IMG/VR virus record: IMGVR_UViG_3300006735_004667 | Coordinates: 1 to 55,719 of that record | DNA from: a virus | Lineage: Duplodnaviria > Caudoviricetes | Direction: 5' to 3' (one strand) | Length of the DNA stretch: 55,719 nt | Shown here: positions 1 through 55,719 of the stretch, piece after piece | Numbering within the stretch: the stretch's first letter is position 1 | How the letters are laid out: every line of letters starts with the position of its first letter | Made by a program: the position numbers and the translations under genes | Notes under the pieces: model-generated | What the model was told of the DNA's origin: nothing | Seen by the model: the letters and a program-made list of their open reading frames with translations, nothing else | Databases searched by the model: none

Positions 1-146
1 ATGAAATAGAATATTACAAAAAAAGTTTGGTAAAAAGAATATTTTTTTTACGACAAGCTGAACAAAGAGCACAAAATCCTGAAATGAAAAAACTTTGGGA
101 ATCAAAAAAACAAGAATTATTAACGAATTATTTAGAACAGAGATAA
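1..146 (+). CDS. Partial hypothetical protein (5' end outside window)
   Basis: Open frame EIEYYKKSLVKRIFFLRQAEQRAQNPEMKKLWESKKQELL ending TAA 144-146. Confidence 0.6.
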   Translation, partial: EIEYYKKSLVKRIFFLRQAEQRAQNPEMKKLWESKKQELLTNYLEQR

Positions 147-153
147 TTTCTGT

Positions 154-161
154 TATAAATA
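154..161 (+). promoter_or_regulatory. T4-type late promoter TATAAATA upstream of hsp20
   Basis: Exact T4 late consensus in intergenic DNA. Confidence 0.7.
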
Positions 162-165
162 TAAT

Positions 166-224
166 ATGTAAACGCCAATAGGGTTTACATTTTTATTAAC
201 CTTGCTTACTAAAAGGAGGTCAAA
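166..224 (+). promoter_or_regulatory. ROSE-like RNA thermometer in the hsp20 leader
   Basis: ACCUUGCUU (199-207) pairs with SD AAGGAGGU (213-220) with a bulged G; upstream hairpin ATGTAAAC/GTTTACAT. Confidence 0.55.
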
Positions 225-680
225 ATGACTATAAATGAAGCAATCTGGAGAGATTTATCTCCATTCACAATCGGCTTTGACAATGTGTTTACACAATTGG
301 ATAGAGTCCGACAAATACCACAAACTAATTATCCACCTTACAATATTCGTAAAGGTTCTACAGAGGATACATTTTTAATTGAACTAGCTGTTGCTGGTTT
401 CGGTGAAGATGATTTAACAATTACTGTTAAAGAAAATAATCTTACTGTAGTAGGTGATATAGGTGATAAAGATGAAGGGTTTGTTCATCATGGAATCTCA
501 CAAAGAAAATTCTCTAGAAATTTTGTTCTAGCAGATGATGTTGTGGTTAAAGGTTCTGACTTAACAAATGGTATACTTACCATTTATGCTGAGAGAATAG
601 TTCCAGAAGAAAAGAAAACTAGAACTATTGAGATTGGTAGTCTTAAAAAGTCAGATAAAAAAGTATTTTTGTCTGAATAA
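225..680 (+). CDS. hsp20: Small heat shock protein Hsp20 (IbpA-like)
   Basis: YPPYNI, ELAVAGF, HHGISQRKFSRNF, NGILTI alpha-crystallin motifs; SD AGGAGG. Confidence 0.95.
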   Translation: MTINEAIWRDLSPFTIGFDNVFTQLDRVRQIPQTNYPPYNIRKGSTEDTFLIELAVAGFGEDDLTITVKENNLTVVGDIGDKDEGFVHHGISQRKFSRNFVLADDVVVKGSDLTNGILTIYAERIVPEEKKTRTIEIGSLKKSDKKVFLSE

Positions 681-693
681 ATAAATATTAAAT

Positions 694-728
694 CCTGGGG
701 TGTTAATATGCTTGACACCTCAGGTTTT
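694..728 (+). terminator. Intrinsic terminator hairpin after hsp20, overlapping a sigma70 -35 box
   Basis: CCTGGGGTGTTAA / TTGACACCTCAGG stem with G-U pairs, then TTTT. Confidence 0.55.
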
Positions 729-739
729 AGTAGTATAAT
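712..739 (+). promoter_or_regulatory. sigma70-like promoter TTGACA-16-TATAAT
   Basis: Perfect hexamers, TAG immediately before the -10. Confidence 0.7.
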
Positions 740-772
740 AGTAGTAATAAAAAAATAATGTGAGGAAATATT

Positions 773-964
773 ATGTTTAATTGGTTTAAAAGATTAATTA
801 ATTTGGGTGTTGAACCAACGGGTGTTAGAGCTAGAGATTCTAGAGGAAGATTCGTTGCAGATGATAAATCTACACCTAATGTAAATGAAGCTTATAATGA
901 CGGTAAAACACCGACTAAAAGAGGTCGTGGTAGACCAAAAGGTTCTAAAAACAAAAAGAAATAA
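773..964 (+). CDS. Small basic protein with C-terminal AT-hook
   Basis: KRGRGRPKGSKNK; SD GAGG. Confidence 0.7.
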   Translation: MFNWFKRLINLGVEPTGVRARDSRGRFVADDKSTPNVNEAYNDGKTPTKRGRGRPKGSKNKKK

Positions 965-972
965 GATACATT

Positions 973-1302
973 ATGGTCAAAGACGATAATGTAATAAATA
1001 CTCATTATCCCCTTTTTGATGAAGGTCTTTATACAGAAGTAGTTCATCAAAATGGAGAAAGAGCAATAAAAATTCTTTCAGGTAAATATAAAGATGTTAT
1101 TTATCAATATGGTAAAGTAAATCTTGTACCAAGAGAAGTTTCAGAAGAGCCTACTGTAGATTTTGAAAGAGCAGTTAGGTCTTGTCCTGAAAATATGATT
1201 GATACAATATCAGAAGATGAAGAATTTAATCAACTTATGGGTGATATACTCATAGAATTATTAGCCAATCAAGGGCTAGAGGAACTAAAAAATGGAATAT
1301 AG
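973..1302 (+). CDS. Hypothetical T4-like protein
   Basis: ORF in tightly packed operon. Confidence 0.7.
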   Translation: MVKDDNVINTHYPLFDEGLYTEVVHQNGERAIKILSGKYKDVIYQYGKVNLVPREVSEEPTVDFERAVRSCPENMIDTISEDEEFNQLMGDILIELLANQGLEELKNGI

Positions 1303-1753
1303 TAATGAATTTATGGTTCAACTTAAGGATGAAATTTCTGCAGATGAAGGTGTTGTATTAGAAGTATATCACGACCATTTAGGATATCCAACTGTAGGTG
1401 TTGGTCATTTAATCAAACATGACGACCCTGAATTTGGTGAAGGTGTGGGATTTAAAATTACACAAACAAGATGTGATGAATTGTTTTATCAAGATATTAA
1501 TATTTGTTTAGATGAATGTGAAAAACAATTAGGTGAATGGTCTACATATCCTGAGGAAGTAAAACTAATTATTGCTAACATGGCTTTCAATCTAGGTATT
1601 ACTAGACTTAGAAAATTTAAAAAGATGTTTGCAGCTCTTAATAATGGTGATTATGTCGCAGCAGCTGAGGAAGGTTTAGATTCAAGGTGGGCAAAACAAG
1701 TTTACAATAGGTCTCATAGATTAATGGACAGACTCAGGTCAATAGAAGTATGA
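1292..1753 (+). CDS. Phage lysozyme (T4-type muramidase)
   Basis: DEG...Y.D..G.PTVGVGH, MAFNLG, SRWAKQV..R motifs. Confidence 0.9.
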   Translation: MEYSNEFMVQLKDEISADEGVVLEVYHDHLGYPTVGVGHLIKHDDPEFGEGVGFKITQTRCDELFYQDINICLDECEKQLGEWSTYPEEVKLIIANMAFNLGITRLRKFKKMFAALNNGDYVAAAEEGLDSRWAKQVYNRSHRLMDRLRSIEV

Positions 1754-1974
1754 TAGCACTAGATAAACAATTAAGAGACGCACTTAGATTAAAATATCAA
1801 GGTGAAATTGCAGCTGCAAAAGCTAACATAAATGTCTATATGAAACAGTCAGTTGGTATTGGAGAACATTCTGATATCATAGGTGCTATTGATGAACAAC
1901 TTAATTTACTTACACAAGCAGAAGAAAAACTTCAAGCTGTAGAACATCACTTTACACCTGATAGAGTAATTTGA
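1750..1974 (+). CDS. Hypothetical coiled-coil protein
   Basis: ORF, start overlaps upstream stop; VGIGEH motif. Confidence 0.7.
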   Translation: MIALDKQLRDALRLKYQGEIAAAKANINVYMKQSVGIGEHSDIIGAIDEQLNLLTQAEEKLQAVEHHFTPDRVI

Positions 1975-2381
1975 CAAGAATCAATATTGTACCTGTAGAA
2001 GAATTAACAGACCAACATTTGATGGCTGAGTATCGTGAAATATTCATGATTGGTTCTTCTCTACAAAGGTCTCTTAAATCAGAAAATTGGGACCCAAAAA
2101 GAATACCTAAAAAATTTACATTGAATGAAGGTCATGTATTATTTTTTTATAACAAAGGTAAATATCTTTATAAAAGATATGATGAAATAAAAAAAGAACT
2201 CAAAAAAAGAAATTATAATTTAGATAAAAATAGATTATTTAAATCAACACAATTCCCATCTGAATATTTTAATGATTGGAAACCCACAAAAGAAGACCAA
2301 GCAATAGTTTGGAAAAGAATTGAAGAAAGAATACAACAGAAACCAGAATGGTATAGACATTATGGAGTTTCTATAGTATAA
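1971..2381 (+). CDS. denV: Endonuclease V, pyrimidine-dimer DNA glycosylase
   Basis: TRIN...L.DQHLMAEYRE, F.L..GHV.FFY, RI..KP.WYR; TTG start. Confidence 0.93.
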   Translation: MTRINIVPVEELTDQHLMAEYREIFMIGSSLQRSLKSENWDPKRIPKKFTLNEGHVLFFYNKGKYLYKRYDEIKKELKKRNYNLDKNRLFKSTQFPSEYFNDWKPTKEDQAIVWKRIEERIQQKPEWYRHYGVSIV

Positions 2382-2388
2382 TTATATT

Positions 2389-4884
2389 ATGCACTATTAC
2401 ACAAATATACAAAGGTATAAAGATTTCATACTCGCAAGAGGTGTGAAAAATGGTAAGAAATATATTAAGAGATTAAAATACGAACCAACTCTTTACATAC
2501 CAACAAACAAACCAACTCCTCATAAATCAATAGCAGGAGAATATTTACAATCAAAGAAATTTAGTTCACCAAGTAATGCTCGTCATTGGAAAAAACAATA
2601 CGATAATACAGGTATTGATATTCATGGTTTAGAACAATGGGAATATACTTACATATCTGAAACATATCCTTCTGATATAGAATTTGATATTAATAATATT
2701 AACATATTGAACATTGATATTGAGTGTGAATGTGAAGAAGGGTTTCCAGAACCAACTGAAGCAGAAGAAAGAGTCAATGCAATCACTATGAAACTTTTTG
2801 GTCATGATGAAACTCATGTTATTGGTATTGATAATTTTGATTACAAAACAGATAATCCAAATATCATATATCATAAAACAAGACATGAAAAAGAATTACT
2901 CATGAAGTTTATGGAGATATGGGATACACTAGAACCAGATATAGTCACAGGTTGGAATGTAGAAACATTTGATATTGCTTATCTTGTTAATCGTATTTGG
3001 AAACTATTTGATTGGGATACAGTTAGAAAACTATCTCCTCACGAATTAATTACATCAAGAGAATGGTTATATATGGGTCAGAAAAAAATGATATCATATA
3101 ATATTTCTGGTGTTGCAATACTTGATTATCTTGAAATGTATAAAAAGTTTACATACATTACAAGAGAAACATATCGTTTAGACCATATCGCAGAAGTTGA
3201 ATTAGGTAAGAAGAAGATTGATTATTCAGAGTTCGGTGCAATGCATTTGTTTTATAGAAATGATTATCAAAAGTTTTTAGATTATAACATTCGTGATACA
3301 GAACTTGTTGAACAATTAGATGATAAACTACAACTTATGGAATTAGTTATAACAATGGCTTATCAAGCAAAGTGTAATTATGAAGATGTATTCGGTTCAG
3401 TTCGTTATTGGGATTTAATTATTTACAATTTCTTAAAGAAAAGAGGAATGGTACCACCACCAAAAAAACTAGCACAAGATTCTAGAATTGTTGGAGCTTA
3501 TGTAAAAGAACCACAAGTTGGTCAACATAAATGGGTTATGTCTTTTGATTTAAATAGTCTATATCCTCACTTAATCATGCAATATAATATGAGTCCAGAT
3601 ACTTACCAAAGAAAGATATTTAATCAAGAAATAAATGTCAAAAAACTATTAGAAGGTGAAGTAGATTTAAGTATGTTGACTAATACTACTGTCACACCAA
3701 ATGGTGCTTTGTTTAGAACAGATAAACAAGGATTTCTACCAGAACTTTTAGAAGAAATGTATGACCAAAGAGTTTTGTTTAAAAGAAAAATGATTAATAA
3801 ACAAAAAGAACTTGAAACTATTGATAAGAATGATATTGTAAAAAGAAAGAAATGTGAATATGATATTGTTAAGTATAACAATAATCAAATGGTTAGAAAG
3901 ATTTCTCTTAACAGTTGTTATGGTGCTTTGGGTAATCAATATTTCAGATACTTCAACAGAGAGATTGCAGAAGGAATCACAACATCAGGACAGTTGAGTA
4001 TTAAATGGATTGAGAAAGCAGTTAATGACTATTTAAACAAACTATTAGAAAGTGATAAAGATTATGTTGTAGCAATTGATACTGATTCAATTTATGTGAC
4101 ATTTGAAGATTTAGTTGAAAGAGTCAAACCAAATAATCCGATTGATTTTTTAGATACAATAGCGAAAGAAAAATTAGAACCATACATGAAAGAAACTTAT
4201 GAAGAACTTGCTTCTTACATGAATGCTTATCAAAACAAAATGGAAATGGGTAGAGAAGTTATTGCCGATAAAGGTATTTGGACAGCAAAGAAAAGATATA
4301 TTCTCAATGTTCATGATTCAGAAGGTGTAAGGTATAAAAAACCAAAACTTAAAATGATGGGTATTGAAACAGCAAAATCTTCAACACCGATGTGGTGTAG
4401 AAAGAAACTTGAAGAAGGACTCAAAGTTGTAATGACAGGTACAGAAAGTGATGTTTGGGACTTTATAACTAATTCAAAAAATGAATTTAATAAATTACCA
4501 ATAGAAGAAATATCTTTTCCAAGAGGTGTTCAAAATATTAAGAAGTATCATAATGCCGCTTCTATCTATAATAAAGGAACACCAATTCATGTTCGTGGTT
4601 CACTACTTTACAATAACTTTTTATATAAATACAATATAGACAAGAAATATCCAATTATACAGAATGGTGAAAAAATTAAATTTTGTTATATGAAATTACC
4701 TAATATTATGAATGAGAATGTTATTTCATTTGTCTCAGCATTGCCTAAAGAATTTGAACTTGAAGATTATATTGATTACGATACTCAATTTCAAAAATCA
4801 TTTGTTGAACCTTTAGGCGTTATATTAGATAAAATTGGGTGGACTACAGAACCTGTCAGTACACTTGATTCATTTTTTGGGTAA
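2389..4884 (+). CDS. gp43: Family B DNA polymerase (T4 gp43-like)
   Basis: DIE exonuclease motif, SFDLNSLYP, KISLNSCYG, DTDS, KKRY, C-terminal LDSFF clamp-binding peptide. Confidence 0.97.
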   Translation: MHYYTNIQRYKDFILARGVKNGKKYIKRLKYEPTLYIPTNKPTPHKSIAGEYLQSKKFSSPSNARHWKKQYDNTGIDIHGLEQWEYTYISETYPSDIEFDINNINILNIDIECECEEGFPEPTEAEERVNAITMKLFGHDETHVIGIDNFDYKTDNPNIIYHKTRHEKELLMKFMEIWDTLEPDIVTGWNVETFDIAYLVNRIWKLFDWDTVRKLSPHELITSREWLYMGQKKMISYNISGVAILDYLEMYKKFTYITRETYRLDHIAEVELGKKKIDYSEFGAMHLFYRNDYQKFLDYNIRDTELVEQLDDKLQLMELVITMAYQAKCNYEDVFGSVRYWDLIIYNFLKKRGMVPPPKKLAQDSRIVGAYVKEPQVGQHKWVMSFDLNSLYPHLIMQYNMSPDTYQRKIFNQEINVKKLLEGEVDLSMLTNTTVTPNGALFRTDKQGFLPELLEEMYDQRVLFKRKMINKQKELETIDKNDIVKRKKCEYDIVKYNNNQMVRKISLNSCYGALGNQYFRYFNREIAEGITTSGQLSIKWIEKAVNDYLNKLLESDKDYVVAIDTDSIYVTFEDLVERVKPNNPIDFLDTIAKEKLEPYMKETYEELASYMNAYQNKMEMGREVIADKGIWTAKKRYILNVHDSEGVRYKKPKLKMMGIETAKSSTPMWCRKKLEEGLKVVMTGTESDVWDFITNSKNEFNKLPIEEISFPRGVQNIKKYHNAASIYNKGTPIHVRGSLLYNNFLYKYNIDKKYPIIQNGEKIKFCYMKLPNIMNENVISFVSALPKEFELEDYIDYDTQFQKSFVEPLGVILDKIGWTTEPVSTLDSFFG

Positions 4885-4910
4885 TAATTATTACCCATAG
4901 GGGTAATAAT
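4878..4910 (+). repeat. Perfect 20-bp palindrome plus a third arm (alternative hairpins) at the gp43/nuclease junction
   Basis: TGGGTAATAA-TTATTACCCA (4878-4897); GGGTAATAAT again at 4901-4910. Confidence 0.85.
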
Positions 4911-5388
4911 GTACGAGTACAGAGTAAAAATATTAAAAGTGGTAGACGGTGATACAGTTGATGTTGACATAGATTTAGGATTTGGTGTGACATTAACAGA
5001 TGAAAGAGTTAGAATAATGGGTATTGATACACCAGAGTCTAGAACTAGAGATAAAGTAGAAAAAGTTTTTGGTAAAGCAGCAAAGAAAGCTTTACAAGAT
5101 ATGTTGGGTAAAACATCAATTTTAAAAACACAAATTAACAGAGACGGTGAAGACATGAAAGGTAAGTTCGGTAGAATACTTGGCGACTTTATCGTAGATA
5201 GAAATGGTCAAAGTATAAGTGTCGTAGAAGCTTTAGTTGAAGACGGACACGCTGTAGATTATTATGGTGGTTCAAAAGAAGATATAAAATCAGCTCATAT
5301 GGTTAATCGTAAAAAATTAATTGATGAAGGAGTTGTAGAAATGTCTTATGAAAAAGCTGGGTTGACAGATACAGATTTGGTAGTATAA
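4909..5388 (+). CDS. Thermonuclease (SNase-like) family nuclease
   Basis: VVDGDTVD, RVRIMGIDTPE, GKFGRILG. Confidence 0.88.
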   Translation: MYEYRVKILKVVDGDTVDVDIDLGFGVTLTDERVRIMGIDTPESRTRDKVEKVFGKAAKKALQDMLGKTSILKTQINRDGEDMKGKFGRILGDFIVDRNGQSISVVEALVEDGHAVDYYGGSKEDIKSAHMVNRKKLIDEGVVEMSYEKAGLTDTDLVV

Positions 5389-5389
5389 T
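5362..5389 (+). promoter_or_regulatory. sigma70-like promoter TTGACA-16-TATAAT
   Basis: Perfect hexamers; ATG follows a 6-nt gap after the -10. Confidence 0.7.
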
Positions 5390-5395
5390 AGATAT

Positions 5396-5560
5396 ATGAC
5401 TGAAATTCAATACATATTTTTGTCTTTTCATTGTGTCACTTGGATATTACTTTTTCTAGTATATACTGAAATACAATCTTGGAAAAAAGAAATAAGACAA
5501 CATATAGATTATGATAATAGTCTAAAAGCTTTGAGAAAAGAAGAAAGAAGAAAAAAATAA
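5396..5560 (+). CDS. Small membrane protein, 54 aa (not in ORF track)
   Basis: [29 protein letters not shown]...; fills the gap after a promoter. Confidence 0.6.
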
Positions 5561-5577
5561 ATTATGGAGATTATATT

Positions 5578-6621
5578 ATGAGTTATTTGAAAAACTTAAT
5601 AAAAACAACAGGTAATGAGTTCGCTTCTATTGTAGAAGACGGAGTACAAGCAGCTGATGTTAGTGGGTACATTGACACAGGTTCTTATATTTTTAACGCT
5701 CTCTTGTCTGGTTCAATTTATGAAGGTTTACCTAACAACAAGATTACAGCTCTTGCAGGTGAATCAGCAACAGGTAAAACATTCTTTGCACTTGGAATGT
5801 GTAAACAATTCTTAAATGATAATCCTGATTCAGCAGTTATCTACTTTGAATCAGAAAGTGCAATCACTAAAGACATGATTGAAGAAAGAGGAATTGATTC
5901 TTCAAGAATCGTTATTGTTCCTGTCACAACTGTACAAGAATTTAGAACTCAATCTATTAAGATACTTGACCAATATATCAAAGACAATTCAGATATGAAA
6001 ATGTGTTTTGTACTTGATTCACTAGGTATGTTGTCAACAACTAAAGAGATTGAAGACACAGCATCAGGTGCAGAAACTAGAGATATGACTAGAGCACAAT
6101 TAGTTAAAGGTGCTTTCAGAGTTTTAACTCTTAAACTTGGTAAGGCAGGAGTACCATTAATAGTCACAAACCACACTTATGATGAAATGGGATTGTTTGC
6201 AAAGAAAGTTATGGGTGGTGGTAGTGGACTCAAGTATGCTGCATCATCAATCATATTTTTATCAAAGAAAAAAGAAAAAGATGGTAAAGATGTTATTGGT
6301 AATATCATTCATTGTAAGAATGAAAAATCAAGACTTACTATTGAAAACAAAATGGTAGATGTTATTCTAAAATATGATTCAGGACTAGACAGATATTATG
6401 GTTTACTAGATTTAGCTGTCAAGTATGGTATCTTTAAACAATCATCTACAAGAATTGAATTACCAGATGGGACTACTCAATTTGGTAAAACAATTAACAA
6501 TAATCCAGAGAAGTATTTCACACCAGAAGTACTAGACAAACTTAATGAAGTAGCGAAAGAAGAATTTTTATATGGCAATGCGATTAGAACAAACGATTCT
6601 CAAGAATCTGATACAGAATGA
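5578..6621 (+). CDS. uvsX: RecA-like recombinase UvsX
   Basis: AGESATGKT Walker [16 protein letters not shown]; synteny. Confidence 0.95.
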
Positions 6622-7957
6622 AGAATTTACTAGAAAGACTTTACCTTACATAAAATCAGAATTTTTTTCTGAAAGAGATGAAGAATTTTTATTTAAACAA
6701 ATTCGTGATTATTTTTTAAAGTATCAAACATCACCAACACCAGAAGCACTTATCATTGATATTGATGAAAAACAAGATGTGGACCAACAATTAATATCAG
6801 ATACTATGTTATTAATAAAAGATATTAAAGGTGATATATCTGATACACCAGATGAATGGTTAGTAGATTCTACAGAAAAATGGTGTAAAGATAGAGCTGT
6901 CTATAATGGTGTAATGAGTTCTATTGAAATTATTCAAGATAAAAATGGAAACTCTGGTGAGATACCCGATATTCTAAGAGAAGCACTATCTGTATCTTTT
7001 GATTCAAATATTGGTCATGACTTTATAGAAGATTGGGATTCAAGATATGACTTCATGCATACAGAAGAAGAAAGAGTTCCATTTGATTTAGAATTGATGA
7101 ATAAAATCAGTAAAGGTGGTCTTCCAAATAAAACATTAAATATAGTCATGGCAGGTACAGGTGTTGGTAAATCATTATTCATGTGTCATTGTGCATCAGC
7201 ATCTTTACTTCAAGGTAAAAATGTATTGTATATCACAATGGAAATGGCAGAAGAAAAGATTGCTGAAAGAATTGATGCAAATTTGTTAGATATATCATTA
7301 AACGATTTACAAGATTTACCAAAAATGATGTATGAGAAAAAGATTACTAGAGTCAGAGAAAAGACTAAAGGTAAATTAATTATTAAAGAATATCCAACAG
7401 CAACAGCACATAGTGGTCATTTTAGACATCTATTACAAGAACTAGATTTAAAAAGAGATTTCAAACCAGAAATTATTTTTATAGATTATTTAAATATCTG
7501 TAGTTCATTTAGAGTTAGACCAGGTAGTAATGTAAACACTTATTCATATATTAAATCAATTGCAGAAGAATTAAGAGGACTAGCAGTAGAATTTGATGTT
7601 CCAATCATGTCTGCAACACAAACAAATAGAACAGGTTTTGTATCTACAGATGTTGGACTTGAAGATACATCTGAATCATTCGGTTTACCAGCAACAGCAG
7701 ACTTTATGTTTGCATTGATATCTACAGAAGAAATGCAAGAATTAGACCAAGTAATGGTTAAACAGTTAAAGAATAGATACAATGACCCAACTTATCATAA
7801 AAGATTTGTATTGGGTGTAGATAGGTCTAAAATGAGATTATATGATTGTGAGCAATCAGCACAAGATGAATTAGTTGATATCGGTCCTGTTATGGATAAT
7901 ACAACAACAGGTAAAAGAGTGTCAGCAGAGAATACAAAGGATTTAAAGTTTAGTTGA
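6572..7957 (+). CDS. gp41: Replicative DNA helicase (T4 gp41-like)
   Basis: [40 protein letters not shown]. Confidence 0.95.
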
Positions 7958-7991
7958 TATGTGGGAATTTAGACATTTAAAAATGCCAGAC

Positions 7992-8021
7992 TTGAAACCG
8001 CATGTACAGTTTTTGTATAAT
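7992..8021 (+). promoter_or_regulatory. Conserved early-type promoter (GTAC-spacer family)
   Basis: TTGAAA-CCGCATGTACAGTTTTTG-TATAAT. Confidence 0.7.
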
Positions 8022-8027
8022 AACAGT

Positions 8028-8534
8028 ATGAAAAAAGATAAAAAAATTAGACAAATATTTCTAGATATGGACGGTGTTTTAGCTGATTTTGAGTCTAAAA
8101 TAACCGAAATGTTAGGTAAAAAAGTCTGGAATGATGATGCAGGTCATAATGTTTATGATTTACATAAAAGAGAACTGACTTCTAAGCATATGTTTAGAAA
8201 AATGGACCCTTTACCAGATGCTTGGAAACTTGTAGATTGGTGTTTAAATTCTGGTATTCATACAGAAATTTTAACTGCAGCAGGAACTGTTAACAGAGAA
8301 CTTGTTGTAAGAGATAAAGTTGAATGGATAAGAGAACACATAAATCCTCATTGGACAATAATACCGACATTCAAAGGTAGTCAGAAAGCAGCATTTGCTC
8401 ATAAAAAAGCAGTTCTGATTGACGACAGAGAAAAAAATATAGATTGTTGGGTTAAAGCAGGTGGGATTGGTATTATACATACTACAGCTGATGAAACAAT
8501 AAGACAATTAAATGAAATTCTCAACTCAAAATAA
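8028..8534 (+). CDS. HAD-family 5'(3')-deoxyribonucleotidase-like protein
   Basis: FLDMDGVLADF, ILTA, K..W, LIDDR; start moved to the ATG after the promoter. Confidence 0.85.
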   Translation: MKKDKKIRQIFLDMDGVLADFESKITEMLGKKVWNDDAGHNVYDLHKRELTSKHMFRKMDPLPDAWKLVDWCLNSGIHTEILTAAGTVNRELVVRDKVEWIREHINPHWTIIPTFKGSQKAAFAHKKAVLIDDREKNIDCWVKAGGIGIIHTTADETIRQLNEILNSK

Positions 8535-8712
8535 ATCTCAAGGGATTATCAAAAGTAAATCCCTTGTAGACCTTCTTGTTAAAAAAACAGAAATAAAAAA
8601 AGAACTTATTGTTCTTAAAAAAAGTAATAAAAATCTAGAAAAACAAGAAGAACTCATAGAAGAAATATCAGCAATTGATAATTTCTTGAGTAAGCACAAA
8701 ATTCAAAAATAG
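8512..8712 (+). CDS. Hypothetical coiled-coil protein
   Basis: ORF in operon. Confidence 0.55.
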   Translation: MKFSTQNKSQGIIKSKSLVDLLVKKTEIKKELIVLKKSNKNLEKQEELIEEISAIDNFLSKHKIQK

Positions 8713-8718
8713 TATTAA

Positions 8719-8726
8719 CATAAATA
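8719..8726 (+). promoter_or_regulatory. Late promoter variant CATAAATA
   Basis: One mismatch to TATAAATA, 6 nt before ATG 8733. Confidence 0.55.
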
Positions 8727-8732
8727 CTGTTT

Positions 8733-11105
8733 ATGAAATCATTTCTAGAAACAATCGTAGAAGAATCAAAAGAAGACAAATTAGATAAACTTACCCACAT
8801 GAAAAAGTATGGTGAGAAAAATCTAAAAAGTCTTATGGTTCCTTTTCCCGCTTTTGAACATATCAATTTAGAAGATTGGGAAGGATATTATCCACCAAAA
8901 AATTCTTCTGAAACAACTAAAAAAGAAATTCAATATCTCATATCTTTATCACCTATGACAGATGTATGGGAAGATGAAATAGTGATGCATGATACAAAAG
9001 TTATGAAAGCTTTTAGAAATTATGCTGATGAATATGGTTTAGAAATTGATTTTGAAAGAATAAAGAACATAAAACTTCAATCTGAACCTATAATTTTAGC
9101 TCTAAAAAGACATTATAATAGACCAAGACCGAAAGCAGTAGCAAAAGAATTAGGTCTACCAATGGACACATTCCCACTTAAAACTAACAAAACACCATCA
9201 TATCCTTCAGGACATGCTACACAAGGTAAGTTAGTATCTCTTTTAGTAGCTGATGAAGCTCCATTAGAACATAGAAGAAATATATTAAAAATTGGTGAAA
9301 GAATTGGTCAAGGAAGACAGATAGCTGGAACACATTACCCAACAGATACAGAATTTGGATTTAAATTGGGAGAACATTTATATAATCTTACTCAAAAGAG
9401 TATGGAACCTGATTTAAAATTAGAATCATTTGAACTTAAAGAAGAAGATGTGTTTATATCAATTAATGATACATTACCAAAATCACCTACAGACAGAACA
9501 CAAATTTATGAAGGTTGTGCTATTATTGAAGGTATGGGTCAAGGTTTAAAAATATTATCACACCCTGAATTTTCTCCAATTTGTAAATCTTGGATTGAAG
9601 AATTTACATCAAATGTTGAAAATGGTGAAAAAATATTATTGAATTATTGTAAAGAACTTGGTTCAGCTATAAAACAATTAGGTAATTTTAAAGATTTTAT
9701 TCATAAGACTGTTGAGGATTGGAAAACTGCAGCACCTGAAATATTTGCAGTAAAAAATCCTGATAAAGTAAATACAGCTGACTCTATTTTTATATCTAAA
9801 GGTACTAGAACAGATTTATATAATCTCATGAAAGAAATGAATCAACTAGATAAACATGGTCAACATAGAAGAATAAGAACAGAAGGTAGTAAAATTATTT
9901 TATTAAACGCTGATAACAAACCTGTTGTAGTATTTTATCAAGTATCATTAAAGAAAGATGCAAAAGCAGGTTCAGCAAGAATTGGTAAAGTTGGAAAGTT
10001 TGCTAGTTCTAGGTTTACAGATGGAGTTGCGTCAAACTTACCTTCAAAAATTCAACAAATACAAGACAATCATAATGAATGGGATATTGAAGCTGAACTT
10101 ATATCAGAAGGTATTCAAGATATATTTAATAAAGGAACAGCTGTATTAAATAGATTAGGTGCAACAGTTTCAAAAGGTGTAGACTTCTTATACAAAAAAA
10201 TAAAAGGTGTATTCTCTAAATTAGCTAAAACAGGTATGGATTTTGCTAAATCATTTACAGATAAACAAGTTAAGACAAGTAAGATAAGTAAATCAGCAAA
10301 TTCAATTATTAAACAACTAGAATCAGAAGGTGGTGTTATAACAGAATCAACAAGAACTATTGAAGCTAAACCAAATCTAGTTAAAGAAATAAAATCTTTT
10401 AATCAAGCAATGAAAGGAGACCCTATCAACAAATTATATCAAGAGAACAAAAAAATTATCAGTAAATTAAATTCTTCTTTTGATATTAAAGATAGACCAA
10501 TAGACCCTATAGTTATACTTGAAGGTGGTGATGTTAAAATATCAACAGATGATTTAAATAAACTAAAAATGCTTGACAATTTAAAACCAGGTGATACAAT
10601 ACAATTAGGATTAGGGACACCTGTAGATACAGTATTTAAATTAACTTCTAATTGGGCTGGTATGAATTACATAAAAGGTATATTAAAATATGTTGAAGGT
10701 AATATATCTAGTTATGAGAATTTATCTACATCATTGTTTGCTCTTGCAGCTGAGTTTGAGGGTGAAGCTAGATTTGGTAATACAGCTCTACCATTAGTTA
10801 TTGTTTATGGTGGTAATAAATTAAAACACATGGGAACTAGAGACGATTTTGAAAGAAAAAAAGTAGAAGATTTAGCTAAGAAAGGAAAAGAATATAATAA
10901 CTTTCCTGTATTAGTAGTTAAAGTTGCTAGAGTAGCTGGTAAAAAATATAATAGTATAAACATATTGTTAGTAGAAAGTTTAGATGGAATGCCACCACAA
11001 CCACAATATAATGTTGTTGGTATTGCTACAAACTCTGGTTCTAAATTTGCTACTAAATTTGAAATCAATACAACAACTAAAAATTGGAAAGGTGCATTGA
11101 AATAA
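8733..11105 (+). CDS. Multidomain putative internal virion protein: CTS-like N-terminus, PAP2 phosphatase, possible PD-(D/E)XK-like domain
   Basis: MKSFLETIVEE; KRHYNRPRP, PSYPSGH, GRQIAGTHYPTD (PAP2 motifs 1-3); NTAD...QVSLKK. Confidence 0.7.
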   Translation: MKSFLETIVEESKEDKLDKLTHMKKYGEKNLKSLMVPFPAFEHINLEDWEGYYPPKNSSETTKKEIQYLISLSPMTDVWEDEIVMHDTKVMKAFRNYADEYGLEIDFERIKNIKLQSEPIILALKRHYNRPRPKAVAKELGLPMDTFPLKTNKTPSYPSGHATQGKLVSLLVADEAPLEHRRNILKIGERIGQGRQIAGTHYPTDTEFGFKLGEHLYNLTQKSMEPDLKLESFELKEEDVFISINDTLPKSPTDRTQIYEGCAIIEGMGQGLKILSHPEFSPICKSWIEEFTSNVENGEKILLNYCKELGSAIKQLGNFKDFIHKTVEDWKTAAPEIFAVKNPDKVNTADSIFISKGTRTDLYNLMKEMNQLDKHGQHRRIRTEGSKIILLNADNKPVVVFYQVSLKKDAKAGSARIGKVGKFASSRFTDGVASNLPSKIQQIQDNHNEWDIEAELISEGIQDIFNKGTAVLNRLGATVSKGVDFLYKKIKGVFSKLAKTGMDFAKSFTDKQVKTSKISKSANSIIKQLESEGGVITESTRTIEAKPNLVKEIKSFNQAMKGDPINKLYQENKKIISKLNSSFDIKDRPIDPIVILEGGDVKISTDDLNKLKMLDNLKPGDTIQLGLGTPVDTVFKLTSNWAGMNYIKGILKYVEGNISSYENLSTSLFALAAEFEGEARFGNTALPLVIVYGGNKLKHMGTRDDFERKKVEDLAKKGKEYNNFPVLVVKVARVAGKKYNSINILLVESLDGMPPQPQYNVVGIATNSGSKFATKFEINTTTKNWKGALK

Positions 11106-12316
11106 TGGAATATCTGTCAGAAGCAGCTGGTAAGAATTTACACTTAGAACATCTTGAAGATGAAATTCTAAACTTTGGTATTGCTGGTGGACGAAGTGCT
11201 ATACAATTTTTACAATCATTAAGAGATATGTTTGCTAGTAGTTCAAAGTCTAAATTAAATGTGACAGTTAAGTGGGACGGAGCTCCTGCAGTCTTTGCTG
11301 GTCCGCATCCTGAAACAGGTAAATTCTTTGTAGCGAAAAAGTCTTTGTTTAGAAAAACTCAAGAACCTAAACCATATTATCATACATACGCTGACATTGA
11401 TGCTGATACTAGTGGTGAACTTAATAAAAAACTTAAAATATGTTTAGACGAGTTTAGTAAACTTGGTATGAATGAAATATTACAAGGTGATTTAATGTTT
11501 ACAGATGATACATCTAGTATGGACATTGATGGTGTTAAACATATAACTTTTCAACCTAACACTATATTGTATGCTGTTGAAGCTGACTCAAAAATAGGTA
11601 GACAAATTTCAAGTGCAAAGATTGGTGTAGTTTGGCATACAACATATAAAGGTGATTCTATTGAAAATTTAAAAGCATCATTTGGTGCAAAGATACCTAG
11701 TAAATCATCAAAAGTATGGCAAGATGATGCAACATATAGAGATGTATCAGGTAGAGCTACATTCACAGCTAAAGAAACTGTAGAAGTCACAAAATTATTA
11801 TCAGCAGCCGGTAAACAATTTCAAAGAATAAATTCAGGTTCTTTTAATGAGTTTTTAAGATGGCAAGATAGTTTAGGAACATCTGCATCAGGAGCAGGGT
11901 TTAAAACTTATTTGAATACATTTACAAGAGCTGGTAAAACATTACCAAAAGGTAAAGATGCTGTAAAATCATATCAAGCACATTTTACTAATTGGTGGAG
12001 TAAAAATAAATCAGATAGTCCTGTACAAAAATCTAAATTAAGAGAACATTTAAGAGTAATTAAAAAATCTTTAAAAACTTTAGAACAAGTTGTTGACTTT
12101 ATCAGATTTTTGATACAAGCAAAGCTGATGATAGTAAAAAAGATGGACCAAGCAAAAGGTCTAGCAAAAACATTTGTAAAAACAAGTCAAGGTTTGAAAG
12201 TAGTTGCACCAGAAGGATATGTAGCTATTGACAGAAAAGGTGAAGCTGTTAAAATTGTAGATAAAATGGAATTTAGTTTTAATAACTTTACTGTAGCTAA
12301 AAATTGGGATAAATAG
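11105..12316 (+). CDS. Conserved T4-like protein (DUF6267-like) with ATP-dependent ligase-type motifs
   Basis: MEYLSE; HLEHLED, VTVKWDG (motif I), LQGDL, PEGYV, VKIV. Confidence 0.65.
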   Translation: MEYLSEAAGKNLHLEHLEDEILNFGIAGGRSAIQFLQSLRDMFASSSKSKLNVTVKWDGAPAVFAGPHPETGKFFVAKKSLFRKTQEPKPYYHTYADIDADTSGELNKKLKICLDEFSKLGMNEILQGDLMFTDDTSSMDIDGVKHITFQPNTILYAVEADSKIGRQISSAKIGVVWHTTYKGDSIENLKASFGAKIPSKSSKVWQDDATYRDVSGRATFTAKETVEVTKLLSAAGKQFQRINSGSFNEFLRWQDSLGTSASGAGFKTYLNTFTRAGKTLPKGKDAVKSYQAHFTNWWSKNKSDSPVQKSKLREHLRVIKKSLKTLEQVVDFIRFLIQAKLMIVKKMDQAKGLAKTFVKTSQGLKVVAPEGYVAIDRKGEAVKIVDKMEFSFNNFTVAKNWDK

Positions 12317-12320
12317 TAAT

Positions 12321-12755
12321 ATGAAAGACAAAAACGCAATAGTACAATCATTTAATAGTAAATGGAAGTATCGTAAAGACAAACATCAATATGGTATGAG
12401 AGATGCTTGGAAAATAATATACTCACAAAATGCTGAAGGTAAATATGAAGGAGATTGTGAAGACTACGCTCTTTCTATTTTATATAGATTAGCTGGTGAA
12501 AGTCATTTAAAGATGTGGTGGTTATTAATTACTCACCAAGCAGGTATTTGTTTAGTAGGACCAAGTAAACTTAAAACATCACATGCTGTCTTAAGATACG
12601 AAGGTGAATATATTGATAACCAGACTAGAAAGTTTGGACCAAAATATGAAATAGAAAGAAATTATAAATTTCATATTTTTTATGGATATGGTTGGGCATA
12701 TATGACAGCTTTAAAAATGATTATAAGTAAAGTTGTAAGGACACTAAAGAAATGA
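12321..12755 (+). CDS. Transglutaminase-like cysteine protease (BTLCP/LapG-like)
   Basis: GDCEDYA, HAVL, IDN: Cys-His-Asp triad pattern. Confidence 0.7.
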   Translation: MKDKNAIVQSFNSKWKYRKDKHQYGMRDAWKIIYSQNAEGKYEGDCEDYALSILYRLAGESHLKMWWLLITHQAGICLVGPSKLKTSHAVLRYEGEYIDNQTRKFGPKYEIERNYKFHIFYGYGWAYMTALKMIISKVVRTLKK

Positions 12756-13624
12756 AAGAAAGAAAACAACCTCAAGACCCTACAGTAAAAGATGAACCAG
12801 GTACACAACCTAAGAAGTATTACAAAGGGTTGAGTAAAGACGATAAAGAAGCACGAGCAAAACACTTTGCAAAAGGTGGTAAAGGTCCTGCTCCGGGTGA
12901 TATAGATGATGATGGTGATAAAGTTAAGACTAAACCAAGTAAACATACTTTGAAATTTAGAAAAATGTTTGGAGAGAGTAATCCTGACAAATCATTAAAT
13001 GATAAAGCTAAGAAGTCAGGTATATCTGTTAGTATACTTAAACAAGTATTTAAGAGAGGTGTAAAAGCTTGGCAGACAGGACATAGACCCGGTACAACAG
13101 CTGTGCAGTGGGGTCATGCACGCGTTAATTCTTTTATTACTAAAGGTAAAGGAACATGGGGTAAAGCTGATAAAGATTTAGCTGATAAAGTTAGAAAAAC
13201 AGAACAAGTAGAAGCTGTATCAAGTGCTCAACAAGCAGCAATAGCTATTTCTAAAAAAGAAAAAGCAGGTAAACCTGGATATGATAAACATGGTAAATCG
13301 TTAAAGAATAAAAAGAAAAACGAAAGTTTATGGGATAATATCAGAAAAAAAAGAGAGAGAATTAAAAAGGGTTCTGGTGAAAAAATGAGAAAGAAAGGAG
13401 ACAAAGGAGCTCCTACTGCAGCCCAAATGAAACGAGCAGAAAGTCTTTGGGATAATATCAGAAAGAAAAGAGCAAGAATAGCTAAAGGCTCGGGTGAAAA
13501 AATGGGTGCAAAAGGTAGTGTATCAAAGAAACAATTTGATACAAGTGTAAAATTTAGTGACAGTCCTAGAGCTGACGCTGCTAGAAAAAGAAAGAACAAA
13601 ATGAAAGGTAAAGCTAAGAAATGA
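12752..13624 (+). CDS. Basic modular protein (DUF5824-like) with duplicated ESLWDNIRKKR module
   Basis: QPKKYYKGL, KTKPSKHT, RPG...QWGHARVNSF; two repeats. Confidence 0.7.
   Translation: MKERKQPQDPTVKDEPGTQPKKYYKGLSKDDKEARAKHFAKGGKGPAPGDIDDDGDKVKTKPSKHTLKFRKMFGESNPDKSLNDKAKKSGISVSILKQVFKRGVKAWQTGHRPGTTAVQWGHARVNSFITKGKGTWGKADKDLADKVRKTEQVEAVSSAQQAAIAISKKEKAGKPGYDKHGKSLKNKKKNESLWDNIRKKRERIKKGSGEKMRKKGDKGAPTAAQMKRAESLWDNIRKKRARIAKGSGEKMGAKGSVSKKQFDTSVKFSDSPRADAARKRKNKMKGKAKK
13322..13504 (+). repeat. Two 66-nt coding repeats 117 nt apart
   Basis: 13322-13387 and 13439-13504 encode ESLWDNIRKKRxRIxKGSGEKM. Confidence 0.9.
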
Positions 13625-14004
13625 AATCATTCTTAGAACATATAGATTTTGGTAAGTATGAAGGTAAGCATGTTCCTTTAGAAAGACCTATGATTGATAT
13701 TACAGAAGATGATGATAAAGAAATCAATAAACCTAAAAGAGGTGGTTCTAAAAAATTCTATGTATATGTCAAGGACGGAGATAAAGTAAAAAAAGTATCT
13801 TTCGGTGCAAAAGATGGTGGTAGTAGTTTATCAGTAAAACTTCAAGACCCTAAAGCTAGAAAAGCATTTGCTGATAGGCATAATTGTGATACAGCTAATG
13901 ATAAACTTTCAGCTAGATATTGGAGTTGTAGATTACCCAACTATGCAAAAGATTTAGGATTAGCTCCTGTTGATAAAGGAGATGGTGGTGGAATCTATTG
14001 GTAG
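13621..14004 (+). CDS. Conserved phage protein (DUF6321-like) with CTS-like start
   Basis: MKSFLE; KKFYVYVK, VSFG, F..RHNC, ARYWSC. Confidence 0.7.
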   Translation: MKSFLEHIDFGKYEGKHVPLERPMIDITEDDDKEINKPKRGGSKKFYVYVKDGDKVKKVSFGAKDGGSSLSVKLQDPKARKAFADRHNCDTANDKLSARYWSCRLPNYAKDLGLAPVDKGDGGGIYW

Positions 14005-14248
14005 ACCATATAAAGATATTGGTGTAGTAAGAATATTTTATAGTGATGTAAAAAGTAATGAATTAGTTTGGCATCGTGATAAAGAAGATAGAAAAATTAC
14101 AGTAGTAGAAGGTGAAGGTTGGCAGTTTCAATTTAATGGCAGTTTACCTTTTGAATTAAAAAAAGGACAAATATTTGATATACAAGAAGGATTATATCAT
14201 AGAGTAATAAAGGGTAAAACTAATTTAGTGTTAAAGATTAAGAAATGA
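13982..14248 (+). CDS. Cupin-like protein
   Basis: ELVWHRD.EDR, W.FQ, YHRVIKG. Confidence 0.65.
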   Translation: MVVESIGRPYKDIGVVRIFYSDVKSNELVWHRDKEDRKITVVEGEGWQFQFNGSLPFELKKGQIFDIQEGLYHRVIKGKTNLVLKIKK

Positions 14249-15423
14249 AAAATTTTAGAAACATAACAGAAGTAAAAAGTAAAAGTGCAACATTTACTTT
14301 TGGAAGATTTAATCCACCAACAGTCGGACACATGAAACTTGCAAAGAAAATGCAATCAGTATCTAGTGGTAGTGATGTAAAAATATTTACTTCTCACGGT
14401 TCTGATAAGAAAAAAAATCCTTTAACTCATTCACAAAAAACAAAATTCATGAATCCGATGTTGCCTAAAGGTGTCAAAGTATCTAATTCACAATCAAGAA
14501 CTGTATTTGATGTAGTCACAACTTTATATGATGAAGGATACAGAGAAGTACAAATGGTAGTGGGTTCAGATAGAATTAGAGAATTTGATTCGTTGTTAAA
14601 AAAATATAATGGTGTAAAAGCTAGACACGGATATTATAAATTTGATTCTATTCAAGTTGTGTCAGCAGGTCAAAGAGACCCGGATGCTGAAGGTGATGTT
14701 GGTATGTCAGCTTCTAAAATGAGACAATTTGCTTCATTGAGTCAAGAAAAAGAATTTTTAGATGCTTTACCAAAAGGATATAGACTTGGTAAACAATTAT
14801 ACAAAGCAGTACAAAAAGGTATGGGTATATCAGAAGAATTTGAAGACTTTATGTATGAAATAATGACAGAAGATAATCCTAGAATACCTAGAAAGAAAGG
14901 ACAACCTAGAGGAAGCGATAGTCATTCTGATTTATATACAGATGAAAACCCTAAAGGTACTATAAAAGGTTTAAAGTTTGCTACTGTAGAAGATGCTGAG
15001 AAAAGTGTTAAAAAAATAGAAAATTCTGGTAAAACACATGCTCATAAAATTCAAGCAGCAATTGCTATGGAACAGAGAGCAGAAGTTATGGGTAAAATAT
15101 CAGCAGCTGCTGTTTATAGAAAATACATCAATAAGATGAAAGATATTACAAAACAAAAAAATGAATATTATGAGTGGGGAACAGATAAAGGTAGAAGACA
15201 TGCACAAAAATTTACACCAGGACAAAATGTAGTTGACTATGTAAAAAGAATAAAAGAAGCAGAAGATTTACCAAAAAAAGTTTTATTATACAAAGAAAAA
15301 ATGTATAAAGAATTGAAAAAAGAAAGAAAAGACTTTGTAAAGAAACACGGAGATAAAGCTGATTCAATAATGCATGCTACTGCTATGAATATGGCAAAGA
15401 GGAAATATGGAATCGATTCTTAA
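14245..15423 (+). CDS. HIGH-class nucleotidyltransferase (cytidylyltransferase-like) fused to C-terminal modules
   Basis: MKNFRNITE; FGRFNPPTVGH, VVGSDR, SAG.RDPD, MSASKMR; then HSDLYTDENPKGT and WGTD...TPGQ modules. Confidence 0.8.
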   Translation: MKNFRNITEVKSKSATFTFGRFNPPTVGHMKLAKKMQSVSSGSDVKIFTSHGSDKKKNPLTHSQKTKFMNPMLPKGVKVSNSQSRTVFDVVTTLYDEGYREVQMVVGSDRIREFDSLLKKYNGVKARHGYYKFDSIQVVSAGQRDPDAEGDVGMSASKMRQFASLSQEKEFLDALPKGYRLGKQLYKAVQKGMGISEEFEDFMYEIMTEDNPRIPRKKGQPRGSDSHSDLYTDENPKGTIKGLKFATVEDAEKSVKKIENSGKTHAHKIQAAIAMEQRAEVMGKISAAAVYRKYINKMKDITKQKNEYYEWGTDKGRRHAQKFTPGQNVVDYVKRIKEAEDLPKKVLLYKEKMYKELKKERKDFVKKHGDKADSIMHATAMNMAKRKYGIDS

Positions 15424-16549
15424 TTACAAAGAAGAAGACTTAGTACTTGACTTTGATGAAGGTATAAATGACCCAGGTATATTCAAAGCAATAATACTAG
15501 CAGGTGGTCCTGGTAGTGGTAAATCTTATGTAGCTAAAAAATTAGGTTTATCCTCTCTAGGATTAGTTGTTGTTAATTCAGATACTTTTTTTGAAATGTT
15601 AATGAAACGAAAAGGTCTATCATTAAAGATGCCAGAGAATGAAATAGAAGACAGAGAAGTTGCAAGAATGGCAGCAAAAGGATTAACTGATAAAAGATAT
15701 AAGTCTTTGATTGACGCAAGACTTGGTATTCTAATAGATTCTACATCTGGTGACCAAGGTAAAACATTTAGAATGTATAGAGAATTAAAAACAGCAGGAT
15801 ATGATATTAAAGCCATATTCATTCAAACAGATTTAGATGTTGCTCTTATGAGAAACAATGAAAGAGCAAGAACATTACCACCAAGAATAGTAGAAAAATC
15901 TCATAAATCAGCTCAAGCAGTTAAAAATATGTTAAAGAAAAAAATGGGTAGAGATTTTCATGAAATAGAAAATAATGGTGGTCCAATTGATATTTCTATT
16001 TCAGGTAAATTATCAGTATGGTCAAAGAAAATGAATCAGAATGCATTAGAATGGATTGCATCAGTTAAAAGAGGTATGGATTCGAACATAAAAGAAGACA
16101 TAAATAATAGTGTTATGAAAAATTTTAAAGAATATATTAATGAAAAATTACAACCAAGAGGACAGAATATATCACTACAGGTAAAGAATTTTGATGGTAG
16201 TAGTATAGCAAATCTTGAAAAATATTCAAAACAAGATAGAACCGAATTTACATTAGCACAACTTTTTGAAATACCTGAAGAAGATGCGACAGCTGTCACT
16301 TACAAGAGAGATACAATCATTTATAGTTTTGATGATAAAGACTATGCACAAGAAATATTTGATAGTGCTAAACTAGAAACTAAGTATATGAATAGGTCTT
16401 CAAGAGAAACAGCAAAAGCTTTTAAAGCTTATGATAATCCTAGGGATTTTCCTCGTAGTGTAGGATTAGATAGATATTATGCTCATGCACACGATAGAAG
16501 AATGACACAAGAAGGTAAACCATTCGAATACATAATGAAGTTAATATAA
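15407..16549 (+). CDS. P-loop kinase (zeta-toxin/AAA_33-like) with appended C-terminal domain
   Basis: LAGGPGSGKS, VNSD, IDST, RNNERAR lid motif. Confidence 0.8.
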   Translation: MESILNYKEEDLVLDFDEGINDPGIFKAIILAGGPGSGKSYVAKKLGLSSLGLVVVNSDTFFEMLMKRKGLSLKMPENEIEDREVARMAAKGLTDKRYKSLIDARLGILIDSTSGDQGKTFRMYRELKTAGYDIKAIFIQTDLDVALMRNNERARTLPPRIVEKSHKSAQAVKNMLKKKMGRDFHEIENNGGPIDISISGKLSVWSKKMNQNALEWIASVKRGMDSNIKEDINNSVMKNFKEYINEKLQPRGQNISLQVKNFDGSSIANLEKYSKQDRTEFTLAQLFEIPEEDATAVTYKRDTIIYSFDDKDYAQEIFDSAKLETKYMNRSSRETAKAFKAYDNPRDFPRSVGLDRYYAHAHDRRMTQEGKPFEYIMKLI

Positions 16550-17373
16550 TGGCAATAGGAACAACAAACATAGGTTTTAGTACAATAGCTACAGAAGTAG
16601 GTTTACCTGCTACTAATTTAAAACTCTCAGAATTAACTAGACAACAAGTAATAATTAATCCGACTAATAGTAGACAAACATACACACTAACAGATACACT
16701 TACATTGAACGCAGAAGATAGTACGGTTGCTGATAATGTAAATTTAGCTTCTGCACCTGATGAAGTAAGTGAATTTAAATCTTACACACAAACCTCACCT
16801 AAATTTAGTGCACAAGGTGCTAATCAAGGGGACCATGTAGAAACTCTTTCAGCAAGAGATACTTTTAGTGGTAGTTGTTTTACATCTGTATTATTACATG
16901 CAAGACTTTATTGTCAAAGAGTTAGTAATGATTTAGTTTGGTATGTTGATAAAGGCACACATACTAATGGTACAACTAATTCAAATATTGGTTACAAGAA
17001 AGAAGGTACTGGTATAACATCAAGTATATCTAGCCCACTTGAAGTAGCTAGATTAGCTGGTGTTGGTTCCAGTGTCACCATAGCAACATCAGTAACAACT
17101 TTAGATAATACAACAGGTCAAGTCTTTGGAAGTATAGCTACAGGTACAACAGGTTTGACAGGTACAGGTGGTACACTTGCATCTACAAACTCTAAATATG
17201 GTATTAACTATAGTTTCCAAGGTTTAGCTGAGTGTGTCCCTTCACCGCAACAAATGAACCTCGTATATTTACATAAAACAGATGTAACAGTTAGTGGTAA
17301 AAGAGTAAGACAATTTCAATTTCATGTAGCTCTAAAATCTACTTATTCAACAAATGTAGCACAATGTTGTTAA
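16549..17373 (+). CDS. Thr/Gly-rich putative fibre or virion protein
   Basis: MAIGTTNIGFSTIATE...PDEVSEF N-terminus; beta-rich composition. Confidence 0.5.
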   Translation: MAIGTTNIGFSTIATEVGLPATNLKLSELTRQQVIINPTNSRQTYTLTDTLTLNAEDSTVADNVNLASAPDEVSEFKSYTQTSPKFSAQGANQGDHVETLSARDTFSGSCFTSVLLHARLYCQRVSNDLVWYVDKGTHTNGTTNSNIGYKKEGTGITSSISSPLEVARLAGVGSSVTIATSVTTLDNTTGQVFGSIATGTTGLTGTGGTLASTNSKYGINYSFQGLAECVPSPQQMNLVYLHKTDVTVSGKRVRQFQFHVALKSTYSTNVAQCC

Positions 17374-17383
17374 GAGAAATAAT

Positions 17384-17770
17384 ATGATTACAATAAGACA
17401 TAAAGAAACAATTTTAAGAAATGCTATGGATGTAGCTTATGCTATAGATGTAGATGTTGAGTGTTATAAATTACCTCTTGCTGAAAAGGATAGATTTATT
17501 AGAGAAAATTTTGATGATGCTGAAGCTACAGTTAATATAAAAGAAGTTGATTGGGATAAATCAAATAAATTAAGTTCAGAAAGACATCAATTTTTAATAC
17601 CAACTAATAAACAAACAGATACATTTCCATCAAATAAAAGAGAATCAAATACAAATTATGATTCGTTAATATGGGAATGGAGAGAAATATATAAAGAAGA
17701 TAGTGATATCATAAGACTCACTAAAGAACAATTAAAACTCAATGAAGAACATGACGGGATTCAAGAGTAG
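17384..17770 (+). CDS. Hypothetical protein
   Basis: ORF. Confidence 0.65.
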   Translation: MITIRHKETILRNAMDVAYAIDVDVECYKLPLAEKDRFIRENFDDAEATVNIKEVDWDKSNKLSSERHQFLIPTNKQTDTFPSNKRESNTNYDSLIWEWREIYKEDSDIIRLTKEQLKLNEEHDGIQE

Positions 17771-17775
17771 AGAAT

Positions 17776-17783
17776 TATAAATA
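17776..17783 (+). promoter_or_regulatory. T4 late promoter TATAAATA (tandem CATAAATA follows)
   Basis: Consensus, intergenic. Confidence 0.75.
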
Positions 17784-17814
17784 CATAAATACATTACAAT
17801 AACGGAGAAAAGCC

Positions 17815-18090
17815 ATGTCAATATGGAAACCAATTACAACTGAAGCAGCATTAGGAACAAGTACAGGTGCAGCATCAAATGTCGGTAAAAGCAGATATGT
17901 CAGATTATTAAATACAGCAGCTGTGGGAACAGAACATTTAGTGACACTAGAAGAATCTGGTGGTACTGATATTGGTACATTTAGTATAGAAGGACAAATG
18001 GAATGTCTTATTCAAAAAGACCCAACTGACCAATTATTTGCAGCTAACGCAGCAGTTCTAGCTGTTGGTGTAGCAATCAACTCAAACTAA
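17815..18090 (+). CDS. Small putative virion protein
   Basis: Late promoter, SD GGAG, Ala/Thr/Gly-rich. Confidence 0.6.
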   Translation: MSIWKPITTEAALGTSTGAASNVGKSRYVRLLNTAAVGTEHLVTLEESGGTDIGTFSIEGQMECLIQKDPTDQLFAANAAVLAVGVAINSN

Positions 18091-18100
18091 GAATAACATT

Positions 18101-20776
18101 ATGAAAGAAACTACAACTATTACTGACTTTAAAGACCTACGAAAAATAATCGGAGAAGTCACAACAAAGAAACCTGCAAAAACAAGATATCAACAACAAG
18201 CAGAAAAAATGGGTTATACTAAAGACCCTAAAGTAGTTGTTAATGAAAGATTTACACCAGATAAAATTAGAGGTTTTGAAAGAGTAATTGATTTCTATGT
18301 TCAGTTTAGAGGTGGTAGAGGTGATAGAATTACTTCACCAGAAAACAAAAAAGACTTTGAAGCAGCAAAGAAAATGATTACCGCATACGGTAGAAAACAT
18401 AAGTTAAATATCAAAGACCACCCAAGACAACAAATTTACGGTACACCACAAGAAGGTTCAAGTGCATATAAGATTAGTTTGTATGCAAAATTTCACACTA
18501 GTGACCCAAATCATGATTTAAGACCATTACTTACTCAAATATCAAAACTTAAAACAGCAGAAGACCATGGTGGTGGTTATGATAAACCAATCAATGAAGA
18601 TGTATTTGTTCACACTAAAGACCCAAAAGTATTTACAGCATTACAGAAGATTGCAAAACAAACAGGTAATAAAGTTAAAAAACAATCTGGTGGTATCAAG
18701 GTCATGGGTAAAGATTTATCTAAATCAAAAGGATTTTTATATCAATTAGATAAAGTCGATATTCCTGGTTTTAATCCTAATTACGAATCGGTACAGATAG
18801 ATGAAGGAATAATATCAGAAAACTATAGAACTCTTGCAAGAAAAGGTATGGGTGCAGAAACAAGAAAATCAATTAAAGTTGGAACAGTAGTAGACTTCTA
18901 TGATAACAATGGTAATAAAAGAGAAGGTACAATTATTAAATTGGGACCAATTGGAGATGGTTATACTCTAAAAGACAACAAAGATAACAAAGTCTATAAG
19001 TTCAAATATCTTGACAGAATGAAAGCAAAGAAACTACTTGCAGCTAAAAATGAGTTTGATAAAGAACCATTGAAAGGATTCCCAGCTAATGAACAGAAAT
19101 TAGATGAAGCAATGTCAAAACGAGCAACAGTTCAACAATACGCAAGTAAAATTGGTATAGATGCAAAAGAAAAACAGTGGATATTAGACAACGAAAAAGA
19201 TATAATTGTATTTTTACCTAATCAAAATAAAGCAAACAGTTTTTCATTTTTAGGTTATCCGGTAAGAGATGGTGATTACTATTTTTCATTCTTGGTAAGT
19301 GATAAGGGAGGTGCTGACCTACAAAAAGCTAGAATGCAAGCTACTATGGCAAATACAAGAATGAATGTTTTACTTCAACAAGAAGTTAAGAGATATAGTA
19401 ATTTAAAAGGTGATTCACAACTTGCTGGTTATCTTTGGAATTACATGATGAAACATTTTGATAAATTACCAAGAAGTTTAGGTGCTGGTGATACTATGAC
19501 CAGAGAAGAATTAGCGTACGCTATTGAAGATGCAGTCGGTGCTGAAATACAGTTTGAATCATTTAATACTTCTGATTCAGAAATTACAGAAAACCTTAGT
19601 GGTATTTTTGGTAAGATTATGAATAAACTTAGAAATGCTAAGAAAAAAATGAAGAAAATGAGAATTGGTTTCAAAGCAAAAGGTATGAAAGAAGATAAGT
19701 TAGACCCTGTTGGTAAAGCTGATGATGATATTGACAACGATGGTGATACAGATGATTCTGACGCTTATCTTAAAAACAGAAGAAAGAAAATCTCTAAAGC
19801 TATTAAGATGAAAGAATCTCATGAACAAGCAAAGAGGTCACCATTCAAATTAAAATCACAAGCATTTCCAAAAGCTGTTGGTATAGAGACAGAAGGTTTT
19901 GGAACAAGACATGCTATAAGAGAAAACATTGTAGAAGCTTGTGATTGTTTTGGTATGATTACAGAACAAGAATTACAAGTAGAACAAATACAAAAAACGC
20001 TTGGCAAATTAGGATTTTTAACATATAATATATCTGAATTAAATGATGTATTTGATGAAAGAGAAACAGAAAGAATGCTTTTAGCTTTAGAGTCAGTTAT
20101 AACAGATGAAAAATTAGATGTAGTTAATTATACGAGAACTGATATTGATAAAGCTTTAGAAGAAGAATTAGAAGTAGATTTTGTAAAACCTGATGGAATG
20201 AAAGCCAGAGGTCCTGTTTTAAAAATGTGTGAGAATACTTATAACTTAAAAGATAAACATACAGGTAAATCATTTACATTTAAATATGAGGATTCAGATA
20301 TGAAAACATTTAATCAAGTTATTTCAGAAGCTAAATTTCCAAAGAAATTAGTTAGAATGGCTGGTGGTATTGCATTTGACAAAAGATATGTCGGTGGTAA
20401 TATGACAGGTGCAGTCAAAGCTATTGAAAAAATTAAGAAAGGGTTATCAGATGACCCGGAAGTAAAAAGAATGTTAAGATTAGCTAATGAATCGTTTAAC
20501 AATGAATTTTACAATGCTTTATCAGAGAAAGAACAAACAGCTTATCAAAAATTCTTTATGAAAACTCTTAAAAAGTTTAATGTAAGTTCACCTGCTGAAT
20601 TAAAAGGTGATAAAGAAAAAGAATTTTATAATTTTATCGATAAAAATTGGTCTGGTAAAAAAGAAACTGACGAAAACAAAAAAGTAAAAGTCGACCCTTC
20701 TAGCACGAAGATTGATGGTAGAAGAACTAATTTTCGTGAAAAAATGAGAAAGTTAGGATATATAAAGGCTAAATAA
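18101..20776 (+). CDS. Large modular putative internal head polyprotein
   Basis: Short modules separated by VNE/INE/IDE/ISE/LDE/ITE; internal MKTFNQVISE; DIDNDGD module. Confidence 0.65.
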   Translation: MKETTTITDFKDLRKIIGEVTTKKPAKTRYQQQAEKMGYTKDPKVVVNERFTPDKIRGFERVIDFYVQFRGGRGDRITSPENKKDFEAAKKMITAYGRKHKLNIKDHPRQQIYGTPQEGSSAYKISLYAKFHTSDPNHDLRPLLTQISKLKTAEDHGGGYDKPINEDVFVHTKDPKVFTALQKIAKQTGNKVKKQSGGIKVMGKDLSKSKGFLYQLDKVDIPGFNPNYESVQIDEGIISENYRTLARKGMGAETRKSIKVGTVVDFYDNNGNKREGTIIKLGPIGDGYTLKDNKDNKVYKFKYLDRMKAKKLLAAKNEFDKEPLKGFPANEQKLDEAMSKRATVQQYASKIGIDAKEKQWILDNEKDIIVFLPNQNKANSFSFLGYPVRDGDYYFSFLVSDKGGADLQKARMQATMANTRMNVLLQQEVKRYSNLKGDSQLAGYLWNYMMKHFDKLPRSLGAGDTMTREELAYAIEDAVGAEIQFESFNTSDSEITENLSGIFGKIMNKLRNAKKKMKKMRIGFKAKGMKEDKLDPVGKADDDIDNDGDTDDSDAYLKNRRKKISKAIKMKESHEQAKRSPFKLKSQAFPKAVGIETEGFGTRHAIRENIVEACDCFGMITEQELQVEQIQKTLGKLGFLTYNISELNDVFDERETERMLLALESVITDEKLDVVNYTRTDIDKALEEELEVDFVKPDGMKARGPVLKMCENTYNLKDKHTGKSFTFKYEDSDMKTFNQVISEAKFPKKLVRMAGGIAFDKRYVGGNMTGAVKAIEKIKKGLSDDPEVKRMLRLANESFNNEFYNALSEKEQTAYQKFFMKTLKKFNVSSPAELKGDKEKEFYNFIDKNWSGKKETDENKKVKVDPSSTKIDGRRTNFREKMRKLGYIKAK

Positions 20777-20777
20777 T

Positions 20778-21851
20778 ATGAGTTGGACAACACCAGGACA
20801 AGGATATTTTAAATCAAACTTGAACTTGAATGAAAGCATTCAATCAATTATGAAAATATATCCTAGAGAGAACATTAACACTATTTCAGCATTAAGAGAT
20901 ATTGCTGGTGGTCGTGGTAGAGATGAAGGAAGAACAGCTGATGCAATAGCAAATAAATTTATTAGTTATATGATGCATGTTTCTCAGACAGATAAACAAT
21001 TATATGCAAAATATAAAAAAATGAATTTTAAAGATTTATTTAAGAAGAATCTGAATACATTTAAGAAGACAAAAGGTGGTGATGTATTCAAAATTAAATC
21101 TGGTTCACTTAAAGAAGAAACACTTCAAGAAGATGCCGCTGCTGCAGCAGATTTAAAAGCTAAACAAGCTGTTGAAGCAGAAAGATTAAAAGACAAACAA
21201 GAAAGTGAGAATGATGCTCTTAAAATGAAACATGAGAGAGAAAATGAACAACAAAAGAAAAAAGATGAATCAGAGAAAGAAGCTGAAAAAAATCAAGCAG
21301 CAAGAGAATCAGTAAATGAAGTTTCTTTTGATTCATTAAGTCCAGCAGATAAAACTCAAATGTACAAACTCCTTAGTAAAGGTATGGACTTACCTCATGG
21401 TTCACCAGCATTCAAAAAGAACAAAGCAGAACTAGATAAACTTCGTAAGAAACTCAAACTTGAAGGCCAGTTTTGGGGTCAAGATGGTATGTCAAATGCA
21501 ATTATAAATAAGCTTAAAAAGACTCATGTTAAACTAGTAAGAACCAAAGGCGGTAATTATGAGAGTGCTACTATACCTATGAAAGATAAAAATAAAATTG
21601 CACAACTAAAAAGAGATGGTTATAAAGAAGTTAAAAAAGAAGCAGTAAATGAAGGAGAAAAAATGATTGGAGAATTAAATGAAGCTAAAATGCCTTTTAA
21701 AAGTCCTACAGGTTGGAGTTTTAAAGAGGAAGGTAAAGATACAATAGTATTAACTCAATCAAAATCCTCACATTACCCAAGACCTTTTACGAGAATGACA
21801 AAAGAAGATTTTAAACTATTACAGAAAGTAATAAGACAAGTAAAGGTATAG
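20778..21851 (+). CDS. Modular putative internal protein with MSWTTPGQGY leader (copy 1)
   Basis: Shared leader; LNE/LKE/LQE/VNE sites. Confidence 0.65.
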   Translation: MSWTTPGQGYFKSNLNLNESIQSIMKIYPRENINTISALRDIAGGRGRDEGRTADAIANKFISYMMHVSQTDKQLYAKYKKMNFKDLFKKNLNTFKKTKGGDVFKIKSGSLKEETLQEDAAAAADLKAKQAVEAERLKDKQESENDALKMKHERENEQQKKKDESEKEAEKNQAARESVNEVSFDSLSPADKTQMYKLLSKGMDLPHGSPAFKKNKAELDKLRKKLKLEGQFWGQDGMSNAIINKLKKTHVKLVRTKGGNYESATIPMKDKNKIAQLKRDGYKEVKKEAVNEGEKMIGELNEAKMPFKSPTGWSFKEEGKDTIVLTQSKSSHYPRPFTRMTKEDFKLLQKVIRQVKV

Positions 21852-21893
21852 GAGCAAAATAAAATGAGTTGGACAACACCAGGACAAGGATAT
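20778..21893 (+). repeat. Exact 30-bp direct repeat at two gene starts
   Basis: ATGAGTTGGACAACACCAGGACAAGGATAT at 20778-20807 and 21864-21893. Confidence 0.95.
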
Positions 21894-23012
21894 AATTTTA
21901 ATGAACCATTATCAGAAGGTGCAAAAGAAGTTGCAAAAGAATATCCTAGAGATAGAGAATGGCAGAAGTTAGTTAAAAAACATTCAAGGTCAATAGAAAA
22001 GTTTCAAAAAACAGGTAATTTTGACAGAAAAGCAGAAGAAGAATTAGTTTCTTGGGCAATGGATAATGGTGAAATTAGAACTGATGATGTAGATGAAACA
22101 GATGCGTGGATAGATGATATAATACTTAATAATTCATACATACCTGAAGGTGAACCTATTTCAGAACAGATATTAAATCTTATGGAAAAACCATATGACG
22201 ATAAAGATGTAAAGAATGTTCAAAAACTTGAAAAACAATTTGAGAAATTACTCAAAGAAGTAGAGAAGACTATGAGAGGTTCAGGTTTATCTGCAAATGC
22301 GTTCTCAATGGTTCGTTCAGGTATTGTAAAGGGTCTTGAAGCTATAAAGAAATTCTATAGAATTGCAGCTAAAATTCCAATGAATGCATCTAAAATCCCA
22401 ATGAAAGAAAGTGTAATATCTGAAACTAAAAGACAAGAAGTTGATGCAATGAGAAAAGTTTCTAAAGACATGCAAAAGGTCTTAAAAGATTATCAGAAAA
22501 TTTCAACAATGGGTGATAGGACACTTAAAGATACAAAATACAACCCATCTTATAAGAAAGTTCTTGATGCAAGAGACGCTATAATTACAATGATTGGAAC
22601 TCTTAACAATCAACTGTTAATGAATGAAGAACTAATAAATGAAACATCACAGCTTGAAAAAGACCTTAAAAAGTTGAAAAGAGGTGATGAAATAGCACAG
22701 ATGGATATTGTGTTTTCAGATGAAAACGAAGCTAAAAGAATGTTTCCCATAGCTAAAAGTTTAACAAGAAGAGCCGGTGGAGGAAATACAGCTCGGTATT
22801 ATGTGGACTCAAAATATGGTCCAATAATATCTATAGGGCATCAGAATGATGTAGAAGTAGCTGGTGAATTTATAGAGATGAATAAAGTAGCTATGGAAAT
22901 TGCTAAAAAGACAAAAGATAAAAAAGCAAGAGCACAAGATGTTCAGTTAGATTGGGATGCTGATTATGCATCACCTTTTAGACCTGGGACTTGGGCGTAT
23001 CCGGCAAAATGA
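21864..23012 (+). CDS. Modular putative internal protein with MSWTTPGQGY leader (copy 2)
   Basis: Shared leader; LSE/ISE/LME/INE sites; SD GGAG. Confidence 0.65.
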   Translation: MSWTTPGQGYNFNEPLSEGAKEVAKEYPRDREWQKLVKKHSRSIEKFQKTGNFDRKAEEELVSWAMDNGEIRTDDVDETDAWIDDIILNNSYIPEGEPISEQILNLMEKPYDDKDVKNVQKLEKQFEKLLKEVEKTMRGSGLSANAFSMVRSGIVKGLEAIKKFYRIAAKIPMNASKIPMKESVISETKRQEVDAMRKVSKDMQKVLKDYQKISTMGDRTLKDTKYNPSYKKVLDARDAIITMIGTLNNQLLMNEELINETSQLEKDLKKLKRGDEIAQMDIVFSDENEAKRMFPIAKSLTRRAGGGNTARYYVDSKYGPIISIGHQNDVEVAGEFIEMNKVAMEIAKKTKDKKARAQDVQLDWDADYASPFRPGTWAYPAK

Positions 23013-23467
23013 TGATTACTGAAGGTAGGAGAGCACCAGATATGGGGATGCCTACACAAGCAGGTAATAATCTCTTATATGGTTTAGTTCAAAAAGCTAA
23101 ATCTGAAAGAGAATTACTTAGCATGATTGACAAACTAGCTCAAAAATTGGGTGGTAAGTATAAAGATGCTAAAGACGAACTGATTACCAGAGCTGCTATT
23201 GATTTCTTTAATAACAAAGGGAACAAAGGAGAACAAGGTAAAGCTGACCGAAATGTATTCGTTCAGGTTAAAGGAGCTGCAGACTTAAGTGGAGGCAGTG
23301 AAATAAAACTAGATGATAAAAGTAAAGTTAAAATATCAAAAAAAGAAGCTGAAAATATCATCAAAAATTTAGAGAAGGTGAAATCTCAACAAAGACTTCA
23401 AGTACAGAAGGCAATGCAAAAGGATAAAAGGTCTTTTCTAAAATTTTTAAAGATTCTAAATGTATAA
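23009..23467 (+). CDS. Hypothetical basic protein
   Basis: ATG overlapping upstream stop; MMITE start. Confidence 0.6.
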   Translation: MMITEGRRAPDMGMPTQAGNNLLYGLVQKAKSERELLSMIDKLAQKLGGKYKDAKDELITRAAIDFFNNKGNKGEQGKADRNVFVQVKGAADLSGGSEIKLDDKSKVKISKKEAENIIKNLEKVKSQQRLQVQKAMQKDKRSFLKFLKILNV

Positions 23468-23470
23468 ATA
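23463..23470 (+). promoter_or_regulatory. T4 late promoter TATAAATA
   Basis: Consensus. Confidence 0.7.
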
Positions 23471-23509
23471 CATATAGAATTAAAATTTTTTAAATTAGGA
23501 GAAATAAAA

Positions 23510-24103
23510 ATGCCACTATGGGGAGCAACAGACGCAGACGAGTCAAAACCTAAACACTTGACAACTGCACAAAAGAAAGAAGTATATGCGAACGCTAGCG
23601 GTTGGGTAGTAGAAGCAGGCTCTACACAATCTGGAAATGGTAATACAAGTGCTACTCCAGAAGTTTTAGTGGCCATCGGTTCTCTAGCAACTTCATTAGG
23701 TTCAGCAGATATTACTGAAATAGATTGGATTACAACAGCAGCAGACAAATCAGACGGATTTAGTCTTTCTGTTAGAGTATTCTTTAACGAACCGGTTGAT
23801 GTAGATACAGGAAGTGGAACACCTTATGTAGCAGTAACCAACGGAAACGAAGGTACAGGTACAGGTCGTGGACCTCACAACTTACCATACGCTTCTGGAA
23901 CAGGTACAAATGAGTTAGTGTTCACATTAGCAATAGCAGCAGCCAATGCAGCTACAAATGCTGATGATGTATTAACAATCGGTACTAATGCTATGAACTT
24001 GAACTCTGGTACAATTAAAGATGCTGGTACTTCAACAAACGCAACTATTACAAATAGTTCAGCGATTGGAACAGCAGCAGGTTCAATTACAGTAACAGCT
24101 TAA
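23510..24103 (+). CDS. Putative virion structural or decoration protein (Ig-like)
   Basis: MPLWG...KPK.L start, V.FNEPV.V, Y.SGTGTN.L.F; late promoter and SD. Confidence 0.6.
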   Translation: MPLWGATDADESKPKHLTTAQKKEVYANASGWVVEAGSTQSGNGNTSATPEVLVAIGSLATSLGSADITEIDWITTAADKSDGFSLSVRVFFNEPVDVDTGSGTPYVAVTNGNEGTGTGRGPHNLPYASGTGTNELVFTLAIAAANAATNADDVLTIGTNAMNLNSGTIKDAGTSTNATITNSSAIGTAAGSITVTA

Positions 24104-24116
24104 TTAGGATAATATT

Positions 24117-24512
24117 ATGAAATCTTTTAAAAGTTATATAAAAGAATATCATCATTCAGGTGGGATAACTTCAGATGTCCCACCCGATTTCCATAGACTT
24201 GACCAAGAAGATGTAAAAGTTAGAGTCAATACATGGTTAGAAGGGTGTTCTAGTATGGAATATATGAGTGTTGAAGCAGCACTAACACAATTAGCAGGTA
24301 AAATTCAACAACTAGGTCTTACATTTACTATGTCAGAACAAGAGTTCGGTAGTTCAGGTAATATATCATTAAATGTTCATCAATTTGGTGAAAAATTTGA
24401 CCCAGCAGAAACTCACATTTTAGAACCTGTAATACCAGAAGACTTGTCTATGAGTGTATCATATGAAACAAGTGGAAATGGTGGATATAAAATATCAGCT
24501 AAATTGAACTAG
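24117..24512 (+). CDS. Hypothetical protein with CTS-like N-terminus
   Basis: MKSFKSYIKE. Confidence 0.65.
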   Translation: MKSFKSYIKEYHHSGGITSDVPPDFHRLDQEDVKVRVNTWLEGCSSMEYMSVEAALTQLAGKIQQLGLTFTMSEQEFGSSGNISLNVHQFGEKFDPAETHILEPVIPEDLSMSVSYETSGNGGYKISAKLN

Positions 24513-24536
24513 TTTTTGTAAGTACTATATACTTAC

Positions 24537-24908
24537 ATGATGGATATATTTGAAGAACTCAACGAGGAGAATTTTACTCTTTTTGCAATCAGACATTATG
24601 ATAATCCGCAATGTACTTCTACAGAAGAATTTTATGAAGACATTCGAAGATTTAGATATTTGAAAAGATTACTAAAACGATATCATAAAACAGGTGAGTT
24701 AAGAGAAAGATTAATACTCAATCACATAATTGTATTATGTAATTTATTTGGTGTAGACAATACACTTAGAATGCTTGAGTTCAAACTTGAGAAAGAATTT
24801 TGGCCTACATTAAAGACTTGTCTTTTGTACTTGGGATATATTGATGAAAAATGGAAGATAGAACTTCCACTAGATGAAAAAGTCACAAAACGAATGAGAG
24901 AAATATAA
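24537..24908 (+). CDS. Conserved T4-like hypothetical protein
   Basis: FA..HYDNPQC...EF.ED..RF.YLKRL, ERLILNH. Confidence 0.75.
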   Translation: MMDIFEELNEENFTLFAIRHYDNPQCTSTEEFYEDIRRFRYLKRLLKRYHKTGELRERLILNHIIVLCNLFGVDNTLRMLEFKLEKEFWPTLKTCLLYLGYIDEKWKIELPLDEKVTKRMREI

Positions 24909-25478
24909 ATGGCAAGTAGAGCTATAGATACAGTTATCACATTTAGAGTTCTTAAACTCTTAACAACTAAATGGGAAGACCACGAAGCTTATCAATTTGG
25001 TATCATTGATAAAAATGGTAAAAGAGATAAGACTGTCAAAATCAATACTTCTGAAAAGAAAAAAGCATATACTTTTTTACATCGGTTAGTATTCAATCTA
25101 AAAAGACTAATAGAAGTATTACCATTGGGTAAGACTAGACTTGCATCGTATGCTGCAGCACTATTTTTAATTAAAGAACATTGTAATTTATCTGGAACAC
25201 AACTAGATAAAGAAGTTTTTAAGTATCTAAAAGAAGGTGATTATATACCAGAAAATCTATTAGAAGAATTTTTACCAATTAAAAAATTAGAAACTGAAAA
25301 AACATTTCATCTAAAAAGAAGTATGATTATAGATGAAGAAGTAGAAGGCGAAAGAGGTGATACATTGATTCATTCAGGTGCAAAACCTGTAGGAAAAGTG
25401 TATGGTGTACCTTTATTTCGTATGTACAACATTGATAAAAACCAAATGATGATTTGTTCAGGTCATGATTTGAGATAG
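24909..25478 (+). CDS. Conserved T4-like hypothetical protein
   Basis: GIIDKNG, AYT.LHRLVFNLKR, SYAAALFLIKE. Confidence 0.75.
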   Translation: MASRAIDTVITFRVLKLLTTKWEDHEAYQFGIIDKNGKRDKTVKINTSEKKKAYTFLHRLVFNLKRLIEVLPLGKTRLASYAAALFLIKEHCNLSGTQLDKEVFKYLKEGDYIPENLLEEFLPIKKLETEKTFHLKRSMIIDEEVEGERGDTLIHSGAKPVGKVYGVPLFRMYNIDKNQMMICSGHDLR

Positions 25479-25494
25479 AAAAGGAGAATATATT

Positions 25495-25968
25495 ATGGAT
25501 ATCAATAATTTAACACTAAAACAAGCACCATTTCAAGATATAAACACCACAGAATACTTTGCTGGAAAGAAAGTTATTCTATTTGGTCTACCAGGTGCAT
25601 TCACACCAACTTGTTCAACAAAACAATTACCAGGTTTTGAAGAAATGTATGAAAAATTTCAAGAGAAAGGTATATTTGAAATAATATGTGTATCAGTCAA
25701 TGATGCTTTTGTTATGTCAAAATGGTTTGAAGACCAGAATATTAAAAATGTTCGTTGGTTAGCTGATGGGTCTGGTGTTCTTACAGAAAAACTTGGTATG
25801 TTATGTAAAAAAGACAATTTGGGATTTGGTACAAGAAGTTGGAGATACGCTGCTGTTATAAATAATGGTATAGTAGAACAAATGTTTGCCGAAGAAGGTA
25901 AATGTGATAATCATACGGAAGACCCTTATGATGTATCATCACCCGAAAATGTCTATGAGAAATTATAA
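25495..25968 (+). CDS. Peroxiredoxin (Prx5/redoxin type)
   Basis: LPGAFTPTCS, VSVNDAFVM..W, RSWRYA. Confidence 0.92.
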   Translation: MDINNLTLKQAPFQDINTTEYFAGKKVILFGLPGAFTPTCSTKQLPGFEEMYEKFQEKGIFEIICVSVNDAFVMSKWFEDQNIKNVRWLADGSGVLTEKLGMLCKKDNLGFGTRSWRYAAVINNGIVEQMFAEEGKCDNHTEDPYDVSSPENVYEKL

Positions 25969-26338
25969 GAAAGAATACAAGAATTATCATTCTAAACCAG
26001 AACAAAAGTTAAGAAGAGCTGCACGAAACGCAGCTCGAAGGTCAGTTAAAGCACCTTCAGATAAAGATGTTCACCATAAAGACGGTAATCCTATGAATAA
26101 TGATAAATCTAATCTTTCAGTAGTATCTAAAAATTACAATAGAAAAGAACCAAGACTTAGAGAAAAGAAACTTAAAGAGTGGGAAATCGCTGCAGAAGAA
26201 ATGGGAACTACAACAGGTGCTCATATTGCTGGTACCGGTGATGATTCTTCTACAGTCATAGTTCGTAAGAAAAAGAAAATTTTAAAAAGAATAAAAGATA
26301 TGATTGATTATAATAAAAAAGGTGGTCATGATGTCTAA
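25949..26338 (+). CDS. HNH-like protein with a C-terminal module
   Basis: RNYKKEY...RAARN.ARR, DVHHKDGNP.NN...NL. Confidence 0.7.
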   Translation: MSMRNYKKEYKNYHSKPEQKLRRAARNAARRSVKAPSDKDVHHKDGNPMNNDKSNLSVVSKNYNRKEPRLREKKLKEWEIAAEEMGTTTGAHIAGTGDDSSTVIVRKKKKILKRIKDMIDYNKKGGHDV

Positions 26339-26621
26339 TTTCTTTAAAAAAGTTAAAGACTTTTTTGTGTGGTTGTATTTAAAATTTATGAGTCTGTTTG
26401 AAGACCATAAATATCTTCATGTCACACACACAAAATATGATACAGAAGGTCAGGTAGTTGATACTTTAGTGAAAAGTTTTACAGTAAGAAAATTTTACAA
26501 ATGTGCACCAAAACACATGAAATTTAAAACTTATCAAGGTACACTAGTAGAATTAAAAACAGCAACACCAATGGACTACATGACAGAAACAATAGAAGGT
26601 GAAGTAAAGTATTATGATTGA
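26328..26621 (+). CDS. Hypothetical protein
   Basis: ORF, SD AAGGTGG. Confidence 0.6.
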   Translation: MMSNFFKKVKDFFVWLYLKFMSLFEDHKYLHVTHTKYDTEGQVVDTLVKSFTVRKFYKCAPKHMKFKTYQGTLVELKTATPMDYMTETIEGEVKYYD

Positions 26622-26883
26622 GTGTCCAGAAGAATTAATTTGTTTTACTGAAGATGAATGGGTAGACTTTATTATGGAATATGAATTAGATATCATAGAT
26701 GAAACAAATTTGACTGCTGTTGAATCAACAAGTGATGCACAAGCAGTAGCAGACTTCACATGGCAAATACTATTTTTAAGTCCTTGGGAACTAGCATACA
26801 TAGCATTACCAATGACTGTATTAGCATGCTATGGACTAACAATATACGGATTATTTAAATATATACAAAGGAGATTTTCATAA
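26614..26883 (+). CDS. Hypothetical membrane protein
   Basis: Acidic N-terminus, C-terminal hydrophobic helix. Confidence 0.6.
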   Translation: MIECPEELICFTEDEWVDFIMEYELDIIDETNLTAVESTSDAQAVADFTWQILFLSPWELAYIALPMTVLACYGLTIYGLFKYIQRRFS

Positions 26884-27107
26884 TGTCATGGATGGTAGAA
26901 AAAATAATAGCAGAAAATTTAAACATAAAACAAGAATCAATCAAAGATGAATCAAACTTTGTAAATGACTTGGGTGCAGACTCACTAAATATAGTAGAAG
27001 TTGTAATGGGTATTGAAAATGAATATGAAATTGAAATACCTGATGAAGATGTTGAATCACTTCATACTGTAGGTGATTTGAAACAATATATTGAGGATAA
27101 TTCATGA
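26883..27107 (+). CDS. acpP: Acyl carrier protein
   Basis: DLGADSL phosphopantetheine Ser motif, EIPDED, TVGD. Confidence 0.9.
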   Translation: MSWMVEKIIAENLNIKQESIKDESNFVNDLGADSLNIVEVVMGIENEYEIEIPDEDVESLHTVGDLKQYIEDNS

Positions 27108-27499
27108 ATCAATTTTTTATAGCAATAATTTTAATTTTAGGATTAGGTTGTTGGTGGTTATATTCAGAAAATCAAACATTGACTATGAATAACATGCAAC
27201 TAGAAGTTGCTATTCAACAACAAGAAGAAACTTTGGCAGCGATTAAAGAATCATACGAAAAACAAGGTGAATCTTTAAATGCTTTAATGAACAAAAATGC
27301 TCAAATAGAAGCTGAAGCAGCAAGATATATGGATATATTTAAAAGACATGACTTGAATAAAATAGCAATAGCAAAACCAGGTCAATTAGAAGAAAAAGTG
27401 AATAGAGGAACTAAAGATGTTTTTGACACAATCGAAAAAGATAGCAGAGAACTTGACTCGCTGGACGATATTACCAGCGATATTAACCCTAATAATTAG
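27104..27499 (+). CDS. Inner-membrane spanin-like protein (Rz-like)
   Basis: N-terminal TM then coiled coil, KPG motif; overlaps a lipoprotein gene. Confidence 0.65.
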   Translation: MNQFFIAIILILGLGCWWLYSENQTLTMNNMQLEVAIQQQEETLAAIKESYEKQGESLNALMNKNAQIEAEAARYMDIFKRHDLNKIAIAKPGQLEEKVNRGTKDVFDTIEKDSRELDSLDDITSDINPNN

Positions 27500-27983
27500 T
27501 GGTTGTTCTACATTTGGAACTAAACCTATAACGGTTAGTTCTAAACCTATTGATATACAAATCATTCAACCAGCTATGCCAAGAGGTATAGATTTAGAAG
27601 ATGTTAGATGGCATGTAGTTTCTACAGCACCAATAGTTAATCCATGTGTAAAAGATACAGAAGGTAAAAGACCAAAAATGGACCATCCAGATGGTTTGTT
27701 AAAAGAGAATGGTAAACCTGTAAGAGTATGTAAATATGGTAAAGAAAATGATTGGCCGGAAGGATATTCATATTTAGATAGATTCTTAGAAGAAAATGCA
27801 GAAATGAATAATGGTGATGTAGTTTTCATGGCTATATCAGTTGGTGATTATGAAATTATGAGTGGTAATATGCAAGAACTAAGAAGATACATAAGAGAAG
27901 TACAGGAAGTTATAGTCTATTATCGTAATGTGACAATCAATGATAAACCTGCAGTCGGTGCAGAAGTAAAACTCAAACAATAA
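27417..27983 (+). CDS. Outer-membrane lipoprotein, o-spanin-like (Rz1-like)
   Basis: Lipobox-like IISGC, Pro-containing segment, overlap with the i-spanin 3' end. Confidence 0.6.
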   Translation: MFLTQSKKIAENLTRWTILPAILTLIISGCSTFGTKPITVSSKPIDIQIIQPAMPRGIDLEDVRWHVVSTAPIVNPCVKDTEGKRPKMDHPDGLLKENGKPVRVCKYGKENDWPEGYSYLDRFLEENAEMNNGDVVFMAISVGDYEIMSGNMQELRRYIREVQEVIVYYRNVTINDKPAVGAEVKLKQ

Positions 27984-27985
27984 GC

Positions 27986-28013
27986 TTGACAAAATAGAGT
28001 ATACTAGTATAAT
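27986..28013 (+). promoter_or_regulatory. sigma70-like promoter TTGACA-16-TATAAT
   Basis: Perfect hexamers upstream of primase. Confidence 0.7.
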
Positions 28014-28026
28014 AGTAGTATACATT

Positions 28027-29031
28027 ATGTTTTGGGTTGATAAGAAATATTTACGATTAGTTAGTTCTCGCTTTCGCAATAGTAAGTGGAAGAATGAAGA
28101 ACTATTAAATCATTCATGTCCTTATTGTGGTGATTCAGAAAAGAATCCTCACAAAGCAAGAGGATATCATTTTAAAATGAAAGAGACATATATCTACAAG
28201 TGTCATAACTGTGGTGTCTCTAAACCGTTTAGTAAGTTTCTTAAAGAACAAGATAATTCTCTCTGGAAACAGTATGCTGTAGAAAAGTTCTACAAAAAAG
28301 AACCTACATTTACAGAAATAGTAAAGACACCAAAGTCAACAAAAATATTTAAAGACGACCCACTTAAAAAAGTTGGTTGTGTATCTGCTGTTGACTCACA
28401 ACAAGCAAGAGATTATCTTAATCATAGACAGGTTCCAAAAGACAAATGGGATGAATTGTACTATATTGAAAATAGTCAATCTCTAAGTTCTTTGGATTAT
28501 AAGTATAAAGATAGAGTATTTGGAAATGACCCAAGACTGATTTTACCTTTCTATTCAAGACAGGGAAAACTAATTGGAGTTTCAGGTAGGGCTCTTAACA
28601 ATAACAAACTTAGATATCTAACACTAAAATTTGATGAAACGGAATCTCTCATCTATGGCTTACGAACAGTCGATTACAATAAAAAAGTTTATGTTACAGA
28701 AGGACCCATTGACAGCTTGTTTCTCCCGAATGCGATTGCAGTCGCAGGAAGTGATTTCTCAAAATTAAAATCGTATGTACCAACAGAACAAGCTGTGGTA
28801 GTATTCGATAATGAAAGTAGAAATAATGAATTAGTGAAAAAAATGAGTCAAATTATTGATGATGGTTTTACAATATGTTTCTGGCCGAAACATATAAAAC
28901 AGAAAGACATAAATGATATGATTTTAAATGGGTTTTCGAGTAAGTACATAGAAGAAGTAATTAATAATAATAAATTTTCAGGGTTATCAGCAAGAATGGC
29001 CTTGAGTGATTGGAGTAAAGTTAGTGGGTGA
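28027..29031 (+). CDS. gp61: DNA primase (T4 gp61-like)
   Basis: CPYCGDS...CHNC Zn finger, TEGPIDS TOPRIM, FDNE, KDIND. Confidence 0.95.
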   Translation: MFWVDKKYLRLVSSRFRNSKWKNEELLNHSCPYCGDSEKNPHKARGYHFKMKETYIYKCHNCGVSKPFSKFLKEQDNSLWKQYAVEKFYKKEPTFTEIVKTPKSTKIFKDDPLKKVGCVSAVDSQQARDYLNHRQVPKDKWDELYYIENSQSLSSLDYKYKDRVFGNDPRLILPFYSRQGKLIGVSGRALNNNKLRYLTLKFDETESLIYGLRTVDYNKKVYVTEGPIDSLFLPNAIAVAGSDFSKLKSYVPTEQAVVVFDNESRNNELVKKMSQIIDDGFTICFWPKHIKQKDINDMILNGFSSKYIEEVINNNKFSGLSARMALSDWSKVSG

Positions 29032-31357
29032 GATAGAAACTAGAATAGTTAAGAGAAGTGGTGAGTTAGAACCAATAGATTTAGAAAAAGTACATAGAAT
29101 GGTAGAAGCAGCATGTAAAGATGTTGCTGGAGTGTCTGAATCATCTGTAGAGATGAACTCAGGATTACAATTTTATGATGGAATTACATCAACAGAGATA
29201 CAAAGTATTCTCATAAAATCAGCTGCAGATTTGATAAGTTTAGAAACACCTAATTATCAATATGTAGCAGCAAGATTGTTGTTGTTTCAAATAAGAAAAA
29301 GTGTTTTTAACACTAAATGGAAAGATTCAAAGATTTATCCTCCATTGAAAGATATTGTCACACGGAATATTAATTATGAAGTGTATGATGATAAACTTAT
29401 CACATATTATAGTGAAGAGGAGTGGGATAAATTAGACAGTTATATGAAACACGATAGAGATATGTTGTTTACATATGCTGGATTAAGACAAGTAGTTGAC
29501 AAATATCTAGTTCAAGACAGAAGTTCTGGAAAGATATTTGAATCACCACAATATATGTATATGTTGATTGCTGCTGTCTTATTCAAGAATTATCCGAAAG
29601 AAAAGAGGTTATCGTATGTCAAAAGATATTACGATGCTGTATCAACATTTAAAATCAACATTCCGACACCTATCATGTCTGGCATCAGAACTCCTTTGCG
29701 ACAGTTTGCAAGTTGTGTTCTTGTTGACAGCGATGATACTTTGGACAGTATTTTTAGTTCTGATATGGCTATTGGTCGTTATGTTGCTCAGCGTGCGGGA
29801 ATTGGTATTAATGCTGGCAGAATACGAGGATTGGGTTCGAAGATTAGAGGTGGTGAGGTTCAACATACAGGAGTCATTCCGTTTCTTAAAAAGTTTGAAT
29901 CGACAGTTCGTTGTTGCACTCAAAATGGTGTTCGTGGCGGTTCAGCAACTGTTCATTTTCCGATATGGCATCAAGAAATTGAAGACATTATTGTTCTCAA
30001 GAACAACAAAGGTTCAGAAGACAACAGAGTCAGAAAATTAGATTATTCAATACAAATATCAAAATTGTTTTATGAAAGATTTCTAAAAAATGAAGATATA
30101 ACTCTGTTTAGTCCACATGAAGTACCTGGTTTATATGAAGCGTTTGGTACAGAAAAGTTTGATGAACTCTATGAACAATATGAAAGAGCTTATTCAGTAC
30201 CCAAAACTAAAATAAATGCTCAATCATTGTTCATGGAGTTGCTCAAAGAAAGAGCAGAAACAGGTAGAATCTATATCATGAATATAGACCATTGTAATAG
30301 TCATTCATCTTTTGTTGAAGAAGAATCAAAAATCAATATGTCTAATTTGTGTCAAGAGATTACATTACCAACAGAACCATTACAAAATCCAAATGATACT
30401 AAAGGTGAAATAGCACTTTGTATATTGTCTGCTATCAATGTTGGTCAACTGACTACTGATTTAAAAGATTTACCTGAATTATGTGATTTGACAGTAAGAG
30501 CATTAGATGAAGTAATTGATTATCAGAGATATCCTGTTCCAGCAGCAGAACATTCAACAGTCAATAGAAGAAGTCTTGGTATTGGTTATATTGGACTAGC
30601 ACATTTTCTAGCAAAGAACAAATTAAAATATGATGATAAAGAAGCACATGAATTAGTTCACAAATTGAGTGAACATTTTCAATTCAATTTGATTAAAACA
30701 TCTGTTGAACTAGCAAAAGAGAAAGGTTCTTGTGGGTATTATAATCAGACAAAATATCATCAAGGACTATTACCAATAGACCATTATAAAAAAGATGTTG
30801 ATGAATTAGTGAATCCAGATTATGAATGTGATTGGGAATCATTAAGAGAAGAAGTTATTAAACACGGAATGAGAAACTCTACATTATCTGCTCAGATGCC
30901 TTCGGAGAGTTCCTCTGTGGTGTCGAATGAGACAAATGGTATAGAACCACCAAGAGATTACTTATCAATTAAAAAATCTAAAAAAGGACCTCTCAAACAA
31001 ATAGTTCCAGGATATCCACATTTAAAGAACAATTATACTTTATTATGGGATATGCCAAGTAATGATGGGTATATCAAAGTTGTATCAGTAATGCAAAAGT
31101 TTTTTGACCAAGCAATAAGTGGTAATTGGAGTTATAATCCTGAAAATTATGATAATAATGAAGTACCATTATCTGAAATGGCAAAAGATATGTTAAACAC
31201 ATACAAATATGGTTGGAAAACATCTTATTATCAAAATACTTACGATAGTAAAACAGATGAAGATATAGAAGATGATTCAACAGCAAAAGATATAGTATCA
31301 AATGACAATTATGAAGATTTTGATGATGAAGAAGATTGTGAGGCGTGTGCAATATGA
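29024..31357 (+). CDS. nrdA: Ribonucleotide reductase class Ia alpha subunit
   Basis: ATP cone (VKRSG), FASCVL, SNLCQEI, C-terminal CEAC; GTG start after GGAG. Confidence 0.97.
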   Translation: MGEIETRIVKRSGELEPIDLEKVHRMVEAACKDVAGVSESSVEMNSGLQFYDGITSTEIQSILIKSAADLISLETPNYQYVAARLLLFQIRKSVFNTKWKDSKIYPPLKDIVTRNINYEVYDDKLITYYSEEEWDKLDSYMKHDRDMLFTYAGLRQVVDKYLVQDRSSGKIFESPQYMYMLIAAVLFKNYPKEKRLSYVKRYYDAVSTFKINIPTPIMSGIRTPLRQFASCVLVDSDDTLDSIFSSDMAIGRYVAQRAGIGINAGRIRGLGSKIRGGEVQHTGVIPFLKKFESTVRCCTQNGVRGGSATVHFPIWHQEIEDIIVLKNNKGSEDNRVRKLDYSIQISKLFYERFLKNEDITLFSPHEVPGLYEAFGTEKFDELYEQYERAYSVPKTKINAQSLFMELLKERAETGRIYIMNIDHCNSHSSFVEEESKINMSNLCQEITLPTEPLQNPNDTKGEIALCILSAINVGQLTTDLKDLPELCDLTVRALDEVIDYQRYPVPAAEHSTVNRRSLGIGYIGLAHFLAKNKLKYDDKEAHELVHKLSEHFQFNLIKTSVELAKEKGSCGYYNQTKYHQGLLPIDHYKKDVDELVNPDYECDWESLREEVIKHGMRNSTLSAQMPSESSSVVSNETNGIEPPRDYLSIKKSKKGPLKQIVPGYPHLKNNYTLLWDMPSNDGYIKVVSVMQKFFDQAISGNWSYNPENYDNNEVPLSEMAKDMLNTYKYGWKTSYYQNTYDSKTDEDIEDDSTAKDIVSNDNYEDFDDEEDCEACAI

Positions 31358-32451
31358 GTGTATTTAATAAAAACAAAGTAAACACTTTAAAACAACCGAT
31401 GTTCTTTGGTGAAGAATTGAATACACAAAGATATGACGAGTTTAAATATCCTATATTTGATAAGTTAACACAAACACAACTAGGATACTTCTGGAGACCA
31501 GAAGAAGTATCTCTACAAAAAGACCGAAATGATTATCAATCATTAGACGAAGGACAAAAACACATCTTTACAGCGAATCTAAAATATCAGACACTATTAG
31601 ATTCAGTTCAAGGTCGTGGTCCTGCATTAGCATTACTGCCGTATTGTTCTATTCCAGAACTTGAAGGATGCATCATTGCTTGGGACTTTATGGAGTCTAT
31701 ACATAGTCGGTCATACACTTATATAATGAAGAACTTATATCCAAATCCTGCAGAAGTGTTTGATACTATTTTAGATACAAAAGAAATAGTTCAAAGAGCT
31801 GAGTCAGTCACTAAATGTTATGATAATTTTATAGAATATGCTCAAAAGTATCAATTAGGATATGTTAAAGATACTAGAGAACTTAAAAAAAGATTCTATT
31901 TGATGATGATATCAATTAACATATTAGAAGGTGTAAGATTCTATGTATCATTTGCATGCACATTTGGATTCGGAGAGTTAAGACTTATGGAAGGTAGTGC
32001 AAAGATTATATCTTTGATTGCAAGAGATGAATCTCAACATCTAGCTATATCACAACATATTATAAAAAACTATAAAAAGTTTGAAAATGATAAAGAAATG
32101 TTATCTATAATGAAAGAATGTGAAGATGAAGTCTATAATATGTATCGTCAAGCAGTAGAAGAAGAAAAAGAGTGGGCGAAATATTTGTTTAAAGATGGGT
32201 CAATGATTGGGTTGTCAGAAACATTACTAAGTAATTATGTTGAATATATTGCTAACAAAAGACTAAAAGGTATTGGTTTAGAACCTATATATGATATATC
32301 AAGTAGAAATAATCCTTTACCATGGACTCAACATTGGTTATCAAGTAGAGGACAACAAAATGCACCACAAGAAACAGAAATAGAATCATATATTATTGGT
32401 GGTATAAAACAAGATATAGAAGAAAATACATTTGGAGAGTTTAAATTATGA
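31354..32451 (+). CDS. nrdB: Ribonucleotide reductase class Ia beta subunit
   Basis: FWRPEEV, ESIHSRSY, EGVRFY, RDESQH, APQETE. Confidence 0.97.
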   Translation: MSVFNKNKVNTLKQPMFFGEELNTQRYDEFKYPIFDKLTQTQLGYFWRPEEVSLQKDRNDYQSLDEGQKHIFTANLKYQTLLDSVQGRGPALALLPYCSIPELEGCIIAWDFMESIHSRSYTYIMKNLYPNPAEVFDTILDTKEIVQRAESVTKCYDNFIEYAQKYQLGYVKDTRELKKRFYLMMISINILEGVRFYVSFACTFGFGELRLMEGSAKIISLIARDESQHLAISQHIIKNYKKFENDKEMLSIMKECEDEVYNMYRQAVEEEKEWAKYLFKDGSMIGLSETLLSNYVEYIANKRLKGIGLEPIYDISSRNNPLPWTQHWLSSRGQQNAPQETEIESYIIGGIKQDIEENTFGEFKL

Positions 32452-32567
32452 TGGAACCATTTGAGAATATCGGTGAACTAATAACATTTATTAGTCTTGT
32501 CTCATTAGCGTGGATAACACCACTCTTTTTTATATGGATTGATAGAGGTATCAATGGAGATAGATAA
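32448..32567 (+). CDS. Small membrane peptide, 39 aa (not in ORF track)
   Basis: MMEPFENIGELITFISLVSLAWITPLFFIWIDRGINGDR; ATGA overlap with nrdB stop. Confidence 0.5.
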   Translation: MMEPFENIGELITFISLVSLAWITPLFFIWIDRGINGDR

Positions 32568-32730
32568 GAAAATATTACAAGTAGTCAATCTTTCTCCAGA
32601 TGAAAGTGTTGTAGAAAAAATAGTAGAAGTACATCCGATGAAACAAGTAGCAATCATGTCAGTAGTACAAGTTGTTATATTTTTCATGATGTTAGGAAGT
32701 ATGGTATTAATAGGAAAAATATTTGAATGA
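32554..32730 (+). CDS. Small membrane protein
   Basis: C-terminal TM; SD GAGG. Confidence 0.6.
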   Translation: MEIDKKILQVVNLSPDESVVEKIVEVHPMKQVAIMSVVQVVIFFMMLGSMVLIGKIFE

Positions 32731-33170
32731 AAGAATTAGGAATGACAATGTTCGGAGTGTTATGTATAGTAGCATTCTTTAGTATAAAAATATATCCAGA
32801 TTTAGAATATTCTGGTGTCGGTGGTGGTCATTCATGCACCGGTGAATGTTATGAAGAATATGTAAGAATCAATGGTACTAGTGTTGAAATAGAACAGAGA
32901 AAACAAGCACTTGCATCAGTTGATGAATTTAGTTCTATCAAAAGTTTATGGTCTGGTTGTGCAGCATGTCATGGCAACGAAGGTCAAGGTATGGGAGTAT
33001 TTCCAAAACTTGCAGGACAGAATGCTGATTACATAATAAACAGACTGAATCAATACAAAAACAGAGAACAAATAGGTCCTATGAGTGCTACAATGTGGGC
33101 ACAAGCAGGTATGTTATCTGACAATGACATAAATACTATTGGTAGATTTATTGAGGAGACTATGAAATGA
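32727..33170 (+). CDS. Membrane-anchored monoheme cytochrome c (c553/c4-like)
   Basis: CAACH, G.G..FPKLAGQ..DYI...L..YK, distal Met candidates; N-terminal TM. Confidence 0.88.
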   Translation: MKELGMTMFGVLCIVAFFSIKIYPDLEYSGVGGGHSCTGECYEEYVRINGTSVEIEQRKQALASVDEFSSIKSLWSGCAACHGNEGQGMGVFPKLAGQNADYIINRLNQYKNREQIGPMSATMWAQAGMLSDNDINTIGRFIEETMK

Positions 33171-33400
33171 TTGAAATATACAGTAAACCAGCATGTCCTT
33201 ATTGTGTTAGAGCAAAGAACTTATGTGAACAAAAAGGATATGAATATACATACAAAATGTTGGACGAAGACTTTACCAGAGAAGAACTCTTTGAGAAGTT
33301 TCCAACAGCAAGAACATTTCCACAGATAACAGCTCATGGAGAGTATATCGGTGGATTTACAGAATTTGAACAATGGACTAACGGAGAAAGAAGGATTTAA
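33167..33400 (+). CDS. nrdC: Glutaredoxin
   Basis: CPYC, TFPQI, IGGF. Confidence 0.92.
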   Translation: MIEIYSKPACPYCVRAKNLCEQKGYEYTYKMLDEDFTREELFEKFPTARTFPQITAHGEYIGGFTEFEQWTNGERRI

Positions 33401-33402
33401 AC

Positions 33403-33594
33403 ATGGAAAACATAGAACATCATGGCGAAAATTGTATTGAGATGTTTTGTGAAGAATGTGGAGCAGACTTTACGATAGAACACGAAATGGGATTACAGTA
33501 TATTCCACACTATTGTACATTTTGTGGTGAAGAAATATATCGTGAAGAGGAGAATATAGATTATGAAGAAAACAATCAAGGAACAGTTCACTAG
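33403..33594 (+). CDS. Zn-ribbon protein
   Basis: CEEC...CTFC. Confidence 0.65.
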   Translation: MENIEHHGENCIEMFCEECGADFTIEHEMGLQYIPHYCTFCGEEIYREEENIDYEENNQGTVH

Positions 33595-33853
33595 AGTAAA
33601 TCTAGAAACAAACATATACACCCTACTGATACTAGGTTCTCTAGTATTAATGTCATTAACATCTTGTTCAATCGTAGAAATCAACAAACAGAAGATTGAA
33701 CCTGATATGGAAGAACTACAACCATTATACGAAAAATGTAAAAGATTTGAATACAAACATGACCCAGCTAGAAAAGGTCCTATGTTTGATTTATGGATGG
33801 AATGTATCATGAATGAACAAGAAAGAGTAAGACTTTTAAAACATACAGCATGA
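33563..33853 (+). CDS. Putative lipoprotein
   Basis: Hydrophobic stretch plus LTSC. Confidence 0.5.
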   Translation: MKKTIKEQFTRVNLETNIYTLLILGSLVLMSLTSCSIVEINKQKIEPDMEELQPLYEKCKRFEYKHDPARKGPMFDLWMECIMNEQERVRLLKHTA

Positions 33854-34116
33854 AGAATCTAAACAAATTCACTTATGTTCCTGGTAGTAAGAACGAAACT
33901 GATAAGATTCTATTGTTCAATAATGTAGCAGTAGCGTTTGAAGATGTAGCGTTGATGTGTCTATTCTTTATGGAGAATGAAGACAATCTATACCCACCTT
34001 CAAGAGGCTTTAAAGGTGCTGAAATGTTTAAAGATTACATTAAAGAAACACTAGAAACAAGAAAAATACCACAAGACAAACAATATGCAATCAAAAAAAG
34101 GAGAACTAAAGTATGA
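33850..34116 (+). CDS. Hypothetical protein
   Basis: ORF with start/stop overlaps. Confidence 0.6.
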   Translation: MKNLNKFTYVPGSKNETDKILLFNNVAVAFEDVALMCLFFMENEDNLYPPSRGFKGAEMFKDYIKETLETRKIPQDKQYAIKKRRTKV

Positions 34117-34214
34117 ATAACTTTCCAGACATAATAGACTACTTCATCTTTGTATTAGTAGCACTCATTCCAATAACATTTATAGCTGCTTTCATAGAGA
34201 GAATATGGTCATGA
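34113..34214 (+). CDS. Small membrane peptide, 33 aa (not in ORF track)
   Basis: MNNFPDIIDYFIFVLVALIPITFIAAFIERIWS; SD AGGAG. Confidence 0.55.
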   Translation: MNNFPDIIDYFIFVLVALIPITFIAAFIERIWS

Positions 34215-34456
34215 TAACATACAAACAACTAAAGAAACTAGTAAAAGAGAACGCAAATGACATGATGTTAGGTTCTAAAATAAGAGAGATATATCGTAAT
34301 AATGTCAAAGAGATAACAGAATTAGAAAGATTCAATCTCATCAATGACGCCGCGCAACAATCAATAACCGAAGGCACGAAGGTTACGAGCTCAGAAATAC
34401 AGTTAGAATTAGACTTAGAAGAAGCTTTAGAAGACCTCAAAGAAGACAAAGAATAG
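34205..34456 (+). CDS. Hypothetical protein
   Basis: ORF. Confidence 0.6.
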   Translation: MVMITYKQLKKLVKENANDMMLGSKIREIYRNNVKEITELERFNLINDAAQQSITEGTKVTSSEIQLELDLEEALEDLKEDKE

Positions 34457-34476
34457 AGTTATAAATACTTCTTATC

Positions 34477-34743
34477 ATGGCAATAAGAAGATATACAGAG
34501 AGTCAAAACATAAGATTCGAAGTTCACATAGTAGAACTATTAGACGAAGCTTTACAATCCCAATGGTGTAAAGACAGAAACTTCAACAGAAGTGACTTAA
34601 TACGACATCTAGTTCGTATAGGATTACACAATTTTCAAAGAAAACAACCAATGAATAGAGAGTTTATCTCAGAGAGAGATGAATCTTTTGGGTCTTTAGA
34701 TGTTAATTCAAGTAATGTGAAAGACTTATTCGGTGATTCTTAA
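34477..34743 (+). CDS. Ribbon-helix-helix (CopG-like) DNA-binding protein
   Basis: IRFEV strand, helix, NRSDLIRHLVRIGL; late promoter TATAAATA 34460-34467. Confidence 0.55.
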   Translation: MAIRRYTESQNIRFEVHIVELLDEALQSQWCKDRNFNRSDLIRHLVRIGLHNFQRKQPMNREFISERDESFGSLDVNSSNVKDLFGDS

Positions 34744-34800
34744 TGTCTTTTATATGTGTAAACACTAACAGAACACATGAAAAGTATCAAATAACCGAGT

Positions 34801-35217
34801 GTGAGAGAGAATACGAAAGTCTTCATGAAAAAGAAAACAAAAAAGTCTAAAAGAGTTTCAAAGATTCATAGAGTTTACTGTACTTACTTCAAAGACGGCC
34901 GCTACTATATAGGTTATTCGTGTAAACCAGAGAAACAGTTCGAGAAGTACTTCGGAAGTAGTAGTATTATAAAAGAAGCGAATAGTAACGAACTAGAGAA
35001 GGAGTTACTCCTTGTTACCCCTCATCGGAATAAAGCTAAAATACAAGAGTTTCTCCTACAATGGCAATGTAGACACGACAGTATGTGTTTAAATGATATG
35101 ATACATATAAGACTAAGACTATCTCATCTCAAAGACTTCACACCCATCTCATGGACACCAAGACATTCAACAGATACATTCGTAGATACACCAGACGGGT
35201 ATAAGACAGTTACATAG
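34801..35217 (+). CDS. GIY-YIG-like (Seg-like) endonuclease domain protein
   Basis: VYCTY...YYIGYS, YFGSS, E...N; alternative start 34825. Confidence 0.6.
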   Translation: MRENTKVFMKKKTKKSKRVSKIHRVYCTYFKDGRYYIGYSCKPEKQFEKYFGSSSIIKEANSNELEKELLLVTPHRNKAKIQEFLLQWQCRHDSMCLNDMIHIRLRLSHLKDFTPISWTPRHSTDTFVDTPDGYKTVT

Positions 35218-35246
35218 AAAAAGGACTCCATCGGAGGCCTTTGTTT
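35218..35246. terminator. Bidirectional terminator-like hairpin between convergent genes
   Basis: AAAAAGG-A-CTCC-ATC-GGAG-G-CCTTTG; second stem ACTCTCCC/GGGAGAGT at 35263-35291. Confidence 0.55.
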
Positions 35247-35297
35247 ATAAGGGTTTCAGAGTACTCTCCCGGAACGAATACTAGGGAGAGTTAAACT

Positions 35298-35495
35298 CTA
35301 TATTGTTGTCATGTTATCATAAAAGAAATCTTTATCCCAATCATCACCAAGAGTCTTATCAAGAAGCTTCTCTGGTGTTGTTATGTTATTAACAACATCA
35401 TTGAAGTTATCCTTCGTTATAAGAACACTATCTGGATACTCCGTTGCGATGTGAGTAAGATTCAGTCTATGTGTGTAATCTTTCTTATTTTTCAT
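35298..35495 (-). CDS. Hypothetical early protein
   Basis: ORF directly downstream of the minus-strand promoter. Confidence 0.55.
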   Translation of the reverse strand: MKNKKDYTHRLNLTHIATEYPDSVLITKDNFNDVVNNITTPEKLLDKTLGDDWDKDFFYDNMTTI

Positions 35496-35504
35496 TATGT
35501 ACAT

Positions 35505-35534
35505 AGTATATCAAAAGTGTACATGCGTTGTCAA
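35505..35534 (-). promoter_or_regulatory. Conserved early-type promoter (GTAC-spacer family)
   Basis: TTGACA-ACGCATGTACACTTTTGA-TATACT on the minus strand. Confidence 0.75.
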
Positions 35535-35693
35535 ATAGGGGGGGTAGGTGGAGACTCAGAATACCACATATCGATATACGGACTTACTGCAACCTGGTTG
35601 TTCAAAGAAAACTAAACCAATTTCAAAACCATGATATCAAAATTTTTTTTTCTATATTTTTTTTCGTCTCAAACCAAAATTTTTTTCCGGTAC

Positions 35694-35723
35694 TTGAAAC
35701 CACTGGTACCCTTTTTGTATACT
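35694..35723 (+). promoter_or_regulatory. Conserved early-type promoter with upstream T-tracts
   Basis: TTGAAA-CCACTGGTACCCTTTTTG-TATACT. Confidence 0.75.
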
Positions 35724-35729
35724 ATAAAC

Positions 35730-35852
35730 ATGATGAAAACTTACTTACGAAAATTAGACATCTGGTTCTTTAGTAGTCCAGCTGTTGGTATGATGTTCCC
35801 TTGGGTTGTTGTATTCTCAATAATTCATGGTGTCTCTTACATAGTATCTTAA
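35730..35852 (+). CDS. Small membrane peptide, leaderless
   Basis: MMKTYLRKLDIWFFSSPAVGMMFPWVVVFSIIHGVSYIVS. Confidence 0.55.
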   Translation: MMKTYLRKLDIWFFSSPAVGMMFPWVVVFSIIHGVSYIVS

Positions 35853-35855
35853 TAC

Positions 35856-35885
35856 TTGACACCGCGGGTACACTTTTTGTATACT
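35856..35885 (+). promoter_or_regulatory. Conserved early-type promoter
   Basis: TTGACA-CCGCGGGTACACTTTTTG-TATACT. Confidence 0.8.
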
Positions 35886-35891
35886 ATAGAC

Positions 35892-36254
35892 ATGATAAAG
35901 AAAGAGGTAAATAATATGGAAAATGGAATCTGGTCAGAGTTCGCCGAAGAAGGACTCAATTCAATAAAGATAGAAAAAGAATCTTTGAAAGATGTCTTTC
36001 AAGAACCTTTCGAAGGTATTAGATATAAACATTCAGGTAAAATGTATGAAGGATATGTTGATGAAGTGTTTGATGATTACATTGTAGCAAGAGTTGAACT
36101 TTGTTTAGATGATTTTAGTCGAAAGCTTGGAGAATTTGACACGGTGATACTTTATAAACAAGTATTTAAATCAATCGAATTAGAATGGTGGTATGAAGGA
36201 CAAGGTTCTTGTACTAGAGGTTCTGGTTCATGGGAAAAATTGGAGGTAGCTTAA
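35892..36254 (+). CDS. Hypothetical early protein (alternative SD-led start 35916)
   Basis: ORF after promoter. Confidence 0.65.
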   Translation: MIKKEVNNMENGIWSEFAEEGLNSIKIEKESLKDVFQEPFEGIRYKHSGKMYEGYVDEVFDDYIVARVELCLDDFSRKLGEFDTVILYKQVFKSIELEWWYEGQGSCTRGSGSWEKLEVA

Positions 36255-36255
36255 T

Positions 36256-36444
36256 ATGTTAATTGAAATAACACAAGCAGATTATAAAAAGTTTCTGAGA
36301 AAGGTAAGTATTCTTAAGAGTAATGGTATTGTTCTTGATTATACAGTCGTTTCTCCGAACAAAAGGGTGGTCAAATTGACTATGAATAAGGTATATGATT
36401 GGGTCAAACTAGACTCAATTTGTGAAAAGGGGAGTGTTTCATGA
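36256..36444 (+). CDS. Hypothetical protein
   Basis: SD GGAGG. Confidence 0.6.
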   Translation: MLIEITQADYKKFLRKVSILKSNGIVLDYTVVSPNKRVVKLTMNKVYDWVKLDSICEKGSVS

Positions 36445-36893
36445 GTGATAAGTATGTAAAATTGGAGAACCTTGAGGGTTTTGATGATGAATTTCTCAAT
36501 GCTTTGAGTGAATTAGAGTTAAGAATCTTTGAAGATTATGACAGATTCATGCCTTCTAAAGGTAATAAAGGATTTCCAGAAACAGTTCCTGGCGAACATC
36601 CGATGTTTACTGAGTTCAAAAATGACTTTGGTTATTCTGTTAAAGGTAGAAAGTATCTGAAACTAGTGATAGGAGCTTTTGGTGAAAGAAATCAAACTTC
36701 TGTTTGGGGTTTCATTGCTAAATCTGATTTTAAAGTAAACAACAAAAAGAAGTCAGGTGGTCCATTCATAGATTTTAAAGAGGGTGATATACTCAAATCA
36801 GCAGGTTGGAATACACCAGCTCTAAACAGTCCAAGAGGTAATATCTTTAGTGATGATTATTCAGTTGGTTGGACTGGACCAAAATATTTATGA
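36441..36893 (+). CDS. Conserved phage early protein
   Basis: GRKYLK...SVWGFI...GDILK.AGW..PA....RGNI...WTGP.YL pattern. Confidence 0.7.
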   Translation: MSDKYVKLENLEGFDDEFLNALSELELRIFEDYDRFMPSKGNKGFPETVPGEHPMFTEFKNDFGYSVKGRKYLKLVIGAFGERNQTSVWGFIAKSDFKVNNKKKSGGPFIDFKEGDILKSAGWNTPALNSPRGNIFSDDYSVGWTGPKYL

Positions 36894-37204
36894 ATAGAAT
36901 AATTTATGATGAAACTAATCCTCACCCACATTGGGAGAAAGGTTGGTATTCATTCGCTTACAAATATGAACCTATGACAGACTTTACAGATTTTGATTGT
37001 ATACAAGAAATAACTGTATGGGATAAAACAGATTGTAATATACCTTCACATACTTATGTTCTTAATCGAGCTGGGTATTGTAATGGGTATTTTAAAAACA
37101 ACATTATCACTTTGGATAATTGGTTTCAGTTTGGTAGGTCAAATCAAGGATTTAGTAAATCACATAGAAAATGGAAAAAAGTATCAATAGGAAAATTAGC
37201 TTGA
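36890..37204 (+). CDS. Hypothetical protein
   Basis: ORF; QEIT.W...P.HTY. Confidence 0.6.
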   Translation: MNRIIYDETNPHPHWEKGWYSFAYKYEPMTDFTDFDCIQEITVWDKTDCNIPSHTYVLNRAGYCNGYFKNNIITLDNWFQFGRSNQGFSKSHRKWKKVSIGKLA

Positions 37205-37230
37205 CACCGCTGGTACCCTTTTGTTATACT
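37201..37230 (+). promoter_or_regulatory. Conserved early-type promoter
   Basis: TTGACA-CCGCTGGTACCCTTTTGT-TATACT. Confidence 0.8.
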
Positions 37231-37261
37231 ATGTACATAATAAAAAATAGAGGTATAAAAT

Positions 37262-37666
37262 ATGAAAAACGAAAGTATATTATTTAAACCATGTGTTCCG
37301 GGAACGGTTGGTCATGGTGGTTCTCTCCAAGGAGAGATTCGTGCTTCGTATGCTGAGTTAGTTGAAATGTTTGGCGAACCAGCTTTCGAAGGTATTGGTG
37401 ATAAAATCACAACAGAGTTTGTGATTGACTATGAGTATCATGACGGTATAACCGATGATACTGAATATGGTGGTTTCAGTTTATATGATTGGAGATTCGG
37501 AAGAAATCTTAATGATGATACACAAGAAATCACTTGGAATGTCGGTGGTAGAAAATTCTTGGACGGAGTTGCTGCTAGTCATGCAATGACTATTTTTAAT
37601 AATACAGACATTAGATATGGACAGGATTCGGCTGTTCTATGTCATGCACAATGGCATAAAGTTTAA
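37262..37666 (+). CDS. Conserved phage early protein
   Basis: SLQG.I..SY.ELV..FGEP...DK...E, YDW, WNVGG; SD GAGG. Confidence 0.7.
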   Translation: MKNESILFKPCVPGTVGHGGSLQGEIRASYAELVEMFGEPAFEGIGDKITTEFVIDYEYHDGITDDTEYGGFSLYDWRFGRNLNDDTQEITWNVGGRKFLDGVAASHAMTIFNNTDIRYGQDSAVLCHAQWHKV

Positions 37667-37670
37667 ACAA

Positions 37671-37778
37671 TGAGAGAGGGATTCCCGAGTAGGATTTCGT
37701 AAACTGGGTTTCGTAATGATATATACTGTAGCAAGTGAAATTTCCCTAAGTGTCCTGACTTCCTCTCTCACCCTTTTT
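37671..37778 (+). ncRNA. Candidate structured RNA
   Basis: TGAGAGAGG/CCTCTCTCA closing stem, inner GAGT-AGGA/TCCT-G-ACTT, U-tract. Confidence 0.4.
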
Positions 37779-37799
37779 AATATTTAGTATGGAGAAAAA

Positions 37800-37922
37800 A
37801 TGGAATATTTAATCACACATTTAAAAGAAATGTTATTAGTTATCGGAGCTGCAAGTTTTACAGGACTGTTTTGTTGGGCAATATGGTTTTGTATTTATGG
37901 GGAAGATATAAATAACAAATAG
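37800..37922 (+). CDS. Small membrane peptide, 40 aa (not in ORF track)
   Basis: MEYLITHLKEMLLVIGAASFTGLFCWAIWFCIYGEDINNK; SD GGAG. Confidence 0.55.
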   Translation: MEYLITHLKEMLLVIGAASFTGLFCWAIWFCIYGEDINNK

Positions 37923-37924
37923 TT

Positions 37925-38215
37925 ATGACAAAGTTTGAACAGAAAGAGATAGAAAACTCTAAAAGAATATTTAAGTCAGCAACACCGAAGTATACAATAG
38001 ATTGGTATTTGAAATGGATATCATCTTGTTTTGTATTAGCTTCAATGTCTATAAGAGGTATAGAAGGACTTCAAGATTATGATTTAATATTATCAACCTG
38101 TGGAGTATTCGGTTGGTTGATTGTTTCTTTTATTTGGCAAGACAGAGCATTGATAATAGTCAATGGTGTTGGTCTTATGTTTCTAATTAAAAACTTAATA
38201 ACAAATCTAATATGA
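37925..38215 (+). CDS. Small multi-TM membrane protein
   Basis: DWYLKW, W.DRALI.VN. Confidence 0.7.
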   Translation: MTKFEQKEIENSKRIFKSATPKYTIDWYLKWISSCFVLASMSIRGIEGLQDYDLILSTCGVFGWLIVSFIWQDRALIIVNGVGLMFLIKNLITNLI

Positions 38216-38814
38216 AAAAATATCAAATTTATTTAATACTAGCAACCATTGGTGTTGTTATATATCACGAACATACATTAACTAAAAAAGTAGATGAAAT
38301 ACATGATGTAGTTCTACCTTATATTTTAGATACAGTAAATGACACAAATGATACAGTAAATGAAATCAGTAGAACTATTCACAATACACCATATGATTTA
38401 TCAAATGATTATCATTGTTTAGCTTCAAACATTTATTGGGAGTCGCGTAATCAATCACTTGGTGGTAAAGTAGCTGTAGGTCAGGTTGTTCTTAACAGAG
38501 TTGACAGCGAAGTATTTCCTGATACAATATGTAATGTAGTTAAACAAACAAAATATTATCCTAGTGGTGGTATTGATTTACACGATTGTCAATTCAGTTG
38601 GTATTGTGATGGGAAGTCAGATGTACCTCTAGAGCATGAACAAGTTGTATATGAAGAATCATTCATGATAGCTGTTAATCTTCTGGAGAATCGTCCTATG
38701 GACCTCACAGGTGGTGCTGTTCACTATCATTCAGATAAAGTATATCCTTATTGGGCAGACACTTTAGAAAGAACAACAAGAATTGATAATCATATATTTT
38801 ATAAAAGGAAATAG
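38212..38814 (+). CDS. Cell wall hydrolase (SleB/Hydrolase_2)
   Basis: CLA.NIY.E.R, V..VVLNRV, CQFSWYCDG, I.NHIFY. Confidence 0.9.
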   Translation: MKKYQIYLILATIGVVIYHEHTLTKKVDEIHDVVLPYILDTVNDTNDTVNEISRTIHNTPYDLSNDYHCLASNIYWESRNQSLGGKVAVGQVVLNRVDSEVFPDTICNVVKQTKYYPSGGIDLHDCQFSWYCDGKSDVPLEHEQVVYEESFMIAVNLLENRPMDLTGGAVHYHSDKVYPYWADTLERTTRIDNHIFYKRK

Positions 38815-38817
38815 ATT

Positions 38818-39147
38818 ATGGGTATGATAAATTTAGGTTCATCAATGAGATATGGACCAAATGGTAAAAGAAGAAAAACAAAAGCTTGGACTACTAAGAA
38901 AAGAAAAGTAGCACCACCTCATTTACAAGGTGAGTTAAAACAGAGTCAAACAGAACTAAACAGAATGCAAGCAATAAAAGAACATAGAAATAAATATCCT
39001 TCCTATGAATCAAACAAATATATTCCTACTAGTTATGATGATTCTTATAAAAAAGAAGTATCAGAAAACTATACAGTAGCAATAGGATACAATAAAGGTG
39101 GGTATCAAGTGATACCAAAAAGTGAAATTAAAGACATCGGAAAATAA
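38818..39147 (+). CDS. Conserved basic hypothetical protein
   Basis: YTVAIGYNKGGYQVI motif. Confidence 0.65.
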   Translation: MGMINLGSSMRYGPNGKRRKTKAWTTKKRKVAPPHLQGELKQSQTELNRMQAIKEHRNKYPSYESNKYIPTSYDDSYKKEVSENYTVAIGYNKGGYQVIPKSEIKDIGK

Positions 39148-39166
39148 TAATATTATATATAATTAA

Positions 39167-40303
39167 ATGGCAATAAGAAAAACAAAAAGAAAAACCAAAG
39201 CGTCAAGAATTACTTTAGATGAAATGCACATGGGTTTAGAACCTGGTGTTGATTTTTTTGAAGATAAATCAGTCGGTGCTTTTTACAATTGGTATAATTA
39301 TATGTATGACCGAAAGAAAGTTAATCAGGTCATAATATCTTACGCAAAGAAACATGGTTATAAGAATGCACCTAAATTTTCTAAAATGTTTTTACCACAA
39401 AGCTTTGCAGCTGTCATTCGTGGATTAGAAAATGGTATTAAGTTTCCAGACCATAATGATTATCCTGGTGAAGGTGCAGCAGGTTATCAAAAATATATTC
39501 ATTCAGAATTAAGAAAGTATAATAAGAAAGCAACAGAATTAAAACAAAAAGATTTAAATACTGATATGGTCATTAAGAAGAAAAGACTTTCAGTTCAAGA
39601 AAACATTAATAATAAAGGACAAGAATTATTAGGTGATGTTGATTATGCAATTGATACATGGGATATTATTCCATTTGATATGTATAAGTATTTAAGTGAG
39701 AAAGGTGCTTCCTCTGCTGTAGCTAATTCAATCGTTAATGAATATGATTCTTTAATAGAAGAAATTAAAGAAGCAAGAACAGGTGATTGTAAACAACTTA
39801 AAGAAGCTTACAACCATATGACTAAAAGTGAAAAAGATGATTTCTATAATTTCTTACTTAAAATAAAAACAGATACAGAAAGATATGTTCTAAATAATAA
39901 ACCTGTAAGAAAACCAAGAAAAGCAAAAGCAATCAATGCTACAAAAGTTGTATCAAAATTAAATTTTCTAGAACATGATACAGACAATAAAGTTAAATCA
40001 ATAGACCCAAGTAGAATAGTAGGGTGTAAAGAATTATGGGTATTCAATAGTAAGACAAATGAAATGATTAGGTATGTAGCAGAAGACAGAGGTGGTCTTT
40101 CAGTTAAAGGAACAACAATTCAAAACTTCGATTCTAAAACATCAATGAGTAAGAAACTTGGTGTCAAGACAAAACACTTTATTGACCGTATTTTAGAGGG
40201 TGGTTCAATCGTACTAAATAAGTGTATGAATGAAATAAATTCAAAGTCTAGTGAAGTATCTGGACGAATAAATAATAATATGATATTACTAAAGGTGGAT
40301 TAA
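39167..40303 (+). CDS. Conserved T4-like hypothetical protein
   Basis: SI.P..IVG..ELWVFN, VKGTTI, GRIN...ILLKV. Confidence 0.7.
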   Translation: MAIRKTKRKTKASRITLDEMHMGLEPGVDFFEDKSVGAFYNWYNYMYDRKKVNQVIISYAKKHGYKNAPKFSKMFLPQSFAAVIRGLENGIKFPDHNDYPGEGAAGYQKYIHSELRKYNKKATELKQKDLNTDMVIKKKRLSVQENINNKGQELLGDVDYAIDTWDIIPFDMYKYLSEKGASSAVANSIVNEYDSLIEEIKEARTGDCKQLKEAYNHMTKSEKDDFYNFLLKIKTDTERYVLNNKPVRKPRKAKAINATKVVSKLNFLEHDTDNKVKSIDPSRIVGCKELWVFNSKTNEMIRYVAEDRGGLSVKGTTIQNFDSKTSMSKKLGVKTKHFIDRILEGGSIVLNKCMNEINSKSSEVSGRINNNMILLKVD

Positions 40304-40306
40304 ATT

Positions 40307-40783
40307 ATGGCTATAGATTATAGTAGATTACCGAGTGATGCTTCAACAGTTGAAATCTTAACTGCAGTATCTAAACTCAAAACAAAAAAAGAAAAAATAC
40401 AAATGTTGCAAGCGTTTGAATCAAGAGCAGACTTTATGTATGTATTAAGAGGAGCGTATGCAAAGAACATAGTGTGGTTAATACCAGATGGAGAACTACC
40501 ACCTGGTGTATCATGGAGTAGTGCAGCTTCTATTGATACAGCAGAAGATAGATTAATTAGAGCGTACAGAAATTTGTCGTATCTAGTTAAAGGTGGTCCT
40601 GATGTTAAACAATCTAAAAGAGAAGATATTTATTTAAATATGATTAGGTCGTTTCATGAATCAGAAGCAAAACTTCTTATGTCAATGGTGAGTAAAAAAT
40701 TACCATACAAAGGAATAACTAAAGCATTAATTGCAGAAGCTTTTCCTACAGTTTGGCCAAAAGAAAACAAGTCAGAATCATAA
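40307..40783 (+). CDS. Conserved T4-like hypothetical protein
   Basis: KRE.I...., H..EA.LL, K.LPYKGITK..I.EAFP. Confidence 0.7.
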   Translation: MAIDYSRLPSDASTVEILTAVSKLKTKKEKIQMLQAFESRADFMYVLRGAYAKNIVWLIPDGELPPGVSWSSAASIDTAEDRLIRAYRNLSYLVKGGPDVKQSKREDIYLNMIRSFHESEAKLLMSMVSKKLPYKGITKALIAEAFPTVWPKENKSES

Positions 40784-40791
40784 ATACTTAA

Positions 40792-41088
40792 ATGAGTAAT
40801 AAACTAGGATTAACATTAGAAGAACGAACTGTTTTTTATACTACACCTGAAGGTAAAAGAGTAGGTGAGATAAGACAGTTTGACCCTATAGTAGGACTTT
40901 TAAATATTCATGACCCTATGAAAAATACTCAAATAGAATTTTTATGGGATTCAAGTTCTTCCAAATGGAAGGGTCTTGGAGTCCAATCTGGATATGAAGC
41001 TCTAGTATCACTAGAAACTCCTATCACTAAACAAACGGATAGTGATGTTCCAGATAAAGCAGTAAGTGTGTCAAGATTTCCTTCATAG
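40792..41088 (+). CDS. Hypothetical protein
   Basis: CATAAATA 5 nt upstream. Confidence 0.6.
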   Translation: MSNKLGLTLEERTVFYTTPEGKRVGEIRQFDPIVGLLNIHDPMKNTQIEFLWDSSSSKWKGLGVQSGYEALVSLETPITKQTDSDVPDKAVSVSRFPS

Positions 41089-41108
41089 GATAGACACAAA
41101 AAATTAAC

Positions 41109-41137
41109 TTGACAGAAATCAAGTTATGTAGTAAAAT
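41109..41137 (+). promoter_or_regulatory. sigma70-like promoter TTGACA-17-TAAAAT
   Basis: Near-consensus hexamers. Confidence 0.6.
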
Positions 41138-41235
41138 TAATATATGAATTGAGATTGTGTAAGTCAATCCGCGTTTTAGAGGAGCGTCAATCTCAATTTG
41201 TTTTTAATAAACCATTTATTATGACAGGAGAAAAA

Positions 41236-41463
41236 ATGGAAACTAAAGTAATAACAGTCCAAGATTTAGCCGGTGTGGTTTCAATCATTGATGTATGCTC
41301 TGCAAGAGGTGCATTTAAAGGTGAAGAACTAGCTGGTGTCGGAAGACTGAGAGAATCTTTTCTTGCTGAGGTGAAAGAACAACAACCTGATGCTGTACAA
41401 GCACCAGTGGGTGTAGAAACACCAGTTGTCGAAACAACCGAAGAAGATAACTCTGATTCATAA
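41236..41463 (+). CDS. Hypothetical protein
   Basis: DL....IIDVCS.RGAF.GEEL..VG.L; SD AGGAG. Confidence 0.7.
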   Translation: METKVITVQDLAGVVSIIDVCSARGAFKGEELAGVGRLRESFLAEVKEQQPDAVQAPVGVETPVVETTEEDNSDS

Positions 41464-41474
41464 GCTTATAGATT

Positions 41475-41501
41475 AGAGGGATTAACTTCCCTCTTTCTTT
41501 T
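41475..41501 (+). terminator. Intrinsic terminator
   Basis: AGAGGGA-TTAACT-TCCCTCT-TTCTTTT. Confidence 0.75.
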
Positions 41502-41518
41502 ATTTAACAGACACGAAT

Positions 41519-41728
41519 ATGCCAACAAAATTAAAACCAAGTGTAAAAACACTTAATAGAAAAATAGGTAAGACTACTACTGAACATTTCTATATGAAAA
41601 CTATGTCTAAAGAATCATTATTTGAATACATTAATGACGATAGAAATAAACCTAAGATTAAACAGAAATGTAGAAATGAATTAGCTAGAAGAGGTATCAA
41701 AATAGTAATGGTGCCGAAGGAAGTATAA
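41519..41728 (+). CDS. Conserved small basic protein
   Basis: KPKIKQKCRNELARR. Confidence 0.65.
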   Translation: MPTKLKPSVKTLNRKIGKTTTEHFYMKTMSKESLFEYINDDRNKPKIKQKCRNELARRGIKIVMVPKEV

Positions 41729-42156
41729 TGGTTTACATACCTCTGAAAAATGGTTCTGGACAAGTAGTTAAAGATATTAAACTTAAAAGTCCAGACAATA
41801 AAACTTATACTGTTGTTCGTAATAAAAGAAAAGGTATTAACAGATATGAGATTGAATTAAAAGGTAGTGATGGGTCCACAAAAAAAGTAATGAATCATGA
41901 TATCATGAAAAAGAAATCAGACCCTAAACACGAACCTTGGGAAGTGGTAGGTGGTTTTCATAGTCCTGCTGAACTAGCGAAGATAAACAAATCAGATAAA
42001 GTTGACCCGGATGCTAACAAACCAAGGTCAAAAAGAAAGTCGTTTTGGAAACAAGACAACAAACCAGGAACACATAGTCATAGTCAAAAACAAAGATTAA
42101 TGAAAAAAGAAGAATTTAAAAAATTTAGAGAGTATTTTAAAAATGACAGAGATTAA
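41728..42156 (+). CDS. Hypothetical basic protein
   Basis: ORF. Confidence 0.6.
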   Translation: MVYIPLKNGSGQVVKDIKLKSPDNKTYTVVRNKRKGINRYEIELKGSDGSTKKVMNHDIMKKKSDPKHEPWEVVGGFHSPAELAKINKSDKVDPDANKPRSKRKSFWKQDNKPGTHSHSQKQRLMKKEEFKKFREYFKNDRD

Positions 42157-42559
42157 CGATTTTGGGTTTACCGCTGTAGACCAAGATGAACTAAAAACTA
42201 AGACAGGTGAAGATGCCGGTATTGGTGAAGAAGTAGCAAAGAAGTTAGAACAAGTTGCTAAGTCTTCTGCTGGTCAAGCTAACTCAGCTCAGATAGAAGA
42301 ACTTGATTCTAAAGTTGACTTACTATCTAACCTAATCTCTAAGACATTAGGTGAACTAGACGACCATAAAGATAACTTATCATCTATTGACGATAAAAAA
42401 ACATTAGACTTTAAAGACAGATTAATTGAATGTGAAAAACTCATTCTACCATTATTACAAAACTTAATGAAGAATGAAGATAAAGAATACATCTATTGGC
42501 CAAACAGAAAGGCTATCATACAACAACAAATTGACAGACTACAAAAGATTACAAGATAG
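42143..42559 (+). CDS. Conserved T4-like hypothetical protein
   Basis: DFGFTAVD, I.PLL.NL.KN.DKEYIYWPNR. Confidence 0.75.
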   Translation: MTEINDFGFTAVDQDELKTKTGEDAGIGEEVAKKLEQVAKSSAGQANSAQIEELDSKVDLLSNLISKTLGELDDHKDNLSSIDDKKTLDFKDRLIECEKLILPLLQNLMKNEDKEYIYWPNRKAIIQQQIDRLQKITR

Positions 42560-42560
42560 A

Positions 42561-42590
42561 TTGATACCGCTTGTACACTTTTGATATACT
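42561..42590 (+). promoter_or_regulatory. Conserved early-type promoter
   Basis: TTGATA-CCGCTTGTACACTTTTGA-TATACT. Confidence 0.75.
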
Positions 42591-42599
42591 AGATACACT

Positions 42600-42830
42600 A
42601 TGGAATTAGTAAATATTTTAGAATACGCAATATACATAATAGTATTATTAGGTGCTATGTATCATGCTCACAAGATTGGTGAGAAGTCTGGTTCAATGTA
42701 TATGTTAGAATACTTAAGAACAAATAAATATACCGATGCTAGTGGTACAGATGTTCCTTTTCTAAATGATACAGGATTCAATCGTTTCATGGCTCACATG
42801 AGAAAAGAAAAAATGAAGAAAGAATTATGA
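42600..42830 (+). CDS. Hypothetical membrane protein
   Basis: N-terminal TM. Confidence 0.6.
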   Translation: MELVNILEYAIYIIVLLGAMYHAHKIGEKSGSMYMLEYLRTNKYTDASGTDVPFLNDTGFNRFMAHMRKEKMKKEL

Positions 42831-43234
42831 GTGAATTTATTATCAAAGGTAAAGTTGGTGATGCATTTATCAGAATATCAGCTGATAAAGATGTACAATT
42901 AATATTTGGTGAAGATGATGAATCGTTAATTAGAGAAGTAGGTTGGGATACACATGAAGTTTACAAATGTGCTGTTCAATTTAGTTTGATGATTGATAGT
43001 TATTTAAGAAATGCGAAAGCTTTAGACGACCTCATAGTGACTTCTCCAACAGGAAGTATTCCTGCTGAATTAATGGGTAGAGATTTATTACCTATTCTTT
43101 TATCAGGTGGTGAGAGAAGTGATTTGGAAGTTGAAGATTTTGATTATGAAGAATCAGAATCTAAACCAACATATACTAATAATGTAATAACAGGAAATTT
43201 TAAAAATAAGGATAAAGATAATAAAGACAAGTGA
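42827..43234 (+). CDS. Hypothetical protein
   Basis: ORF; NVITGNF tail. Confidence 0.65.
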   Translation: MSEFIIKGKVGDAFIRISADKDVQLIFGEDDESLIREVGWDTHEVYKCAVQFSLMIDSYLRNAKALDDLIVTSPTGSIPAELMGRDLLPILLSGGERSDLEVEDFDYEESESKPTYTNNVITGNFKNKDKDNKDK

Positions 43235-43292
43235 AGTTTATAATGACAGACTACACCGAGGTAAACCAAGAGGATATTATGACCCATCACCA

Positions 43293-43517
43293 ATGGAAGT
43301 TTTTTTCACAAAGGTAGGTCAAGCGATATTTAAATTTACAGATGATAACCAACACAAAACACAAATGACAGATGAAGATTGGATTTCTCATTGTGATGCA
43401 GCAAACAAATGTGTAAGATTTGGAACACTATATGGTCCAAAGACTATAGATGATTTTAAACCAGAAGAACTAGTAATAGTTAAACGATTTGTAGGACAAA
43501 GAAAAAAATGGATTTAA
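43293..43517 (+). CDS. Hypothetical protein (frame open further upstream)
   Basis: ORF. Confidence 0.6.
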   Translation: MEVFFTKVGQAIFKFTDDNQHKTQMTDEDWISHCDAANKCVRFGTLYGPKTIDDFKPEELVIVKRFVGQRKKWI

Positions 43518-43777
43518 GTACAGAAGTTAAAATTTTACAAGACAACATTCTTGAATTACAAAAACAATTAAATCATGCACATCAAAGAATTGGTGAACTT
43601 GTATCAGAGAAACATACTAGTAATGAAGAAGTTGTTAAACAAAAACAATTTATTCAAGAAATAACTAACGAACTAAAAAGAGTTAATAGTGAAGCTGAAC
43701 AAAAGATTCAAAAAGAAATGGATGATATACCTAGTGTATTAGATTCTAAACCACAAGTATTGAAAGAAGGTGATTGA
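43508..43777 (+). CDS. Coiled-coil protein
   Basis: Heptad-rich. Confidence 0.6.
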   Translation: MDLSTEVKILQDNILELQKQLNHAHQRIGELVSEKHTSNEEVVKQKQFIQEITNELKRVNSEAEQKIQKEMDDIPSVLDSKPQVLKEGD

Positions 43778-44100
43778 TGCCAACTTATGATTTTTTAAAT
43801 ACAGAAACAGATGAAGTAGAAGAACACTTCATGTCTATCTCTGCCAAAACAAAATTTCTAAAAGATAATCCTCACATGAAACAAACATATACTAAAGTTC
43901 CAGGTATAGTATCAGGAACTATATCAGCAGGTAATATTGATAATCATGGGTTTAAAGAAGTATTACAGAAAGTTGGTGAAGCGCATCCGAATGGTGCAGT
44001 AGCAAAAGAACACACTAGAAGAACAGCTAAAGAAGTTAGGACTAGAGAAGTTGTAGAAAAACACGCCGCTATACAAGCAAGGAATAATAAAAATGTTTAA
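43777..44100 (+). CDS. FmdB-like T4-type protein
   Basis: MPTYDF.N..T.EV.E, F.EVL.K....HP. Confidence 0.65.
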   Translation: MPTYDFLNTETDEVEEHFMSISAKTKFLKDNPHMKQTYTKVPGIVSGTISAGNIDNHGFKEVLQKVGEAHPNGAVAKEHTRRTAKEVRTREVVEKHAAIQARNNKNV

Positions 44101-44764
44101 TCATTTAAAAGGGTATGAGTCTGTCACATTACCTACAGAAAACATAAACGGAAAAAGATACTATGTCTCACCAGACGGAAATAAGTATCCGTCAGTCACA
44201 ACAGTCACAGGTATGCATAGTGCTAAATGGGTAGCTAAATGGAGAAAGAATGTCGGTGCAGAAGTTGCTGATAAAATTTCAAGACAAGCTGCAGGTAGAG
44301 GTTCTAGATATCATTACTTACAAGAAGACTTTTTAAACAATATTGACATTACAGAAAAGTTATCTAAAGCAACACCTCTTGATAAAATGATGTTCAACCA
44401 GACAAAAGAATTAACAGAGAAGATTGGAGATATTTACATGCTAGAAGGTTCTTTATATAGCGACGACCTCTGTATGGCAGGTAGAGTTGATTGTATAGCA
44501 GAGTTTGCTGGTAAAGTATCAGTTATTGATTTTAAGACTAGTACAAAAGCAAAGTCGCCAAGTAAGATTAAAAATTATTTCATGCAAGAGACAGCATATG
44601 CTAAAATGTTTGAAGAAAGATATCAAGTACCTGTAGAAAGAATTGTGACTATAGTTTCTGTAGAAGAAACAGGACAAGCTCAGTTATTTGTTGAAAACCC
44701 AGCAAATTGGGTTGACCAATTGCTGAGTCTTCGTAGTCAGTATAAAACTGAATATGGTTTATAG
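44093..44764 (+). CDS. PD-(D/E)XK exonuclease
   Basis: YPSVTTV, RGS.YH, GRVDCI, IDFKTS, YFMQ..AY. Confidence 0.85.
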   Translation: MFNHLKGYESVTLPTENINGKRYYVSPDGNKYPSVTTVTGMHSAKWVAKWRKNVGAEVADKISRQAAGRGSRYHYLQEDFLNNIDITEKLSKATPLDKMMFNQTKELTEKIGDIYMLEGSLYSDDLCMAGRVDCIAEFAGKVSVIDFKTSTKAKSPSKIKNYFMQETAYAKMFEERYQVPVERIVTIVSVEETGQAQLFVENPANWVDQLLSLRSQYKTEYGL

Positions 44765-44799
44765 GAGTAGTGCCTAAGTTATATTATGAATCTGCTTAC

Positions 44800-44931
44800 T
44801 CACATTCCAGATAGCATGATTATGAAAATTGGTGATAGAATACCAAAAACCATAAACATTATCTCAATGAGAGAGGCCGCAGAAGCCTTTACTTCTTCGC
44901 CGTGTCTACTCCATGATTGTTTAACATTCAT
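44800..44931 (-). CDS. Small single-TM peptide, 43 aa (not in ORF track)
   Basis: MNVKQSWSRHGEEVKASAASLIEIMFMVFGILSPIFIIMLSGM; SD GAGGA; minus-strand TATAAATA 44990-44997. Confidence 0.6.
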   Translation of the reverse strand: MNVKQSWSRHGEEVKASAASLIEIMFMVFGILSPIFIIMLSGM

Positions 44932-45036
44932 TGGAGTATCCTCTGTTTATAAATAGTTATATAAATGAAAATCAAATGATTTCCACTTATATTTATAACA
45001 ATGATATCCTTACATTCATCAAATTAATAAAATAAA

Positions 45037-45462
45037 ATGGCTTACAGTAAAGAAGTAGTAGAAAGATTCGAGTCAGTATTAGCAAATCCTGAAAAACATT
45101 CTGTTGGTAGATTCGACCCAAAAGATGATACAGTAATTACCGGTATGGTGGGTGCACCTGCTTGTGGTGATGTAATGAAATTAGATTTAAAAATGAATGG
45201 TGATATTATAGAAGATGTTAAATTCAAAACATATGGTTGTGGTTCAGCAATTGCCTCAAGTACTATGTTTGTAGAAATGTTAAAAGGTAAAACTATTGAA
45301 GAAGCTAAATTAATAAAAGATAAAGATATAGCTGATGCATTACAATTACCACCAATCAAATTACATTGTTCTGTTTTAGCAGAAGATTGTATTAGACAAG
45401 CAGTAGAAAATTGGAAACCTGAACACCCAATGAAAGGACACAACAATCCACCAAATGAGTAA
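45037..45462 (+). CDS. iscU: Fe-S cluster scaffold IscU
   Basis: GAPACGDVM, FKTYGCGSAIASS, LPPIKLHCS. Confidence 0.93.
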   Translation: MAYSKEVVERFESVLANPEKHSVGRFDPKDDTVITGMVGAPACGDVMKLDLKMNGDIIEDVKFKTYGCGSAIASSTMFVEMLKGKTIEEAKLIKDKDIADALQLPPIKLHCSVLAEDCIRQAVENWKPEHPMKGHNNPPNE

Positions 45463-45583
45463 AGCTGCTTTATTATATTGTTTATTTTTAGTATCACATA
45501 ATAACTTTGGTATTGATGAAAGACAATATGGTATACTAAGAGCTTTGAAAGAAACTCATGAAGCAATGACATTAAAAACTTGA
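45455..45583 (+). CDS. Small hypothetical protein, 42 aa (not in ORF track)
   Basis: MSKAALLYCLFLVSHNNFG... fills the gap. Confidence 0.45.
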   Translation: MSKAALLYCLFLVSHNNFGIDERQYGILRALKETHEAMTLKT

Positions 45584-45607
45584 CCTATAGAGATTTCGTA
45601 GTATAAT
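45580..45607 (+). promoter_or_regulatory. sigma70-like promoter TTGACC-16-TATAAT
   Basis: TAG-TATAAT; ATG after a 6-nt gap. Confidence 0.65.
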
Positions 45608-45613
45608 AGATAT

Positions 45614-45835
45614 ATGATTTTAACTAAAAAGAAGTTTACAAATTCAGTCGAACAATTAGTTATTGACAAACATCTTTCATACATAGATGCTATAGTTTAT
45701 TTTTGCCAAGAGAATCACTTAGAACCTGAATCAGTAAAAGGACTTATAACACCACCACTGAAAGAAAAAATCAAAGCTGAAGCTGTTAATTTGAGATTTC
45801 TAAAAGAAGAATCAAAAGCAAAATTGCCAATATAA
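45614..45835 (+). CDS. gp33: Late transcription coactivator (T4 gp33-like)
   Basis: YIDAI...C, LI..PLKEKIKAEA..L.FL...KLPI; synteny. Confidence 0.85.
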   Translation: MILTKKKFTNSVEQLVIDKHLSYIDAIVYFCQENHLEPESVKGLITPPLKEKIKAEAVNLRFLKEESKAKLPI

Positions 45836-45864
45836 TAAAATACAATAAAATACAATAATATAAT

Positions 45865-46128
45865 ATGAAACCACAAAGACAAAAATCTTACCATCAAAGA
45901 AAACACTTCAACAAGAAAAAAAGACATGACGGACCTCCTCCGTTTGATGTAATGCTTAGACAATTCAAAAAGAAATGTGAAAGAAAAGGTATTGTAGCAG
46001 AAGTTAGAGAAAGACAATACTATGAAAAACCCTCTGCAAAAAGACAAAGAAAAAAGAAAGAAGCTATTCGTAGAGAACAAATCAATCAATTAAACAACAA
46101 TATATTTGCTAGACCGAAATACTATTAA
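45865..46128 (+). CDS. rpsU: Ribosomal protein bS21 with basic N-terminal extension
   Basis: [32 protein letters not shown]. Confidence 0.88.
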
Positions 46129-46721
46129 TGACAAGTAGAGAAGGATTCGATGCCTACTGTTTGTACTTAGCTATTAATAATCATTTTAATACAGAGTCTT
46201 ATGACTTCTTTAAGTATAACGGTAAGGTACCTGTAAAACTACCAGCATTTCTAAAAAGAAATGATAAATACCATTTTGCTAAATTAGCTAGAGAACATAG
46301 AGAAGAATTAAAAGATTTTTTAGTAGCTAATCTTTCTAAACAAAAATATTATGTTAAAAATTTATTAGATAACGAATGTATTGAAAATTATAAAGAGTAT
46401 AAAAAGAAGAAACAAAAACTGTCATATTGTGTCATACAAGATATGAGATACTTAAAAGATGCTTATGAAGATATTAATATTGTTTTAGAATGTGAGAATG
46501 GTCAACACCCACCATTATTAAGAGAATATTTAGGTAAGAAGATTGAAGCAGAAACATTTATATACTTTGATTATATGTTTGGTATCTTTACAGATTATGA
46601 TGAACGAATACAAGAACAATTTATTTGGCCAAAAGAAAAAAACAAATTAATTAAATTAAAACCATTTGTAGAATTAAGTAGATTACAATTAAGAAAAGAA
46701 GTAAGAGAAGTATGGGTGTAG
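46128..46721 (+). CDS. gp59: Helicase loader (T4 gp59-like)
   Basis: YLA...HF....YDFFKYNGK, R.DKY.F.KL, GQHPPLL; synteny. Confidence 0.85.
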   Translation: MTSREGFDAYCLYLAINNHFNTESYDFFKYNGKVPVKLPAFLKRNDKYHFAKLAREHREELKDFLVANLSKQKYYVKNLLDNECIENYKEYKKKKQKLSYCVIQDMRYLKDAYEDINIVLECENGQHPPLLREYLGKKIEAETFIYFDYMFGIFTDYDERIQEQFIWPKEKNKLIKLKPFVELSRLQLRKEVREVWV

Positions 46722-47440
46722 CTTATATTATAGGAAATGGTCCTTCAAGAAAAGGATTAAATTTAGATTCTTTAGAAGGAACTACATTTGGTTGTAATGC
46801 TTTGTTTAGAGATTATAGTCCTGATTATTTAATTTCAGGAGATTCTACTATCATCAAAGAAATTTGTGAATCAGAATATCCTAAAGATAATAAATGTATC
46901 TTTCCTGATTTTGACCCTATACCTAAAGACATGAAAGATATTGTTCTTTCATCTTTTGATAAATCAGTATACACTATCAAAGAATCAGATTTAGATAGAT
47001 GGAATGAATGTTGGATATTTGGACTTCAAGATGATATATCTGATATCATGGAAGTTCATGTTATCGGTGTTGATTCACAATGGAAAATACAGAACATGAA
47101 AGGTACAGAAGAAGACCCTAGATTTAGTGTTAACTTCTTTGCAGGAAGTCAAGCTATGGCTCAGGCTTCTATTATGGATTTTGATGAAGTGTGTCTTGTT
47201 GGTTTCGATTCAATATGGAACTTTCAAAACGACACTTATCAGAATATCTATGCTGGTACTAATGCCTATAAAAGAGAGAAAGAAACTTCTCGCTTGAGGG
47301 TTGGTACTGATAATCCTAACTCACTATTAGGAACTCAAGAAGCACAGATAAAAAAAGTGATTGACAAATTTCAAAATGTCAATTATACTATATACAATAA
47401 CGGAAATAAAAAACCGTTAACATACGATAGTTTTATATAA
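46712..47440 (+). CDS. Hypothetical Rossmann-like protein (DUF115/MptE-like)
   Basis: IIGNGPSR, GCNALFRD, LVGFD. Confidence 0.5.
   Translation: MGVAYIIGNGPSRKGLNLDSLEGTTFGCNALFRDYSPDYLISGDSTIIKEICESEYPKDNKCIFPDFDPIPKDMKDIVLSSFDKSVYTIKESDLDRWNECWIFGLQDDISDIMEVHVIGVDSQWKIQNMKGTEEDPRFSVNFFAGSQAMAQASIMDFDEVCLVGFDSIWNFQNDTYQNIYAGTNAYKREKETSRLRVGTDNPNSLLGTQEAQIKKVIDKFQNVNYTIYNNGNKKPLTYDSFI
47361..47389 (+). promoter_or_regulatory. sigma70-like promoter for gp32
   Basis: TTGACA-17-TATACT, followed by an AT-rich unstructured leader. Confidence 0.65.
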
Positions 47441-47496
47441 TGAATAAAGTGGATAAAATAATATAATAATAAAATTGAAATACAAGGAGAAATACA

Positions 47497-48402
47497 ATGT
47501 CATTCAATGAATTAAAAAGAAGTCGCGGTGGCTTCGATAAACTTCAAACCGCTTTAGAGGCTGAAACCTCTGAAAAAAAATCCTACGGAGACGACAGATA
47601 TTGGAAACCAGAATTAGATAAGTCTGGTAATGGATATGCTGTTCTTCGTTTTCTACCAGCATCACATGGAGAAGAACTTCCATGGATTCAATATTGGGAC
47701 CATGGTTTTCAAGGACCAGGTGGTTGGTTAATTGAGAAGTCTTTAACGACACTTAATCAAAACTGTCCGATAAGTGAGTATAATACTCAACTATGGAATA
47801 GTGGTGATGAAGCTCAAAAAGACCAAGCAAGAAAACAAAAAAGAAGATTACATTATGTAAGTAATGTTCTTGTTGTTTCAGACCCAACTCATCCTGAGAA
47901 TGAAGGTAAAGTAATGCTTTATCGTTTTGGTAAAAAAATCTTTGAGAAAGTTAAAGATGTAATGCAACCACAATTTGAAGATGAAAGTCCTATCAATCCT
48001 TTTGATATGTGGGAAGGTGCTGACTTTAAACTTAAAGTTAGAAAAGTAGATGGATATTGGAACTATGATAAATCAGAGTTTGCAACTCCAGCTCCAATCT
48101 CGGAAGATGATTCTGTTATGGAAGGTATCTATAACAAACAACATTCTTTAGCAGAACTAATTGCAGCAGACCAATTCAAATCTTATGATGATTTGAAAGC
48201 TCAATTAGATAGAGCTCTAGGGTTATCTGGTTCTGAAGCACCAACATCAACAGCTGAAACAATAGCAGAAGACAACACTAGTGGTCAGACAGCTACTGCA
48301 GAAGCTCAACCTTGGGCAGACACACCAACACCTGTAAGTAATTCAACAGACTCAAGTGATTCTACTATGAGTTATTTTGAAAAACTTGCAAATGACCAGT
48401 AA
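47497..48402 (+). CDS. gp32: Single-stranded DNA-binding protein (T4 gp32-like)
   Basis: DDRYWK, GNGYAVLRFLP, HGFQGPGGW, NYDKSEF, acidic tail SYFEKLA. Confidence 0.96.
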   Translation: MSFNELKRSRGGFDKLQTALEAETSEKKSYGDDRYWKPELDKSGNGYAVLRFLPASHGEELPWIQYWDHGFQGPGGWLIEKSLTTLNQNCPISEYNTQLWNSGDEAQKDQARKQKRRLHYVSNVLVVSDPTHPENEGKVMLYRFGKKIFEKVKDVMQPQFEDESPINPFDMWEGADFKLKVRKVDGYWNYDKSEFATPAPISEDDSVMEGIYNKQHSLAELIAADQFKSYDDLKAQLDRALGLSGSEAPTSTAETIAEDNTSGQTATAEAQPWADTPTPVSNSTDSSDSTMSYFEKLANDQ

Positions 48403-48416
48403 TAAAGTTATAAATA

Positions 48417-48590
48417 TTATAACTTAATTCAAAGTTATGGGATTGACCTTCGTGTCAGGTCATGAGTCTTCATAGCTAGACTATAGAAGACGGGACGGTT
48501 AAGATTGGGGAATCTTAATATTCAATGAGGAAAGATATCTATGCGGCAGGAGATATCAGAATTAACAGCGGGAAGCGGGGCTAGTTTTTT
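48417..48590 (+). ncRNA. Candidate multi-helix ncRNA downstream of a late promoter
   Basis: TATAAATA 48409-48416; four hairpins enclosed by TTAATTC/GAATTAA; U-tract at the end. Confidence 0.5.
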
Positions 48591-48600
48591 CAACTTACGA

Positions 48601-50238
48601 TTAATTTGTGGTATCAAAGACTTTAGTGTTCTGGTCTGTACCATTTTGACTAGTAATACCACTATTAGCTGCAATGATTTGATTATTGTAGTAATTCATA
48701 TTTTGTAAACTATTTCCATAACCTATAGCTGCATCAGGATTTGCATATCTTGGGTCGGCATCAAAATTCACAAAACTTGACCGGTTTTCATATTGAGCTT
48801 GAAATAATTCTTGTTGAGCTTGATTAAAAGCGTTCCTTTGTGCTACTAATGATTTTAATTCCTCACCTTCTAATACTCTACCACCAACACCCTTTCCTTT
48901 ATCTAATCTTTCTTTTACAATACTCTCAATAGCTCTTCTATCTTTTAAACTTATATCATCACCTTCTTCTCTTAATAAAGCTAATAACTGAGAAGTGGTT
49001 GCATTATCTTTAAGCCAATCTTCATTAATACTTGAAAGACCGAAAAAGTTTTTATTGAAACCTAATTCTTCGGTATCTCTCTTTACACCATCTTCACCTT
49101 TAACTTTATTTCTACCAAAGAAAGTTTCTTGAGTTTGAATACCACCTGTTTTTATTCCTGTTTTTTCGTCTACTACTTCACCTTGAATTTCTTTTCTATC
49201 AAGTTCATTCTTAGCAGCAAAGCCAAGGTACTCCATTAATTTATTCCAATTATTATAAATCAAATATGCAGCTGCAGCTATAGCAGCTAGACCTGCAATT
49301 ATCAAAAGAGCTTTCGCACCCATTAGTATCATGAAGGTCATTAATCTCAAGTATAATTTTCTAAAAAGGCTCCCAATTTTACTGACTATTTTAGTCATAC
49401 CTTTTCTAAATGAACCTCTCCTTCTTCCACCTTCGATTCGTTTACTTTTATCAATCGTCTTAAGAGCTTGTTTATTTCTAAAACCAATTTTCTTTCTAGA
49501 CATAATGTTGCTATCTTTGTCTAGAATAGTCTTACCATCATAAGTTAACCCTTTTTTCTCAAGCCTTCTTTTAGCTGCTCCCAATTTTTTTTCTTCTTTT
49601 CTAGATAACTTACTGTCATTCTTCAAGAACTTTATTAACGAGCCAATCCTATTAAAAATGAAACCACCTACAGTAAATAGTGCTGTTTTGAGTATATTAA
49701 ATCCTGGGACTTGTTGAAGAGCGTTTAAAGAACCTAACATAATAGAGAAGTCACCTTTAACAGCATCCATGAAATTACTAAGACCTGAATTATTATCAAA
49801 AGCTTGTTTGACTCTTTCTCTAAAAACACTTATTGATTCTTCAAACCCTGCTGCAGCTATTTCTATAAATTCTTTATTAGTTTGTCTTAATCTTTCTAAA
49901 ACAGATATAGTTTTTTCTTGTTTTTCTTCACCAGCAAGTTTTCCTTTACCTTCCCCTGGTGTAGTTTTTACTAGTTTTGTTATTTGTTTATCACTATTTC
50001 TAGCAACAATAGCTGCATCTCTAGTTAATTGAACTTCTGCTCCTTGTAGTCTTCTATTATATTGGTCTCTTTTAACTTCTTTTTCAGCTTCTTTATTATC
50101 TGTTCTTTCTTTTTTTAAGTCATCTGTTTTTTCATGGTCTATTAATGATTGAATTTTTTCACCAACTTTATCCACATGAGTAGCGAGTGCTTTCGTGGCA
50201 TTGACTATAGGATTATTATTACCTGTTTCTTCAACCAT
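48601..50238 (-). CDS. Putative tape-measure / baseplate hub protein (gp29-like)
   Basis: 545 aa, helical with hydrophobic segments, downstream of gp26/gp51. Confidence 0.5.
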   Translation of the reverse strand: MVEETGNNNPIVNATKALATHVDKVGEKIQSLIDHEKTDDLKKERTDNKEAEKEVKRDQYNRRLQGAEVQLTRDAAIVARNSDKQITKLVKTTPGEGKGKLAGEEKQEKTISVLERLRQTNKEFIEIAAAGFEESISVFRERVKQAFDNNSGLSNFMDAVKGDFSIMLGSLNALQQVPGFNILKTALFTVGGFIFNRIGSLIKFLKNDSKLSRKEEKKLGAAKRRLEKKGLTYDGKTILDKDSNIMSRKKIGFRNKQALKTIDKSKRIEGGRRRGSFRKGMTKIVSKIGSLFRKLYLRLMTFMILMGAKALLIIAGLAAIAAAAYLIYNNWNKLMEYLGFAAKNELDRKEIQGEVVDEKTGIKTGGIQTQETFFGRNKVKGEDGVKRDTEELGFNKNFFGLSSINEDWLKDNATTSQLLALLREEGDDISLKDRRAIESIVKERLDKGKGVGGRVLEGEELKSLVAQRNAFNQAQQELFQAQYENRSSFVNFDADPRYANPDAAIGYGNSLQNMNYYNNQIIAANSGITSQNGTDQNTKVFDTTN

Positions 50239-50245
50239 TTAGATA

Positions 50246-50623
50246 TTATTTCTTTGCGTTTGTGTCGTGTTCTTTAGCTGCACTGTTAACATATAAACCA
50301 AACCATGCTGCTCCTGCACCAACTAGAATACTAATAAGACCTGATTGTTCCATTGAAGGGTCAGGTAAATCTAGGAACCACATAACTACCCAATAGATTA
50401 AAAATATGTAAACACTTAAAAATGCTCTTGGCCATATTCTCCATGCATCAACTGTTCTAGCTAAGTGAACCCATTTTTGCCAAGGGTTAACTGTATCGTT
50501 TGCTTTTAAATCTCTTATCTCATCTTTAAGGGCACCATTCTCTTGAATCATTTCCATAAACTTTGATAAGTCCATCTCCACTTCGTTTCGTGACATATCG
50601 CCACTAAATCTTTCGTCTGCCAT
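50246..50623 (-). CDS. Two-TM membrane protein (holin-like candidate)
   Basis: DAWRIWPR plus two hydrophobic helices; SD GAGG. Confidence 0.55.
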   Translation of the reverse strand: MADERFSGDMSRNEVEMDLSKFMEMIQENGALKDEIRDLKANDTVNPWQKWVHLARTVDAWRIWPRAFLSVYIFLIYWVVMWFLDLPDPSMEQSGLISILVGAGAAWFGLYVNSAAKEHDTNAKK

Positions 50624-50637
50624 TTTTATTTACCTCT

Positions 50638-50841
50638 TTATTTACGATATTTAGCCATTTGGGCTTTTTCGTGTTTTTCTTTTTCTCTTAAATGTTTTAT
50701 CAACAGTTGAATGAAAACTTCCCTCTCCCAAGGTATCATTCTATCTATATCATACATAGAGTATTTATGTTCTTGAAGTAGATAGAAATTAGTATTTGTG
50801 TAATTATATAAAGTTTCATGGGAGAGGCCTATACGAAAAAA
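50638..50841 (-). CDS. gp51: gp51-like baseplate hub assembly frame, probably reached by -1 frameshift
   Basis: LSHE.L.NY..TNF.L.QEHKYS..DID.MIPWERE; no ATG before the conserved N-terminal part. Confidence 0.75.
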   Translation of the reverse strand, partial: FFRIGLSHETLYNYTNTNFYLLQEHKYSMYDIDRMIPWEREVFIQLLIKHLREKEKHEKAQMAKYRK

Positions 50842-51563
50842 TTTTCGATACCCTCAATTAATATTTTGTTCTCATGTTCACATTTAGTACATTTATATTC
50901 AGCTGGTACAACCATTTTAGGTTGATGTTGAACATATGCTAATATATTTTCTAACATATCTAAAGTCATACCTTCTAAAAACTTATCTAGTTCTTCACTA
51001 GTAAAATCATCTCTAGTCATAACTTCATCACCATTGATAATTTTATCAACCATTCTATTTAATATAGCAAACATGACTTCAGGATTTTCCATATCTTCAT
51101 CATCACCATCTTCTATATTAAATTTTTTGTTTATTGATGCTAATTCATTAAGAGAAGGTAATCTTAATTCAATAGAGATTGTATCAGTAAGTTTTTGAAT
51201 TTTATTTACTACTTTTTTAGGTGGTAATAATTCGTATTTTTCATAGTCAATAGATACATGGTTTTCTTCTTCACAATTTTCACATTGTAATCCTATATCT
51301 GTAGTTTCACCAACTGATACTATACGAAGTCTTATAAATAAAAATTCTAAATCAGTTTGATGTAAAGTTTGAACATTAACATTTTCTGTACAAGATTCTA
51401 CAAGTCTAAAAATTTCTTTTAGTTTATTTTCTTGGTCATCACCTTCTTGTGCTATTAGCAATGCCTTTTGTTCACCCACTAAAAAAGGTCTGTATCTAAT
51501 TTCATCACCACTAATTGGTAATGAAGTTGTATACATAGGGGTTTCTATTGTTGGTAAGCTCAT
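50829..51563 (-). CDS. gp26: Baseplate hub assembly chaperone (gp26-like)
   Basis: MSLP.I.TP.Y, YRPFLV.EQK.LL, D.E.LF..LR..SVGE, two CxxC, ends GIENFF; late promoter 51591-51598. Confidence 0.85.
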   Translation of the reverse strand: MSLPTIETPMYTTSLPISGDEIRYRPFLVGEQKALLIAQEGDDQENKLKEIFRLVESCTENVNVQTLHQTDLEFLFIRLRIVSVGETTDIGLQCENCEEENHVSIDYEKYELLPPKKVVNKIQKLTDTISIELRLPSLNELASINKKFNIEDGDDEDMENPEVMFAILNRMVDKIINGDEVMTRDDFTSEELDKFLEGMTLDMLENILAYVQHQPKMVVPAEYKCTKCEHENKILIEGIENFFV

Positions 51564-51599
51564 AATTTATTCCTCATTATATTATGTAATTATTTATAT

Positions 51600-52259
51600 T
51601 TAAAATATATCGTCAATTTTATCTGATAATTTAGTAGTAAGTTTATTGGTGACTTTATCAAGTTTTCTATCTATTTTAGAATTAAGTTTTCTACTAAACT
51701 TATTGAATAGACTACCAAGTAAACCTTGTGGTGTATTTTCAAAAGCTGAACTCCATCTTCTAAATGCAAATGAACAAGTAAATGTTTGTATACCTGTACT
51801 TCCTGCATCTAGAGTTTGTGCTGCTATCGCTTGAGGGTACGCTTCTTGTAATTTAACTGAATATATTACTGTACCATCTGCTGCTAGTTGTTCTATCTCA
51901 ATTTCACCTATATAATCATCATAGTATCTATAATAATACGCATCATCAAAAATATATTGTTGCCATAATTCTATTTTTTGTTTATCTTCAAAAGTAGTAT
52001 CACATACAAAAGTCATTTGAACTAGACCACCTTCATAATCTATACCACTAACTCTATTAGCTTTTGGACCACCATGATATTCACTATGAGGTGTTGTTAT
52101 AAAACTTCTACCAGGTATTGATATATTAGTACATCTAATACCTCTAGAACTCAAAGACCCATCTGCAAGACCTATTGGTCCTGATATGTGAACATTAAAA
52201 TTATTTGTACGGGTCATATTATCAATATTACCCATAAATCTGTTTATATTAAAACTCAT
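51600..52259 (-). CDS. Tail tube-like / baseplate tube initiator (gp54/gp19-like)
   Basis: C....IPG, TF.CD, W...I, Y..DY, L.EAYP, F.FR.W. Confidence 0.65.
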   Translation of the reverse strand: MSFNINRFMGNIDNMTRTNNFNVHISGPIGLADGSLSSRGIRCTNISIPGRSFITTPHSEYHGGPKANRVSGIDYEGGLVQMTFVCDTTFEDKQKIELWQQYIFDDAYYYRYYDDYIGEIEIEQLAADGTVIYSVKLQEAYPQAIAAQTLDAGSTGIQTFTCSFAFRRWSSAFENTPQGLLGSLFNKFSRKLNSKIDRKLDKVTNKLTTKLSDKIDDIF

Positions 52260-52837
52260 TGAAACATCTTCCTACTTTCTTTCCATACTGTTGCTTTACT
52301 CTTTCTGATAAATTGTTCTGTTGGTAAAAATATAGCTATCTCCCAATCCTGTGGTTCTATTAACAATAATTTAGTTTTTATATGTTCTGATAAATAATGT
52401 TTAAAACACGGTTTGTAAAATCTATATTTTTTAGCTCCTTGCATCAATTTATAAGTTAATCTGAATTTAGTTGATGTATCAAATTGATTATTATTTGTTA
52501 TATCAAGTAAAGCATCTAAAAATTGAGCTCTCCAATTCGGAGCTATATAATGTAAATTCATACCATGAAACCCACCTTTAGCTGGTTGAACCGGTATCAC
52601 TAAAGGGAATCTATCATAGTATGGTAATGTCTTTTTATTCTTTGGGTCGTATTGAAAATTATACATCATCCCAAATATTTTACGAACTCTAGTTGGTCCG
52701 TCTTTAATTAAAGCTGGTCGGGAGACCGACATAGTACTAACTTGGTCTTGAAACCAATTCATTGAAGCTTTTGTTCTAGCTTGTATTCCAGCTCTGAACG
52801 CTTCTTGTTCTAATTTATCAAATAGTCTCCCAGCCAT
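52256..52837 (-). CDS. gp2: DNA end protector (T4 gp2-like)
   Basis: YDPK.K..LPYYDRFPL, G.NLHY, KPCFKHYL, W..A.FLP. Confidence 0.9.
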   Translation of the reverse strand: MAGRLFDKLEQEAFRAGIQARTKASMNWFQDQVSTMSVSRPALIKDGPTRVRKIFGMMYNFQYDPKNKKTLPYYDRFPLVIPVQPAKGGFHGMNLHYIAPNWRAQFLDALLDITNNNQFDTSTKFRLTYKLMQGAKKYRFYKPCFKHYLSEHIKTKLLLIEPQDWEIAIFLPTEQFIRKSKATVWKESRKMFQ

Positions 52838-52845
52838 TTGTTATC

Positions 52846-53451
52846 CTAAAATTTTGTTGTAAAGTGTAATGATACTGCATCACCTAAGTCAACATCACTA
52901 TCTCTTATATCACTTTGGACTAATACTCCAATGCTCATTGAATCTGATAATGAATATTCTATGTTTACACTTTTATCTAAAACACCATCATAGTCTCCAT
53001 AGTGTAATGTTACATCAGCAAAATTAAGAAAAGGAAGGTTTAAATCTACCCATTCATAATCAGGTGCTAAATCTTGACCATAGAACTTACCAACTTTAAT
53101 TGGACCATATCCTACAGACATATACTTTTCTTCAAAGTTTTTAGTACTGTCATCATACCTATAAGCTGCATAACCTAAATTCATATTAAATTTATTCTTA
53201 ACAACACTATATCCACCATAAAGGTCTGTTTCAACCTTTGCGTCATCATTAAAATCAACATTCATTGCACAACCACCAACATAAAAACCTTTTCCTATGT
53301 TTTGGTCTAGACATGCCCATATTGAAGGGTTACCATCAGTTTGTGATACACCTCTCCACATATAATCAGAACTCACACCATATGAGCCAGTCATTGCAAA
53401 TCCAGGGATGCTTAGAAACACACCTGCTAATAATACTAATAATTTATTCAT
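52846..53451 (-). CDS. TorF/Gcw_chp-like putative outer-membrane beta-barrel
   Basis: Signal peptide, SDYMWRGVSQT, E.DLYGGY, C-terminal Phe; late promoter 53508-53515. Confidence 0.75.
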   Translation of the reverse strand: MNKLLVLLAGVFLSIPGFAMTGSYGVSSDYMWRGVSQTDGNPSIWACLDQNIGKGFYVGGCAMNVDFNDDAKVETDLYGGYSVVKNKFNMNLGYAAYRYDDSTKNFEEKYMSVGYGPIKVGKFYGQDLAPDYEWVDLNLPFLNFADVTLHYGDYDGVLDKSVNIEYSLSDSMSIGVLVQSDIRDSDVDLGDAVSLHFTTKF

Positions 53452-53519
53452 ATATTTCTCCTATATTATTTTGTATTAAACATTATATAATTCATAATGT
53501 AATAAAGTATTTATATCAC

Positions 53520-53975
53520 TTAATAGATGTTAATGTCCTTTTCTGTTAAGATTCTCCATTTCCATTTTCTATCTTTACAATACTTCATAGCTGAGTTCCA
53601 TTTAGCATCATTGACTATATAAGTTTGTACTTCTTTAAGATATCGTTTAGATGTTCTACCTGTTTTAGTAAGTTTTCGTTTTGGGTTGGGCGGAGAACAT
53701 TGAGAGTGAGGTTTTACTTCTATTAGTTCTTCTACTATCATTCCATTTGTTGTTCTGTACTTGATATAGAAGTCTGGAAAGTATCTGTGCACACGATTAT
53801 CTACCGGTGAGACATATGGTATTATTATTTCCTCAGATTGCCATTGAAGTATAGAAGGATTGTTGTCTAGATAAGTCATAAATCTTCGCTCTAATAAAGA
53901 ACGATAAATAATATTACTAGGGTTACCTTTATACTTATTTGGATTCTTTGGACGAAACTTTCCTTTATAAGACAT
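53520..53975 (-). CDS. gp4: Head completion nuclease (T4 gp4-like)
   Basis: YKGK..P.NP.KY.G, YRSL.ER, HRYFPDF, IEVKP, N.AKW, ILTE. Confidence 0.93.
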   Translation of the reverse strand: MSYKGKFRPKNPNKYKGNPSNIIYRSLLERRFMTYLDNNPSILQWQSEEIIIPYVSPVDNRVHRYFPDFYIKYRTTNGMIVEELIEVKPHSQCSPPNPKRKLTKTGRTSKRYLKEVQTYIVNDAKWNSAMKYCKDRKWKWRILTEKDINIY

Positions 53976-53997
53976 AAATAACTATATAGTATTTATA
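53973..53997. promoter_or_regulatory. Overlapping divergent late promoters
   Basis: CATAAATA (+, 53973-53980) and TATAAATA (-, 53990-53997). Confidence 0.6.
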
Positions 53998-54016
53998 ATA
54001 CAATAGGATAATTATA

Positions 54017-55270
54017 ATGGCAGGAAAAAATTTCAAAAAACTTCAGAGTAGAATTAATAATTATGTGGGTTCAGTAGATGGTGATATATCAAACATCGGT
54101 GACAAAGTTTCAAACTTTAGAAATAATTTTGGTACAGGAAAAAATATATCTAACTTTTTTGACCAAAGACTTGCAGACGGATTAGATACTCTTATTCAAG
54201 GTTCTTTAGGTGTTCGTACATCTAACATACCTGAAATTAGTGATAAAGTAGCGTTAGCTAGACAAGAGAATAGACTTGCTAGAAATAATGCTCTTTCTAA
54301 GTTAGTAAAAGGAGAGGAAAAACCTTCTACACATAAGTTGTTCAGATATCCTGAGATGTATACAAATGAAGATGGTACTAAAAATACATTTCCTAATTAT
54401 ATTCATTTCAGGTCTTTAGAAAGAAGACACAAACCAGGTAGAGCAAAAACAAAAGACGGTAGATTCATTGATGGTGTTGCTAGTATGTCAGATGATGATA
54501 CAGAATTGTATGATATATTTTTATCTCTACCTGATAATCTTGTTGATAATTTAGCAGTTTCATATGCTGAATCTGAAGCTGGTATGTTAGACCAACTAAT
54601 TGGAACTCTCTTTAATACAAATAATGATGTAATGAACAACTCTGTTTTTGATAAAGCACAAGTAAAACAAGCTCTTTTAAAAATGTTACCTGGTAATGAT
54701 TTAAGAGAATTTGGTCAAGGTAAAATGAATAATCCTATGAAATTTAATAAATTTTCAGGTGTACCTTTTAGAACATTCACTTATCAATTTACACTTAGAC
54801 CAAAAAACCCACAAGAATCAAATACACTATTACAAATAATAAGTGCTTTCAAAAAGTCCATGTTACCTGGTGTTGAAGGTGCAGGTTCTAAAATATGGAC
54901 TTTTCCTAATGAGTGGGCTATTGAATTTGATGGTCTTATAAAAAATTGGGTTGACTTTCCTTTGACATCTGTTTGTACTAGTTGTGATGTTGACTATACA
55001 GCTGGTCAAGGATATGCTCCCACGATTGATGGAGCTCCACAAGCTTTTACAATGTCTTTAGGATTTACAGAAACAACACCATTACATAGACAAAGATTCT
55101 ATGATGAAGTTTCAGCTGCAAATCCAGATAGAAAATCTAGAGCAGCACAGGGTTCTGAAATTACAGATAAAATGATAGAAGAAATAGAAAATGCCGAAGC
55201 AGAAGCTGAAGCTGAAGCAGCAAGATTACTTGAAGCAAAAGAAAAAGAAAACCAAAAACCGGTGGAATAA
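54017..55270 (+). CDS. gp48: Baseplate tail-tube cap (gp48-like)
   Basis: YP, LP..L.D..., NP....F.G..FRTF.YQF.L.PKN..ES, P.E, L.F.E; synteny with gp53. Confidence 0.75.
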   Translation: MAGKNFKKLQSRINNYVGSVDGDISNIGDKVSNFRNNFGTGKNISNFFDQRLADGLDTLIQGSLGVRTSNIPEISDKVALARQENRLARNNALSKLVKGEEKPSTHKLFRYPEMYTNEDGTKNTFPNYIHFRSLERRHKPGRAKTKDGRFIDGVASMSDDDTELYDIFLSLPDNLVDNLAVSYAESEAGMLDQLIGTLFNTNNDVMNNSVFDKAQVKQALLKMLPGNDLREFGQGKMNNPMKFNKFSGVPFRTFTYQFTLRPKNPQESNTLLQIISAFKKSMLPGVEGAGSKIWTFPNEWAIEFDGLIKNWVDFPLTSVCTSCDVDYTAGQGYAPTIDGAPQAFTMSLGFTETTPLHRQRFYDEVSAANPDRKSRAAQGSEITDKMIEEIENAEAEAEAEAARLLEAKEKENQKPVE

Positions 55271-55272
55271 TA

Positions 55273-55719
55273 ATGAGTACAGGATTTTTTAAACATATAC
55301 CAACAATAGCTTATGACTTTAAAAGTGATGGTAAATTTTCTGAAGCAAAAGACCTTTTTCGTAAAGTAGGAGTTTGGTCTTATTTACAAGAAGGTATTAC
55401 AGGTTATTCTTACTACAGAATAACAGAAGGTGAAAGACCTGATTCTGTAGCAACAAAACTTTATGGTGATGCTACTTTATATTGGTTGTTCTTTTTAGTA
55501 AATGAAAATTTACAAGATTTAAATGATTGGCCAAAAGGTCAAAGACAATTTGAAAAATATCTTGATAGAAAATATTCAGGTAAATCTCTTACAGCATCAG
55601 ACTCAACTGATATAGTTTCATATAATCATACAACAGAAGTATCTAGTAAATTTTTATTAGGAGAAAAAGTTAGTCAATCAGATAGTGTGTTCGGGTTTGT
55701 TACAAGTGTTGAACCAACC
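55273..55719 (+). CDS. gp53: Baseplate wedge subunit (gp53-like), partial
   Basis: FF..IP.I.YD, Y.I.EGERPD.VA.KLYGD..LYW.F.LVN...DWP. Confidence 0.85.
   Translation, partial: MSTGFFKHIPTIAYDFKSDGKFSEAKDLFRKVGVWSYLQEGITGYSYYRITEGERPDSVATKLYGDATLYWLFFLVNENLQDLNDWPKGQRQFEKYLDRKYSGKSLTASDSTDIVSYNHTTEVSSKFLLGEKVSQSDSVFGFVTSVEPT

Follow-up and report, generated by a model that had tools for sequence, protein, structure and literature searches.

What does a phage gain from a run of late genes whose unrelated products share one kind of start, and are those products packed in the head and delivered with the DNA? The question is raised by a 55,719-nt stretch of viral DNA (the window), a piece of an uncultured T4-like myovirus with affinity to Methylophilales phage Melnitz. 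On balance, we favor reading positions 8733-24512 as the late-expressed head-cargo gene set of a marine T4 relative.

Extent and content of the block

The putative cargo block forms a single ~16-kb run flanked by gp41 and gp61. The initial annotation carried it to 26338, ~1.8 kb too far: the block stops near 24512, and 24537-26338 encodes DUF7207, phrog_18642, a peroxiredoxin and HNH, with the cluster features absent there bar a single match to the leader pattern at 24540. No head genes were found within the window, where the profile of the gp21-type protease (PF03420) reached 14.2 bits, which is chance level. Thirteen of 17 cluster ORFs have a pI of at least 7.6, a likeness to the basic T4 internal proteins. 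The genes are as follows, with ↓ marking putative cuts.

8733..11105 (+): 790-aa protein with leader, phosphatase module and 553-aa C-terminal unit
8763-9443 (+): class A acid-phosphatase (PAP2) module of ORF 8733, ending at LKE237; PAP2 profile 32.5 bits
9444-11102 (+): 553-aa C-terminal unit of ORF 8733, function unassigned; only 8 short relatives
11105..12316 (+): DUF6267 protein, 403 aa from the ATG at 11105; 314.8 bits
12321..12755 (+): 144-aa transglutaminase-like cysteine-peptidase-like protein (GDCEDYA), leaderless; PF06035 at 24.2 bits, below the cut-off of 27 bits
12752..13624 (+): 290-aa basic protein (pI 10.4), DUF5824 followed by two lysine-rich repeat copies
13621..14004 (+): 127-aa protein starting MKSFLEHIDF; phrog_7595
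13970..14248 (+): ~90-aa protein, function unassigned, leaderless; ORF call
14245..15423 (+): 392-aa "cytidylyltransferase"-like HxGH-type nucleotidyltransferase; phrog_395, E 1.6e-51
15407..16549 (+): 380-aa protein with 18-aa N-terminal stretch, P-loop kinase, in-frame leader and 134-aa module
16549..17770 (+): two ORFs (274 and 128 aa), functions unassigned, lacking a canonical leader; ORF calls
17776..18090 (+), including TATAAATA: 91-aa acidic protein starting MSIWKPITTE↓A; phrog_19805
18101..20776 (+): 891-aa predicted polyprotein, 19-aa leader ending IGE↓V, then modules
20778..23012 (+): two proteins (357 and 382 aa) starting MSWTTPGQGY, leaders ending LNE↓S and LSE↓G
23009..23467 (+): 152-aa basic protein carrying the short leader MMITE↓G, its start overlapping the preceding stop codon as ATGA
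23463..24103 (+), including TATAAATA: 197-aa acidic "S-layer domain"-like protein, leaderless; phrog_11617, E 1.3e-55
24117..24512 (+): 131-aa acidic protein with leader MKSFKSYIKE, last cluster member

Several products have recognizable enzyme signatures. ORF 8733 matches PhoN-type acid phosphatases (E 5.5e-7) and its translation shows KX6RP, PSGH and RX5HX3D. The claim that the long ORFs are strings of many short modules fails for this gene, which joins the phosphatase module to one large, rare 553-aa unit. The DUF6267 gene overlaps the ORF 8733 stop by 1 nt, and its protein has the invariant KWDG and a six-residue leader, MEYLSE, followed by AAGKNLHLEH. ORF 15407 encodes a zeta-toxin/AAA_33-type P-loop kinase. 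Judging by its two matches among the loci of relatives, ORF 12321 is an insertion particular to the window's lineage, and the 197-aa S-layer-like protein is probably a separate structural gene.

Leaders and T4 capsid targeting

Six MKxF leaders had been claimed at the outset, and all are present where they were placed.

8733-8762 (+): MKSFLETIVE, N-terminus of ORF 8733
13621 (+): leader-like start MKSFLEHIDF, residues 8-10 without I-x-E; first such site ITE at 27-29
14245-14271 (+): MKNFRNITE, N-terminus of ORF 14245
16115-16144 (+): MKNFKEYINE, in-frame internal, residue 237 of ORF 15407-16549
20300-20329 (+): MKTFNQVISE, in-frame internal, residue 734 of ORF 18101-20776
24117-24146 (+): MKSFKSYIKE, N-terminus of ORF 24117

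The full motif, MK[STN][FY]x2-5[ILV]xE, has five matches in the six-frame translation of the window; all belong to real plus-strand ORFs and lie between 8.7 and 24.1 kb. Dinucleotide-preserving shuffling (300 replicates) gave 0.087 matches on average and never more than 2, five or more being reached in 0/300. Across the block, leaders span 5 to 19 residues, carry an aromatic side chain near position 4 and close with [ILVM]-x-Glu. ORFs 12321, 13970, 16549, 17384 and 23510 have none, the N-termini of ORFs 13621 and 15407 are atypical, and a second leader type (MSWTTPGQGY...) occurs on the two proteins at 20778..23012. Among 430 distinct ORF N-termini from the window and the loci of relatives, 68 fit a looser leader pattern, including ~40 different starts of the M[KRQ]x[FY] kind (counted by eye).

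The leader kind is conserved across relatives and independent of the protein behind it, since comparison of the loci places it on non-homologous proteins. Relatives of ORF 24117 start MKKFAEFIAE, MKKFAEFINE or MKNFKNHIAE, and counterparts of ORF 23009 start MIDE↓G (L010) and ...IMINE↓G (L020). An M-x-[FYL]-[LI]-x-E start is found in 117/120 DUF6267 relatives among the matches listed. The protein is leaderless in L041 (MAGKNLH) and carries a full leader, MKKFSTYLAE, in L054; because its core follows directly whether the leader has 0, 6 or 10 residues, the leader is an add-on.

The resemblance to the T4 capsid-targeting sequence, proposed initially, holds. In the T4 record, ipII and ipIII start MKTYQEFIAE↓A and ipI starts MKTFKEF...ITE↓A, the same form as MKSFLETIVE↓E, MKNFKEYINE↓K, MKTFNQVISE↓A and MKSFKSYIKE↓Y here and MKKFAEFIAE↓G in relatives. 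According to the part of PMC9026906 that treats T4, the first 10 residues of IPIII are enough, with positions 4 and 7 responsible for targeting and positions 8 and 10 for processing, and propeptides have 10-19 residues; the window's leaders fit this residue rule. Melnitz, the nearest cultured relative, has a gp21 matching PF03420 at 109.7 bits and a gp23 with SAFLSE↓AAPT at the expected capsid maturation site. Like the T4 internal proteins, those of the block combine an I/L-x-E leader end and late expression with mutually unrelated mature parts and a content that is hypervariable between relatives.

The four late promoters of the initial annotation were half right in sequence: those at 17776 and 23463 are exact, whereas those at 8719 and 16099 have a different, late-promoter-like element.

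8719..8726 (+): CATAAATA, late-promoter-like, 6 nt ahead of the ORF 8733 ATG
16099-16106 (+): CATAAATA, late-promoter-like, 8 nt ahead of the in-frame ATG at 16115
17776 (+): TATAAATA, ahead of the 91-aa acidic protein
23463 (+): TATAAATA, ahead of the 197-aa acidic protein

CATAAATAC also precedes the ORF 8733 homologues in L010 and L020.

The [ILVM]-x-Glu motif at module borders

Modules are shuffled among relatives, and a module placed N-terminally after a leader in one phage can lie inside a protein, preceded by [ILVM]xE, in a second. The phosphatase module has an [ILVM]xE end in five relatives, followed by four kinds of unrelated C-terminal part. The ORF 12752 homologue in L011 sits after another module with the junction LEE↓, and in Melnitz the counterpart of ORF 13621 is the C-terminal module of a 650-aa nucleotidyltransferase protein. 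Within ORF 14245, an insert at residues 207-309 starts after MYE↓IMTE↓ and is followed by a shared C-terminal module; five relatives have an extra 91-aa module ahead of the homologue, joined by LQSFNQITE↓A. The kinase of ORF 15407 follows LDFDE↓G, where P3 is F instead of I/L/V/M, and elsewhere its junction reads LDLDE↓G (L010/L020), DLLQE↓G (nucleotidyltransferase-kinase fusions) or MKTFAELQE↓G (the separate kinase gene of Melnitz). A module beginning TSQLEK... is preceded by LINE↓ in the window and by MSWTTPGQGYFITE↓ in L020.

The initial annotation had the long ORFs joined at I/L/V-x-E sites. The tripeptides it named exist, as bounds in ORF 18101 (VNE49, INE166, IDE235/ISE240, LDE336, ISE743, LSE809; a further bound there is MKE572) and outside it (LKE237 in ORF 8733, ITE9 in ORF 14245), but counted over whole ORFs the bare motif shows no enrichment: [ILV]xE occurs 77 times in the cluster against 65.9 +/- 7.1 in residue shuffles, or 1.47 per 100 aa against 1.81 in the window's other ORFs. 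At module borders the enrichment is strong. In an unbiased breakpoint test on 709 ORFs from the window and 53 loci (1000 permutations), [ILVM]xE lay at 45/108 internal homology starts (null 19.0 +/- 4.0), at 64/154 homology ends (29.4 +/- 4.9) and exactly at the end in 29/154 (6.0). None of the 1000 permutations reached any of these counts, and controls with [ILVM]xD, xK and xQ gave ratios of 0.7-1.3. A database test with six ORF 18101 modules (3778 proteins at E <= 0.001) found [ILVM]xE within 12 residues upstream in 109 of 129 module-start contexts (P3 L 38, I 34, V 28, M 9), against 27.2 +/- 4.4 in random windows of the same proteins, with 109 reached in 0/1000; because its anchors are the query's own motif sites, this test alone cannot separate a cleavage site from conserved first residues of a module.

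The strongest alternative, although distinctly less probable than cutting at inner junctions, is that the proteins are head-loaded but lose only their N-terminal leaders, with multi-module proteins staying whole. The inner [ILVM]xE sites would then perhaps be relic leader ends from gene fusion, and the inner MKxF sequences separately initiated in-frame products. The element 8 nt ahead of ATG 16115 is identical in 8/8 sequences (the window and seven relatives), the kinase gene of L014 and L015 ends shortly past the region of 16115, and GAGGA stands 8 nt ahead of ATG 20300. The two internal leaders, correctly located by the initial annotation, may thus be separate starts instead of cut sites. 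Split and fused versions of the same genes coexist, which also suits this alternative. An AF2 model of ORF 18101 has folded blocks with low-confidence linkers between them and places only 8/18 motif sites in segments with pLDDT <50 (28% of residues; P = 0.098), and three inner borders from comparison (572, 743 and 809) fall inside predicted helices. Against whole proteins, most inner junctions retain P3 and P1 only, with the other leader residues lost and the upstream partner varying, which is predicted by selection for a cut site and not by neutral decay of a relic. In both the breakpoint and the database test, moreover, replacing the P1 Glu by D, K or Q as a control gave counts at or below chance.

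Virion homologues and the proposed delivery

Published evidence for presence in virions concerns homologues of these proteins, in CsCl-purified particles of two phages (PMC3037559, PMC10665884). The T4-GC190 family gave 25 peptide counts in S-SM1 virions (PMC3037559, Suppl. Table 8), and 12/17 of its listed sequences start MKKFS/NxF..E or M/VKSFxQFLxE. S-CREM2 gp154 gave 3 peptides (PMC10665884, Table 3) and its neighbors gp155, gp156 and gp160 were likewise detected (PMC10665884); gp154 begins with MKNFSSFLTE↓A and shares 30.5% identity with ORF 14245 (E 2.7e-24). These "cytidylyltransferases" are homologous to ORF 14245 and have the same kind of leader, and ORF 14245 differs from them by its insert and C-terminal module. 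The parts of the two papers that deal with the protein mention no targeting leader and no protease junctions, and treat it as a single oddity.

It is improbable that packaging plays no part, with the shared start aiding initiation on near-leaderless late mRNAs or a late cytoplasmic complex and the enzymes acting in the producing cell. ATAAATA lies only 5-8 nt ahead of the ATG at 8733, 12321 (5 nt), 16115 and 40792, so transcripts may begin near enough to the ATG to constrain the first codons; A+T-rich genomes commonly have MK starts, some cluster ORFs lack leaders, and virions of S-PM2 and Syn9 yielded no detection of the cytidylyltransferase family member (PMC3037559). However, the conserved positions (aromatic 4, I/L 8, E 10) are the functional targeting positions of T4, a Met-less form recurs at internal borders where initiation is irrelevant, ordinary Shine-Dalgarno sites precede leaders too (e.g., 24117), and leader-bearing homologues are in the purified virions. 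Expendable prohead-core filler like T4 gp22, gp67 and gp68, cut small, expelled at maturation and undelivered, would account for the abundance of [ILVM]xE sites, the charged linkers of low complexity and the long segments modelled with low confidence, and the motif does occur several times each in Melnitz gp22 and gp21, but this is very unlikely given the catalytic motifs kept in enzyme modules (PAP2 triad, HxGH, P-loop, invariant KWDG), folded blocks with pLDDT >90 in ORF 18101 and homologues still present in mature virions.

Known systems share parts of this arrangement. T4 Alt is proof that enzymes can travel as cargo of this kind and be processed at either end (PMC9026906, in its part on T4). 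The window differs from T4 in that its putative cargo is mostly enzymes or chains of up to ~nine modules per ORF, in the motif repeated at inner junctions, and in its wider leader range, second leader type and single 16-kb block. Giant phages phiKZ, 201phi2-1 and SPN3US also have a gp21-related protease that cuts many head-internal proteins, some at several sites, after the Glu of a three-residue motif (PMC9026906, PMC5694885), but their P3 is small (A/S/G-x-E), their propeptides often exceed 100 residues and are discarded, and the relevant parts of these sources describe no mosaic of independent modules. Polyvalent proteins (Iyer et al. 2017, PMC5512222), as treated in the sections on their domains, likewise combine unrelated effector and enzyme domains, a zeta-toxin-like kinase among them, are delivered with DNA and have been proposed to release domains by processing. 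They have their own peptidase domains and MuF-type or conjugation anchors, whereas the window has the head-protease motif and a T4-type leader; no MuF domain was found in it at E <= 0.01 by domain profile search. P1 DarA, DarB, Hdf and DdrB are, in the same source's account of P1, head-packaged, processed and anti-restriction on entry (PMC5512222), but their sequences are unrelated, with another loading hierarchy and no common leader.

Targeting, cleavage and ejection, and any function in the new host, are our inference, and we put leader targeting with gp21-type cleavage at leaders and inner junctions and delivery with the DNA at roughly 55%. T4-type leaders would bind the products to the scaffolding core during prohead assembly; a gp21-type prohead protease would then cut the leaders off and also cut after the Glu of [ILVM]-x-Glu ahead of each module in multi-module proteins. 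The freed pieces would stay with the packaged DNA inside the head and pass with it into the next host, where they may serve the anti-defence or host-takeover role that the initial annotation proposed. They would comprise an acid phosphatase, the DUF6267 protein with its invariant KxDG, a nucleotidyltransferase of the HxGH type, a P-loop kinase, and numerous small modules that are basic for the most part. With a T4-type head-loading tag on its products and a head-protease motif at their module joints, this phage probably supplies the next cell it infects with enzymes that are already made.

Genomic setting and leaders of the predicted late cluster

PHROG and Pfam scans of the window, an entire IMG/VR virus record of 55,719 bases and an estimated ~30% of a genome, identified a T4-like myovirus and found no head genes within this portion. 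The features around and within the predicted late-gene cluster (8733–24512) were:

2389–4884: gp43 polymerase (PHROG/Pfam), followed by UvsX
6572–7957: gp41 helicase (PHROG/Pfam), with the cluster coming next
8763–9443: PAP2/class A acid-phosphatase module (PF01569, 32.5 bits, cut-off 27.2)
ORF 14245 (named, like all ORFs here, by start coordinate): HxGH nucleotidyltransferase, called 'cytidylyltransferase' by phage annotators
ORF 15407: P-loop kinase of the zeta-toxin/AAA_33 kind
After the cluster: spanins, then gp61 primase (28027–29031); NrdA/B, gp59, and gp32 follow
From 48.6 kb, minus strand: baseplate, gp2, and gp4 genes

Auxiliary genes for Hsp20, peroxiredoxin, and acyl carrier protein lay near the cluster (225–680, 25495–25968, and 26883–27107, respectively), as did an HNH endonuclease ORF with a TTG start (25886–26338) that overlapped the peroxiredoxin gene at its 3' end, with TATAAATA at 25857. 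A single PF03420 match in the window (14.2 bits, 17354–17572) was below cut-off, ran across a stop codon, and was taken as chance.

Searched by Megablast against phage records, the cluster had no near relative. By protein, the DUF6267 ORF matched 461 phage records, with the best matches in the Methylophilales phage Melnitz (54.3% identity), the nearest cultured relative, then Pelagibacter phage HTVC008M (42.2%) and cyanophages. We compared the cluster with 52 related loci from a scan of IMG/VR, designated L010, L020, etc. Melnitz encodes a gp21-type protease (PF03420, 109.7 bits), gp22, and gp23, and its gp23 carries SAFLSE/AAPT (slashes mark predicted gp21 cuts) directly ahead of the conserved mature part, which would fit an unchanged I/L-x-E protease specificity. 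At Melnitz 50.7–56.9 kb (L057) there were annotated curli-type genes (CsgF, CsgG, and curlin repeat proteins) and an adenylate/guanylate cyclase domain protein.

The capsid-targeting sequence (CTS) and internal-protein system of T4 is textbook knowledge. All six CTS-like leaders that the initial annotation had reported were found at 8733, 13621, 14245, 16115, 20300, and 24117. Their claimed resemblance held for five, which carried the full motif MK[STN][FY]x2-5[ILV]xE, but MKSFLEHIDF (13621) matched in its first six residues alone. Six-frame translation gave five matches to the full motif, all in real plus-strand ORFs between 8.7 and 24.1 kb, and five were reached in 0/300 dinucleotide-preserving shuffles (mean 0.087). 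At annotated N-termini of the window alone, the leader regex matched 3/17 cluster ORFs vs 1/40 others (Fisher P = 0.075), a comparison that we discounted for its small numbers.

As described in the part consulted of a review on the Black laboratory's studies (PMC9026906), the first 10 residues of IPIII are enough for head targeting, which depends on positions 4 and 7, processing depends on positions 8 and 10, and T4 propeptides span 10–19 residues. We defined a T4-type leader as a propeptide of 10–19 residues in which positions 4 and 7 are hydrophobic or aromatic, position 8 is I or L, and position 10 is Glu. The leaders at 8733, 16115, 20300, and 24117 fit exactly and that at 14245 was one residue short; in the window leaders, F occupied position 4, I position 8, and E position 10. 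ipII and ipIII in the T4 record begin MKTYQEFIAE/A and ipI begins MKTFKEFTSTTTPVSTITE/A, the same form as in the window. Leaders of 18–19 residues ending in [IL]xE were found in ORFs 18101 (19 residues, ending IGE/V), 20778, and 21864, leaders of only 5–6 residues in ORFs 11105 and 23009 (MMITE/G), and no leader in ORFs 12321, 13970, 16549, 17384, and 23510. ORFs 20778 and 21864 had a common second leader, MSWTTPGQGY, ending LNE/S and LSE/G. This sequence (20778–20807, 21864–21893, and 14332 in L020) occurred in three otherwise different proteins with [IL]xE 4–9 residues further on, and may be another loading tag.

Leaders were also present in relatives. Gene starts in the syntenic Melnitz block were MQGFKTFLSE/A, MKKFSEIIE/A, MTRYNKTMSE/A, and MKNFKNHIAE/E, and those of uncultured relatives were MKSFLQTIQE, MKTFKKFNE, MKSFKEHMTE, MKTFNEFLIE, and MKKFAEFIAE, the last identical to T4 IPIII at 8/10 residues. 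Over 134 kb of Melnitz (genome 141.5 kb), the leader regex matched 8 ATG-initiated ORFs, with 4 inside the 9.5-kb cluster; a fifth match was a separate P-loop kinase gene (MKTFAELQE/GVYDPN). The DUF6267 gene starts at ATG 11105 (MEYLSE/AAGKNLH), and a six-residue M-x-[FYL]-[LI]-x-E start was found in 117/120 of the database relatives listed. The DUF6267 protein has no leader in L041 (MAGKNLH); the window's clade has one of six residues and L054 one of ten (MKKFSTYLAE/SNNSHMEH), each abutting the same conserved core. The leader behaves as an add-on, with the core constant behind 0, 6, or 10 residues.

Late expression of the cluster is predicted from promoter-like motifs. Four late promoters had been proposed, of which those at 17776 and 23463 were exact copies of TATAAATA, while those at 8719 and 16099 read CATAAATA, 6 and 8 nt ahead of an ATG. 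We also found GATAAATA, with an ATAAATA core, at 12308–12315. The 8719 and 16099 elements were kept in relatives, and CATAAATA 8 nt before ATG 16115 was identical in 8/8 sequences (the window and seven relatives). There (16084–16150), the kinase-gene codons E-D/G-I-N encode CATAAATA and the flanks vary in the window, L010, L012, L014, L015, L018, L020, and L048; the promoter-like element probably constrains the protein sequence of the kinase. Late-promoter-like ATAAATA elements at 8720, 12309, 16100, and 40780 stood 5–8 nt ahead of ATG codons, and L041, L049, and L026 likewise had ATAAATA or CTAAATA 4–7 nt ahead of starts. If these elements are used as in T4, late mRNAs would be nearly leaderless. 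Counts of sigma-70-type promoters (78 vs 87.9 expected) and terminator-like sites (8 vs 5.4) were not informative. The inner leaders are possibly separate starts because CATAAATA and GAGGA lie 8 nt ahead of 16115 and 20300, respectively, and because the kinase gene of L014 and L015 stops just past the CATAAATA region, where the next gene begins. They may thus be heads of separately initiated in-frame products, inner cut sites, or both.

Shuffled modules and the protease motif at their borders

As the initial annotation had anticipated, modules shuffled among relatives: those of ORF 18101 occurred at varied positions, and the nucleotidyltransferase, phosphatase, and kinase in changing contexts. 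The nucleotidyltransferase begins with MKNFRNITE/V in the window; in five relatives a 91-aa module precedes it, with the joint LQSFNQITE/A. In the window, VNE/ and INE/ flank the module RFTPDK...HGGGYDKP; in L039 this module stands between VSE/ and IKE/, and in L050 it comes after IDE/. TSQLEK... has LINE/ before it in the window, whereas L020 has MSWTTPGQGYFITE/ there. The kinase core is prefaced by LDFDE/G in the window and elsewhere by LDLDE/G, by DLLQE/G in fused forms, and by MKTFAELQE/G in Melnitz. For ORF 8733 this held in part. Its phosphatase module had varying partners, ending in LKE/, MVE/, LRE/, LDE/, or MIE/ before unrelated sequences, but residues 238–790 had 8 short relatives, mostly fragments, matched only unnamed viral clusters in the Atlas (0.80), and look like one rare unit.

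The proposed enrichment of [ILV]xE was absent in bulk and present at module borders. Cluster ORFs contained 77 [ILV]xE in 5234 residues vs 65.9 ± 7.1 in shuffles, and the density was 1.47 per 100 aa vs 1.81 in the window's other ORFs. A longer motif, [FY]xxx[ILVM]xE, occurred 13 times vs 5.6 in shuffles, yet we rejected it as cluster-specific because its density equaled that elsewhere (0.25 vs 0.24 per 100 aa).

The window and 53 loci together supplied 709 ORFs, in which we then located all internal BLAST homology breakpoints, dropping duplicates by local context. At these breakpoints, which share phylogeny and are not independent, [ILVM]xE was found at −8..+2 of 45/108 homology starts (null 19.0 ± 4.0), at −2..+8 of 64/154 homology ends (29.4 ± 4.9), and exactly at 29/154 ends (6.0 ± 2.5), with 0/1000 permutations reaching any observed count. 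Other motif classes at the same breakpoints served as controls. The ratios were 0.70–1.31 for [ILVM]xD, xK, and xQ, 1.06–1.33 in wide windows and 1.69–1.92 at the exact end for xE with a non-hydrophobic P3 (the first motif residue, E being P1), and 1.13–1.94 and 2.69, respectively, for [FYW]xE.

A search of 1.84 billion cluster representatives gave 3778 proteins matching ORF 18101 (E ≤ 0.001); most matches covered one module, whose position varied. Among the best 150 of the 3778 in local BLAST, homology starts piled up at 46–47, 238, 331–338, 565, 741–746, and 811–815, adjoining sites E49, E235/240, E336, E572, E743, and E809; one extra pile, at 764, had no motif site close by. With anchors set at the query's own sites, so that this test by itself would score a cut site and a conserved module start alike, six modules had [ILVM]xE ≤12 residues upstream in 109/129 distinct contexts. 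Random windows in the same proteins gave 27.2 ± 4.4 of 129 and reached 109 in 0/1000 trials, and D, K, or Q at P1 gave 15, 18, and 7, at chance level or lower. P3 in the 109 contexts was L in 38, I in 34, V in 28, and M in 9. Modules that open a protein stood behind a leader (MKTFKEIRE/KFK..., MIKFKQLRE/KFKPY...) or were bare (MSKEMP...). A cut site is favored over conserved module starts because six unrelated modules have the same three-residue preface, because this preface is also the end of the leaders, and because it is absent where the module opens the protein.

An AF2 model of ORF 18101 (70-row alignment, mean pLDDT 65.8) had folded blocks with low-confidence stretches between them. Borders 49, 166, 235/240, and 336 fell in low-confidence stretches and 572, 743, and 809 in helices; residues with pLDDT < 50, 28% of the total, included 8/18 motif sites, a weak association (P = 0.098). 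Residues 520–575 comprise a D-rich acidic segment (DDDIDNDGDTDDSD) and, after it, a basic helix; many mosaic relatives and Melnitz ORF 18520 (phrog_4359) have this pair too.

Predicted cargo proteins and homologues in virions

Published virion proteomes bear on ORF 14245. In the portions consulted, Sullivan et al. 2010 (PMC3037559) report 25 peptide counts for the 'cytidyldyltransferase' T4-GC190 in purified virions and no detection in two further proteomes, and the gene table marks it with proteomic data. The header row was missing, and we assigned the positive column to cyanophage S-SM1 from the passage and the row pattern. Among the 17 T4-GC190 sequences listed there, 12 start MKKFS/NxF..E or M/VKSFxQFLxE, SSM1_190 included, and three short forms have no leader. 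Li et al. 2023 (PMC10665884, consulted in part) found the cytidylyltransferase gp154 of cyanophage S-CREM2 (3 peptides) among 52 virion proteins, along with its neighbors gp155, gp156, and gp160. S-CREM2 gp154 starts MKNFSSFLTE/A with TATAAATA ahead, and shares 30.5% identity with ORF 14245 over 213 residues (E 2.7e-24). Its neighbors start MSRFEELRTQKELINLRE/G (gp155), MKKLISE/L (gp156), and MSSLSE/R (gp160). The portions consulted of both papers mention neither a targeting leader nor protease junctions. The loading of leader-tagged proteins as head cargo is likely, with presence in virions published only for ORF 14245 homologues, in S-SM1 and S-CREM2.

We rejected the 'S-layer domain' cluster T4-GC425 as virion evidence for ORF 23510, as its S-SM1 member looks unrelated. 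In supplementary file 3 of PMC3037559, as far as consulted, five other T4-GC_425 members resemble ORF 23510 and the S-SM1 sequence does not; the cluster assignment may be mixed.

The phosphatase module had readable motifs, KRHYNRPRP (KX6RP), YPSGH (PSGH), and GRQIAGTHYPTD for SRX5HX3D with G replacing the consensus S, and matched PhoN-type structures (E 5.5e-7). DUF6267 was compared with covalent nucleotidyltransferases (ligases and capping enzymes), which share a KxDG motif and the ligase nucleotidyltransferase fold. It had K56-W57-D58-G59 invariant in 24/24 aligned sequences and an invariant EGYVAID near the C-terminus. By sequence it had no match among solved structures, and modelling did not reproduce a ligase fold. 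Its AF2 model, of medium confidence (mean pLDDT 68.7, KWDG region < 50), gave no Foldseek match at E ≤ 0.001, and VIA matched helical bundles only. Predicted pI was ≥7.6 in 13/17 cluster ORFs.

ORF 12321 (12321–12755) is transglutaminase-like and cysteine-peptidase-like (GDCEDYA; PF06035 24.2 bits, below cut-off), and is inserted between DUF6267 and DUF5824 only in the window's closest copies (2 matches among loci). The DUF5824 protein (12752–13624) has a basic tail with two near-identical copies of ESLWDNIRKKR.RI.KGSGEKM (phrog_16028, 2 stretches), and the length of the tail region differs among relatives. Polyvalent proteins (Iyer et al. 2017) have a peptidase and an anchor in the same polypeptide, whereas the only peptidase-like ORF of the cluster (12321) is separate and below cut-off. 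None of 21 ORFs had its own peptidase domain or a MuF-type or conjugative anchor (Pfam, E ≤ 0.01).

Reading of the cluster

Our analysis confirmed what the initial annotation had observed and partly supported its interpretation as an injected cargo. Inner cleavage at module borders is plausible and, as a prediction from sequence, statistically well grounded. We tentatively propose, with a probability of roughly 0.3, that this is a combinatorial cargo system of marine T4-like phages together with a delivered nucleotide/RNA-end kit acting before phage expression. Small modules and enzymes drawn from a common pool, each bounded by the head protease's own site, would recombine freely into leader-tagged polyproteins, and any new combination would still be loaded, cut, and delivered. 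The kit would comprise the acid phosphatase, the KxDG enzyme, the HxGH nucleotidyltransferase, and the P-loop kinase, active in the first seconds of infection, e.g., against host RNA-cleaving or nucleotide-depleting defences. Such roles after entry are conjectural.

The part of PMC9026906 consulted notes that T4-like phages may be able to load a variety of proteins by means of CTS-like sequences. Our literature search, with subscription journals mostly outside it, found no account in marine T4-like phages of either CTS-type leaders or cargo polyproteins jointed by protease sites, and no paper on DUF6267.

T4-like myoviruses that infect SAR11, OM43, and picocyanobacteria rank with the most numerous viruses of the ocean, and to our knowledge almost nothing is known of cargo other than DNA in their particles. 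If the leaders work as in T4, cargo would be predictable from sequence alone, including enzymes delivered ahead of phage gene expression. Protease-bounded modules would explain fast cargo evolution by shuffling, and the architecture would offer a natural, sequence-defined way of loading several proteins into a capsid from one gene.
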